Of a DNA stretch of 64,000 bases, positions 1 to 64,000 are shown in pieces; the stretch's first letter is position 1; the number at the start of each line of letters is the position of its first letter. The notes beneath the pieces are model-generated. The model had not been told where the DNA came from and ran no database searches. It saw only the letters and a program-made list of their open reading frames with translations. The DNA lies in contig NC_057718.1 in the NCBI RefSeq assembly GCF_004010195.1, positions 105,106,300 to 105,170,299 on the forward strand, written 5' to 3'. This DNA comes from Chiloscyllium plagiosum. Its lineage: Eukaryota. Both the position numbers and the translations under genes were made by a program.

Positions 1-1699
1 ACTAGTTTTGATTTATTCTTTGCCCTTTCACCGCTTAACCTCTTTGAAATTAATCTGTTTAAGGGATCAAAGGGTATAGGGAGAAAGTGGGAACAGCATA
101 TTGAGTTGGATGATCAGCATGATCATGTTGAAAAGCAGAGAGACATAAGGAGCTGAATGAGCACGCTTGCTCCTATTTTTCTTTATTTCTATAATCCAGG
201 TACTCTGAAATTTAGCATATGTTACACTAAAGTACAACTTTGCCAATGCTAAACCAGCCCATCAGCTATCCCCAATCTCTAGCGCACATCCTGTATTTGT
301 GTGGCTTTGAACATTAATGTCTGAATAGGTTTAATGGTTATGACTTGCTTGTTTCATTCTCTCTTTGAATTGATTGAATTTCTGCTGCTTCTAATTTGTA
401 TTTTTGTATGTGCACTTGGTCATGATTCTTACTAATTCCACTCTCCGTTATTGCTCCTTTATGGCCTTTTAAATAAAAGATGTCTTCTGTATTGTGAGCC
501 ATTGAGGTCACCATTATCAGCAGGAAGGCATTCTTGATGTATGTGTTTATTATGTAAGTTACATTTAACTTTGAATGAAATTTCTTTAAGCTCAGTGCTT
601 GATAATGGATCATTCTTCTTTCCCCAGCCATTTTAACAAAGGGCCAATTTCATTTTACTTGCCGTCTGTGTATGTTCCTGGTGCCTTGTTGCTACTCTGT
701 ATGATGTACTGTCTTTAAAATATGTTGGACAGTTAGAACAAGTTCTCCCTTCACAGTTGGGATTTGACTTTGGCAGCTACTTTTTAAAAAAAAACTAAAT
801 GAAGTTGAGGCTTTTTAAACTATTAAAATGAAAGTTCAAACTTTGTACTTGGTTGTCAAGCCTCTAGTTTGAGGCCTGATCTTAAACTTTAAACTGTTAA
901 CATTTGAAAAGAAGTATGCCAGCTCCTGGAGCATTTGAACTGTTGGAAAACTTTGAGTCAGAAGTCACAAACAGGATAGTAAATTCAATCAGCTTGACTT
1001 TAAATGTATCCTTGGCTTGTGTCTTGAATATTAGATTTACTGAAACATTTGATTTTTGATCCACAATCCCACTGGCTTGTTCTATGTTTCCCACTGGTAC
1101 TTAAGGTTAAAAAGCTTCCTTGAATAACAATCTGAAGAATTAGTATCCAACTCATTAGCTTTTTAAGTTATTGTTGCACTACTTGCTGGGATGGATTGGA
1201 AAGGTAAGGACAACTTTTCTCAAACTTCGTGAATTTGAACAAGAAGTTGGTCAAATCTAATGAGAAAGCTATCTTCATCCCCAGGGTTCATGAGCTTGAA
1301 GCTCTGTTTGTGATATTCAGGTCTTTTAGTGCTTTAAACATATTGTCAACATTTATTTTAAAAAAAACACAAGCTGAACTCTAAGTGAAATAGGATGTGA
1401 TTTGCAATCGGTAGCAATTGAAAGTCTCAAGTTCTGATGAGACAAAAAGGGAACTAGCCAAGGCAAACTGAGATGAAAGTTGCTGAACAGGATTGTGCAT
1501 TAACAATTTTCCAATTGTAATTATTTGGGTACAGACTGGACAGTCGTACTGAAAGTTAAGACTCTGCTCAAGTTGTTGATCATAGGATGAAGTCGAGAAG
1601 TTAAAATATGATTCAGGAGGTGCCTAAGTTTGGTAATACAAGTAATTATTGAATTGAATACAGTAGAGAAATAAACAAAAATAGACTGTTAAACTTCAG

Positions 1700-2523
1700 A
1701 GGGTGCAGAAAAGATTTACAAGGATGTTGCCAAGGTTGGAGGGTATGTGTTATAGGGAGAGGCTGAAAATTCCCTATAGCATCAGAGGCTGAGGGCTGAA
1801 CTTCTCGAGGTTTATAAAATCATGAGAGATGTGGATAGGGTGAGTAGCCAAGGTCCATAAGGCTCTGGTCAGACCACATTTGGAGTATTGTGTGCTGTTT
1901 TGGGCCCTATATATTAGGAAGAATGTATTGGCCCTGGAGTATGTTCAGAGGAGGTTCATAAGAATGGTCCCGGGAATGAAAAGCTTAACATATGAGAAAT
2001 GTTTGAGGACTCTGGGTCTGTACTCTATGATGTTTAGAAGAATAAGGGGGGATCTAATTCAAACATACAAAATACTGAATGGCCTGGACAAAGTGGATGT
2101 TGGGAAGATGTTTCCATTGGGCGGAGAGACTAGGACCCGAGGACACAGCCTTAGAGTAAAGGGAAGACCTTTTAGAACGGAGGGAGGGAGAAACTTCTCA
2201 GCCAGAGAATAGTGAATCTCTGGAATTCATTGGCACAGAAGGCTGTGGAGGCCAGGTCACTGAGTATATTTAAGACAGAGATAGATAGATAGGTTCTTGA
2301 GTATCAATTGGTCTCCCCAATTGTAGATAAAAGAGACCATAAGACATAGGAGCCGAAATCAGGCCATTCAGCCCATCGAGTCTGCTCTGCCATTCAATCA
2401 TGGCTAATAAGTTTCTCAACCCCATTCTCCTGCTTTCTCCCTGTAACCCTTGACCCCCTTGATACTCAAGAACCTATCTATCTATCTCTGTCTTAAATAT
2501 ACTCAGTGACCTGGCCTCCACAG
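1700..2523 (+). mobile_element. CR1 LINE 3' fragments with inverted 3' tail (2308-2523)
   Basis: ORF2 C-terminal motifs (EYC..W.PY.RK...LE.VQRRF, TRGH); tail reversed between 65-bp inverted repeats. Confidence 0.85.
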
Positions 2524-4701
2524 GAATTGGTAAAACAAAGTGAAATGGCACCTGACCCTGACTGCATGCATTGCAACCAAAAAAGCTTTATGGTCAAGAC
2601 ACCATAAAGTATTTCACAGCAAATGAAGTGCACTCTTTGTAAACTGGCATACACACAATTAAACATGCGGTATGGTCTTTGAGATTGACATAAATTAGCT
2701 GGTAATTTGATGGTTACAGTGGATGAGACATAAATATTGGTCAGTAAATGCCTTCAAATAATGGTGGGGTTTGTTTAAATCCACGTAAGCAGATAGGTTT
2801 AACATCAATTAAAAGATGCTGCCACTAACAATGTGGCAGTTTCCAAAGGGAAATCTAGATTATGTATCCTGAAATTCTGCATTGTGGTTTGACCCAGCTT
2901 TTTGCTACTCCGAGGCAAGGGTATCATGTCAAGTTGACACTTAGAAGATGATCAGCAGAAGATGAAAGAGGCTAGAATCTGTTTTTAATGATATAAGTAG
3001 TTATGAGATCTAATGGCCCACCAGTAATAGCGGTAGAAGCATAATCCATAATATGTTTGTAAGTGAAGTGGAGATGTTTTGAAAATTTGTGAAAGCTAAA
3101 ACAAGTTGGTTAGCTTTTGGAGGATAGGTTTCTCCGGCTGATAAATTATAGTACGAACCTTTTCTGTCCAAGCAAATGGTAAGATCAAGATCTTGCAGTA
3201 TATATTTGATAAGACTGGAATCGCGAGAATGAATGTGGAGAACTCCGTTTGCATTGTGCTGGTGCAGGTTACTGTCAATGGTGATTAATGGAAGCAATTT
3301 AAGGTGACTAAATTAAGAGTATCGCAAAAATGTATTGTGTAATCATATTAATGCCTTTGTTTGTCAAGTCTGATGCCCTTTTGGTGCCAGAGTGTCTAGT
3401 GGCAATATCGCTGCAGTATATAAATCTTGTACTATGCTAGGTATGGACTTGTTTTCTATTCAGTGACACTTAATAAATTTCAATATATTTTTCCAGCCTG
3501 GAAGCTGAAATTCCATGTTAACTCTGACTTGTTATAAATTGAATTTGGAGCAATGGCAGTGTTGTCTGTTAAAGCTCCCAGGCTCTTGTGGTAATTGATG
3601 ATCTCCTGGGACTAGAAGGAAAATAGTTCAATCTCTGAAGCTGAAAAATTATGGCATCACTAATGTGGAAATATGAAAACTATTTCCACAGTTCGTAGAC
3701 TGCGTACATGTGTTCTAAATTTAACTGGTGCCAAATTCTGAATTATTAAGAAAGAGTTTTATTGAAAATAAGTTTGTAAAAGATCTAGATGATAATTTTT
3801 AATAAAACTAATGTGAAGCTTTTCTTTGGATTAGGAAGGGCAAAGGAAGAAACAAACAAGAGCATCTTATAAAGAAACCTCTGATGATGAGAATGAATGG
3901 GAGTTTTGAATATTTTAAGTGTTTTGCTAACTGCATATTTAACTAGAGAGCACAACTGCACTCCTTCAACTTTCTTCAGCATATTCGGTATTTGGAGATG
4001 TGCTGAGAGTACATAAGTACAAATGCAATTTAGGTCTGAGAAAGCTTACAATAAATGTGTGGGCATTTTCATGACTTAATTGTTACAATGCACTTGTACA
4101 AACGTGCTGCTTTCTGCCCTGGGTTTATATTTTCTATTTACTGACTACATACTATAAGGAAGTTGCACTTCACATGCACATTTCGTTATCCTTCCTGTAA
4201 CAACAGTGTGTTCCTCAATTTCCAAGACTAGGAAAACAGTGAATAATGGATGATTTCTATGTAGGCAAGATTAAATTTTAATAGGTTGCTTAACCATTTC
4301 TGTACAATAATTGTACTAGAAAAGCAACTTGAAATAAAAGTGAATCCAGCATGACTGTTGAGTTAAAAGTTAAATTTTTATCCTATAATTTTTAATCCAA
4401 GGGAAATGATTGCTGAAGGCAAAGAAGTCAGATGTTTCACATTTTCCTTTTGCTGTTGTAAAAGGCATGTACAATTCAATTGGGAGCCTTCTTACTGTTG
4501 CATAAATATTTTCTCTAATTGATTTTCTTGTGAATTTGCTCTGTGTTTTCCTGCATGTTTATACCAATGATTTATTATAATAGATTCATCATCTTGTGCA
4601 CTATGTATCTGTGAATGTTTGTTTGTTAAATAGTTACACTGTACAGAATATTATGAACTCTCCATGTGGATTGTAGTAAATTCTGTTCTATTTATTTACA
4701 G

Positions 4702-4791
4702 AAGCTTTGAAAACAAATAATGAAAAATCAGTGTCAAGATTCCAAACTCTGAAGAAAAGTCCAAAGTGTGCTAAACCACCTCGCCCAGCTC
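4702..4791 (+). other. PELI1: PELI1 5' UTR part of first coding exon
   Basis: Pyrimidine-rich acceptor tttatttacag ends at 4701; ATG at 4792. Confidence 0.7.
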
Positions 4792-4868
4792 ATGTTTTCT
4801 CCTGATCAAGAAAATCTTTCTTCATCCACCAAAACACCCATTAAATATGGAGAAATCATTGTGTTAGG
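4792..4868 (+). CDS. PELI1: Pellino-1 E3 ubiquitin ligase, coding exon 1 (MFSPDQENLSSSTKTPIKYGEIIVLG)
   Basis: Manual translation matches the PELI1 N-terminus (MFSPDQEN...KYGE.IVLG); donor gg|gtaag, phase 2. Confidence 0.95.
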
Positions 4869-5934
4869 GTAAGCATTGCATGTGTAATTAAGGGAGAAAT
4901 AGAAGGAATTACTGATTATTAAACATTTTGTCCCAAAGCACTGATCCCTGCCCTTTTGATATATATTTAAACAATTTGCTATTTATAAAATATGGTTTAA
5001 AATATGGTAGTCCTCCTTTAAAACTACTAAACGTCGACCGACCTTTTCATCTCCTAGTGACAACAGTATCTCCTCCTTTGACCTGACAGAGTTTTATTAA
5101 AACAATTTCTCTATAAAGCAGAGTACTTTTAAATAATATCAACGAAGGTTGTTGTTAGTTGAGATGATTTAATCTTGATTTTTGAGAAACTCAGCATGTT
5201 TACAGATTATTCTTTTTCTAATGTTGTTTTCCTCTTTTACTTATGATTTCAAACTGGATAGGTTTCCCTAAATTCTGAAATACTTCTGTAGAGTCATACA
5301 GCATAGAAATAGGCCCTTCGGCCCACCACGTTTATGTCAACCAATGAACACCAAACTACACTAATCCCATTGAACCACACTTGGTCCATAGTCTCAGGCT
5401 GAAGGGGGAATCTGATTGTGGGATACAAAATTGAGAGGTATAGACAGAGTATAGATCATTCTCTATGTCTAAGACCAGAGGGTATGTGTTTACGGTGAGG
5501 AACAAGTGGTTTAGATTGGGCTCACCTTGGATCTCTTTGCCTGCGATAAATTACTGTCATATTCTGCATATTTCCTGGCTATTAAATCTGAAGAGAAGTG
5601 GCATATTAAAAAAAAGTATGAAGCAGTTAGTTTATGAAGTTGCCAAAAAAAAGTCTAATTAAAATGATCACATTGAAGCCTTTAAAAAGTTTCATTTTAA
5701 AGTAAACCATCAGCGTACAAAACAGAGAATATGCAGGTGAGTTGAACTTAAAAAGCAATGCAGGCACTTGTCCTTATTATTTACTTTGTCCCTGTCTTGG
5801 GGTTAAATTGTTAAACTTGGCACAGTGATGAAGTGAATAAGATTAATAGATGGCAATTCTTTGGCAGCCTTCCATTGTATAGAGGTCTTTGATTTTGTAC
5901 CTGGGATGTCATCCATCAAATGAATGTGGCTAAT

Positions 5935-6144
5935 CGTTGGTTTAGCGAGTTTATGTCGATGGACTCGGCACACTTCAGGATCTCTTGAGTTATTGACCTT
6001 GTCCTGCTAAGAGATGCTGATAGCATATTTGATGCCTTCACTGTCTCAGATGAATGTCAACATCTCTTAATCAGGACAAGGTCAACAACTTGAGATCCTG
6101 AAGTGTACTAATTCCAACAACATAAACTCACTGTTAACTCAACG
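5935..6144. repeat. Imperfect palindrome with arms of about 95 bp
   Basis: 5947-6032 is reverse-complementary to 6046-6129 (e.g. cacttcaggatctc / gagatcctgaagtg). Confidence 0.8.
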
Positions 6145-6837
6145 CAGTGAACGTGAAAACTGTTCATCTTCTCTTTTGCCGAGGACATTTATCAACTCTC
6201 AGCACGGTAGAGGAGTGTTGGATTGCTAGACTTTTGTGTTCTCAATCAGGTGGCTGTTGTTCCACAACTTCGACATCTCCCACATTGCAAAAATTGTACT
6301 GTTTTGATTTTAGCATTGAGTGGCATTGCTGGTGATTTTGGAGCTGAGATGTGTGAAGTTCTCAATAATCTCCAGCACCACATCAGCAATGCTGATAGAA
6401 ATATCCTGGATCATTTGTCTTCCTGATGCTGATGGGTCAAACCAAACTCTTCCAGGAGTGGTAGAGTTGGTCCATTTGCTGTTTCAGGTGTTCTTCTGTA
6501 TCAACTATTCATACTGCATCATCAGTGCCAAGCCGGTCTTTAAGAACAAGGCATCCTTTGATTTAGATCTCAAATGAGCATGGCTGAACAACCTTCAGTC
6601 AGTTCTGGTACAGAGGAACCTCAATTATCCAAAGGACATGGGCGGGGAGTATTTTGTTCAGTTAATCAAATTCCGGATAATCGAATGCTGGAAAACATAA
6701 GTTTAGCCAAGCATTGGGACCTTGCGATCTTGCCAGGTAATCCAATATTCAGATAATCGGGGTTCCTCTGTGTACAGGTAGGTACCCTCTATAAAATGAC
6801 CTGAAGATCGGTGACAGCAGCAAAGAGAAGAATGTGG

Positions 6838-6963
6838 AAGAAAGTGAGGACTGCAGACGCTGGAGATGAGAGTCGAGAGTGTGGTGCTGGAAAAGCACAG
6901 CTGGTCAGGCAGCATCCGAGGAGGAAGAGAATTGAGGTTTCAAGCATAAACTCTTCATCAGGA
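6838..6963 (-). mobile_element. Short Neptune-like PLE end fragment with decayed hammerhead
   Basis: Reverse strand CTGATGA-AGAGT-TTAT-GCTT-GAAACCTC followed by the shared gatgctgcctgacc...ccagcatctgcag tail. Confidence 0.7.
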
Positions 6964-7396
6964 GAAGAATATGTCAGAGTGTCAGTGCTGGAACACAACC
7001 CTGTTAGACTGTACTATGACTGTCAAAGGTCCTGGAGTTGCCTTATCCTAGGTTGACCTTCCCCATCATGTTGCCATGGAGAAAGGTCAGATTGAGAGCT
7101 TCTGTTGGCAGCCTGATCTCTTCTTTTTCAAGTTGATCATGTCTGCTCCCATAATGAATGCCCTGGTGAGAAGGTTAGTTATTTTATTTGGGGTCTGTAT
7201 ACCACTCATACCAATGTCATCTTTCCCTTGTTTCTTACCTCTGCCCAAATGGACTCTGCAACATTTGAGCCTAGGTCATCTCTCTCATCTGGCCTCGTTT
7301 CAACTCTTATTAATAATGCCCACCCACCACCTGTTCCTCTCGTCGTGTTTCTCGGAAAGGTCAAATGTCCTGAACTTAAAGCTCCCAGTTATTTTT

Positions 7397-7708
7397 AAGA
7401 TTGGATTCCCTACAGTGTGGCAACAGGCCCTTCCGCCCAACAAGTCCACACCCACCCTCCGGGGAGGGAGGGACCCACCCAGACCCATTTTCCTCTGACT
7501 AATGTACCTAACACTTCGGGCAATTTAGCATGGCCAATTCACCTGACCCGCACATCTTTGGGTTGTGGGAGGAAACTGAAGCACCCGGAGGAAACCCACG
7601 TAGACACGGGGAGAATGTGTAAACTCCACACAGACAGTCGCCCAAGGTGGGAATCGAACCTGGGACCCTGGTGCTGTGAGGCAGCAGTGCTAACCACTGA
7701 GCCACTGT
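7397..7708 (-). mobile_element. tRNA-derived V-SINE (HE1-like)
   Basis: A/B boxes, V-domain (gtgtggagttt...ggtttcctcc), CR1-like 3' tail. Confidence 0.85.
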
Positions 7709-7830
7709 ACAGTTTTGATGTTCTTGTAACAATACTTCTGTAATGACTAATTCATTTCCCTTGATGTGTACCATCAATTTGTCCACCTTATTCGGAATGC
7801 TTTCTGCATTAAGATACAAAGTCTTTGAAT

Positions 7831-7955
7831 ATGAAGAAGGGTCACTGAACCCGAAACGTTAACTCTGATTCCTGTCTACAGAAGCTGCCTGACCTGCTAA
7901 GATCTTCCAGCAATTTCTGTTTTTGTTTCAGATCTCCAGCATCCTCAGTTTGTTC
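7831..7955 (+). mobile_element. Short PLE-derived end fragment (variant with GGGT-C-ACTG-A-ACCC stem II)
   Basis: (a)TGAAGA-A-GGGT...ACCC-GAAACGTT followed by the shared tail. Confidence 0.65.
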
Positions 7956-8056
7956 TTTTTCTTTTATCTTTAAATTTGTTCTGTTTTTGAATATCCCTGT
8001 ACATTAATAGTTCCTTGGTACAATATGACACTTACGCTTGTTTTTGTTGGAGATCT

Positions 8057-8319
8057 TTAGATTAGATTAGATTAGATTAGATTACATTACAGTGTGGAAA
8101 CAGGCCCTTCGGCCCAACAAGTCCACACCGACCCGCCGAAGCGCAACCCACCCATACCCCTACATTTACCCCTTACCTAACACTACGGGCAATTTAGCAT
8201 TGCCGATTCACCTGGCCTGCACATCTTTGGACTGTGGGAGGAAACCGGAGCACCTGGAGGAAACCCACGCAGACACGGGGAGAATGTGCAAACTCCACAC
8301 AGTCAGTCGCCTGAGGCGG
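8057..8319 (-). mobile_element. 5'-truncated V-SINE with (ATTAG)n tail
   Basis: V-domain; pentamer tail 8057-8084. Confidence 0.85.
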
Positions 8320-9516
8320 CTACATGATATTTAAGATTATGCACTGTTTGATCAGAGTGAGTCTGTTTAATAACAGACTAAATAGGATATGCTTTTATAT
8401 CTGTATAGCTGGGATGATGTGCCTCTCAACTCCCATTTTGGCTTGCTTTTCTTCTTCATCCTTGCCCTCCACTCCTTTGCTCATCTTCCATTTTGGTAAT
8501 CGTGAGCTTGAAGAGGTAGCTTCTTAGAAGGCCCTGAAAGAGAAAGAAGTGCAAAGCATTATGCAATTTAGCACTTCATCCTTTTCGATTTCTCCTTCAA
8601 TGGTTGCCATCTCTTACTGTTACTTATTGTATCCTGATAGCAGAGCATAGTGGGCATTCCTTGTGGTTTGAAACAATTTTGTAACTAAAGACTGGTGAAA
8701 ATCCCTTGGTAGGATAGCACTTGTGGCTTGAGTGTGATTGTAGATAATCAGTGTTTTGGTTTCACTCCTATCTGGAAAACGGTGACATGTAACCAAAAAG
8801 AGTAATAGTGTTTCCAACTTGTCCCCCTCTTTTCATCCAAATTCTCTTTCCATTTTCCTTGTGCTTTTTGGGAATGTGAACTTGTTACTCAGTGGATTCC
8901 TATTTTGTCTTTATTGATGTGAGATATGTGGGGCAGTTCTCCTATGAAATGAAGACTTCAATGATACAGGCAGCTTCACTTGTTGCCACCTATTAACATA
9001 GGTGCTGCTTGCTTCAATAACTAACTGAGTCAGATCCATATTTTTGCAGTGCCATTGCTTTTTTTATTAATATTTCCAAGATTGTAGTTTATAGAATACT
9101 CTAAATGCCTGATGTTTGTACGTCATATGTGCAGATGTGTTAGGATGGAGGTGATGTGTTCTGTTACCTGGGACATGTGGGGAGTGTGGATTAATTTGAC
9201 TTCTTTGTTCCACAGGTAAAATGTCTTGCAAGTATTTTTAGTTAAATAACTTGTCCAGTCATGGTAAAAGATGCACTGCTGAATTATGCCTATGCAATAT
9301 GTTTCTGGTATTATCTGTACTGGTTTAAATTTGAAACAAAAGAATCTGGTATGTGAACTTTTGGCACCTGAAGAGTTAATCTATCTAATGAAACTTGCCC
9401 TGAAAGTAGGAGAGAATTTAATTATTTACAGTAACCAGAGTTTGGGGTTTAGCTTGAATTGTAAATATTTAATTGCAATATTTTCAAGTGTTAGATTTCT
9501 CCTTCTGTCTTACAAG

Positions 9517-9646
9517 GTACAATGGATCGCTCCCAAATGGAGACCGAGGACGAAGAAAAAGCAGATTTGCTTTGTTTAAAAGGCCAAAGCCAAATGGTGT
9601 GAAACCAAGTACAGTGCATGTTACCTGTACCCCTCAAGCAGAGAAG
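9517..9646 (+). CDS. PELI1: Pellino-1 coding exon 2 (YNGSLPNGDRGRRKSRFALFKRP...TPQAEK)
   Basis: Within ORF 9473..9748; aag acceptor, gt donor at 9647; 130 nt, phase-compatible. Confidence 0.96.
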
Positions 9647-10716
9647 GTACTTCAAATGCAGTTTTCGGTTGATGAATACACTGGAACATTGTTTATCCTG
9701 AACTCTCTTAGGCTGCAAACACTAAAAAGGCATAGTGGGTTAAAATAAAACCATTCCCTCTTCATGGGTGTGATTTCTTTGTATTTCGTTTGGAGCTTGT
9801 TTTAGTGAGAAAGAGAACTGGGGATTCGGGAGATTCACTGGACCGATATTTCCAACTTGTACTGAAGAAATCAGTGGGCTGAAGACAGAGATGAAACTTC
9901 ATGCCAACTTCTGAAATTATTAATGTGTTATGGAAGGAAGAAAAAGTAATTTTTGCACAGATGGAGTCTTATTTCATATTAATTCCAGTGCTACATTTGA
10001 AATATTCATGTGCACCATTTTCAATGGTAGAAAGTTAATAGCAATATTCAGACCCAAGACTAAGTCTGTCTTATCTATACTCTTTCTACTGAAGAAAGAA
10101 AAACAAACTAGGCCCCATAAAAAGAGATGGGGGTCAAAAAATAATAAATTTAATCTAGAACGATCTGAATGTCACAAAGTTCATGTCAAGAAATTGAGTC
10201 GATTGTGGAACCATTGTTTGGAGTCAGCTCCCCATAGTCCACATTAGGTTAGAAAATGTGTTGTAAATTTGATTTTTTTTGTGTGTTTGGTTTCAAGCAT
10301 AATTTGAATGCAAGTTACAGGGTAACATATGTCACTTCTTACAGTTCAGTGATCAGAGCAATTCATTTAGAGTTTAATTAATGATGCTGATTTGAAAGTA
10401 TAAAGATCTGACATCTTTTTGGCATGTTCCTCACTCTGTGATGCCACATAAATTAAATGTGGGTGGATTTCATAGCAGAAGAGTGATGTGCTTTTTATAG
10501 ATACTATTCAAATCTTCCAGCTTTTCCTGCATCAGCACTTTTTCACTGGGGGCTGAAAGCAGATGAATTCAAATTCATTTTCTTCCCATTTACCTTTGAG
10601 ACTGGCAATGGGAGGGATGCCCTGCTGGTTTAATAGGTATATATTCAAACTTTCTGTGCAGATTCACATTACAGATCTTTAACATTCCTGGTTTGTGCCC
10701 AGATTGTGGAGTGCAT

Positions 10717-11060
10717 TTGTTTTTATTCATTTGTGGAAGTGGGCGTCACTGGCTGGCCAACATTTATTGCCTGTCCCTAGTTGCCTTTGAGAAGGTGGTG
10801 GGGAGCTGGCTTTTAAACTGCTGCAGTCCACTTGCTGTGATTGACCCACAATGCCCTTAGGGAGGGAATTCCAGGATTTTGACCTAGTGACAGTGAAGAA
10901 ATGGTGATATATTTCCAAGTCAGGATGGTGAGTGGCTTGGAAGGGAACTTGTAGGGGGATGGTGTTCCCATGTATCTGCTGCCCTTGTCCTTCTGGGTGG
11001 AAGTGGCTGATAGTTTTGGAAAGTGCTGTTTAAGGACCTCTGGTGAATCTTGGGCTGCGA
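10717..11060 (-). mobile_element. LINE 3' end (L2/CR1-like family)
   Basis: Minus-strand ...SKSWNSLP... remnant; related sequence recurs near 61870-62120. Confidence 0.55.
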
Positions 11061-11830
11061 ATGAGAAACAGTCCACTTAATCCTGGCTGAACTGTGTGAG
11101 AACATGTCAAATAAGAACAAATTTAAAATTGGCTATGATGCTTCCCCCCCCAATGGTTACAAAGTTAATTGATACTTGATACCTAGATGCACTTATTTAA
11201 AGCACTTATTTTCTCAGTGTCACTGTTCTGTGCGCATTAGCGATGTCTGAAACCTATGTTTGAGCAATGAAGGAGTTGCTCATGATGCATCTCAGTTGTG
11301 TTGAAAATTCTGGCTGTTCATTGAAAGGCACCAGACTTTCACACCATTCAATATGATTGGGGGCAAGTGGAGTCCAATCACCTGGCTGAACTCTGGATTG
11401 TTGGTTGGCACCAAGGTGTCCATGCTTCCAGCTTCTCCACATGATACCCCCAAATAAGAAGGAAACCGTTGTTAACATTTTAAGGAGTTTATGAAAGGAA
11501 TGAACACAATTACTAAGAAAGAGACTGATGATGAATGTGATATATCATTTGGCAGTTGTTGATGGACTGAAAGTAGTGGGTGATAAAATTGCAGTCCTCT
11601 TTCCATTTTTCCAGTGAACCTGATGGAGATGGTGGATGTGGTGATTGTTGTAGGATCTGTGTGGGCAGGATCATCCCAGTTTAACTGGAATGGTTTGGTA
11701 ATGTGAAAGCTCAAAAATCTGAGCTATCTTTAAAGTTTGCAAGAAAGTGGATCTATTTGCTGGAAACGTACTTCTTTAATCTCATCATTTTCCTTTTGTT
11801 TAATATAGTCTTTCTTTAATTTTTTAATAG

Positions 11831-11932
11831 GCAATAAATAACAAGGACCAACACAGTATTTCATATACACTCTCACGTGCTCAGACAGTGGTGGTAGAAT
11901 ATACACATGACAACAATACAGATATGTTCCAG
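11831..11932 (+). CDS. PELI1: Pellino-1 coding exon 3 (AINNKDQHSISYTLSRAQTVVVEYTHDNNTDMFQ)
   Basis: Manual translation; tag acceptor, cag|gtaac donor; 102 nt. Confidence 0.96.
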
Positions 11933-12348
11933 GTAACTTGTGTTTTGTTTTATTAAGCATTAATGTTCTCGTACAAGTGAAACATTACAGGTAGTTGAAT
12001 ATGACTTTGGCCTAGTTAAAATTCCACAGCTGATTATCTTTTATGTATTTTCATATGAATCAGCTAGGCTGCAATATTTTAAATGTTTTTAAAATAGGAT
12101 CTTAAAAGGATGTACGTAATTTAGATTAAAGGCTCAACATCTTCATGGTACAGGATGTGCTGATCTCTGACATTTGAGGTAACCAAGTGTAGTTTTTATT
12201 TGTGAAATAAACTCATTATAAAAGCAGCTTTTAGAGTCATACGGCACAGAAACAGATCCTTTGGTCCAACCAGTCCATGCGAAGCATAATCCCAAACTCA
12301 CCTAGTTCCACCTGCCTGCTCCTGGCCATATCCATCCAAACCTTTCCA

Positions 12349-13367
12349 GTTCACCAGTGGTGTGCTACAAGGATCAATGCTGGGTCCACTACTTTTCATC
12401 ATTTATATAAATGATTTGGTTGTGAACATAGGAGGCACAGTTAGTAAGTTTGCTGATGACACCAAAATTGGAGGTGTAGTGGACAGCGAAGAGGGTTATC
12501 TCCGATTACAACACGATCTTGATCAGATGGGCCAATGGGCTGAGGAATGGCAGATGGTGTTTAATTTGGGTAAATGTGAGGTGCTGCATTTTGGTAAAAC
12601 AAATCTTAGCAGGACTTATACACTTAATGGAAAGGTCCTAGGGAGAGTTGCTGAATAAAGAGACCTTGGAGTGCAGGTTCATAGATCCTTGAAAATAGAG
12701 TCGCAGGTAGATAGGATAGTGAAGAAGGTGTTTGGTATGCTTTCCTTTGTTGGTCAGAGTATTGAATACAGGAGTCGGGAGGTCATGTTGCGGCTGTACA
12801 GGACGTTGGTTAGGCAACCTTTGAAATATTGCATTCAATTCTGGTCTCCTACCTATCGGAAAGATGTTGTGAAACTTGAAAGGGTTCAGAAAAGATTTAC
12901 AAGGATGTTGCCAGGGTTGGAGGATTTGAGCTATAGGGAGAGGCTGAACAGGCTAGGGCTGTTTTCCCTGGAGCGTCGGAGGCTGAGGGGTGACCGTATA
13001 GAGGTTTATAAAATCATGAGGGACATGGATACGATAAATAGACAAAGTTTTTTCCCTGGGTTGGGGGAGTCCAGAACTAGAGGGCACAGGTATAGGGTGA
13101 GAGGGGAAAGATATAAAGGGAACAAAGGGGCAACTTTTTCACCCAGAGGGTGATGCATGTACGGAATGAGCTGCCAGATTGGAGGTAGTGGAGGCTGGTA
13201 CAATTGCAGCATTTAAAAGGCGTCTGGATAGGTATATGAATAGGAAGGGTTTGGAGAGATATGGGCCAAATGCTGGCAGGTGGGACTAGATTAGGTGAGG
13301 ATATTTGGTTGGCATGGATGAGTTGACCGAAAGGTTTGTTTCTGTGCTGTATGTCTCTATGACTCTA
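12349..13367 (+). mobile_element. CR1 LINE, RT C-terminal half to 3' tail
   Basis: QGSMLGPLLF, KFADDTK motifs and CR1 tail. Confidence 0.92.
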
Positions 13368-14195
13368 TCCATTCAAATGTCTTTTAAACATTGTAATTGT
13401 ACCCACATCCACCACTTGCTCTGGAAGTTTATTCCACATGCGAAGCACCCTCTGTTTTAAAAAAAATTGCTTCAAGTCTTTTTTAAAATCTCTGTCCTCT
13501 CACCTTAAAAATGTGCCCCTGATCTTAAAATTCCCATCTCAGGAAAAAGACAACTGCCATCAACGCTGTCTATACCTCTCATTATTTTATAAACTTCTGC
13601 CAGATCACCACTCAACCTCCTATTCTCCAGTGAAAAACATTCCAGCCTTTCTTTGTAACTCAAACCTTCCATATCTGGTAAATCTCTTCTGAACCCTCTC
13701 CAGTTTGATAATTTCCTTCCTATAACTGGGGGATGAAAACTGGACATAGTCCTCCAGAAGAGGCCACACCAATGTATTGTACAACCTCAACATAATGTCC
13801 CAACCCTTATGCTCAAAAGGACTGAGCAATGAAGGCAAGTATGCCAAACATCTTTTTAACCACCCTGTCTATATGTAATGCAAATATTAAAAAATAATCC
13901 ACCCTGTACTCCTAGGTCCCTCTGTTCTACAACACAACCCGAGGCCCTACCATTAATTGTATAAGTCCTACCCTTGTTTGTTGTACCAAAATGCAATACT
14001 TTGTATTTATTCAGATTGAACTCCATCTGTCATTTTTCAGCCCATTGACCCATATGATCAAGGTCCTTTCGTAACCTTAGAAAATCTTCTTCACTGTCTG
14101 CTATACTACCAATTTTGGTGTTATCCACAAACTTACTAACCACACCTTCTATGTTCTCATCTACATCATTTATATAAATGACATACAAAAGAAGA
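13368..14195 (-). mobile_element. CR1 LINE (older; its tail lies at 12232-12348), split by the + strand copy
   Basis: Minus ORFs 13505-14233 (IYIND, KFVDNTK, LERVQKRFTR). Confidence 0.88.
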
Positions 14196-16364
14196 CATTG
14201 AATGCTGTGAAGACTAGATGTATCTGTCACCAATTTTTACCATAAATTATGTCATGTTGTTAATTATTACTGATGGGATGGAATTCTAAGTGGCAGTAGG
14301 AAACAGCAGTATTCCTAATGTAGATTATAAGATCTGAGTGAAGAAATCTGAATTGTGAAACATTTCAAAATAACTCCAGATTCTGGTGTTCATTGTTGAA
14401 AATAATGTTGAACTTGGTGTTCGACTTTATTTTACTTTTATGTAAATTTATCTTGCAATATGTGTGATTTGATTTGTGTTTTAGTCTGAAATGTACAGTC
14501 AGTCAGCATTTATTTTCAGTGCTATAAGGAGGTAAATAGGATAATGTATTGCAACTTTTCCTCATACCATCCTGAAACATCTCCTTCTCTGCGGGTGTGT
14601 ATATTTACGTTTTTAATGCTACAGCCCAACCAATCAGAGGCTGATCATCAAACAGAATTTCCTTAACTCAAGGACTCCATCTAGAATTCTCCTTGAACTA
14701 TTTCAAAAACCAACATTGTATTTCACAGATTAAAAGTATGTCGCACTTGATTTTCAAGTTGCAAAACTCTCCTGATATTTCAATTGCATAGTAGTCCAAC
14801 TTCCATTCAATTTATAGTCACAAAAAAGAAAAGAAAAACTATGGTCTCTTACAAATGGCTATCTGAATTATTAATTCTGTTGTCCAGTAAGTTGTTCATT
14901 TGATGAATGATGTAAAATGTTCAGCTCACTGATAACAATTAGCTGCACTGTTCCTGTGAGCACAAGTAGGGAGACTCCAATTCACGGGTTGTTGTTTGCT
15001 CTGTTGCATGCTATCACTGAGACTAGGTCCAGTTTGATTTTGATGAACAATGTAAATGGTAATATAGTTCTCAATCCCATGTGGCTACATCTGTAAGGAA
15101 TTGTAGTTGAAGCGCATAGCATTGGGCATTTTTAAAAAGAATTCTGTGAAAGATTCCATGAAAGGTGTATTGCAAGAACGTTATCCATGTTAAAAAGATG
15201 GATTATCACGCAACTGATAAGTTTGTATGTTGTAAAATATTGACTTGATCACAAAGTTTCATGTATCAAGAGTTCTCATTCATGTGAAAAATTCCAAATG
15301 GATCCAAATATTGCATTCAGAAGACTGGCTATCTGTCTTTGGGATGGACGCTTTTATATTGGTCTTCAATCAAAAGTAATTCTAGTTCAGTGTGCATACA
15401 ATAATTCATCAAGTATGCAACTGGTGATGAGCATGCTTATCATCAAGAATAAGATCCTTCTGACTTCTGTGCATTTTAATACTTTCTAGTGAAAGATTGG
15501 TTCAGTGGTGCTTCGTCTCAACTGTGCAAAACCCAGTGTTCTGGATTGCTTGCCAAGTGGGTAATTCCATCATGGCCTGTGTCCTGGATCTTGGTTCAAA
15601 ATCCTTCTTGAGTATAGTCTTGACAAAGTTTTGTTTTGTTGTCTTGGAACAGATTGTGGTAGTAACCTTGCAGTGCCACATATTGTATCTAAATTATCAT
15701 GAGGAACTTTCAAGTTTCCTAAACTGCCGCTCTCTGAATTCAAATTTATTCTTCGAGGTGGCTGATCCCAGTTGAACTTTCTAACTAGGTTCTCCATCTT
15801 GGCAGGAAAACTGGGAATGGTCAGTCCTTCCAGTTAAGACTGGTGTTGCACTTCCATGGTGTAAATGGGTTGGAGCACACAGCTTTGCTTGGATCATTTT
15901 ATTCTGCATTGGTTTCTGAAGAATAAGCATTTTAATTCAAAAGAAAATGAGAATAGTTTGAAAAAATATGGAAAGTACCTTCTGTTGGATACCCTGCACG
16001 AAATGTAACCTGTCAATTTTCTTTTTCAGATGTTGTATCTTGCTGTATATTTTTGCTTCATTTTTCATTCTTGTTTAATTTCTAAACTTTGATTTTTTTA
16101 AGATCTACAATGTATGTTGCGATTGAGCTTGTGCTTTACCTTTGCCTTTGTATGCACCTCCCCAGTTTTCAAGTATCATTCTTGTGCTCAAGCATTTAAG
16201 GGACCCATGTCACAACTAAGTCTGTGCTGCACCACTTAGAATTAGCCTAATGGTTACTGTCAGTTCAACATCTAATACTAACAAGTTTGTAGGATGATAG
16301 TAATGACTGCCGATGGAGGGAATTGTATTTATGAAATGTTTTGTCTGTTGTTGTCTTTTATTAG

Positions 16365-16562
16365 ATTGGCCGTTCAACGGAGAGCCCAATTGATTTTGTG
16401 GTGACGGATACTGTGCCAGGAAGTCAGAGTAATGCTGATACCCAGTCTGCTCAAAGCACTATATCCCGATTTGCCTGTCGTATTATATGTGAAAGGAATC
16501 TTCCTTACACTGCCAGGATATATGCAGCTGGATTTGACTCATTTAAGAATATTTTTCTTGGA
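16365..16562 (+). CDS. PELI1: Pellino-1 coding exon 4, FHA core (IGRSTESPIDFVV...KNIFLG)
   Basis: IGRS and STISRFACRI FHA motifs; ttag acceptor, gtaag donor; 198 nt. Confidence 0.97.
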
Positions 16563-16663
16563 GTAAGTCAAATTGAAAGTAAGCTGTTGACTGTATGATA
16601 TTGGGTTTGAAGTGCTTTTGCCCAGTGGAGATTCATTTTTGTTTTCTCCTGCTCCTCTTTCAG

Positions 16664-16852
16664 GAGAAGGCCGCCAAATGGAAAACCTCTGATGGTCAGA
16701 TGGATGGTTTAACCACAAATGGTGTCCTTGTTATGCATCCAAGACTTGGTTTTACAGAAGATTCCAAGCCAGGAGTCTGGAGAGAAATATCTGTCTGTGG
16801 CAATGTTTTTACCCTGAGAGAAACTAGGTCGGCACAACAGCGAGGAAGAATG
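16664..16852 (+). CDS. PELI1: Pellino-1 coding exon 5 (EKAAKWKT...DGLTTNG...QQRGRM)
   Basis: ORF 16595..16876; cag acceptor, gttag donor; 189 nt. Confidence 0.97.
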
Positions 16853-17182
16853 GTTAGTTACTCAGAAAAAGCTTAGAAAAAGATATTGAGACAATAAGGA
16901 GGACTTCTTGAATTGAATGAAGTACTCAGTTAAAGAAGTAGGATTTTAAACTTGAATAATCCACACACTCTCTGCCACTTGTTGACCACCATACTGCTGG
17001 CTGGGGAGCCACTGTTTCTTTAATACTGAACTTTTTTCCACAAGCCTAGATGCATTTTAACTTTAGATTCGGCTTTTTGCTGACTTGTGTTTACAATCAG
17101 TTTCTTTATGCCAGAGTATGATATGGCAAATTACCTCTCCACAATATGTTCTTCTGATTCCCTTTTTGTTTTTATTTCACAG

Positions 17183-17746
17183 GTTGAGAATGAAACCAAT
17201 GTATTGCAAGATGGTTCTTTAATAGATCTGTGTGGAGCAACTCTACTTTGGCGCACGGCAGAGGGACTCGCTCACACTCCAACTGTTAAACATCTGGAAG
17301 CCCTTCGTCAGGAGATCAATGCAGCCAGGCCACAGTGTCCGGTTGGGTTTAATACACTGGCCTTCCCCAGTATGAAAAGGAAAGATGTAGATGAGAAACA
17401 ACCATGGGTGTATCTTAACTGTGGACATGTACATGGCTTTCATAACTGGGGAAACAAGGATGAGCGAGATGGAAAAGAGAGGGAGTGTCCTATGTGCCGA
17501 TCATTGGGCCCATACGTTCCACTGTGGCTGGGGAGCGAGGCTGGATTTTATGTTGATGCAGGACCTCCAACTCATGCGTTCAGCCCTTGTGGACATGTTT
17601 GCTCAGAAAAGACTACAACTTATTGGTCCCAAATCCCTCTTCCTCATGGCACCCACACTTTCCATGCAGCCTGTCCTTTCTGTTCCACTCAACTCACTGG
17701 GGAACAAGGATATGTTAGACTTATCTTCCAGGGACCTCTTGACTAA
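17183..17746 (+). CDS. PELI1: Pellino-1 last coding exon, RING-like domain to stop (...RLIFQGPLD*)
   Basis: CGH, CPMC, CGHVC and CPFC RING-like ligands; GPLD end typical of PELI1; exons sum to 1260 nt (419 aa plus stop). Confidence 0.97.
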   Translation, partial: VENETNVLQDGSLIDLCGATLLWRTAEGLAHTPTVKHLEALRQEINAARPQCPVGFNTLAFPSMKRKDVDEKQPWVYLNCGHVHGFHNWGNKDERDGKERECPMCRSLGPYVPLWLGSEAGFYVDAGPPTHAFSPCGHVCSEKTTTYWSQIPLPHGTHTFHAACPFCSTQLTGEQGYVRLIFQGPLD

Positions 17747-19745
17747 GAACACAACTTTATTAACTGCAGGGGAAAACAGATCGTAGAAAGACATTTGATA
17801 TCTTTGAGAATTATAAGCTAGTTTTCTATAATGAATTCCATGGGTTTTGGATTTTGTCTGTTCTGGAACATAACCTGACTTCGTAGTTCTTCTTGAGGAA
17901 AGAAACCTCGTTTTCATTGATGTTGTCTACAGAACTGCTTTTGATATGTCTGCATTTCTTAAACACAAGTATTTTGAAATACAGAAACTTGTTGCCCAAA
18001 TATTTAAAACAAACGAACAACTCTTATGTTGGTCCTCTTCACAAATACAGTACCAGTTATAAGATTTGGAGATTGTGTTGCTTTAATAAAATATGGATTC
18101 ATTTTTAGCTGATTTGACCTAATTTGTAATGGGCTGAATAAATCTAATGCAACTTGATAAGATAGTCTATTAGTCATAGAAGCTGCAGTCTGATCCAGTA
18201 AAACACACCTTGTTTCAACACCATTTGTGTAAAGAATTTAATCCTAAAATTTAGGAACAAAAGGTTTGATTTCTTACTTTGAGCTATCATTATAAGATAC
18301 TGCAATACCCTTGTAGTATCTGTGTAAGAGGAGTTGGGCAGAATAATTACCTCTAGCTTCCAAAGGAATATCAGCAGAGTTAATTACAGGTAACATTAAC
18401 AGATCTTTGATCTGTTGATTACAGTTGAGACCCAAGGTAGATGCAACTTCACAAAGCCTCATGTGTTTTATTCAGTAGCAGTAGGCTAGGGGTAAGAATG
18501 CGTGTGAATTGGGCACACTGAATATTTTGTAGCTATTTACTACAAAGTAATAACAGGCTACTGTAATGTAATTGCATAAAGCTAGCTCTGTGCAAGTGTC
18601 TGCATTTAACATCCCAATAATGGCCAGTGCTCCATGTCATTGTGCCAAAATAACATTTGACATGCTGTCACAGTGATAAAGGTGTACCACCTTGAATTTC
18701 ATTACAGTAATTGTTTACACAAGCTTACCTGTTAAACTACTTCCAAGCTGTAACTGAGGATGTGTGAAGCTGGCTTATTTTACTGTATTGCAGCTTTCAA
18801 GTTCTGTCGGGTCTTTTGTACTAAATTATTGCCTGAAATGTATGTAGCTTTAGGTATTTGTAGGGGATGCTTAGCATATATGGAATGCTAACTTATAAAG
18901 TCTTGATTTTGTGGAGTCATATTATCTTGGGATGTGCAAAACTGTTCTCTGATTCTGGTCAACTAACTTGTACCCTGAGCAATGATTAACTTTGTCCCTT
19001 TAACTTGATGATATTGCTGCCCTTTAATTCAGTTTACTGTATAGAATAAACCTTCTCATTACAGAGCAAATTTTAGAAGAAAAGAAATGCTGAATCAGCT
19101 CCTTTTGTTAACATAAATGAGTTAAATAATCTCTCAAATTTGAGCTGATTTACTTGATGCATTTTTTAATGTATTGTGTTCTCTACCTTGTCTGATTCCC
19201 TTACTTGTTTTCTCACCCTCTCAATTTACATCCACTGCAGAAAAAGGGACAAATATGTAAATGTGGCCACAACATTACCAGTTACTTGTAATGCAACGTT
19301 TCCTAGCTCTGATGGATAATACTGACAGTAGTGCATTAAACTGTCTCAGGGTTTAAGATGTGGATTCCGTACTCATTCATGAATTCTGTTTGACCATAAA
19401 TTTGGTAAGTGATTCTATGTTGCACAAATATATGGATTTTAAAAAAAACTTGATTGCAGTCATGTTTATTTGTTGCTGTTGGCATAAACAGTTCTATTAA
19501 GGATATAAATCATCTGGTTTTTAATCAACGTGCTTGTGTCTTCACAAGTCACAAGGTCAATTTCAGGTGCAGCTGATTCTGTAGATTACCACCCTCCTTT
19601 CACAGCAACACCCACTTCCACTGTTTAATGAATGCTATGTCAAACCATCCACTAGAAGAATGAATTAAGTAGTACATTCTGGACTTAGAAGCTGACGTTT
19701 GCCATATCATTAATGCCTTCGATAGACTGGCCTAATTGTAATAAA
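17747..19745 (+). other. PELI1: Probable PELI1 3' UTR with candidate poly(A) signals
   Basis: AT-rich stretch with no recognisable repeat; AATAAA at 18085, 18137, 19045 and 19740; true end unknown. Confidence 0.5.
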
Positions 19746-19859
19746 AGAGAATATAATGTTGTTGAACTTTGCCAAAGAAGCAGAAGCTTTCAAAAACTAG
19801 ATTTTCAAGGCTACAGGGAAAAGGCAGGACAATGGTATGAGATAAGTTGTTCAACCTAA

Positions 19860-20050
19860 ATAAAAATAGAAATTGCTGGAAAAGCTCAGCAGGTCTGGCA
19901 GTGGGAAACCAGTTTTGGGGAAGGGTAACTGAACTTGAAACATCAACTCTGATTTCTCGCCACACATACTGCCAGACCTGCTGAGTTTTTCCAGCAATTT
20001 CTATTTTTGTTTCTGATTTACAGCATCCATAGTTCTTTCGGTTTTTATTT
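19860..20050. mobile_element. Fold-back PLE-derived short element
   Basis: 19862-19902 is the near-perfect reverse complement of 19968-20008; decayed stem II and GAAAC in the loop. Confidence 0.7.
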
Positions 20051-20789
20051 GCTCAAGTATAAGGCTGACATAGAAATGATGGGCTGAATGGTCACTTGTG
20101 GCCATTCTGTGATTCTATTAAACTAAATTTACACAGTTTGAGCTGCAGACAATTTTCTCCAAAGGTGGCAATTTCTAAGTATTAGACCATGTTTTCTGTT
20201 TTTGTGGTGGGATTATAAAGTGAAGTGCAAGTCTGGCTGCTATAGCTGGAATAGCAAGAAAGTTTTGCAACTTGAAGATCAAGTGTTATATATTATTGAG
20301 CTGTGCAGTACAATGTTTTTTGGAAGCAATGAGGAAGAATTTGAAACTGAACAGCATTGAGAATCTTGACTTGAGGAAATTCTGCTTGACAACGGCCCTC
20401 TGATTAAGCTGCAGCGAGTTAAGAAGCTGCAAGTTCCAAGAGCAACAGACTGAAAGAAACGTCCAGAGCCTGCAGACAAGAAATCTCCATTTCTCTTTAA
20501 ACTAAGAAAGCTTAAAAGGTCTTGTCTTGGATGAATTTGAAATTCACTTGATTAACCATTTGAATTGGAAGACAACCATCACTATACAGACAACAGCATC
20601 TCATCTTTGTGATCTGGACTTTTGAGCTTCAGAATTCTGCTTGCCCTGCTTCAGTCTTGTTACACACACCTATGTTAAACTAGTTGTCTGTTGTCAATCT
20701 TATTCGTATGTGTGTGTTTTTGTGTGGTGGGAGGAGTGGAGTGGGAAGTGGAAATGGTTGGAGTTGCCGAAATTCTTTTCATGGTAAGT

Positions 20790-21010
20790 CAAATAACACT
20801 TCAGTCCTACCAGATCATAGGGCTACTCTCTTGATCAAGAGAGATGACTGGAGGTGGTTTAACCTGAGGGTCACCATGCCTCAGGTGAAGGGAGAGCTTG
20901 AAAAGGAGGATCCTTCATGGTAACCTCAGCTGGTGCAAGAATTGAACCCATTCTGTTGGTGTCACTTTGCATCACAAACCAGCTATCCAGCCACCTGAGC
21001 TAAGTGGCCC
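20790..21010 (-). mobile_element. tRNA-derived SINE, second family
   Basis: Minus strand starts gggccacttagctcaggtgg (A box) ... gggttcaattc (B box). Confidence 0.6.
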
Positions 21011-24000
21011 ATCTCTGTTCCACTTTCCCCTTAATGTATGTTGCAACAATTGCTTTTGTCCTGAGTAGCAGTCAGTCTGGCAAGTTTCATTGGGCTTTTA
21101 TATATCCACAATCTGATTCACACATTTGGTAACAGTGAGGACAATTATTGGTATACACTTACTAGTTAGGTCATGATGTTACAGCTTGTTTGGGTTTAGT
21201 AGTGTATATTTTTACTGGAGTTGTGACTGCATTTGAAGAAATGTTAAATAAAAAGATCCCTTTATCACAGTTCATCCCAAATGCTTCTGCAACATCTGTA
21301 AATATTTAAAAAACCTCAAACTGATCCATTGACATTGGAAGATATGGGGGGTTAAAGTGCTACTGCGAAGTAGCTGACATTAAGTGACATAACCTTTGAA
21401 TGACAAATAGAGGATGACCTGGTTGAAGACTGAGTGAGAAACTAGTCGAGAAAAATAGAGAAAACCAGGAGAGTTTCTCAAAGAATGGGAAAAGCAACAA
21501 AAGCACAGATAAAAATGTTATGGGACTGAAAGAGTGAGTGGTTGCAGGTGACAAAAAAATAGTGGAGCCAATTGCTGGAATTCTTTCAAAACAAAACTAA
21601 ATGAATACATAAAGTGAAAAGGGAATAGAGCAGGAGGTGAAAGCCTGAGACAAGTTGGATGGAATGGGAAGGAGACTGAGCTGGACTGTATGTCCTATCG
21701 CTGATGAGTTGGGCTGAATGACCGATTTCTGTGCTGTACCTTCTATGTAAAAGGAAAGGCTGACTAGAAAATTGTTTTAATGATTCTAGGCAAGGATTGG
21801 GAGAGAGTGAGACATGCCATGTTTTTCTGATATTATGCTCTAAACTTCTGTTCAAATATTAATGAAGATTTTCATATATCTCAGTGTCAGTGATTTGATA
21901 TATAACTTGTCTGTCAAATGCAGTGATCCAGCTGAATTCATGTGTTGCTTAAGTCCTGTTTAGGCCTCTATGGAACTGCAATAACATTCCAGAACTCTAT
22001 TCTTCAAAATCCAGACCTGAAGATGGTACAGTTAAACTCTAATGCCAAAAGTTGATTGTTGTGAAGCATTTGCTGTGGTTATGTCCACAGAATGTGCCAG
22101 ACCTGCTGAGTATTTCCAACATTTTGTGTTTAAGTTCAAAATGATTTGCTTAGCGCTTTAGTATTTCCTAAACAGGCATTTTTCTTTTTGCATAATATAT
22201 GGCATGATGGGTATTAGTTTGATGTCTTTAGAAATAGTTCGACATGAACCAGTTACTCAATTTTCTGTAATTATTGCATTGTAACACATTTACCAGATTT
22301 GCTCTTATGTTAGATATCAAATTAGTGTCTGCAGAATTAACTATACACAATAGGATGGGGCAGCTCTCTGAATAGTTCCTTCCAATGACCATGAAACCTG
22401 ATAAGCAGGCAGAAGTAGTGTAAATAATTGGATTCCTGCAGGCACAATGCACCATGGACTACTCCCTGAGTGGCTGCAGTGAGGAACCAGCTGTTTCTCA
22501 ACAGGAACATTCATGTGATGTTCAGCTCACTTTTAATATTTTTAGGCAAGTTCGTGCCCAGTTTCCTGGCTGTAGTTATGTTGCACTCATACTGCACTGG
22601 TCCTCTGTATCCCCCCAGTTCCACCCCGTTCATTGAATGACTTTTATTGAATGACGACCCCATCTTCAACTTGCTCAAGGAGCTTGAACAAAACCTGGGC
22701 ATATGTTCAGAACAGGAATCCAGCCCAACAACACCCAAAGCTCTCAGAATGCAAAGGGTGAGCACCTGGAAACAAAATCCACTTTAGTCCATTCAGGTTG
22801 ATCTCTTTCATTCAGAGCATCCATGGGCCAGCACAGACTCATGATGGTGAATGATGTTGGTGGAGGCAAGATGGCATCCAAGAATGGCAGCCTGGTTGCA
22901 ATGACAGCAGTGCAGGGTGCAAGCTGTGCCAGGACCTAGGTACCTGATGGCCGGGGCAGTGATGTTCTAGCTGCAGCTGCGTGTGGGGACCCGGGGCACC
23001 TGAGTGTTCGCAGACTGAAGGATGGGCTTTATTGCTTTGTTTTTCTGGCAGCGAGGACTCATGGCAAAGGGTGGGGGAATGGTCTGGATTTTCTTTTTGT
23101 GACTGTTTTTAACCCTGTTTTGTATACTAAGATGCCGCTAGAGAATGGTGACTACTTTTTACTGTACTCCAGTATTCCTGTGCACATGACTCAATCTAAA
23201 TTAATTAATATTAGTTGCATGCTGAACTGCTTTGCCCATTAACTGGAAGTAGTAGTGGAACCCCAAGAGATAAATGGGGTTGAGAAAGAGGACGATGCGG
23301 TCTCAGAGCAATAATGTGAGCTGCCAGAGATGAGCAACAGGAAGTTGACATTTCTCAAAATTATCCTTTGGTTAAGGACCAACTCTTTCTCTTTCTTTGT
23401 CCCAGTTCTTACAAGCATTATTTCAATATCCTGCTTTGGAGTCAACTTCACAGGTTTCCCTGCACTATTGTGAGGATTATGAATAGCAACAGATACTGAC
23501 AAAAAAAAATTACTTCATTGTTCAAAAATATACACATTGATTTCACCAATTCATCTATTTATGTTCATTAACAAAGCAGACTTATGCAAAGCTTCTAATG
23601 TTTGGCCTGTAAATCCCAACCCATACTGCTGCTGGTTTCCCACTGAATACACTCGAAGGTGCAGAGTCCATGCAATTCTAATGAAGGCATCTGAGATATC
23701 CCTGGTTTCTGATGTCAAGGAGCTCAAGCTGTTTAGGATCTTCTGGGAAAGGTCTGCATCTGAACTTGGGCTGGAGCAGTTTGGTCCTGCTGGTTATCGA
23801 TGGGCAGGCTGATGAGTAAGCAGCATGGCGACACACTGAGAAAGGACAACTATTAACCAGATCCATTCTGTTGACCTGAGTGCTAACATAGTGCAGGCAG
23901 GCTTGGAAGTTCTCAAAGCTACTTCCCAAGGCACCTTTCAGCTTCTGTAAAACTGCCAGGGTAGCAGCGGTCTTCATTTGCAGACCTCACCACCAGAGGC

Positions 24001-24119
24001 TGTAACCATACAGAAATCCCCTAATGCCTCAACAATTGATCACTTGATCCAGGCAGGCTATATAGCCTTATTGTCATTTGCAAAGAGAGTTTACTAGTGG
24101 AGCTGTGAACTCCAATTCC

Positions 24120-25705
24120 AGTCAACTCCATATTCCCACTGACCAGTAATAAACTTTCATTATTTTGTTAGTCAAAAATGTATTCATGTCGACAGCATAG
24201 AAAATACTCAGTGACCCATCCTCCTTTGTTCTGTGGGGAAGGGTGTTCCAAAGACTCATGACCCTTCGAGAGAAATAAATTTTCTTCAGTTCAGTCATAC
24301 GTGTCTTTTTGAACTGTATCCTCTACTTCTAACTTCCAGGTCAGCCATGATCTCATCGAATCGTGGAGCAGATGTGAGGGGCTGTATGGCCTACTCCTGT
24401 TCCAGTGCCTCTTTCATGAGGTAAATATTTCCTCAGCATCGGGTCACCTCTTGTTCTTCTAAACTTCAATGGTTAACAGGCCCAGTCCAAACTTTTCTCC
24501 TAAGCTCATCTCCGCAAACCCCCAACTCAGAGATTTTTCAAACGAACCTTCTTTGAACTGCTTTAATGTTTTTACACCCTTTCTTAAACAAGGCAACCAA
24601 AACTTTAATCGTCTTCCACATGTGCTGTGTAACAGTAGTAAAACATGTCCACTTTTAAATTCCATTGCCCTGGCAATAAGCATGAAATGGCAATCCTCTG
24701 CAGAATTCCCTCAGTAATTCAGTGCGTAGGTTTTGTAGTTGAGTCATAAGATCGTAAGATTTAGGAGCAGAACCCTGTTGAGTCTGCTCCATATTTCAAT
24801 GAGATGAGTTTCAACTCCTGTTTCCTGTTTCCTTTCCCTGTAAGCCTGGATTTCCATACTGATTAAAAAGCTATCTCAGCTCTGAATATATTTCATGACC
24901 CAGCTTCACTAGCCCTCTACAGGAAAGAATTACCATTAGATATAGGAGCAGATTTTGGCTATTTGGCCCATCGAGTCTACCCCGCCATTCAATCATGGCT
25001 GATATGCTTCTCAAGCCCATTATCATGCCTTCTCCCTGTAACCCTTGATCCCCTTACTAATCAAGACTCTGTCTCTGTCTTAAATACACTCAATGACTTG
25101 GCCTCCTCAGCGCTCTGCGGCAATGAATTCCACAGATTCACCACCCTCTGGCTGAAGAACTTCCTCCTCATCTCACTTCTACAGGATCCTCCATTCACTT
25201 TGAGGCTGTACCACCAGGTCCTAGTTTCTTTTATAATTGGATACATCTCCATGTCCCATCTATCCATGCCTGTCAGTATTCTATGTTTCAATCAGATTCC
25301 ACCACCCCCGATCCTTCTTAATTCCATCAAATACAGACCCAGAATCTGCAAACACTCATTTCACAAAGCCTTTATTCTCAGGAACGATCTTGTAAAATTC
25401 CACTGGATCCCTCTGATGCCAGGACATCCTTTCTTAGATACGGGGCTCAAAACCCTTCACAACATTCCAAATACAGACTGAACAGAGCCTCAACAGTACA
25501 TCTCTGCTCTTATATTTTAGTCTTCTTGAAATTAATGGCATAATTGCATTTGCCTTCCTAACTGCCAACTAAACCTGCATGTTAACCTTAAGAATTATAA
25601 ACTAGGACTCCAAATCCCTTTGCGCTTCAGATTTCTGAAGCCCCCTTTCCCCATTTATAAAAAAAAAATGCATCTTCTTCCTACCCAAGTGCAGAACCTC
25701 ACACT
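24120..25705 (-). mobile_element. Cluster of CR1 3' fragments; the last continues at 27541-28490
   Basis: FFSQRVVNLWNSLP motif; sequence resumes after the PLE insertion (IYLDFQKAF, QGSVLG). Confidence 0.8.
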
Positions 25706-27540
25706 GTTGTGGTTCTGTTCACCGAGCTGGAAGTTTTTGTTGCAAACGGTTTGTCCCCTGGCTAGGCGACATCATCAGTGCTTGGGAGCCTCCTGCGAAG
25801 CGCTTCTTTGATGTTTCCTCCAGTGTTTATAGTGGTCTGTCCCTGCCGCTTCCGGTTGTCAGTTTCAGCTGTCCGCTGTAGTGGTTGGTATATTGGGTCC
25901 AGGTCGATGTGTTTGTTGATGGAGTTTGTGGATGAACTCTCAGGGGAATGTAGCATGAGCAGCCAAGTTTCTGGTACCGAGACTGACTCTAATGAAACAA
26001 GGGGTATGTTGTGGTTCTGTTCGCCGAGCTGGAAGTTTTTGTTGCAAACGTTTCGTCCCCTGGCTAGGCGACAGCATCAGTGCTTGGGAGCCTCCTGCGA
26101 AGCGCTTCATTGATGTTTCCTCCGGTGTTNNNNNNNNNNNNNNNNNNNNNNNNNNNNNNNNNNNNNNNNNNNNNNNNNNNNNNNNNNNNNNNNNNNNNNN
26201 NNNNNNNNNNNNNNNNNNNNNNNNNNNNNNNNNNNNNNNNNNNCTTCCGGTTGTCAGTTTTAGCTGTCCGCTGTAGTGGTTGGTATGTTGGGTCCAGGTC
26301 AATGTGTTTGTTGATGGATTTTTTGGTGAATGCCATGCCTCTAGGAATTCCCTGGCTGTTCTCTGTCTGGCTTGCCCTATGATAGTAGTGTTGTCCCAGT
26401 CGAATTCATGTTGCTTGTTGTCTGCGTGTGTGGCTACTAGGGATAGCTGGTCGTGTCGTTTCGTGGCTAGTTGGTGTTCATGTATGCGGATTGTTAGCTG
26501 TCTTCCTGTTTGTTCTATATAGTGTTTTGTGCAGTCCTTGCATGGTATTTTGTACACTACATTAGTTTTGCTCATGTTGGGTCCTTCGTTCTGGTGAGTT
26601 GTTGTCTGAGCGTGGCTGTTGGTTTGTGTGCCGTTATGAGTCCTAGGGGTCGCAGTAGTCTGGCTGTCAGTTCTGAGATGCTCCTGATGTATGGTAGTGT
26701 GGCTAGTCCTTTTGGTTGTGGTTTGTCCTCGTTCTGTGGTCTTTCTCTTAGGCATCTGTTGATTAAGTTGCGCGGGTATCCGTTTTTGGCCTATACAAGG
26801 TATTCGCCAAAAACGGATATCCGCGCAACTTCATCAACAGATGCCTAATAGAAAGACCACGGAACGAGGACATATCACAACCAAAAGGACTAGCCACACT
26901 ACTATACATCAGGAGCATCTCGGAACTGACTGCCAGACTACTGCGACCCCTAGGACTCATAACGGCACACAAACCAACAGCCACGCTCAGACAACAACTC
27001 ACCAGAACGAAGGACCCGATACCCAACATGAGCAAGACGAATGTAGTGTACAAAATACCATGCAAGGACTGCACAAAACACTATATAGGACAAACAGGAA
27101 GACAGCTAACAATCCGCATACATGAATATCAACTAGCCACGGAACGACACGACCAGCTAGCCCTAGTAGCCACACACGCAGACAACAAGCAACATGACTT
27201 CAATTGGGACAACACTACTATCATAGGACAAGCCAGACAGAGAACAGCCAGGGAATTCCTAGAGGCATGGCACTCAGCCACAGACTCTTATCAACAAACA
27301 CATCGACCTGGACCCAATATACCAACCACTACAGCGGACAGCTGAAACTGACAACCGGAAGTGGCAGGGACAGACCACTATAAACACCGGAGGAAACATC
27401 AAAGAAGCGCTTCGCAGGAGGCTCCCAAGCACTGATGATGTCGCCTAGCCAGGGGACGAAACGTTTGCAACAAAAACTTCCAGCTCGGCGAACAGAACCA
27501 CAACAACGAGCACCCGAGCTACAAATCTTCGCACAAACTT
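25706..27540. mobile_element. Compound Penelope/Poseidon-type PLE insertion (tandem plus inverted copies)
   Basis: GIY-YIG motif NVVYKIPC..C...YIGQTGR...RIHEH on both strands; centre of symmetry 26791-26805; 13-bp TSD agaacctcacact at 25693-25705 and 27541-27553. Confidence 0.9.
27429..27468 (+). ncRNA. Minimal type I hammerhead ribozyme motif in PLE repeat
   Basis: GCA-CTGATGA-T-GTCGCCT-AGCC-AGGGGAC-GAAA-C-GTT-TGC; stem I GCA/TGC, palindromic AAACGTTT. Confidence 0.75.
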
Positions 27541-28726
27541 AGAACCTCACACTTCCCACATCGTATTCCATCTGTCACTTCTTTGCCCACTCTCCCAGCC
27601 TATCCAAGTCCTTTTGCAGCCTCCCTGCTTCCTCAACACTCCATCCATGTCTTTGTGTCATCTATAAACTTAGCAAGAATGCCCTCAGTTCTTTCATCCA
27701 TGAACAGTCATAGTCCCAACACAGACCCCTGTAGAACTCCACTACTCAATAGTTGCCATCCTGAAAAGACCCCATTCTTCCTATTGTCTGGCCTCTGACA
27801 GTACCTTGTCCTTAACACCACAGGATTTACCTTATTTCGTAGCCTCCTGTGTAGCACCTTTTTGAAGGCCTTTTGGAAATCCAAATAGATTGTGTCCACT
27901 AGCTCCTTTTTTTTGTCTAACTTGCTTGTTACCTTCTTAAAAAAAATTAAGATTTGTCAGGCATGACCTCCCTTTGACAAAGCTGTGATGGTTGAATCCT
28001 ATTTCGCCATGCACTTTCAAGTACTCTGCAATCTCATCCCAAAGATTCGCTATCCTCTGAGAGAAATTCCTGCTTATCTCTGTTTTAAATGTGTGCCCCC
28101 TTGTCCTGAGATTATGCCCTACAAGAAAACACAGAGGAAGAGGTCTGCTATTCAGCCCATTGAGTCTATTCCACCATTCATTGAGATCATGACCAATCTG
28201 ATAATCTTCAACTTTATTTTCCTGTCCTTTCCCCATAACTCTTACTTCCCTTCCTGCTGTGCCTATCTCAGCCTGAATATACTCAACAACCCAGCCTCAA
28301 CTGCCATCTGCGATAAAGAATTCCACATATTCGTTAGCCTCAGAGAAGAAATTACTCGTTATCCCCGTCTTAAATGAGCGACCTCTTACTCTAAGAATTT
28401 GTTTGCCCAGGTGGGAGAGTCTGGGATTAGAGAGCAATCTTTCCACATCTCTAACCCTGCTAAACCCTAGGAATCTCATGTTTCAATGACCCTTTGTGCA
28501 GTGGAATATGAATCCTTTGGGACCCGGGGGTGAATAGAGATCTACTAAACCACAACTGAAACCCAAGTTAGCAGAATTTGATAAGGGGGGGCAGGTTGAC
28601 ATATCAGCCTTGTTTTTCAGTTGTGCCTGTGAACAGATTAGTTTGACAGCAGTGTCCAGTTGCCCCGCTGTGGGTTTGTAAATCCATTTCTTCCATTCAC
28701 AAGAACAGCTGCAACATGCCTGCACC

Positions 28727-29240
28727 CCAATTGGCTGGTGTCACTGTCAATCAGATCGGGTGACGTAGCGGGCCCGGGCCCCGCCCCTGGCGCCTACGCG
28801 GCGCCTGCCGGGACGGGCCGGGGGGAGTGGGAGGACTGACTGGGAGGACCGATGGTGGCTCCGGGCGGCAGCAGGAGCAGGTGAGGGTTCGAGGCGCTCG
28901 CTGGCTCGGCTCGGGGCGGATGAGGGATGAGGGATGAGGGTGCCCAGGTGAGGGGCTACTCCCTGACCGGATGCCCACCTCCTGGTGGTTGTGGGGCCTG
29001 GTTCCGGACAGGACCGGCTCGGCTCGGCTCGGGACGGGACGTTAGGCCGCGGAGCCGGGGCTTCTGGTTTCTCCGGCTTCGTGTAGGGGGGAGAGGGTCA
29101 GCGGACACCGCTTCCAGATACCCCCCAATACCACCCGCCCCGCCTTTCCCCAGGGTTAGACACACACCGGGCTCGCAGAATCAACACAGAGTGACCGCTC
29201 AGCCCATCCTGGCTATACTAGCCCCCCTCCCCTCCTGATC
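28727..29240 (+). promoter_or_regulatory. VPS54: CpG-island promoter of VPS54
   Basis: The only clearly GC/CpG-rich non-repeat tract in the window; CCAAT (28727-28734, both strands), TGATTGACAG on - strand (28744-28753), CRE-like TGACGTAG (28761-28768), GC box (28778-28787). Confidence 0.8.
28800..28880 (+). other. VPS54: Putative non-coding exon 1 of VPS54 (start approximate)
   Basis: Consensus donor cag|gtgagg at 28880/28881 just after the promoter motifs; second possible donor at 28947/28948. Confidence 0.55.
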
Positions 29241-30143
29241 AACAACAAAAACAGACAGGTCTGTGCAGAGAAACCAGGGTTAACCTTTCGGGCCGGGTGA
29301 CCCTCCCCATCCTGATGTCTTCCTCCTATATCTTATTCTTCCTGTTGTTGTAATCTCTCCCCTGAGCTGGTGCAAGACCCATATACTGTGTTCCTCCTGA
29401 TTTGGGATTTGTTTGGATTCTTTGGAAGATATTCTTAATAAAATATCCAAATGGTTCATGCAATGCCGCAGTACACAGGAGGCCATTTGGTCCATCATAC
29501 CTGTCCAGGCTCTTTTGAAGAGGCAGCCACTCAGTTGTGATAATGGATCCCCAAAAGATGTCTCCTCTTCCGGGAGAGACTAGAACTGGGGAGCACAGTT
29601 TCAGAACAAGTAATATAAGCAGAATGTGTTGGAGAAACTCAGCAAGCCCAACAATATCCCTGGTGAGAAAGAAACAGGTAACATTTTGAGTCCAAAGATT
29701 TCTTCAGAGCCAAGAGATCTCCCGTTTAAAACCGATGAGGTTCTTTTTGTCTGTCAGCAGACTATTAGTCTGTGGAATTCTCTCCCCCAGAAAGCAGTGA
29801 AGGCTGGAATATCGAATGTATTCAAGGCTGAGTTAGATAGAGTTTTGATAAACATGGGAGTTGAGGATTATGAGCGTAGATAGGAAAGTGGAGCTGAGAT
29901 CACTTGTTAATGAATGGTGATGCAGACCCAATTAGCCTAATTCAGCTGCTATATCTTATGGTCTAATGGATACTGGTTTCCTTAGCAATGCCTTAGTTTT
30001 AAAATTCTCTTCGTTGTTTTCAAATCTATCTTGACCCTCCCTTTCTTGGAAATCTCATTCAGCCCTCCAGATATGACGTCTTGAACATCCTGATTTTAAT
30101 TCCTTCCTATTGGCAGTCAGACCCATTTGATCATGGCTGTTAT

Positions 30144-30430
30144 TAGATTCCCTTTGGCCCAACAGGTCCACACCGACCCTCCGAAGGGTAACCCACCCAG
30201 ATCCATTCCCCTACCCTATATTGTACCTAACACTATGGGCAGTTTAGCATGGCCAATTCATCTGATCAGCACATCTTTGGATTGTGGGAGGAAACCAGAG
30301 CACTTGGAGGAAACCCATGTAGTCTTGGGGAGAATGTACAAACTCCACACAGACATTTGCCTGAGGTGAGAATCGAACCTGGGTCGCTGGCACTGTGAGA
30401 CAGCAGTGCTACCACTGAGCCACTGTGCTG
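30144..30430 (-). mobile_element. V-SINE (HE1-like)
   Basis: A/B boxes and V-domain. Confidence 0.85.
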
Positions 30431-30442
30431 CCCCTGGTTTTC

Positions 30443-31060
30443 AATGCCTTCCACATGCATCAGAGATTTACCTGCACTTGTCATTTACTGTATCCATTGC
30501 TCCTGATGCGGTCTCCTCTACACTGGGGAGACAGGACGCCTATCTGCAGAGTACTTCAGAGAACATCTCCAGGACACCCGCACCAACCAACCCCACTGCT
30601 CCATGGCCGAACACTTCAACTCGCCATTCCGCTCTGCCAAGGACATGCAGGTCCTGGGCCTCCTCCATCACCACACTCTAACCACCCAACGCCTGGAGGA
30701 AGAACACCTCATCTTCTGCCTTGGGACCTTCCAACCACACAGCATCAATGTAGACTTCACCAGTTTCCTAATTTTCCCCTCCCACACCTTAACCCAGTTC
30801 CAACCTTCCAACTTGGCACTGCTCTCATGACCTGCTAATCTTCCTTCCCACCTATATGCTCCACCCTCCTCTCTGACCTATCACCTTTACCTCCATCTCC
30901 GTCTACCTATCGCACTCCCAGCTACCTACCCCTCTCCCACTTATCTCTCCACCCCCTCTGCTCACAAGCTCCCTTCCTGATGAAGGGCTTTTGCCTGAAA
31001 TGTCAATTTTACTGCTCCTCGGATGCTGTTGGGCTTTTCCAGCACCACGCTCTTGACTCC
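30443..31060 (+). mobile_element. Neptune-type PLE 3' fragment (GIY-YIG C-terminus plus hammerhead tail)
   Basis: AEHFNSP..S.KDMQVLGL...RLEEEHLIF.LGT.QP; CTGATGA-A-GGGC-TTTT-GCCT-GAAATGTC at 30977-31004. Confidence 0.8.
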
Positions 31061-34000
31061 AAAATGTTTCTCAACTCCATTCTCCTGATTTCTCCTTGTA
31101 ACCCTTGATCTTCCTAATCAGGAACCCACCTGTCTCTGTCTTAATGACATTCAATGACTTGGCGCCCACAGTCTTCTGCAGCAATGAGTTCCATGGGTTC
31201 ACCACCCTCTTCACTCTAAATCTTTTATGCGTCATATTCCTGTTTAGAAAATAGTTTACACCTCTATTCTTCCTACCAAAATGCATAACCTCACAATTTC
31301 TCACATTGTATTCCATCTGCCACTGACCTAACCTGTCCAAGACCTGTAGCCTTCCTGCTTCTTCAATGCTATCTGTCCCTCTACCTATCTTTGTATCACC
31401 TGCAAGTTTAGGAATGTTAATGAGCTTCGAGATGATGGGGTGAACTGGATTTGGTGCACATTAGGACATGTATAACTGAGCATTGGGTGAGCATGAAGGC
31501 TGGAAGTTGAGAGGAGTGTGTTGGCATAGTCATGTCTAAGTTGCAAAAGTCACAGAGAAAGGTTTAAGTTACTGAGGAGCTGGATGTTGTTACAGAAATG
31601 AAATTGTCTGTTTCTCTGATGATGTGAATATGTGATTCAAGTATTAATTTAATCAAATGTTGTATTATAAACTTGTGATGGATATATGTTTGTGTCCAGA
31701 AAAAATTTAGTTAAAAATCATGTTAAATGAATCTTTCTTCTTTTGGATTTTTCTAAATGAATGGTACATAGCTGATATCGGTTGACTTTCCATCTAATTG
31801 GCTCAAGCATAATAGGCTGAATGGCTGCCCGCTGTTTCGTATCTTTCAAATATCACAAGGTGATGCTAGGCTAATCCTGTTTATTTTCAGGCAGCTTGTG
31901 AGGTGAATGTATTATTAATAATGTAAATTGTTGATGCCAATTCTGGTTTTTTAAATGATTTTAAATGAGAACAATTGATGAAGGTACTATAGTTCTGTAG
32001 ATGGTGCCTGTAAGATTAACATCTACATTTTAATGCCTGCTTTGAGCAATTAACAGTAGGAGCAGGGACTACACATATTGCTTCTGAAGTGTACGCAGCT
32101 TATAACACAATGTAAGCAGTGGAAGCGGGGCGACTATTCAGCTCTTTGAGCCCACTTCTTATTTTGAATCCTGTGTGGAGGTCACCCTGACGTTTAGTTC
32201 CTGTAGCTGAGGTGAAATGTTGATTACATGCAGCTCCTTGATAGTGTCATTCTGCAATTTGCCAGAATCCATGTGGCAACATGGCAGCCAAGAGCTGAGG
32301 GGAGCCACCAATTTGGCAAGCATCTGGCAATCTGTTGGCTTTGGTTTGATTCTTAATAATTAATTAATTATTTGGAATTCTGCCAATGTTTTACATAATG
32401 TCTTGTCAAATTTCCAGTGAGACTTATGAAATATGTTGCAAGTCTGCTATTGTGGCCATAGATTTATTCTGTCCTCTGCAAAAAAAAGAGTCCCAGTATG
32501 TCTGGTCTCTCCTCTCGGCTAGAGCCTCTTATTCCTGATATCATCCTGTGCACACCTTCTCAATGACCCTTGCGTTCTTCATGAAGGAAAACACCAAAAA
32601 CTGAACAGCATATGCATATTGAAATAATGAATGAGTTTCTATTAATACGGTATTCTAGCTAAGTCTAACAATGATTTGCATAGATTTAGCATAACTTATC
32701 ACTTGCTTGTGCAGTCTGACTGTGTTTGAGACTTCATAAGTTTTTAAAACAGCTTTACCAATCTACCATTCCAGCCAAAGGTTAAATATGTGAACCATCT
32801 CCCACTTTTAAAGTCCTACCCTTGAGGTTGTTCATCCTCTCTTTAATCTTTCATATAAAACATAACATTCTTTATTCCAAAGAGCAATCATAATGGACTC
32901 AGTGTTAACCTTGTTTCTCTCTCCACAGCTGCTGACAGACCAATGGCGTTTCTTTCACACTTTCTGTTCTTATTTCAGATTTTCAGCACTGGCAGTATTT
33001 TGCTTTTATTACCACTCCCACAATTAATTTCATCATTTATCTGCCTGACTGGATGAGATGTCAGTATCTTCCTGAAATTGATTACAATCTGCTTCAGTTC
33101 GTCATGTTTCTTATTTGTGTGACATCTGCAAGTGCTGCAATGCTTCACCAAGTACGCAGGTTCCAAGGATTAATGTATGTTAACTAAGAAGGGGAATGGT
33201 CCCAACGCAGACTGCTGGTGTGCCTCACAGCTTACTTTGTAAACTGTGACAATGTTGCTATTTTGTCAGCATAGATAGTGTGAATATCAGGCTTGCTGAT
33301 GGCTGACTTACTATCCCAGTGGTTTTGGTTTCAGTTTGGCTGATATGGTTCTGTTTTTAGTGTACTGGGCACGCCTAACTGTGTCTTATAACAGCTTAAT
33401 TTTGCATGAATTTGGGCTTTTGCTCATTATTAATTTACCAGATTACTAAGATCCAGAAAGTGTGTTTCTGAAATTAAAAAAATAATTTCAATAAATTGTC
33501 AAACACAATTATTTAGAATTTAATGTTTTTTTGAAGGATTATGTTTGGCTACATTAGGTTTTGTTTTCAATGACTTGTTCGAGAATGTGTTGCTCCAAGT
33601 GTATTATTTTTCTGAAGCTACTAAATATAATGTTTTCGTTTGATATAATTCCCTCTTGCGGGGTGTGTTGAGAAGCTAGTGAAGGAAGCAGTAGGTTCCT
33701 GGGTACGTTATTTTGAAATCCTCTTGTTCATAAAAGGGCCAAGTCTCTCTCTGAGGCAAGTTCAATGATATAAAGTCGTTTCCAAGTGTCGCTTGTTTTC
33801 TCTCAGTTTATACATTGCAGTATGGACAGAGAAAGTCAATAGGCATTAAGGTACCTTTAGTTGTTTTTAGGTCTTACGAAAATGTCCTAGGCAAGTTGCA
33901 ACTGAGAGGCCATATTTATCTCTCAATATTGAGCAGGATTGGAGCTCTGTTCTCTCGAAAAGAGAAGACTGAAAGGTGACCTGAACAAAATATTTCAGAT

Positions 34001-34348
34001 TATGAACAGTTTTATTAAAAGCCTCCACTTGCAGTCAAGGTCAAAACCAGAGCTTAGAAATACAAGAGAGCTACTAATAAGTCCAGTAAGAAATTTGGGA
34101 GAAATTTCTTTACCCACATAGTGATGAGAATTTGCAGTTCACTTCCCACAAGAGAGTAGTTTAGGTATTTAGTACTGATACTGTACAAGATGTATTTAAG
34201 AAGCTGCTAGATAACCAGATGCCAGCAGTTGGAATGTAAGGATGAAGTAGAGTGTTGGGAGGTTCATGTGGCGTACAAACACCATTTGGGTCAAATGGCT
34301 TGTTGCTTTACTGTAAATGCAGTGTAATAAGGTGAATCTAAATTCTTT

Positions 34349-34729
34349 GAGGAGAAAGTGAGGTCTGCAGATGCTGGAGATCAAAGTTGAAACTTTATTG
34401 CTGGAACAGCACAGCAGGTCAGGCAGCATCCAGGGAACAGGAGATTCGACGTTTCGGGCACAGGCCCTTCTTCAGGAATGAGCAGAGAGTGTTCAGCAGG
34501 AGAAGATAAAAGGTAGGGAGGAGGGACTTGGAGGAGGGGCGTTGGAAAAGGAGATGACCTGGGGTGTGCAGTGAGAGAGGGACTCACTGAAATCTTTGTA
34601 GAGAGAGGCAGAGAGCTTCTTCAAGGAAGGCATCCTTGTAAGAGGATTCGCAGTAGGTTGAAATCTTCGAGGAGAAAGTGAGATCTGCAGATGCTGGAGA
34701 TCAAAGTTGAAACTTTATTGCTGGAAAAG
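34349..34729 (-). mobile_element. Internally deleted PLE derivative, tandem with 320-bp period, running into a gap
   Basis: gaggagaaagtgag...ctttattgctgga occurs at 34349 and again at 34669. Confidence 0.75.
34444..34479 (-). ncRNA. Minimal type I hammerhead ribozyme motif
   Basis: ATTC-CTGAAGA-A-GGGC-CTGT-GCCC-GAAA-C-GTC-GAAT; 4-bp stem I, 4-bp stem II, GUC cleavage triplet. Confidence 0.78.
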
Positions 34730-35229
34730 NNNNNNNNNNNNNNNNNNNNNNNNNNNNNNNNNNNNNNNNNNNNNNNNNNNNNNNNNNNNNNNNNNNNNNN
34801 NNNNNNNNNNNNNNNNNNNNNNNNNNNNNNNNNNNNNNNNNNNNNNNNNNNNNNNNNNNNNNNNNNNNNNNNNNNNNNNNNNNNNNNNNNNNNNNNNNNN
34901 NNNNNNNNNNNNNNNNNNNNNNNNNNNNNNNNNNNNNNNNNNNNNNNNNNNNNNNNNNNNNNNNNNNNNNNNNNNNNNNNNNNNNNNNNNNNNNNNNNNN
35001 NNNNNNNNNNNNNNNNNNNNNNNNNNNNNNNNNNNNNNNNNNNNNNNNNNNNNNNNNNNNNNNNNNNNNNNNNNNNNNNNNNNNNNNNNNNNNNNNNNNN
35101 NNNNNNNNNNNNNNNNNNNNNNNNNNNNNNNNNNNNNNNNNNNNNNNNNNNNNNNNNNNNNNNNNNNNNNNNNNNNNNNNNNNNNNNNNNNNNNNNNNNN
35201 NNNNNNNNNNNNNNNNNNNNNNNNNNNNN

Positions 35230-36345
35230 GGGATGTTGCAGGTTACAGAGGGACACAGGTAAGCTGCAGAGCTGGACTGAGAGGTGGCAAATGGAGTTTA
35301 ATGTGTAAAAGTGTGAGGTGATTCACTTTGGAAGGAGCAATAGGAATAAAGAGTACTGGGGTAATGGTAAGATTCTTGGTAGTGTGGATGAGCAGAGGGA
35401 TCTCAGTGTCCATGTACATAGGTTCCTGAAAGTTGGCACCCAGGTTGATGCGGTTGTTAAGAGGGCATAGGGTGTGTTGGTTTTTATTGGTAGAGAGATT
35501 GTGTTTCAGAGCCATGAGGTCATGCTGCAGCTGTACAAAACTCTGGTAGGGCTGCGTATAGGTCTGGTCACCGCATTGTAGGAAGGATGTGGAAGCTTTG
35601 CAAAAGGTTCAGAGATTCATTAGGATGTTGCCTTGTATGGAGGGAAGGTCTTACGAGGAAATGTTGAGGGACTTGAGGCTGTTTTTGTTAGGGAGAAGGT
35701 GATTGAGAGGTGAATTAATTGAGATATATGAGATAATCAGAGGGTTTGATAGGTTGGACAGCGAGGGCCTTTTACCTTAGATGGTGATCGCTGGCATGAG
35801 GGAACATAGCTTTAACTTGAGGGGTGATAGATATAGGACAGAGTCAGAGATAGTTTCTTTACTCAGAGTAGTAGGGGCGTGGAATGGCCTGCCCACCAAC
35901 TTTAAGGGCATTTAAATGGTCATTGGGTAAATGTATGGATGAGAATGGAATAGTGTATGTTAGATGGGCTTCAGATTGATTCCACAGGTCAGTGCAACAT
36001 CCAGAGCCAAAGGGCCTGGACTGCGCTGTTATGTTCTGTATCTTTTCCTCAGGGTTGAGGAGTCCAAAACTAGAGATCATCAGTTGAAGGTAAGAAGAGA
36101 TTGAAGGGGCAATTTTTTCAAGCAAAGGGTGGTGTGTGTAAGGAATAAGCTGCCAGAGGAAGTGTTGGAGACTGGTACAGTTACAACATTTGAGAGATAT
36201 CTGGATGGGTACGTGATTAAGAAGTGTTTAGAAGGATATGGGCCAAATGCTGGTAAATTGGACAAGATTAATTTAGGATATCTGATTGTCATGGACAATT
36301 TGGATCGAAAGGTCTGTTTCTGTGCCATACATCTCTATGACGCTG
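35230..36345 (+). mobile_element. CR1 LINE 3' regions (two tails)
   Basis: WQMEFNV.KCEV motif and CR1 3' UTRs. Confidence 0.85.
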
Positions 36346-36639
36346 TTAAAAAGAAATGATTTACATTTTGGTCAATTTACGATTTTGTAAATATGTATGT
36401 TCCAAATTCTCATCAAATACCAATTGGCATTTTCCTGTTGCCCGCTGATGAAGTAATATAGCTGTAACAATAAAATGAGGGTACAGTTATAGTATAGGTT
36501 GCCTAATTGTAGAGTATATCTAAACTGTCTGAATCCCAAAACTATTGTTTGTTTCTGATTTTCCTTTTAAGTCAATGCTACGTTGAGTTTGATTGAGTTT
36601 CTGCTTTTGCTGAGCCAAACAAGGCAACTTGTGTTAAAG

Positions 36640-36769
36640 GAGAAAGTGAGGTCTGCAGATGCTGGAGATCAGAGCTGAAAATGTGTTGCTGGAAAAACGC
36701 AGCAGGTCAGGCAGCATCCAGGGAACAGGAGAATCGACGTTTCGGGCATAAGCCCTTCTTCAGAAATCA
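36640..36769 (-). mobile_element. Short hammerhead-bearing PLE derivative with 9-bp TSD
   Basis: Core CTGAAGA-A-GGGC-TTAT-GCCC-GAAACGTC (36736-36763); TSD gtgttaaag at 36631-36639 and 36770-36778. Confidence 0.85.
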
Positions 36770-37234
36770 GTGTTAAAGAGATGCTGAACTCTTCAAACCC
36801 TTAATCCCTTTAAAACACTGGTTCAAAGTTTGTTTTCCTTGAGTATCACAAGTGTTTGGAACTCTTCTGAAAAGCTGATAGCAGGCATTGAATATTGGTA
36901 AGACAAAGGTAGATGGTTTCTTGTTAAGCAAAGGGGTGAAAAGTGTCAGGGTGAGATGTAGATTTCAGATTACATTCAGGTTCGCCATGGTTTTATTGAA
37001 TATGGAGCAGGCTTGGAGCTGAATGACTTACTCCTGCTCCTTGTTTCTATGTCATGTGATGGATGCAGAGGAATATCAATCAAACTTTATTGTAAAAGAA
37101 TTGTGATCTGATTGCAGATATATATTTAGTTTTAAAGAAGACTGCATGGAGAAAAATTCAGATGCACTTCTAGACAGGTCACTAACCACATTGGATTTAT
37201 TAATTCAGTTTTATCTTTGGTTGGTTTTATCTTC

Positions 37235-37325
37235 CTGAAGAAGGGCTTATCCCCGAAACGTCGGTTCTCCTGTTCCTTGGATGCTGCCTGACCTGCTGCG
37301 CTTTTTCAGCAACACATTTTCAGCT
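37235..37325 (+). mobile_element. Short hammerhead-bearing PLE derivative with 14-bp TSD
   Basis: Core at 37235-37262 (one stem II mismatch); TSD ttggttttatcttc at 37221-37234 and 37326-37339. Confidence 0.85.
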
Positions 37326-38122
37326 TTGGTTTTATCTTCTGCCCTGCAAATAGCTTCCTATGTGCTGTAAATGTTGTACATTTTCTGTGATTCAATCCAA
37401 ACATCATATAAGAACATAATTTTTTCTTATTTCACAAATCATCATACTTCCCTCTCTGTAAAATATCTGTATTCGATTATTTCTAGACTTGAGGTCAATG
37501 AACACCTCACTTAAAACTCCCCATTTGTACAGCTGATGTGATAAGCAGTATCATTGAAACCTATCAATATTTTGAAAATCTGAGTCACGTTTTTGAAATG
37601 CGAGCAAATTTGACATCCTTAAGTTTGCAATATAACTGAATTATGGATACTGCTGTCACTTTCACATAGGGAATGTAAGGGCTTGACTGACTTCCTTTGT
37701 TTAAACATTGTCAAAATAAATTCTATTTCATGTCATTTGGTGAAAATTAACAATAAAACAAGACCGTTACACCCACTAAAATTTTACTTTAGATGTCTTC
37801 ACCCAGAGAATGGTGGGCCTGTGGGATTCACTGCTGCAGAAAGTGGTTAAGGCCACTCGAGCAGGAGGTAAACATAGCACTTGTGGTTAAAATGATCAAG
37901 CAAAATGGGGGGGGGGATGGGGAGGGCAGGATTAGTGTATTGAACTCAATCAACAGCAATGATCATAATGAATTCTGGACCAGGCTTGAGAGGTCGAATG
38001 GCCTACTCAAGAAATTGCTATCAAGAGAAACTGTAAATGCAAGATAAGTTTGTTATTTTTAATTAAGTTATTTTTCTTTTCTATCTGTACAGCTAGGCAC
38101 CTTCTTGTGATGCCCAAGTACA

Positions 38123-38261
38123 ATGGCTTCAAGCCATAGTTCTCCACCAGTGCTCCGACCAAGCAGCAGTGATGGAAAGTTCAAAAAGGAAATGGACCCA
38201 TCTAAAAAGTCTTTCAAAGCTGTTCGATCATTACCAGATGTCTGTCCCAAGGAGCCAACAG
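38123..38261 (+). CDS. VPS54: VPS54 (GARP complex subunit) exon 2, start (MASSHSSPPV...SLPDVCPKEPT)
   Basis: Matches VPS54 N-terminus; acceptor cag at 38090-38092, strong Kozak acaATGg, donor g|gtaac. Confidence 0.95.
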
Positions 38262-38926
38262 GTAACCCCAAGACTGCAGCAATTCAAGAAGGCAGTTCAC
38301 CATTACCACCACCCCCAGGGCAATTAGGGCTGGCCTTTCTGGCAACATGTGCATCCTATCATCTAATTTTTAAGAAAATCTTATCATTCCCTTTGCTGTC
38401 TGTCTGTTTGCTACGTACTGAAAGCACACCCTGAATCATATGGATAATTTGGGGTACTCTGTCGGGAATTTCCAACATAAACCTATATTTTTCCCAGAGG
38501 TTTGAAAAAGGGGGTAGGGTAGGAGAATTAGAATGAGAGGAAATCTCTTTCAGACAGCTGGCCCAGGATCAGGATGAAGCTACCAGTCTGTGGTGTTGGT
38601 TTGAATCAGCAAAGGCACAATGAGATTAATCAGCAAATCACTTCGGTGGTGTGTCCTTCTAGTACAATATGAACGTACTTAAAAATTTAGTACTGTCTGT
38701 AAATATTTAGTAAGCTTACTTTGTGTAGATTTTGTGAACTTATACGGAGGGGAAACCGTGTTCCTGAAATTCTGCAGGACAGAAACCTTGAGGATTTAGA
38801 GGATTTGGGTGAAGAGCTCCATTTTTAATAACAGTATTGCTGTAGAATCTATTGCTCCATTTGCAGAATTTGGAAATTGCCCTAAAATTGTACCATGTTT
38901 GGCCTCATTCAATATAATTGGACTTA

Positions 38927-39920
38927 AGAGTCGAAGAGTGTGGTGCTGGAAAAGCACAGCCGGTCAGGCAGCATCAGAAGAGCAGGAGAATCAATGTTTT
39001 GAGCAAAAGTCTTTCCTCTGGAATGAGGCTTGTGGGCCAAGGGGGCTGAGAGATAAATGGGATGGGAATTGGGGCTGGGGGTGGAAGGTAGCTGGGAATG
39101 CGACAGGTAGATGAAGGTGGGGGTGAGGATGATAGTTTGGAGAGGAGGGTGAAGCACATAGATGGACAGGACAGTTCAGTAGGACAGTGCTGAGTTGGAA
39201 AGTTTCAGAGAACATCTCTGGGGCACATGCACTAAACAACCCCACCGCCCTGTTGCCAAACACTTTAACTCCCCCTCCCACTCCACTAAGAACATGCAAG
39301 TCCTGGGCCGCCTCCACTGCCAAACCCTATGCCTGGAAGAAGAACAGCTCATCTTCAGCCTTGTCTCCCTCCAACCACATGGGATCAATGTGGATTTCAC
39401 CAGTTTCCTCATCTCCCCTCCCCCCATCTCATCACAGGTCCAACCTTCCAACTCGACACTGCCCTTTTGACCTGTCCTACTGCAACAGTAGTATACTTGT
39501 CAACTTTAAGGGTATTTAAATGGTCATTGAATAAATATATGGATGATAATGGAATAGTGTAGGTTAGATGGGCTTCAGATTGGTTTCAGGGTGAGAGCCT
39601 GTACTGCGCTGTAATGTTCTATATTCTGTGTTCTATGCACCTGTCCATCTTCCTTCCCACCTATCCGTTCCATGCTCCTGTCCGACCTATCATCTTCACC
39701 CCCACCTCTATCTACCTATTATATTCTCAGGTACCTTCCTTCCCAGCCCCACCCCTCTCCCATTTATCTCTCAGCCCCCATGAGCCACAGGCTTCATACC
39801 TCATGAAGGGCTTATGCTTGAAACATCGATTCTCCTGCTCCTCGGATGCTGCCTGACCGGCTGTGCTTTTCTAGCATCACACTCTTCGACTCTGATCTCC
39901 ACCATCTGTGGTACTCATTT
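38927..39920. mobile_element. Inverted (head-to-head) Neptune-type PLE, interrupted by a CR1 tail (about 39478-39636)
   Basis: FREHL...HFNSPSHS..MQVLG...EEEQLIF; both ends carry the same tail in opposite orientation. Confidence 0.78.
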
Positions 39921-40555
39921 TCTTATAATTGGACTCAAAATGGGACTGTAAAATACACTGACTTCTGTCTTGAGTTTGTAACCGTTGGTTGCCATGTCAC
40001 TTCATCTGCTGTTCACAATGTTCAACTTTCATTAGATGTACAATTGTCTTGCTCCTTCAAGAACCAGTCTGGTGAGAGATCTGATCAGATCATGTCTGAA
40101 ATGATAGATTTCCCTACTTCAATTAAATTTGTCACAATTTTCAATCCATTATTTAAAATGTGCTTGACGTTAACAGTTTCTGCACAAACACAAATATTTT
40201 GATTGCTGCTAAAACACTGTTTTAGTTCAGTAACAATATGCATAGTTTGAATTATTGCTCATTAGAATCACAGACGTACAGTATGGAAACAGGCCCTTTG
40301 ACTTAACTTGTCCATGCTGACCAGATATCCTAAATTAATCTAGTCTCATTTGCCAACACTTGGCACATATCCCTCTAAACCTTCTTATTCATGTACCCTT
40401 CCAGATGCCTTTTAAATGTTGTAGTTGTACTAGCCTCCCCCACTTCCTCTGGCGGCTCATTCCATATACGCACCACCCTCTCCGTCAAAAGGTTGCCCCT
40501 TAGGTCCCTTTTAAATCTTTCTCTTTTTCACCCTAAACCTATGCCCTCTAGTTTT

Positions 40556-43500
40556 GAACCAGAGGGGTACCAATATCTTGGGGTGGGGGGGATATTTGCT
40601 AACGCTCTTCAGGCGGGTTTAAACTAATGCAGCGGGGGGGGGGGGGGGTGACACCTAAATTGTAGCTCCAGTGTCCAGGAGTTTGAGACTACTGAGGTGA
40701 GAAACATGGTTTCAAGGTTGCCAGAGTGTACCGCCAAGCAGGAAGGTGTGTCTACTTCAACACCAGGAGCATCTGGAATAAGGTAGGTGAACTTGCAGCA
40801 TGGGTTGATACCTGGGACTTCGATGTTGTGGTCATTTCGGAGACATAGAGCAGGGACAGAAATGGTAGGTCCGGGATTTAGATGTTCCAGTAAAAACAGA
40901 GAAAATGGTAAAAGAGGGGGAGGTGTGGCATTGTTAGTCAAGTACAGAATTACGGTAGCAGGAAGGACGTTTGAGGACTTGTCTACTGAGGTAATATGGG
41001 CTGAGGTTAGCAATAGGAAAGGAGAGGTCACCCTGTTGGGAGTTTTCTATAGGCCTCCGAATAGTTTCATGGATGGAGAGGAAAGGATTGCAAAGATGAT
41101 CCTCAATAGGGGTGAGAGTAACAGGGTAGTTGTTATGGGGTCTTTAATTTTCCAAATATTGACTGGGAATACAGTAATTCGAGTACTTTAGATGGATCGG
41201 TTTTTGTCCAATGTGTGCAGGATGGTTTCCTGATACAGTATGTAGACAGGCCAACAAGGAGCAAGGCTACATTGGATTTGGTACTGGGTAATGAACCTGG
41301 CCAGGTGATAGATTTGGAGGTAGGTGAGCACTTTGGTGATATTGACCACAATTCGGTTATGTTTACTTTAGCGATGGAAAGGGTTAAGTATATAACCCAA
41401 GGGCAAGAGTTGTACTGGGGGAAAGGCAATTATGATGCAAGTAGGCAAGATTTAGGATGCATAGAATGTGGAAGGAAACTGCAGGGGATGGGCACAATTG
41501 AAATGTGGAGCTTATTCAAGGACCAGCTACTGTGTGTCCTTGATAAGTATATGCCTGTCAGGCAGGGAGGAAGTGGTCGAGTGAGGGAGCTGTGGTTTAC
41601 TCAAGACGTTGAATCTCTTGTCAAGAGGAAGAAGAAGGCCTATGTTAGGATTCGGTTCGGTTAAATTCCCTCCAGTGTGGAAACAGGCCCTTTGGCTGAA
41701 CAAGTCCACACCGACACTGCAAAGAGTAACCCACCCAGACCCATTACAGTACATTTACCCCCGACTAATGCACCTAACGCTATGGACAATATAGCGTGGC
41801 CAATTCACCTGGCCTGCACATTTTTGGATTATGGGAAGAAACCGGGGCACACAGAGGAAATCCACGCAGACACGGGGAGAATATGCAAACTCCACACAGG
41901 CAGTTGCCCGAGGATGAGACGTGAAGACTCAGTTAGAGTTACAAGTTAGCCAGAAAGACCGAAAGAGAGAACTAAGAAGAGCCAGAAGGAACATGAGAAG
42001 TTGTTGGCAGATATGATCAAGTAAAAACCGAAGGCTTTCTATAGGTATATCAGGAATAAAAGAATGACTAGAGTAAGATTAGGGCCAATCAAGAATTGAA
42101 GTGGGAAGTTGTGCGTGGAGCCCGAGGAGATAGGAGAGGTGCTAAATGAATATTATGCATTGGTATTCACATTGGAAAAAGACAATGTTGTCGAGGAGAA
42201 TACTGAGATACAGGCTACTAGGCTAGACAGGATTGGGGTCCACAAGGAGGAGATGTTAGCAATTCTGGAAAGTGTGAAAATAGATAAATCCCCTGGGCCA
42301 GATGGGATTTATCCTAGGATTCTTTGGGAAGCCAGGGGAGAGATTGCAGAGCCATTGGCTTTGATCTTTATGTCGTCATTGTCTACAGGAATAGTGCCAG
42401 AAGACTGAAGGATAGCAAATGTTGTTCCCTTGTTCAACAAATGGAGTAGAGATAACCCTGGTAATTATGGAGCAGTGAGCCTTACTTCAGTTGTGGGTAA
42501 AGTGTAGGAAAAGATTATAAGAGACAGGATTTTTAATCGTCTAGAAAGGAATAAGTTGATTAGGGATAATGAACACAGTTTTGTGAAGGATAGGTTGTGC
42601 CTAACAGACCTAAATGAGTTATTTGAGAAGGTGACCAAACAGTTAAAGTGGTTGATGTGGCGTATATGGATTTCAGTAAGACGTTTGATAAGGTTTCCCA
42701 CGGTATGCTATTGCAGAAAATATGGAGGCATGGGATTGAGGATGATTTAGTGGTTTGGATCGGAAATTTACCAGCTGAAAGAAGACAGAGAGTGGTGGTT
42801 GATGAGAAATGTTCATCCTGGAATTCAGTTACTAGTGATGTACAGCAAGAATCTGTTAGGGGCCACTGCTGTTTGTCATTTTTATAAATGATCTGGATGA
42901 GGGCATAGAAGGATGGGTTAGTAAATTTGCAGATGACACTAAGGTCAGTGGAGTTGTGGATAGTGCTGAAGGATGTTGCAGGTTACAGAGGAACACAGGT
43001 AAGCTGCAGAGCTGGGCTGTGAGGTGTCAAATGGAGTTTAATGTGTAAAAGTGTGAGGTGATTCACTTTTGAAGGAGCAACAGCAATAGAGAGTATTGGG
43101 CTAATAGTAAGATTCTTGGTATATGTCGATGAGCAGAGATGTCACTGTCCATGTACATAGTGTAATTAGATTCCCTACAGTGTGGAAACAGGCCCTTCAA
43201 CCCAACAAGTCCACACTGACCCTCCGAAGAGTAATCCACCCAGACCCATTTCCCTCTGACTAATGCACCAAACACAATGGGCAATTTAGCATGGCCAATT
43301 CAAATAATAATAATTCCTATCATAGATCCTGAAAAGCTGCCATTTAGGGTTGTTAAGAAGGCTTGTAGTGTGTTAGCTTTTATTGGTAGAGGGATTGAGT
43401 TTCAGAGCCATGAGGTCGTGTTGCAGCTGTACAAAACTCTGGTGTGGCTGCTTTTGGAGTATTTTGTACAGTTACATTATAGGAAGGATGTGGAAGGTTT

Positions 43501-43955
43501 GCAAAGAGTTCAGAGGAGATTTACTAGGATGTTGCCTGGTATAGAGGGAAGGTCTTATGAGGAAAGGCTGAGGGGCATGAGACTGTTTTTGTTAGAGAGA
43601 AGAAGGTTGAGCAATGACTTAATTGAGACGTATGGGATAATCAGAGGGTTAGATAGGTTGGACAGTGAGAGCCTTTTTCCTCAGATGGTGATGGCTAGCA
43701 CAAGGGGACATAACTTTAAACTTAAGGGTGGTAGACATTGGACAGATGTCAGAGGTAGTTACTTTACTCAGTAGTAGGGGCGTGGAACGGCCTGCCCACA
43801 ACACTAGTAGACTCGCCAACTTTAAGGGCATTTAAATGGTCTTTGAATAGACATATAGATGTAAATGGAATAGTGTAGGTTAGATAGGCTTCAGATTGGT
43901 TCCATAGGTCGGTGCCAAGGGCTGAATGTCCTGTATTGCACTGTAATGTTCTATG
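40556..43955 (+). mobile_element. Long CR1 LINE (ORF1 end, APE endonuclease, RT, 3' tail), degenerate; nested in a minus-strand CR1 (40265-40555 plus 43956-44135)
   Basis: GGGVAL, GVFYRPPN, LDLVL, DHN, KSPGPDGIYPR, YMDFSK.FDKV and FADDTK motifs with stops; SINE insertions near 41655-41912 and 43165-43300. Confidence 0.92.
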
Positions 43956-44423
43956 ACTCCCCCACCCCAGGGAAAAGGCCTTGTCTATTTACCCTATCCA
44001 TGCCCCTCATGATTTTATAAACCTCTATAAGGTCACCCCTCAGCCTCCGACGCTCCAGGGAAAACATCCCAGCCTGTTCAGTCTCTCCCTGTAGCTCAAA
44101 TCTTCCAACCCTGGCAACATCCTTGTAAATTGTTTCTCAACCCAAGCATTGTAAGAATCTTGTCTAATACAAATCAGTAATTTCTGATAAAGTAATGTGT
44201 ATTGGTTCCTCTGCTCTAGTTTTCCCGTCCATTTTAGTGTTGCCATAAGCCAGAGTGTCTGCTTAACTGGCAAGTGCTATCACATGGGGAGAAAAAGTGG
44301 TTTGAAGTATGCAGTTTTCTTGTTAAAGTGCAATGATGGGTTCAATCTCTGACAACTACTTTCTGTAAAGTTATTCAAGTTCTTAATTTGCTATAACGTC
44401 AGTAACACGTTCTGTCTTTACAG

Positions 44424-44665
44424 GCGATTCTAGCAGTTTATGCGACAGCCCATCAGTGGTGGCAGATCAGCATCGGTGGACTGTGTATCATTCCAAAGTG
44501 AACCTTCCAGCAGCACTGAATGACCCAAGACTGTCCAAAAGGGAATCTGATTTCTTCACAAAAACATGGGGACTGGATTTTATGGAGACCGAAGTTATGC
44601 CTTCCTTCTACCTCCCACTAATCGCCAAGGATCACTTTGCTCCCTACCTACACGATATGACTTTG
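44424..44665 (+). CDS. VPS54: VPS54 exon 3 (...QHRWTVYHSKVNLPAALNDPRL...FFTKTWG...)
   Basis: Conserved motif; cag and gtaag boundaries; 242 nt restores frame. Confidence 0.96.
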
Positions 44666-44819
44666 GTAAGGATTGGTAGCAGTCAGAACCTTACTTCAGC
44701 ATTTTGCAACACTTGTATCTTGAGTACTGCTGAAAAAGACACATTTTGTTGAATTTATATGTTTTGCATTCATCAGAGAAATTCACAAGCTATATCAATG
44801 TATAGAGAAAACAACATGC

Positions 44820-45560
44820 ATGAGAGGAGAATGCTGGCTGATTGGCAAGAGTATTCTAATTGGTAGAACTATTGCCATGGAGAATGTACAAGTTTGCCAT
44901 TGACAGGATGTGTCTGTCAAGCCAAAGAGGCATTCTGCCTACTACGCATACTAATTTCAGCATCATCTAAGCTATGTATTCTCAAAAACTGGCGATTGTA
45001 TAAAATGGCATATTCCCTTAGCCATTCACAACAGGCTTACTGATTTGTATCCAACTAACCCATGCTTGCAAACACAGTATTAAACATTAGGTATGACTGT
45101 GCAATTGGACAACATTGGCAAAATAATCCAGGGTGTGCTAAGGATAATGCTGACAACCAATTTAAGATAATCAGCAGGGCTCACAGAGTGGCACAGTTGC
45201 ACATACCAGAAGCTGCTTACATTAATACACACAGCCTACGTTCCTTCTCAAGCTGCGTGCTCCAAGATTCCATGCATGGTGATTGGCATTGGCATGCTTA
45301 TGGCTGTATTAGCTTCTGTTCTGGAAGTTGCTGCCACCTATGGACCTCTGAGACCTATGCAGTCAGATAGAAAAGTACATCACCTGTGTAGACTGAAAAA
45401 AAAACACACTTTGTGCCATGGTACACCTCAGCACTACAGGTGACAACCATTCGGTGGTTCATTTCTCAATCAGAGTCAACCTACCTAATTTTAAACAAAG
45501 CTTGACAGCTAACTATAAGTAGTTATCTAACAGCTGCATTCTCCATGCAACGCCTCTATC
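44820..45560. mobile_element. Decayed PLE remnant of a third family
   Basis: AIGQH..NNP.C....NQFKIISRA....L...EAAYI resembles the PLE GIY-YIG C-terminus; similar sequence near 53930-54255. Confidence 0.45.
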
Positions 45561-45564
45561 TATC

Positions 45565-47118
45565 ATAGGTAGAAAAGCTAAAAGATCTAAAAATTGATAA
45601 ATCTCCTGGCCCCGATGGGCTACATTCTAGAGTTCTGAGGGAGGTGGCTGAGGAAATAGCGGAGGCGTTAGTTGTGATCTTTCAAAAATCACTAGAGTCA
45701 GAGCAAGTCACAGATGATTGGAAAATCGCTGCTGTAACCCCCTTTTGTTCAAGACAAAAGATGGAAAATTATCGGCCGATTAGCCTAACCTCGGTTGTAG
45801 GTAAAATTCTAGAATCCATGATTAAGGATGAGATTTCTAAATTCTTCGAAGTGCATGGTCAGCATGGATTTAGTAAGGGGAGGTCATGCCTGACAAACCT
45901 TTTACAATTCTTTGAAGAGGTAACAAGTAGGTTAGACCAGGGAAACCCAGTGGATGTTATCTACCTAGACTTCCAAAAGGCCTTTGATAAGGTGCCTCAC
46001 GGAAGGTTACTGAGTAAGGTGAGAGCCTGTGGTGTTCGAGGTGAGCTACTGGCATGGATTGAGGATTGGCTGTCTGACAGAAGGCAGAGAGTTGGGATAA
46101 AAGGTACTTTTTCGGAATGGCAGCTAGTGACAAGTGGAGCCAGTGTTGGGGCTGCAGCTGTTCACTTTATATATTAATGATCTGGATGAAGGGACTGGGG
46201 CATTCTGGCGAAGTTCGCCAATGATACGAAGTTAGGTGGACAGGCAGGTAGTACTGAGGAGGTGGGGAGGATGCAGACAGATTTAGGAGAGTGGTCCAGG
46301 AAATGGCTGATGAAATTCAACGTGAGCAAATGCAAGGTCTTGCACTTTGGAAAAAAGAATACAGGCAAGGACTATTTTCTAAACGGTGAGAAAATTCATA
46401 AAGCCAAAGAGGTATCTGGGAGTGCTAGGTCCAGGATTCCCTAAAGGTTGATTTGCAGGTTGAGTCCGTGATTAAGAAAGCGAATGTAATGTTGTCATTT
46501 ATCTCAAGAGGGTTGGAATATAAAAGCAGTGATATACTTCTGAGACTTTATAAAGCTCTAGTTAGGCCCCATTTAGAATACTGTGTCCAATTTAGGGCTC
46601 CACACCTCAGGAAGGACATACTGGCACTGGAGCGTGTCCAGCCGAGATTCACACGGATGGTCCCTGGAATGGTAGGCCTAACATAGGATGAACGGCTGAG
46701 GACCCTGGGATTGTATTCATTAGAGTTTAGAAGGTTATGGGGAGATCTAATAACAACTTACAAGATAATGCTTGGCTTAGAAAGGGTGGATGCTGGGAAG
46801 TTGTTTCTGTTAAGACGGGGAGATTAGGCTCTGTGGGCTCAGCCTTAAAATTAAAGGGGGTAAATTTAGAATGGAAATGAGGAGACATTTCTTCAGCCAG
46901 AGTGTGGTGGGCCTGTGGAATTCATTGCCATGGAGCGCAGTGGAGGCCGGGATGTTAAATGTCTTCAAGGCAGAGATTGATAAATTCTTGATATCACAAG
47001 GAATTAAGAGCTATAGGGAGAGTGCCGGTAAGTGAAATGCCCATCAGCCAAGATTGAATGGTGGAGTGGACTCGATGGTCCGAATGGCCTTACTTCCACT
47101 CCTATGTCTTATGGTCTC
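45565..47118 (+). mobile_element. CR1 LINE RT to 3' tail
   Basis: NYRPISLTSVVGK, IYLDFQKAFDKVPH, LVRPHLEYC. Confidence 0.92.
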
Positions 47119-47279
47119 ATCAGGGTGCCCCTTGTCAGCCAATCAGCACTGTGTTGTGATATAGTATGAAATGTCGGTTCCTCATCACACTGGCCTGTGT
47201 TTGCAAATTGTGCCAATGAATGCATGACGAAAGGTCCTTGTGGTCCAGAAGGACCAGATTCAAGTCCGACCTGCCCCAA

Positions 47280-48630
47280 AGGCGTGTTAGTCTAACCTCA
47301 GTGGTGGGTTGACTATTAGAAGCACTTCTGAGAGACATAATTAATCTGCATTTGGAGAGGCAGGGATTAATCCAGAACAGTCAGCATGGTTTTGGTAAGG
47401 AGAAGTTATGTCTGACCAACTTGATTGAATTTTTAAGGGATATCCAGATGTGTAGATGAGGGCAATGCTTTTGATGTAGTCTACCTGGTCTTCAGCAAGG
47501 CTTTTGATAAGGTTCCTCCTGGAAGATAGTGAAGATAAGAACCCATGCGATCCAGGGAAATGAGGCAACTTGGCTCCACAGTTGGCTGAGTGGCAGGAAG
47601 CAAAGGGTGAGTATTGAGTCTTTTTTTTTGTCTGGAAGTCTGTGTCCAGTGGTGTCCCACAGGGGTCAGTGTTGGACCTTTTGTTGTTTATGGTTGAAAT
47701 CAATGATTTAGATGTGAATGTGGGCGGACTGATCATTAAGTTTGCATATGATACAAACATTGATGGGATAATTAAGTAGTGAGGAGGACAAATTCAGGCT
47801 GGTCACGATCTGATCAATGGCAAATGGAATTCATTGCAGATAAATGTGAGGCAATGCACTTGTGCAGGACCAACAGGCAAGGGGATACATGATGAATGGT
47901 AGAGTTCTGGATTGCTCGGAGGTTCAGAGAGACCTTGTGTGCATGTACACTAGTTTCTTAAGGTATCAAGACAGATGGGTAAAGTGGCTGAGAAGGCGTA
48001 TGGGGATACTGGCCTTTATTAGTTGAGGGGTAGAGTTTAAGAGCAGGGAGGTTATGGTGGAACTATATAAAACATTGGTTAGGCCACATTTAGATTATGC
48101 AGTTCTGGAATCGATATGATGGGAGGGGTGCGATTGCAATGGAGAGGGTATGGAAGAGATTTACCAGAATGTTGCCTGAGCTGGAGAGTTTCAGTTATGA
48201 AGACAGATTGGACAGACTGGGGTTGTTTTCCTCAGAGCAGGGGAGATGGAGGAAACTCATGATTGAGATCTACAAAACTAGTGACATCAAAGAATAAACA
48301 GGAAGTAACCTTTCCCTCTGGTGGAGGGATCAAAGACCAGTGTGGGGCAGAGATAGAAGGTAAGGGTCAGAAGGTTTAAATGAGATTTGAGGAATTGCTT
48401 TTTCACCCAGAGGCTGGTGAGAATCTGGAACTCACTGCCTGTAAGGGCAGGAGAAGCAGTAACCCTCATCACATTGAATAAGTATTTAGATGTGCCTTTG
48501 CAATATCCAGTGTACAAGGCTACAGGCCAAGTTCTGGAAAATGAATTAGGATAGTTAGGTGGTTGTTTCTGACCAATGTGGACATAATGGGCTGAAGGGC
48601 TCTCTTTGTGCTATAAATCTGTGTTTCTCT
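47280..48630 (+). mobile_element. Older CR1 LINE RT to 3' tail
   Basis: Degenerate SGVPQGSVLG and MERVWKRFTRMLP motifs. Confidence 0.82.
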
Positions 48631-48666
48631 GAACATGTCCAAACAGATTGATGTCAAACCAAAAAG

Positions 48667-49690
48667 GTGGCACCGTGGCTCAGTGGTTAGTACTACTGCC
48701 TCACTGTGCCAGGGACTCAGGGTTCAATTCCACCCTCAGGTGACTGGCCCTGTAGAGTTTGCATATTCTCCCTATGTCTGCGTGAGTTTCCACCAGGTTT
48801 CCTCCTGAGAAGTGGCAGATGGAGTTTAATTCAGATAAATGCGAGGTGCTGCATTTTGGGAAAACAAATCTTAGCAGGACTTAAACACTTAATGGTAAGG
48901 TCCGAGGGAGTGTTGCTGAACAAAGAGACCTTGGAGTGCAGGTTCAAAGCTCATTGAAAATGGAGTCTCAGGTAGATAGGATAGTGAAGAAGGCATTTGG
49001 TATGCTTTCCTGTATTGGTCAGAGTACTGAGTACAGGAGTTGGGAGGTGATGTTGCGGCTGTACAGGATATTGGTTAGGCCACTTTTGGAATATTGTGGG
49101 TAATTCTGGTCTCCTTCCTATAGGAAGGATGTTGTAAACCTTGAAAGGGTTCAGAAAAGATTTACACAGGCCCTTCTTCAGGAATGATTCCTGAAGAAGG
49201 GCCTGTGCCCGAAACGTCGAATCTCCTGTTCCCTGGATGCTGCCTGACCTGCTGTGCTGTTCCAGCAATAAAGTTTCAACTTTGATCTCCAGCATCTGCA
49301 GACCTCACTTTCTCCTCCGTTGAGGTTAGTACAATTGCAACATTTAAAAGGCATTTGAATGGGTATATGAATAGGAAGAGTTTGGAGGGATATGGGCCGG
49401 ATGCTGGTAGGTGGGATTAGATTGGGTTGGGATATCTGGTCAGCATGGACGGGTTGGACTGAAAGGTCTGTTTCCATGATGTACACCTCAATGTGCAGGT
49501 TAGGGTGGATTGGCCATGCTAAATTGTCCATAGTGTCCAGGTATGTGCAGGCGAGGTGGATTAGCCATGGTAATTGTAGGTAATATGGCCAGAGTGGAGG
49601 GATTGAGTCTGGGCGGGATGCTCTTCGGAGGATTGGTGCAGACTCAACAGGCTGAATGGTCTCCTTCCCACACTTCAGGTATTCTATGAT
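48667..49690 (+). mobile_element. Nested V-SINE (48667-48805 plus 49490-49690) > CR1 (48810-49490) > hammerhead element (49165-49317)
   Basis: SINE halves flank CR1 sequence, which is itself interrupted. Confidence 0.78.
49187..49222 (+). ncRNA. Minimal type I hammerhead ribozyme motif, sense to the VPS54 pre-mRNA
   Basis: ATTC-CTGAAGA-A-GGGC-CTGT-GCCC-GAAA-C-GTC-GAAT. Confidence 0.78.
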
Positions 49691-50022
49691 TCAAAAAGTG
49701 GTTTGACAAAGTATCGTTTTTCAGCAGTACTAAATCTGTAGTGCCCAGCAATTATTCATTAGATATCTGTAGACACACACCTGCTTGAATAACTCTTTCT
49801 AACAAACAATATTTTTGAAAAAAATCTTGCAGAATATTAATGAAAACAGCTTGTTTGACAGAATTAAATTCTATGATTCTCTCAAATCATTCAAATCTGG
49901 ATCCAAAAACAAAACGTAATGTTCACTAAACCAACAATATTACTTACCTTGTCAAGATTTTAAATTTTGAGCATTGTTTTGTGGAATTGTTTAATCACGT
50001 TTAATGTGATTCTCATTTCTAG

Positions 50023-50110
50023 CGACAAAAGATTCATGAGAAGTGCAAGAAAATCTGCCCACTGAAGGATGGACTAAACCAAACACTTGCACCAGTTGTA
50101 CACAACCACG
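50023..50110 (+). CDS. VPS54: VPS54 exon 4 (RQKIHEKCKKICPLKDGLNQTLAPVVHNH)
   Basis: Manual translation resembles REKIHERCKNICP; tag and gtaag boundaries; 88 nt. Confidence 0.92.
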
Positions 50111-50948
50111 GTAAGAACTTGTCTAATAGAGCCCTTTGTTGAATAGTTGAGAAAATTTGTACATTTGCTCCTAATGGCTGTGAACTTGCTATTTCTGCAA
50201 GCAAGAATTCAGCTGCAGTGATGTGAAACGTAGTTGAATAGCCAGCTCTCTTACCCTTTTACTATTGTTAGAAGTAATATCCTCATATTGTGCAGATTGT
50301 GTTCAAGTTATTTGAAATAATCAACTTTTGAATACAGCAAGTTAAAGCGTAACCTGAGCAAATGTTCATTTCTGACAGGTTGATCTTTTTAAATTCTTGG
50401 ACAACTGCCTGTGCTACACCTTTTGGGATCAGGCAGGCTTGTTTGAAACAACCATGCAGATCAAGTCCTTTCAGCTGGTCTGCGATTTTCATATTTTTCT
50501 GCACAATTTTCATCCTCATAAGTTCATAAGGTATAGGAGCAGAATTAGGCCATTCTGGCCAATTTAGTCTGCTCTGCCATTCAATCATTCACTCTGCTCC
50601 TCACTCGCATTTTCCTGCCTTCTCCCCATATCCCTTCAACCCATTACCAATTAAGAATCTGTCTAACTCTTCCTTAAATTTATTCGCTGTCCCAGCATCC
50701 ACCGTATCCACTGTCCCAGTTACTGTTTGATCTGTTTAGTTGTTGTGAATCAATATTTAATTTCCATCCCCTCCCAACTGTAGCATTTCTTCTACTAAAC
50801 CTGATAACTCCTTTATAAGCATCATGCATTATAAGAATCATACAGTGTAGAAGAAGCCCTTTGGTCCATCGAGTCTGCACCGACAAAATCTTCTCTAAAT
50901 CTCAACAAGTTGCACTTTCCATTCCTAGGCCTAGAACCTCGAATAGGC

Positions 50949-51600
50949 AAAAGTGAGGACTGCAGATGCTGGAAATCAGAGTCTAGATTAGAGTGGTGCT
51001 GAAAAAGCACAGCAGGTCAGGCAGTATCTGAGGAGCAGGAAAATCGACGTTTTGGGCAAAAGCCTTTCATCAGGAATGAAGGCAGGGAGCCTCTGGGGTG
51101 GAGAGATAGTGAAGTCCACATTGATGCCCTGGGATTGAAGTGTTCTGAGGCAGAAGATGAGGCGCTGTTCCTCCAGGTGTCAGGTGGTGAGGGAGCGGCG
51201 GTGGAGGAGGCCCAGGACTTGCATGTCCTCAGCAGAGTGGGAGGGCGAGTTGAAATGTTGGGCCACAAGATGGTGGGGCTGATTGGTGTGGGTGTCCCGG
51301 AGATGTTCCCTAAAGCGCTCTGCTAGGAGGCGCCCAGTCTCCCCAGTGTAGAGGAGACTTCATCGGGAGCAACGGATACAATAAATGATATTGGTGAATG
51401 TGTAGGTAAAACTTTGATGGATATGGAAGGCTCCTTTGGGGCCTTGGATGGAGGTGAGGGAGGAGGTGTGGGCGCAGGTTTTGCACTTCCTGCGGTGACA
51501 GGTCTGGGTGCCAGGAAGGGAGGGTGGGTTGTTGGGCGTGCGTGGACCTGACCAGGTGGTCACTGAGGGAACGGTCTTAGTGGAAAGAGATGGGGAGGGA
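50949..51600 (-). mobile_element. Neptune-type PLE 3' fragment
   Basis: C.RRKCKTC linker and NIIYCIRCSR GIY-YIG start (ORF 51360..51563); tail with mutated hammerhead (GAAA to AAAA). Confidence 0.82.
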
Positions 51601-52230
51601 AACGTAGCCTCGAATGTTATGACATTTCAAGTGCTCATCCAAGTACTTTTTAAAGTACTTCCTTCTTTTCAGTTTTTTTTCTTTGTTTTGCTTTAACTGT
51701 CAAGATGTGTTCTTTCTTCGCTTTGTCTGAAGTTTAACTTCAATTAGTACTGCCTTCACTTTACTTCTTGTTCTCTTGAATTATTGGCCCCTTAAGATCT
51801 GGATATTAAATAAGTTTTCCATTATTTTGACTTTGCTCCACTGTTCCCTTTACCTTGGTCTGCTTCTAAGTTTAACTAGTTTAAAGGTCTGCAATAGTGA
51901 TCTATAAAGCCCAGTCCCCTCACCTTGGAATGACGATGTTTAAAATAGACAGCTGATAATGCTGGGTTAACGAAAACCTTGATCATTGTCCATAAACATT
52001 GATTTCAACATTGTTGGTTTGAGCATCTTGCTGTTTCGCACCTTGTTGATGTGATTGTTGAATTAATTTATGAATTACTTGTGAAAAATGGGATACATCT
52101 CTTAAAGTTTGTATCTGTATTTAACAAAAGTAGTATGTTCTTGGACCATAATTACTGCAGCAGAAATTATGTTCAGTCATTAGGGTCAATTACACCAAAT
52201 TGTGTATTGAATCTACAGCACATAAGTGGG

Positions 52231-52735
52231 CCAATAACCTGTGCTGGTGTTAGTACTCCATGACCAATAACCTGCGCTGCCGTTAGTACTCCATTACCAA
52301 TAACCTGAGCTGGTATTAGTACTCAATGACCAATAACCTGCGCTGGTATTAGTACTCCATGACCAATAACCTGCGCTGGTGTTAGTACTCCATGACCAAT
52401 AACCTGCGCTGTGTTAGTATTCCATTACCAATAACCTGCACTGGTGTTTGTACTCCATGACCAATAACCTGCGCTGGTGTTAGTACTCCATTACCAATAA
52501 CCTGCGCTAGTGTTAGTACTCCATGACCAATATCCTGCGCCACTGTTAGTACTCCATGACCAATAACCTGCGCTGGTATTAGTACTCCATGACCAATAAC
52601 CTGCGCTGGCATTAGTACTCCATTACCAATAACCTGCGCTGTGTTTAGTACCCCATGACCAATAACCTGCGCTGCTGTTTGTACTCCATGACCAATAACC
52701 TGCGCTGGTGTTAGTACTCCATGACCAATAACCTG
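52231..52735. repeat. 33-bp minisatellite, about 15 visible copies, running into gap 52736-53338
   Basis: Unit ccaataacctgcgctggtgttagtactccatga. Confidence 0.95.
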
Positions 52736-53338
52736 NNNNNNNNNNNNNNNNNNNNNNNNNNNNNNNNNNNNNNNNNNNNNNNNNNNNNNNNNNNNNNNNN
52801 NNNNNNNNNNNNNNNNNNNNNNNNNNNNNNNNNNNNNNNNNNNNNNNNNNNNNNNNNNNNNNNNNNNNNNNNNNNNNNNNNNNNNNNNNNNNNNNNNNNN
52901 NNNNNNNNNNNNNNNNNNNNNNNNNNNNNNNNNNNNNNNNNNNNNNNNNNNNNNNNNNNNNNNNNNNNNNNNNNNNNNNNNNNNNNNNNNNNNNNNNNNN
53001 NNNNNNNNNNNNNNNNNNNNNNNNNNNNNNNNNNNNNNNNNNNNNNNNNNNNNNNNNNNNNNNNNNNNNNNNNNNNNNNNNNNNNNNNNNNNNNNNNNNN
53101 NNNNNNNNNNNNNNNNNNNNNNNNNNNNNNNNNNNNNNNNNNNNNNNNNNNNNNNNNNNNNNNNNNNNNNNNNNNNNNNNNNNNNNNNNNNNNNNNNNNN
53201 NNNNNNNNNNNNNNNNNNNNNNNNNNNNNNNNNNNNNNNNNNNNNNNNNNNNNNNNNNNNNNNNNNNNNNNNNNNNNNNNNNNNNNNNNNNNNNNNNNNN
53301 NNNNNNNNNNNNNNNNNNNNNNNNNNNNNNNNNNNNNN

Positions 53339-53523
53339 GTGAGGACTGCAGATGCTGGAGATCAGAGTCAAGAGTGTGGTGCTGGGAAAACACAGCAGGT
53401 CAGGCAGCATCTGAGGAGCAGGAGCCTGATATTTCGGGCTTATGCCTGAAACGTTGATTCTCTTGTTCCTTGGATGCTGCCTGATGTGTGCTGTCCTTTG
53501 CCAGCACCATACTTGTGGCTCTG
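53339..53523. mobile_element. Fold-back pair of PLE tails joined at the hammerhead stem II loop
   Basis: Centre tttcgggc-ttat-gcctgaaa at 53432-53451. Confidence 0.72.
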
Positions 53524-53663
53524 TTGAGTGAGATAAGAACCGTTATGATAACTATCTGAATTATTTGAATGCTGGTTCCAATGCAATTAGTATTTTTATT
53601 TTTCCTTTTACTCAGCTGCATAATATACCTCGATTTTAATTGAATTGATTCATGTCATTGCAG

Positions 53664-53698
53664 ACAGATCAAGGACAGATTTGGATCAAGTACCTAAG
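53664..53698 (+). CDS. VPS54: VPS54 exon 5, 35-nt small exon (DRSRTDLDQVPK)
   Basis: Matches DKSRTDLEQVPK; cag and gtaac boundaries; restores phase 0. Confidence 0.92.
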
Positions 53699-54259
53699 GT
53701 AACACACAATAGTTATGTTTTCCTTTTTTTGTTTCACTAATATGTGCAAATGGATCAATGCATTTTATAAGTACAAAAATGTCGCCTTAATGCCTCCTCT
53801 GGCATTGGACCAAGTGTGAATTAATTACTTGTTCTTTGCTGGATAATGCTGACTGGGATTGTTGGTTGGATTTGTATTGTGACGCTCTTGTGTGTTCTGG
53901 AAGCTAAATTGTTTTGCAGAAAGACAGAACATGTACACACACTGCACTTTTTCAGCTCAACAAAATAGGTGACAACTTTTCTTCGGGGCAAAGTCTTGTC
54001 TAATTAGAGTCAATCTGCCTGGTTTAGAATTTAATCAAATATTGACTGTCAACTGTCCCCTTTAATTTTCTTTCTGGTTGCCTGGGCCTCCACGGTTTGT
54101 GCGTGGCAGCAACTTCTGGAACCAGAGTCAATGCCATGATTGGAGTGCCCATTGCTGTGAGTAAAGTCTTGGAGCAGTGTGCACATGCACAGCTTAGAGG
54201 GAATGTTGCTATTAGTCATCATCCAACTGGTGCATTCTCCATGGCAACCACTTCCTAGA

Positions 54260-54542
54260 TATCATAGAATTCCTACAGTGTGGCAGCAGGCCGTTTGGTC
54301 CATACTGACTCTCGGAGCATCCCACCCAGACTCGCCCCCCCCACTCTCTGTCCCTATAATTCTGCATTTCCCATGGCCAATGTACCAAGCCTGCACATCT
54401 CTAGACTATAGGAGGAAGCCGGAGCACCCAGAGGAAACCCATACAGTCATGGGAAGAATGTGCACTCAGACAGTCGCCCGAAGGTGGAATGGAATCCGGG
54501 TCCCTGGCTTTAGCTGACAGCTAATCACTGAGCCACCGTTCC
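54260..54542 (-). mobile_element. V-SINE
   Basis: V-domain and tail. Confidence 0.8.
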
Positions 54543-54661
54543 ACTTCTCTTGTGTGGTACAAATGTTGTCTTCTCTATGTATTAGACTTTCTTGCTAAAG
54601 CTAGATTGAGGATTGCAAATTGAAAAGCTTTTTTCAGCAAAAACTGAAATTCTGTATTGGT

Positions 54662-54970
54662 GGGTGGCACGGTGGCACAGTGGTTAGCACTGCTGCCTCA
54701 CAGCGCCAGAGATCCGGGTTCAATTCCCGCCTCAGGCGACTGACTGTGTGGAGTTTGCACGTTCTCCCCGTGTCTGCGTGGGTTTCCTCCGGGTGCTCCG
54801 GTTTCCTCCCACAGTCCAAAGATGTGCCGGTTAGATGACATGGCCATGCTAAATTGTCCGTAGTGTTAGGTGAAGGGGTATGTGTAGGGGTATGGGTGGG
54901 TTGCGCTTCGATGGGTCGGTGTGGACTTGTTGTGCCGAAGGGCCTGTTTCCACACTGTAACTAATCTAAT
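54662..54970 (+). mobile_element. Full-length V-SINE (HE1-like)
   Basis: A box tggcacagtgg, B box gggttcaattccc, V-domain, (ctaat)n tail. Confidence 0.9.
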
Positions 54971-55034
54971 GACTGATTGTGATTTTATAGAGCAACTACT
55001 CACCAAATAGTCAGCGCTGAGGAGGGTTTCAAAG

Positions 55035-55338
55035 AATCCCTACATTGTGGAAATAGGCCATTTGACCCAACAAGTCCACACTGACCCTCCGAAGAACGTC
55101 CCACCCAGACCCGTTCCCCTCACCTATTAACCTACATTTCCCCATACTGATGTACCTAGCCTACACATCTTGGATACTATGGATAATTTAGCATGGCCAA
55201 TCCACCCTAACCTGTACATCTTTGGATTGTGGGAGGAAACCCACACATACACGGGGAGAATGTGCAAACTCCACACACAGTCACCCGAGGCTGGAATCGA
55301 ACCTGGGTCCTTGGCGCTGTGGGTAAGCAGTGCTAGCC
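55035..55338 (-). mobile_element. V-SINE
   Basis: A/B boxes and V-domain. Confidence 0.85.
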
Positions 55339-55591
55339 ACTGAACCACTGTGCTGCCTACGGTTTGTTAAGATGCAAGGCATGTGGTTGCATGTTGCAGT
55401 TTGGAGAGGAAAATAAATAATGTATTTTTAAAATTCAAAACTATAAATTGCATTTCTATTTAGTATTACCTAATGGTTATTTCAGTTGTTGTCTAGGACT
55501 CCTCCCAGCTGTTTTCTTTGATATTTAAACAGAATCTGAACTATGGTTTTGAGAAAAATTTATTTACTTGTTTTATTTCTCTCCTTTACAG

Positions 55592-55732
55592 ATATTTTTG
55601 AAGTCTGACTTTGCTCTGGAAGATCCTTTAACATTTTCTACTGTTTTGCCTTGGTCACATTTCAGTGGCCAACATGGAGCCAGTGGGAAGGGGGCTCGTG
55701 ATGGAGCATCGTCAAGGTTATTGCAAGAAAAG
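55592..55732 (+). CDS. VPS54: VPS54 exon 6 (IFLKSDFALEDPLTF...SSRLLQEK)
   Basis: ORF 55568..55864; canonical splice sites; 141 nt. Confidence 0.95.
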
Positions 55733-56938
55733 GTATCCAGATACACAGCTCATGATTTTTTTTGTAAGGTTCTCCTATGCTATTGCTCTGTTGTATTTCA
55801 GATGCGGAAATTTGCATCAGTAGGAATCAAGAGAGATTCCAACTTGCCCGTTCATTTGAGTTAAATAGTCACAGACTTGAAACATCTCTGTTTCTGTCTC
55901 CACAGATTCTGTCTGTACAGCAGAGTATTTTCAGTATTTTGTTTTCATTATACTGGAATGAGCATGCTGTTTTTATGTAGAGGTGGTTTAAATGATGTCA
56001 TCTAGTTCGATTTTCGTGAGAAGTTTAATGAACTTCAATTGAATCAACTCCAAATGTACTGTATTGAGTGCAGGCAAGTGATTAGTGTTTGACTTTGCCT
56101 ATCATTAAGGATTCAGGCCATCAAGCCAAAACAGCCCTCCCCAAAATACATATTATGTACTGTACTTGAGGAATCATTTGATTATTTTTATAAGCCGTTG
56201 TAGTATTGCATTCAAGTAGTCCATCCAATAGATCTAGTAAGTATTCCGAAATGATTTTGCAGTTATTTCTCTTGCCTGTGATGCTTGTAATTTGATGAGG
56301 TCAGGTGCAAGACCAATTTATGGAACTTCTGTTGAGATCAATATACAGTCTATAAATTAAAGAAACTCTGGCTTGGATTTACTGGTTTTATTTGGAACTA
56401 GGATTCCTCAGATTGAGCTGACCCACCTCTTCAAAGTAAGGACTTTGGTTCAAAGTTGGAAAGGTCTGTTTTCAGCATAACTTATCATTTTGCCCACAAT
56501 GTATAGTGGAAGGTGCCCAGTATCTGGGTGATGCACTTTTTCCTCTTTGATTATTCATTACCATAGGTGTTTAAAGATTGTAAATTTGTAAACCTTTCAG
56601 TGGGCGTCCCACAATTATTTCCATGTATTCATGCATAGAAAACTGTATGCTAGCTGGTCTGCTTAGCAGGTGAGAAATCTGTGCTGCAGACCAGATTTGA
56701 GGTGTCCGAAATGACAAAGATAGGGGGTGATGCTGAGGAGGAGAACCATTGACAGTTCCAGATAGAATCAGAAACCAAAGGAGGATCTATAAACTGGATA
56801 GATAGTTCAAAACTAAACATTTATAGCAGAGTATGGCAATACACAAAAAGCTGTTGAACATAATTGTGATTAACCAGATGCCCACATCCAAGTTGTAAAA
56901 TTCTGAGATTTAAATTCTTAATGGATTTTATTTTGCAG

Positions 56939-57324
56939 CTAACACATTATTTAGATGTTGTGGAAGTGAATATAGCCCACCAGATTTCTCTCCGATCTGA
57001 TGCCTTTTTTCACGCTATGACTTCTCAACATGAACTGCAGGACTACCTCACCAAAACCTCGCAAGCCGTAAAAATGCTTCGTGATAAAATTGCCCAGATT
57101 GACAAAGTAATGTGCGAAGGATCTTTGCAAATTTTGAGACTTGCTGTGACTAGAAATAACTGTGTAAAAATGTACAACAAACTAAAGTTAATGGCCACTG
57201 TTCACCAAACACAGCCCACAGTACAATTATTGCTGTCAACCTCAGAGTTTGTTGGGGCACTGGACCTAATTGCAACAACACAGGAGGTGCTACAACAGGA
57301 ACTTCAGGGGATTCATAGTTTCAG
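56939..57324 (+). CDS. VPS54: VPS54 exon 7 (LTHYLDVVEVNIAHQIS...LQGIHSFR)
   Basis: ORF 56921..57328; canonical splice sites; 386 nt. Confidence 0.97.
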
Positions 57325-57864
57325 GTAAGTGATGGTGCAAAGTTCATTTTTCATTAACTCTTTTGCAGATATTTCCTGCATTCTTGAATCTTCTGATGGT
57401 CTGAAATGAAAATTTGCATATAGAAGTTCTGATTTAAAGACAGAAAATGGTGAGAATGCAAAGCAGGGCTATTAGCATTTCAATGAGGTAGGCTGATCAA
57501 CAGTTGAAACTTTATTGCTGGAACAGCACAGCAGGTCAGGCAGCATCCAGGGAACAGGAGATTCGACGTTTCGGGCACAGGCCCTAGATCAACAGACCAG
57601 GTTTGAGACCTCTCCCCAGAAAAATTTTGTCGGGCTGGAGAAGTCCCCTTATAAAATATGATTAAAAACTGGAGAGAGATTGTTTTGACTGCAAGTCTTA
57701 CAGCAGAATCTTTTTTTTCCCAGACATGTTTGTGCTTTGTAACAGAATATTGATCAGTTCAGAATCTCTGCGTAACTTCAGTTTTCATTATTTTCTGTCA
57801 GATGGTCACTTTGGCCTTTTTTAGCAAACTAATTGCAGATTAACGCACCATAGATTAGCAACCT

Positions 57865-58100
57865 AGATTAGATTAGATTCCCTACAGTGTGGAAACAGGC
57901 CCTTCGGCCCAACAAGTCCACACTGACCCTCTGAAGAGTAACCCACCCAGACCCATTTCCCTCTGACTAATGCACCTAACACTACAGGCAATTTAGCATG
58001 GCCAATTCACCTAACCTGCACATCTTTGGACTGTGGGAGGAAACTGGAGCACCCGGGGGAAATCCATGCAGACACTGGGAGAATGTGCAAACTCCACACA
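57865..58100 (-). mobile_element. 5'-truncated V-SINE
   Basis: V-domain and (gatta)n tail. Confidence 0.85.
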
Positions 58101-58128
58101 TGATGGTGTGTCTCAGTACAACAGATGG

Positions 58129-58252
58129 GAGAAAGTGAGGTCTGCAGATGCTGGAGATCAGAGCTGAAAATGTGTTGCTGGAAAAGCGCAGCAGGTCAGG
58201 CAGCATCCAGGGAACAGGAGAATCGACGTTTCGGGTATAAGCCCTTCTTCAG
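58129..58252 (-). mobile_element. Short hammerhead-bearing PLE derivative with 16-bp direct repeat
   Basis: tcagtacaacagatgg at 58113-58128 and 58249-58264; core CTGAAGA...GAAACGTC. Confidence 0.85.
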
Positions 58253-58492
58253 TACAACAGATGGCAATAAATGGTGCAATTACTTGTTGAGTATTGAGAG
58301 TTGAGATAATATTTTCAGGGGAGTTCTGAGCAGCAGTGTGCAGGAGATGAGAATCAGATCTTATAATTTCTCCTCCTGGATTTCCCCTGGTTTGTTTATG
58401 GGCTGTAGGTGTTGTTGACCTTTGCTGCCCATCCCTAACTCCTTTTGAACTGAGTGATTTGCTGGGCCATTTCAGAGATAAGTTAAGAATCA

Positions 58493-58680
58493 AGAACAGA
58501 AATTGCTGGAAAAACTCAGCAGGTCTGGCAGCACCTGTGAAGAGAAAAACAAAGTTAATGTTTCACGTTCAGTGACTTTTGATCAGAACCTTCTCTCCAC
58601 AGATGTTGCGAGACGTGCTGAGTTTCTGCTGCACTTGGATTTTGTTTCAGATTTCCAGTATCCGCAGTTCTTTGTTTTAT
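58493..58680. mobile_element. Decayed fold-back PLE-derived short element
   Basis: Same family and inverted layout as 19860-20050. Confidence 0.6.
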
Positions 58681-59675
58681 ATGACAATCAATTGCATCGG
58701 GTCTGGAGTCACATGGAGGCCAGACCAGGTAAGAATACCTTGCCCACCACCGATGTCAGGCTCGCCAGTCTATAGTACCCTGGCTTTTCCTTACCACCTT
58801 TCTTAATTAATGGCACCCTTCCTGCGTTCTTGAATCTTCTGATGTTCTGAAGTGGAAATTTGCATATAGAAATTCTAATTTAAAGACAGAAAATGGTGAG
58901 AATGCAAAGCAGGGCTATTAGCATTTCAACGAGGTAGGCTGATCAACTGACCAGGTTTACGTCGATTTCACCTGATGCTGCCTGACTTGCTGTGTTCTTC
59001 CAGCCTCCTGTCTGTCTAACCTCCCACAAAAGGCATTTGTGAATTGAAATCAATAGATATTTCATGACCCTATTACTTAGACTAGCTTTCACTTCCATTA
59101 ATTGAATCAAAATTCCATGACCTGCGCTGTGGGATTTGAGCATGTTTAGCAGGGTATTAACGTCTGGTTTATTCATCCATTACCAGTGGGCCATGGTCTC
59201 CACTTGTAGAGTTTATTTGGAATGAGGTGCTTATAAATAAGAACCACGCAGCATTGTGAGTCTTGATTCAAGATTTTCTGGCACAGGAAGAAACCATTTG
59301 TCTCGTTGTGTTGTGTGGGTTTCTATAAGTTGTTGCATCGAGCTCCTTACCTCTCCCATTTGTTATTACTTATCTTTCAAATATTAGTACATTTTCTTTC
59401 CAGGACCTGTTTGGATCCTATTTCATATGGGTTATTTTTAAATTGTGCAAATCTTCAGCTGTGTTTATTTTTGCACCAAGAAATTGTTGCCAAATTTTAA
59501 TAACTTTCCTTCAGTTCCACATTGAGAATTATGGAATGGGGTTAGAGGGCATCAGTCCTTGTTTGTTGTCATTGAGGCTGCTTCATTTATAATTATTTAT
59601 TCAAAGTTTGGGTGAAGATTTGTAGCTCGGGTGCTCGTTGCTGTGGTTCTGTTCGCCGAGCTGGAAATTTTTGTT

Positions 59676-59715
59676 GCAAACGTTTCGTCCCCTGTCTAGG
59701 TGACATCCTCAGTGC
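59676..59715 (-). ncRNA. Minimal hammerhead motif (mirror copy)
   Basis: Reverse complement of 60219-60258. Confidence 0.72.
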
Positions 59716-60218
59716 TTGGGAGCCTCCTGTGAAGCGCTTCTGTGGTGTTTCCTCCGGCATTTATAGTGGCCTGTCCCTGCCGCTTCCGGTTGTCAGTTTC
59801 AGCTGTCCGCTGTAGTGGCCGGTATATTGGGTCCAGGTCTATGTGTTTGTTGATGGAGTTTGTGGATGAGTGCCATGCTTCTAGGAATTCCCTGGCTCTT
59901 GTTTGTTTGGCTTGCCCTATAATGGTAGTGTTGTCCCAGTCAAATTCATGTTGCTTGTCGTCTGCGTGTGTGGCTACAAGCAACATGAATTTGACTGGGA
60001 CAACACTGCCATTATAGGGCAAGCGAAACAAAGAACAGCCAGGGAATTCCTAGAAGCATGGCACTCATCCACAAACTCCATCAACAAACACATCGACCTG
60101 GACCCAATATACCGGCCACTACAGCGGACAGCTGAAACTGACAACCGGAAGCGGCAGGGACAGGCCACTATAAATGCCGGAGGAAACACCACAGAAGCGC
60201 TTCACAGGAGGCTCCCAA

Positions 60219-60258
60219 GCACTGAGGATGTCACCTAGACAGGGGACGAAACGTTTGC
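60219..60258 (+). ncRNA. Minimal type I hammerhead ribozyme motif
   Basis: GCA-CTGAGGA-T-GTCACCT-AGAC-AGGGGAC-GAAA-C-GTT-TGC. Confidence 0.72.
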
Positions 60259-60793
60259 AACAAAAAGTTCCAGCTCGGCGAACAGAACCACAGCAATTAT
60301 TTATTCATTTATGATCATCTAATAAAACAGAAAGCTGAAATTCTAATAAATTGTTTAATACTGTATTTATTAACAGTTTCCTGATTTCTGTTAATGGTCC
60401 ACATAATGAAAGTTTCACAATGGTTGTTCATTTCCGTTGGTGCATTGAAAGTTGCTTCTCGTCTGCTAAGGGACTATTAAATTTGTACATGTTTATTGAT
60501 GTGAATACTCTGTATATCCACTGAACATAATAACACATTGTATACTGCTCAGGATCACCTTTTGATAGAAATATTGTTTTACCAGTAATGGTTTGTAACT
60601 AATGGACATGGCCAAAAGACCCTTTCTAAAACACTGATCACAAAATAAATTGTTACATATTATATCGAATGAATTATTACTAAAAAAAATGTTATACAAT
60701 GTAGACAGGAATGCTTCCTATATAATCCCTGAGTGCGTTTATTTGTTTGAGGTATGTTTGTTTCAGAAATATTTCTACAATTGCATTTTTCAG

Positions 60794-60917
60794 GCACCTT
60801 GGTTCACAACTGTGCGAGTTGGAAAGACTCATAGATAAGATGATGATAGCAGATTTTTCTACATATGCTCATAGTGACTTAAATAGGCCCTTGGAAGATG
60901 ATCAGTTGCTAGAAGAG
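60794..60917 (+). CDS. VPS54: VPS54 exon 8 (HLGSQLCELERLIDKMM...QLLEE)
   Basis: ORF 60747..60938; cag and gtatg boundaries; 124 nt. Confidence 0.96.
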
Positions 60918-61074
60918 GTATGTGAAAGTACTTATTGAATTACAAAGTGTCGCACTAAATGTTTGATTTTACAACTAGATGTGTAGATTCTGTGTTATAA
61001 TTTCAGTCTGTGAATATGCAAATTCATCCACAGAGTGATGTATTATTAACATTTCACCCTTTTTAAAATCATTC

Positions 61075-61412
61075 AATCCCTACAGTATGGAATGTGGCCA
61101 TCTGGCCCTTCGGGTCTCTACCCACCCTGTGAAGAGCTTCACTCTCAGACACAGTCCGCTACCTTGTCCCCATAACCCTACATCTACAATGGCTAATCCA
61201 CATAGCCTGCACATGCTTGGACGGTACGGGACAATTTAGTATGGCCGATCCACCCTAACCTGCACAGCTTTGGACTGTGGGAGGAAACCGAAGCACCAGA
61301 GGAAACCCACATAGATACATCAGGGAGAATGTGCAAACTCCACACAGACAGTGACCCAAGGCTGGAGTTGAACCCGGGACCCTGGTGCAGTGAGGCAGCA
61401 GTGCTAACCACA
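61075..61412 (-). mobile_element. V-SINE
   Basis: V-domain and B box. Confidence 0.82.
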
Positions 61413-61509
61413 CTGCTACTATCCTGCAACAGAAAGCAGCTGATGTAAAAACGGGTGCCTGAATGGATATCACTAAATCCTGAGCTTATTTCACAAAAAC
61501 AGAAGATAA

Positions 61510-61865
61510 GTACACAAGGCCATAAGAAATAGGAACAGGAGGAGATTATTTGGCTCCATGGGCCTGCATCTCCATTCAACAGGATCATGTCTGATCCAGT
61601 ATTCCTCACATCCACTTTGCTGTGTTTTTCCCATAAACCTCAACACCCCTATTGATCAGCAGGACCCTGCCCACACAGTTCTCTGTGGCAAGGAGTTCCA
61701 AAGGCATGTAAACCTTCCAAGAGAAGAAAAACCTCCTCATCCCAATCTTCACTTGGCACCCCTTAATTCTGAGCCCATGCCTAGACTCTTCCATGAGGGG
61801 TGAAATCCTCTTAACATTTACCCTATCAAGCCCCTTAAGCATCCTATGTGTTTCAATGAGATCAC
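61510..61865 (-). mobile_element. CR1 3' fragment
   Basis: ORF 61606..61842 (MLKGLDRV...SRHGLRIKG...RRFFFS). Confidence 0.75.
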
Positions 61866-63331
61866 TTTTTTTTTGTATTCACTCATAGGCTGTAGGCGTA
61901 ATGGCTGGCCAGCATTTTTATTGCCTGCCCTTAGCTGCCCTTGAATTGAGTAGCCTGTGAGGCCATTTCAGAGGGCAGTTGAGAATTATCCACATTGCTG
62001 TAGGTCTGGAGTTACATGTAAGTCAGACCAGGTGAGGGTGGCCAATTTCCTTCCCTGAAGGATGTTAGTGAACCAGATGGGTTTTTCTGACAATCAACAA
62101 TAGTTTGATGGTCATCAAGTATCACTTTTCCCAGTCTTCCCTCATTTAGCCTGAGATGTTACAAATTCAGCCATCTAAATTTCTCTGCAATGTCATTAGT
62201 AATTGATCTTTTTTTTTCTTGCAACCAGAAGAGAATGCCATGTTTAGTCAAATTTTAAGTGTTCAGTTATGTTTGAGGATTTTCAGTACAAGTGCTTCAT
62301 CCTGCTGGGTTGGAATTGAGTAGGAATGTTGTGCGATTAATAGAATTGCTGTGACACAGTAATTTGGAGCTGCGTTGACAAACACATTGTGGAAATGTTG
62401 GAAAATAGTCAAAAATGTCATCGTATGTTGTTATAATCATTGACTTCACGAAGCGGAAACAGTAGCAAAGATATAATTTAATGAACAATGTTCATGTGAA
62501 GGAGGACATTTTAAAAGCTTTATGATCCTGCTCGACTTAGGTTTGTCACAGGCAGGCATTAATAATTTTGGAAGTCCGTAATTTTTAGGTTTTGAAAATA
62601 AAATAACAGAAATTAAAGATACTTCATTGTGCATTATAAGAAAAAATGTTGTTGCAGTCATGGGGATTGTCCTGAGATTTGATTTAAGAGACATGGCCAG
62701 CAATAGGTTTTATTTGCTGTGTAACCTGCTGTCTATCTAACTTGTAAGTGGTTGAAATAAACAGGGGATGTGAGTGTTCTTTTTCCAGCACTGCTAATCT
62801 CTTCCTCCATTTCACTCCGTTAACTGATAATGCAGGGCTGGAGGAGGCTGTGTCTAGTGATTTATTTACCCAGCCACCAAATGAAATAAGCTATTTCTAA
62901 TGAAATTTTGTAATTGCACAATATTTAAACTTGTGTTATCCAATAAGGAAGGGTGCAGCATGTGTTGGGGTGACCGTCCCCATACTCCTGACTGCACATT
63001 TGCCCTCTGCTCCCAGTGTCAGCAAATGAATATGTGGGCAATGACTAGAATAAAATGGTTTCAAATCAAGATGACGTTTCTTCGTACTTCAGTTTCAACT
63101 TGAGATTTTCCAAATTTCATCACGTATAAATTCTGGCTTTTTGTGTAGTCACATTCCAAATATTGAGCATTTCGCTATATTTTCTCTCATATCTTTTTTT
63201 TACTAACTACCTTTGCTGTTAATAAATTTAAGGTAAATTATGTGCTACCTGATTGTGAACTTTACAGAACAGCCTGTTCACAATAAGAAAAGGTTATGTT
63301 GCTTTGTAAATGTATTTATTCTCTCTTAAAG

Positions 63332-63439
63332 GAACGGTTGATTTCTTTGGTATTTGGGTTACTAAGACAAAGGAAGCTCGACTTTCTGGACATCTATCAT
63401 GAAGAGATGATTGCAGCTGCAAAGAACATAATTAAACAG
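63332..63439 (+). CDS. VPS54: VPS54 exon 9 (ERLISLVFGLLRQRKL...KNIIKQ); gene continues beyond window
   Basis: ORF 63296..63505; aag acceptor, cag|gtac donor; 108 nt. Confidence 0.95.
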
Positions 63440-63654
63440 GTACACTATGTTCCCATTAGTATCTTACTATTGTGGGATTTCTGGTATTTTAGATCAAGCT
63501 TTTAATGGAACATATAACTTTTACATCAGTTGATGTGTATCCAATTCATTGAAAGAAAGTCTTCCATAAGAAAGCAGAATAGGCAGTTTGATTTGCAGGT
63601 TTTCAAAATCAAAACTAAATTGAACAATTTTGTAGGAAATGATGATTAGACCAT

Positions 63655-63893
63655 AATATAGAACATTACAGCGCAGTAGAGGCCCTTCGGCCCTCGATGT
63701 TGCGCCAACCTGTGAAACCAATCTGAAGCCCATCTAACCTACACTATTCCATTATCATCCATATATTTACTCAATGACCATTTAAATGCCCTTAAAGTTG
63801 ATGAGTCTGCTACTGTTGCAGGCACTGTGTTTTGCGCCCCTAATACTCTGAATGAAGAAACTACCTCTGACATCTGTCCTATATCTATCACCC
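63655..63893 (-). mobile_element. CR1 3' tail
   Basis: TLRAFKWSL.KYMD and CR1 tail. Confidence 0.8.
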
Positions 63894-63894
63894 A

Positions 63895-64000
63895 GAGAAA
63901 GTGAGGGCTGCAGATGCTGGAGATCAGAGCTGAAAATGTGTTGCTGGAAAAGCACAGCAGGTCAGGCAGCATCCAAGGAACAGGAGAATCGACGTTTCGG
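63895..64000 (-). mobile_element. Short hammerhead-family PLE derivative cut by the window end
   Basis: Near-identical to 36640-36745 and 58129-58234. Confidence 0.8.

Follow-up and report, generated by a model that had tools for sequence, protein, structure and literature searches.

Short hammerhead repeats of Chiloscyllium plagiosum as probable pseudo-LTR pieces of a Neptune-type PLE

The short dispersed repeats of the window (the whole 64,000-nt stretch of Chiloscyllium plagiosum DNA that was analyzed) each comprise a minimal type I hammerhead ribozyme and a tail. The repeat is probably the pseudo-LTR (pLTR) of an autonomous Neptune-type Penelope-like element (PLE) encoding a reverse transcriptase (RT), a CX2-5CxxC linker and a GIY-YIG domain, and spread by the copying mechanism proposed below. 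Taken as a repeat with a hammerhead, it represents ordinary PLE biology that is here met in a new host and at high copy number. Most short copies begin right at the ribozyme start, which may mark the start of the element's RNA. The shark copies provide a large natural data set on the role of the PLE hammerhead and on the origin of pLTRs, tails and head-to-head inversions; their junctions point to uncleaved RNA as the usual in vivo template, connect the end lacking the tail with the inverted arm, and yield a base-precise prediction of the PLE transcription start. For annotators, a 'SINE' of this kind would be the end of a PLE.

Hammerhead motif and copies in the window

An HMM of the element gave 22 matches in the window, and 16 copies were aligned (features of the element in Table 1). 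Of the two genes, one is Pellino-1-like (Pfam Pellino) and the other Vps54. The hammerhead cores and tail lie where the first-pass annotation places them, with stem II loops CTGT, TTAT, TTTT and ACTG. The two intact CTGT-loop cores (34444-34479, minus strand; 49187-49222, plus strand) read stem I ATTC, CTGAAGA, an extra A, stem II GGGC-CTGT-GCCC, GAAA, C-GT, C17 and stem I GAAT; C17 of the latter is position 49218, as annotated, and the predicted cut follows it. GIY-YIG remnants were likewise confirmed, with the 51 kb piece above the Pfam GIY-YIG cut-off, but the interval 38927-39920, taken earlier for one fragment, is a head-to-head composite.

Table 1. Features of the hammerhead-bearing element in the window
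Feature	Position	Strand	Details
Older decayed short copy	6839..6963	-	9-bp duplication
Older subfamily D copy	7824..7960	+	5-bp stem II, ACTG loop, GTT triplet
Subfamily D head-to-head pair, decayed	19859..20043	.	HMM match
5'-truncated Neptune-type PLE	30443..31066	+	GIY-YIG remnant, pyrimidine-rich 3' UTR, hammerhead (core 30977-31004, CpG decay), partial tail
Subfamily A copy	34349..34548	-	69 nt PLE 3' UTR, hammerhead 34444-34479, tail; 198/200 identical to L165
Tail and start of PLE ORF, adjoining assembly gap	34549..34729	-	join to 3' UTR at 34548/34549 probably a gap-filling chimera
Subfamily B short copy	36638..36767	-	TTAT loop; core 36736-36763 intact; 9-bp target-site duplication
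Subfamily B short copy	37231..37328	+	core 37235-37262, one stem II mismatch; proximal end (about +95); 14-bp duplication
Head-to-head composite	38919..39923	.	minus copy 38919 to about 39200 (3' UTR, decayed hammerhead, tail); plus copy about 39201-39923 (GIY-YIG remnant, inserted repeat about 39480-39630, 3' UTR, hammerhead, tail)
Short inverted (head-to-head) stub of 49187 hammerhead	49165..49188	-	
Subfamily A short copy	49187..49317	+	CTGT loop; hammerhead 49187-49222, then tail to distal RT-start end; inside CR1-like LINE remnant
5'-truncated Neptune-type PLE	50948..51600	-	CX4CxxC linker, GIY-YIG, shortened 3' UTR, TTTT-loop hammerhead, tail
Head-to-head pair of short copies	53339..53523	.	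joined within stem II; adjoins gap
Subfamily A copy	57500..57585	-	from stem II (about +12) to about +97; 9-bp duplication
Subfamily B short copy	58128..58252	-	core 58225-58252, one stem II mismatch; starts at CTGA; 16-bp duplication overlaps copy start
Subfamily D head-to-head pair, decayed	58480..58673	.	HMM match
Subfamily B copy, cut by window end	63895..64000	-	

The core CUGANGA ... GAAA with an NUH triplet is present and, as had been proposed for a minimal type I hammerhead, the palindromic ACGU replaces helix III and an extra base follows A9, in copies and consensuses alike. Across four subfamily consensuses the core is invariant except at N7 and N17, compared with 3 of the next 15 tail bases, a contrast that is partly circular because the copies were partly core-selected. 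The minimum free energy (MFE) fold of the 36 nt consists of stems I and II (-7.1 kcal/mol). In a pairing test on 12 hand-picked sequences 83% of cells were paired, against 50% or lower in all slid controls, a figure from related sequences that is not a probability; three pairs had changed on both sides, in line with compensatory stems between the several subfamilies annotated. In subfamilies B and C one stem I pair (2:37, unpaired in 6 of 10) is U-U. The hammerhead core goes unscored in energy models. The MFE fold of the 131-nt RNA breaks stem I, and in free dimer folding it is the stem II strands, not ACGU, that pair between molecules, leaving the dimer hammerhead without MFE support. An Rfam scan of the copies returned no hammerhead family at E<=10, so the motif was identified from core letters and fold rather than from a curated model.

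Relation to a coding PLE

The 131-bp copy at 49187 is identical at 131 of 131 positions to the 3' end of a coding RT-GIY-YIG PLE copy of the shark genome (L165), and subfamily A short copies have no diagnostic letters of their own relative to the coding PLE end. In L165 and in a second copy (L163), a stop-free RT-linker-GIY-YIG frame is followed by a subfamily A hammerhead, which upholds the earlier link to Neptune-type PLEs; Pfam RVT_1 scores above its cut-off and GIY-YIG just below. A single ORF with RT plus C-terminal GIY-YIG upstream of the hammerhead is characteristic of EN+ PLEs, as are an inverted 5' copy, a tail at one end and target-site duplications (TSDs), all of which were found. 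The linker, defined as CX2-5CxxC in PMC8557442, reads CNRRRCNTC before GIY-YIG in L163 and L165 and CHRRKCKTC at 51 kb; domains and linker are of the Neptune/Nematis type. The coding PLE is known from partial copies, with its N-terminus taken from one further copy (L164) across a gap.

The identity with the coding element indicates that the short copies are pLTR pieces of an autonomous element rather than a separate SINE or a tandem retrozyme, and does not support the non-autonomous SINE-like or retrozyme-like lineage initially annotated. Such a lineage, whose short hammerhead RNAs (monomer, tandem or circle) would be self-transcribed and mobilised in trans with PLE protein, is quite improbable. 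It would account for discrete 130-bp units with TSDs and for a real-looking tandem at L102 (224-bp spacing, own TSD), the putative initiator on each short copy makes some of them possible secondary sources, and retrozymes are described as PLE-derived and present in one chondrichthyan (bioRxiv 10.64898/2026.07.22.740005). The shark repeat shares with non-LTR retrozymes (PMC7229834; bioRxiv 10.64898/2026.07.22.740005) a type I hammerhead, PLE-related sequence and an occasional tandem (L102). These sources, however, describe retrozymes as monomers of 150-450 bp in tandem that have canonical hammerheads and, in studied cases, circular RNAs, whereas the shark hammerhead is minimal, without the canonical helix III and loop contacts, and the shark copies are single insertions with TSDs or head-to-head pairs. 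The L102 array was the only tandem of hammerhead-bearing monomers among the first 100 matches listed, in a gappy assembly that may hide arrays. Copy ends also avoid the cut site, and the subfamily A comparison shows no lineage distinct from the coding PLE. The Rfam scan gave no tRNA, 5S or 7SL match on the copies.

A seeming 320-bp retrozyme monomer (tail, ORF start, 3' UTR and hammerhead) has its best 40 genome matches at 99-100%. All 14 matches examined have an N gap at their start, which falls on either of two fixed bases, and in 3 of the 14 the Neptune ORF lies across the gap. In the run data, depth at the join is at a local minimum, loose ends lead on either to normal 3' UTR (X1 with 64 contigs, as well as X19 and X15) or to normal ORF (in 23 contigs), and no bridging piece was found among the pieces listed, most pieces being unlisted. 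The join occurs in 1 of 59 unselected copies. On these grounds the unit was rejected as a retrozyme monomer, further weakening the case for a non-autonomous family; it is probably an assembly chimera produced mostly by gap filling, with a rare real form also conceivable.

Copy ends and the proposed copying mechanism

Copy ends were scored in 59 young, unselected insertions, the first that a tail-only pattern matched on chromosome 1; they come from the start of one chromosome in a gappy assembly, and +1 is the first base (A) of stem I. Forty 5' ends (41 counting L055, miscalled through an indel) fell in -8..+14, seven upstream of -37, and only three near the cleavage site (+25..+40). Loss per base was 6.8% in -1..+14, compared with 0.34% in +15..+75 and 1.5% in -37..-2, and the wall at stem I is leaky (up to 7.7% per base between -2 and -9). 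In subfamily B, 18 of 22 5' ends lay in -1..+4 among copies selected to reach +5. Genome-wide, 10,600 5' ends fell at +2 and at least 7,612 at +1, while 22,164 copies reach -2, 57 of 100 of which reach -9. That 5' ends avoid the cleavage site speaks against short copies being templated, as a rule, by a cleaved or circular unit.

TSDs of 10 bp or more (range 10-17 bp) flanked 37 of the 59 insertions, and the two 3' ends lie about 37 nt apart (the PLE 'tail'). An inverted, head-to-head partner was present in 31 insertions; 17 of these partners start at -1..+2, none extends beyond -1, and 23 end at +93..+96, lacking the last 37 nt.

An initiator-like motif, kept through compensatory stem changes, surrounds the first base of stem I: stem I differs at two pairs between the subfamilies with TCATTC (A and B) and TCAGTT (D), both of which we take to fit the initiator consensus. 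The ratio G/(A+T) for the base preceding +1 was 1.20 versus an expected 0.28, with head-to-head joints inflating G and A counts alike; a G precedes +2 in 15 of 100 among the matches listed. Seven of 20 inspected G's before +1 derive from neither target nor adjacent copy, 11 are explained (target 5, two being one duplicated locus; adjacent copy 6) and 2 are ambiguous. RT may copy a cap as G; our literature search found no paper on this. A G before ATTCC in L001-L008 was discarded as evidence owing to query bias. Counting against a start at stem I, the transcription start of D. virilis Penelope lies well upstream of helix I, past an intron. A start within the pLTR is described in PMC2377424 and PMC8557442, and an Inr-like motif in a rotifer pLTR in PMC3846280; a DPE-like reading of the core ACGT at +28..+31 was rejected as two bases out of register with RGACGTGY (PMC2377424). 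One raw RNA run (single-cell polyA, about 2% read, a weak test) gave no pile-up of molecule ends anywhere, the cleavage site included. Raw reads drop at 34480 from 155 to 89.

We lean toward reading the short copies as run-off cDNAs that were primed at two internal RT starts and templated by the 5' leader in its capped, uncleaved state. The PLE RNA would begin at the initiator, with its +1 A as the first base of stem I, and on the uncleaved RNA the PLE protein would initiate cDNA synthesis within the 5' leader, at internal points about 95 or 132 nt downstream. The cDNA would run off the capped 5' end, at times gaining a G, and short microhomology would join it either with the target or with another cDNA whose priming took place on the opposite DNA strand; an RT start in the 3' pLTR instead would yield the longer, ORF-bearing copies. 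Hundreds of thousands of pLTR copies would be the work of the protein that the element itself encodes. In source elements the hammerhead would be held by selection, its predicted cleavage probably requiring a dimer or the help of protein, and the majority of dispersed hammerhead copies would be inert. Internal RT starts, extension of both strands and use of uncleaved RNA have been described for a PLE in vitro (PMC11167929). That element, Poseidon of Anolis carolinensis (PAc), likewise has two tail-separated RT starts downstream of the hammerhead, insertion ends that fall on them, and uncleaved RNA as substrate. PAc differs in belonging to another clade and in having its ORF start inside the hammerhead, whereas the likely shark ATG lies about 135 nt downstream of the predicted cut site; the consulted part of PMC11167929 does not address the 5' ends of short copies.

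The 5' ends could alternatively be ordinary truncations of the same autonomous PLE, with RT from the 3' pLTR pausing or dissociating when it meets the hammerhead or the pyrimidine tract immediately upstream, and with the initiator look and G excess as side effects. This is the standard reading ('probably related to truncated PLEs', PMC4209133; also PMC8557442), and it agrees with subfamily C, in which 11 of 18 copies extend far upstream, and with the A and B copies that end at -2..-8. It is nonetheless unlikely: RT would meet the structure from its 3' side, yet 5' ends are scarce at +25..+40, no inverted partner passes -1, and the G excess at +1 is absent at +2. For the inverted pairs, cDNA at the RNA 5' end might fold back and copy itself, the +95 end being set by endonuclease resolution with no second priming. 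Self-priming has been proposed for head-to-head pLTR palindromes (PMC3846280), the tail has been ascribed to endonuclease resolution (PMC8557442), and many joints show TTC/GAA microhomology. The joints of L148, L150, L152 and L157 have no fitting microhomology, however, and the Anolis PLE in vitro nicks and extends both strands, with the tail as the distance between two RT starts (PMC11167929); we regard fold-back as a minority possibility.

Under the run-off reading, the initiator may double as the 5' strand of stem I. This is a tentative extension, which we hold slightly short of probable: the capped RNA would open with the ribozyme as its first 36 nt, in a position to decap the message that carries it, RT from two sites on two nicked strands would copy only leader and cap, joined head to head, and the genome would hold tens of thousands of natural '5' RACE products'. 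If true, a short copy, keeping initiator, ribozyme and both RT starts, could serve as a ready-made trans-mobilised mini-element, possibly the birth stage of retrozymes.

Abundance and comparison with known PLEs

A genome-wide pattern search found 86,254 exact cores (one per 41 kb) and a second pattern 9,731, with reversed-pattern controls of 0 in both cases, so that the matches are not due to chance. Recognisable pieces number about 620,000, extrapolated from 34 matches in 193,770 bases. With up to 120,000 canonical hammerheads in the axolotl, the shark copy number is no record.

Dispersed minimal hammerheads have been published for fish (where Neptune, Poseidon and Xena carry them), coelacanth, Xenopus and reptiles (Cervera and de la Pena 2014, PMC4209133). 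The shark motif shares with these metazoan pLTR ribozymes the type I form, no stable helix III, a palindromic 15.2-16.2, the extra base between 9 and 10.1, a G10.1-C11.1 pair, and many consensus families of mostly single dispersed motifs. It differs in host, in a stem II of only 4-5 bp, and in its number of exact cores, compared with about 4,000 for the coelacanth and 9,000 for Xenopus. Our literature search found no paper on such hammerheads in sharks, and the consulted part of PMC4209133 names none.

As described for Neptune clade PLEs (PMC8557442), the shark element has an RT, a CX2-5CxxC linker, a C-terminal GIY-YIG and a 3' hammerhead, along with 5' truncation, an inverted copy at the 5' end and a 30-40 bp tail at one end. 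In contrast to that clade, no microsatellite target bias was seen in the 59 shark insertions, TSDs are clear, and 5' ends cluster very tightly at the hammerhead.

Identity of the dispersed hammerhead repeat

The hammerhead copies listed by the first-pass annotation were confirmed by inspection of the sequence. Counting from the first base of stem I (+1; 49187 in the 49 kb copy), the 5' strand of stem I occupies +1..+4, followed by CUGANGA (+5..+11), one extra A, stem II including its 4-nt loop (+13..+24), GAAA and a palindromic ACGU; the cut is predicted after +32, the 3' strand of stem I is +33..+36, and the tail continues to +131..133. The predicted fold of the 36-nt RNA consists of exactly stems I and II, and an Rfam search yielded no match to the hammerhead repeat. 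An HMM of the element found 22 pieces within the window; a further 20 unselected stretches, 193,770 bases in total, contained 34 pieces distributed over 13 of them. Exact-pattern counts over the 3.56-Gb assembly, with all reversed-pattern controls at 0, gave 86,254 intact cores with a 4-bp stem, 376 cores with a 5-bp stem and 9,731 copies of the subfamily A tail 42-mer.

At 30.4, 39.2 and 51 kb, GIY-YIG remnants are followed by a pyrimidine-rich 3' UTR that leads into the hammerhead. The closest proteins, 71-73% identical, belong to Chiloscyllium punctatum and point to a shark as the host. When the genome was searched with the Chiloscyllium protein, 90 matches were scored, with 71-89% identity among the long ones, and four of these loci were fetched. 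L163 and L165 contain no stops in frames across RT, a CX4CxxC linker and GIY-YIG and then enter a subfamily A hammerhead, L164 terminates in a subfamily C hammerhead, and L166 is without the 5' half of the hammerhead. The 49 kb copy, previously read as SINE-like, is identical to the end of L165 at 131/131 positions, and the start of a Penelope-like element (PLE) ORF lies directly 3' of the tail. On this evidence the repeats are very probably the ends of PLEs, i.e. pseudo-LTRs (pLTRs) of the Neptune type. The type assignment is provisional, being made from the linker motif; a CX2-5CxxC linker is given as the definition of Neptune/Nematis in PMC8557442.

The proposed tie to Neptune-type PLEs is thus upheld by the hammerheads that follow the stop-free frames of L163 and L165, whereas an independent SINE- or retrozyme-like lineage is not: the repeat behaves as a PLE pLTR and differs from retrozymes in layout (not tandem), hammerhead (not canonical) and lineage (not separate). 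Dispersed minimal PLE hammerheads with an extra base and palindrome are described from fishes, coelacanth, Xenopus and reptiles (PMC4209133), as are inverted pLTRs, one-sided tails and target site duplications (PMC8557442, PMC3846280); accounts of tandem retrozymes as PLE derivatives include one sampled chondrichthyan (bioRxiv 10.64898/2026.07.22.740005, PMC7229834, PMC6765202). A literature search of main texts, outside most subscription journals, Repbase and Dfam, found no shark report, and no pile-up of 5' ends or cap signature of the kind described below, which is one testable mechanistic lead in an otherwise known kind of repeat.

Subfamilies and conservation of the core

Several subfamilies had been suggested, and four (A-D) were recovered with paired stem changes. 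Between subfamilies ATTC/GAAT in stem I is replaced by AGTT/AACT, and G-C pairs of stem II are exchanged for A-U; a U-U mismatch is present in stem I of B and C. The core differs among the four consensuses only at N7 and N17, whereas just 3/15 of the following tail bases are invariant, so that the core is more conserved than its flank, a comparison that is partly circular since copies were chosen via core patterns. The subfamily D copies of the window, found via the tail, also show the core. Core conservation together with paired stem changes indicates, at the level of sequence comparison, that selection acts on the predicted hammerhead of source elements. A further old family (L184-L186) has the same core and tail, with a different and poorly paired stem II.

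Features of the window and hammerhead subfamilies
Feature	Position	Strand	Stem II or note
Pellino gene, last exon	17084-17746	+	
Vps54 exon	56870-57328	+	
Second-family hammerhead	27428-27469	+	
Second-family hammerhead	60218-60259	+	
Second-family hammerhead	59675-59716	-	
Second-family hammerhead	25743-25782	-	
Subfamily A			loop CTGT
Subfamily B			loops TTAT, TCAT, TAAT
Subfamily C			loop TTTT, CTGATGA
Subfamily D (older)			5-bp stem, loop ACTG

Insertion ends and a candidate route of integration

Insertions were sampled as the first 59 chromosome 1 matches to a pattern confined to the tail, so that the 5' side played no part in their selection. Duplications of 10-17 bp were present at 37/59, and all 59 3' ends fell at +128..+133. 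The 5' ends piled up at stem I: 40 lay in -8..+14, 7 upstream of -37, 5 in +20..+39 (one of them, L055, a miscall with its true end at ~0) and 7 in +57..+71. Loss per base was 6.8% in -1..+14, 1.5% in -37..-2, 0.34% in +15..+75 and 0.37% around the cut site (3 events). Raw-read depth also steps at stem I, other subfamilies accounting for part of the step. Of the 40 non-A cores that come first on chromosome 1 (22 B, 18 C), 18/22 B copies end at -1..+4, while 11 C copies extend far upstream, 4 end at -3..+1, 1 ends at -18 and 2 are interrupted by gaps. Genome-wide, 10,600 A and B copies end at +2, at least 7,612 end at +1 and 22,164 reach -2 (57/100 of which also reach -9), which caps the per-base loss at ~26% for +2 and at 7.7% for the bases immediately upstream. 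The main rival explanation of this wall is that RT from the 3' pLTR is truncated by structure or a tract.

Head-to-head inverted partners accompany 31/59 insertions; 17/31 start at -1..+2, none beyond -1, and 23/31 end at +93..+96. Fold-back self-priming is a rival for this inverted arm only. Two matching 3' ends appear in the run data as loose ends at 34350-34351 and 34379-34388. Low-depth joints at 34549-34550 and 34600-34606, within 34349-34668, suggest less frequent 3' ends deeper in the ORF start that might represent minor sites of RT initiation.

The letters at the wall bear on its origin. Subfamilies A and B carry TCA(+1)TTC and D carries TCA(+1)GTT; despite the stem I change, both match the initiator consensus. 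Part of subfamily C has TTA(+1)TTC and a less pronounced wall, a comparison of three families that was made post hoc. Before +1, G occurs 4,145 times versus 3,467 for A plus T (expected G/(A+T) 0.28); with head-to-head-type classes excluded the ratio is about 1.28 versus 0.24, as estimated from 100 listed matches each. Before +2, G was found in 15/100 among the matches listed. Twenty inspected G's before +1 comprised 7 untemplated, 2 ambiguous, 5 target-derived and 6 from a neighbouring copy. Copying of the cap by RT can give an added G, and the excess fits such copying but does not prove it.

PLE promoters and transcription starts are located in the pLTR (PMC2377424, PMC8557442). For an Anolis PLE, PMC11167929 describes nicking and extension of both DNA strands, two internal RT starts whose distance equals the tail, and use of uncleaved RNA, with hammerhead cleavage only with protein. 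The wall at +1 may be the 5' end of the PLE RNA; RT begun in the 5' leader would copy 95 or 132 nt before running off at the cap, and one or two leader cDNAs would be joined in via microhomology. We lean modestly towards this cap run-off route.

Rearranged copies and other features

A 320-bp tandem monomer, suggested by the 34 kb copy (at least 40 near-identical genome matches), is treated as a gap-filling chimera because 14/14 fetched matches directly adjoin an assembly gap, with only two fixed bases occurring as their starts, and because the join is not spanned in run data, which instead lead on into normal UTR and normal ORF. The chimeric path (34549-34729; L029-L042) recurs beside gaps at many loci, and repeat consensuses derived from this assembly may include a false 320-bp element. 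One credible tandem was seen, at L102 (G000:C1:26521700-26522900), where a single insertion bounded by a 13-bp duplication holds four hammerhead-tail units, two at 224-bp spacing, and a captured internal ORF piece; it could form dimer hammerheads in cis. L005, L050 and L060 share an identical inversion joint within the 3' UTR, reflecting either the spread of a rearranged sub-lineage or a further assembly path.

An ATG at +50 (49236 onward; 34581 region, minus strand) opens an upstream frame of ~43 codons overlapping the likely main ATG at ~+169; translation could be regulated either by this frame or by hammerhead cleavage. A second, unrelated PLE family, absent from the first-pass annotation, lies at ~25705-27545 and 59600-60296. 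Its GIY-YIG is without the CX2-5CxxC linker and is Penelope/Poseidon-like, and its own minimal hammerhead has CTGATGA or CTGAGGA, an extra T, a longer bulged stem II, GAAAC-GTT and a 3-bp stem I. The perfect hairpin at 26751-26845, a weak Rfam match to mir-3910 (46.7 bits versus a cut-off of 95), is the head-to-head joint of inverted ORF copies of this second PLE. The neighbouring genes encode Pellino and Vps54_N domains, and a GC-rich stretch between their exons (~28750-29240) may be the Vps54 promoter. A tandem repeat of ~30-bp units (52231-52735) adjoins the gap at 52736-53338.
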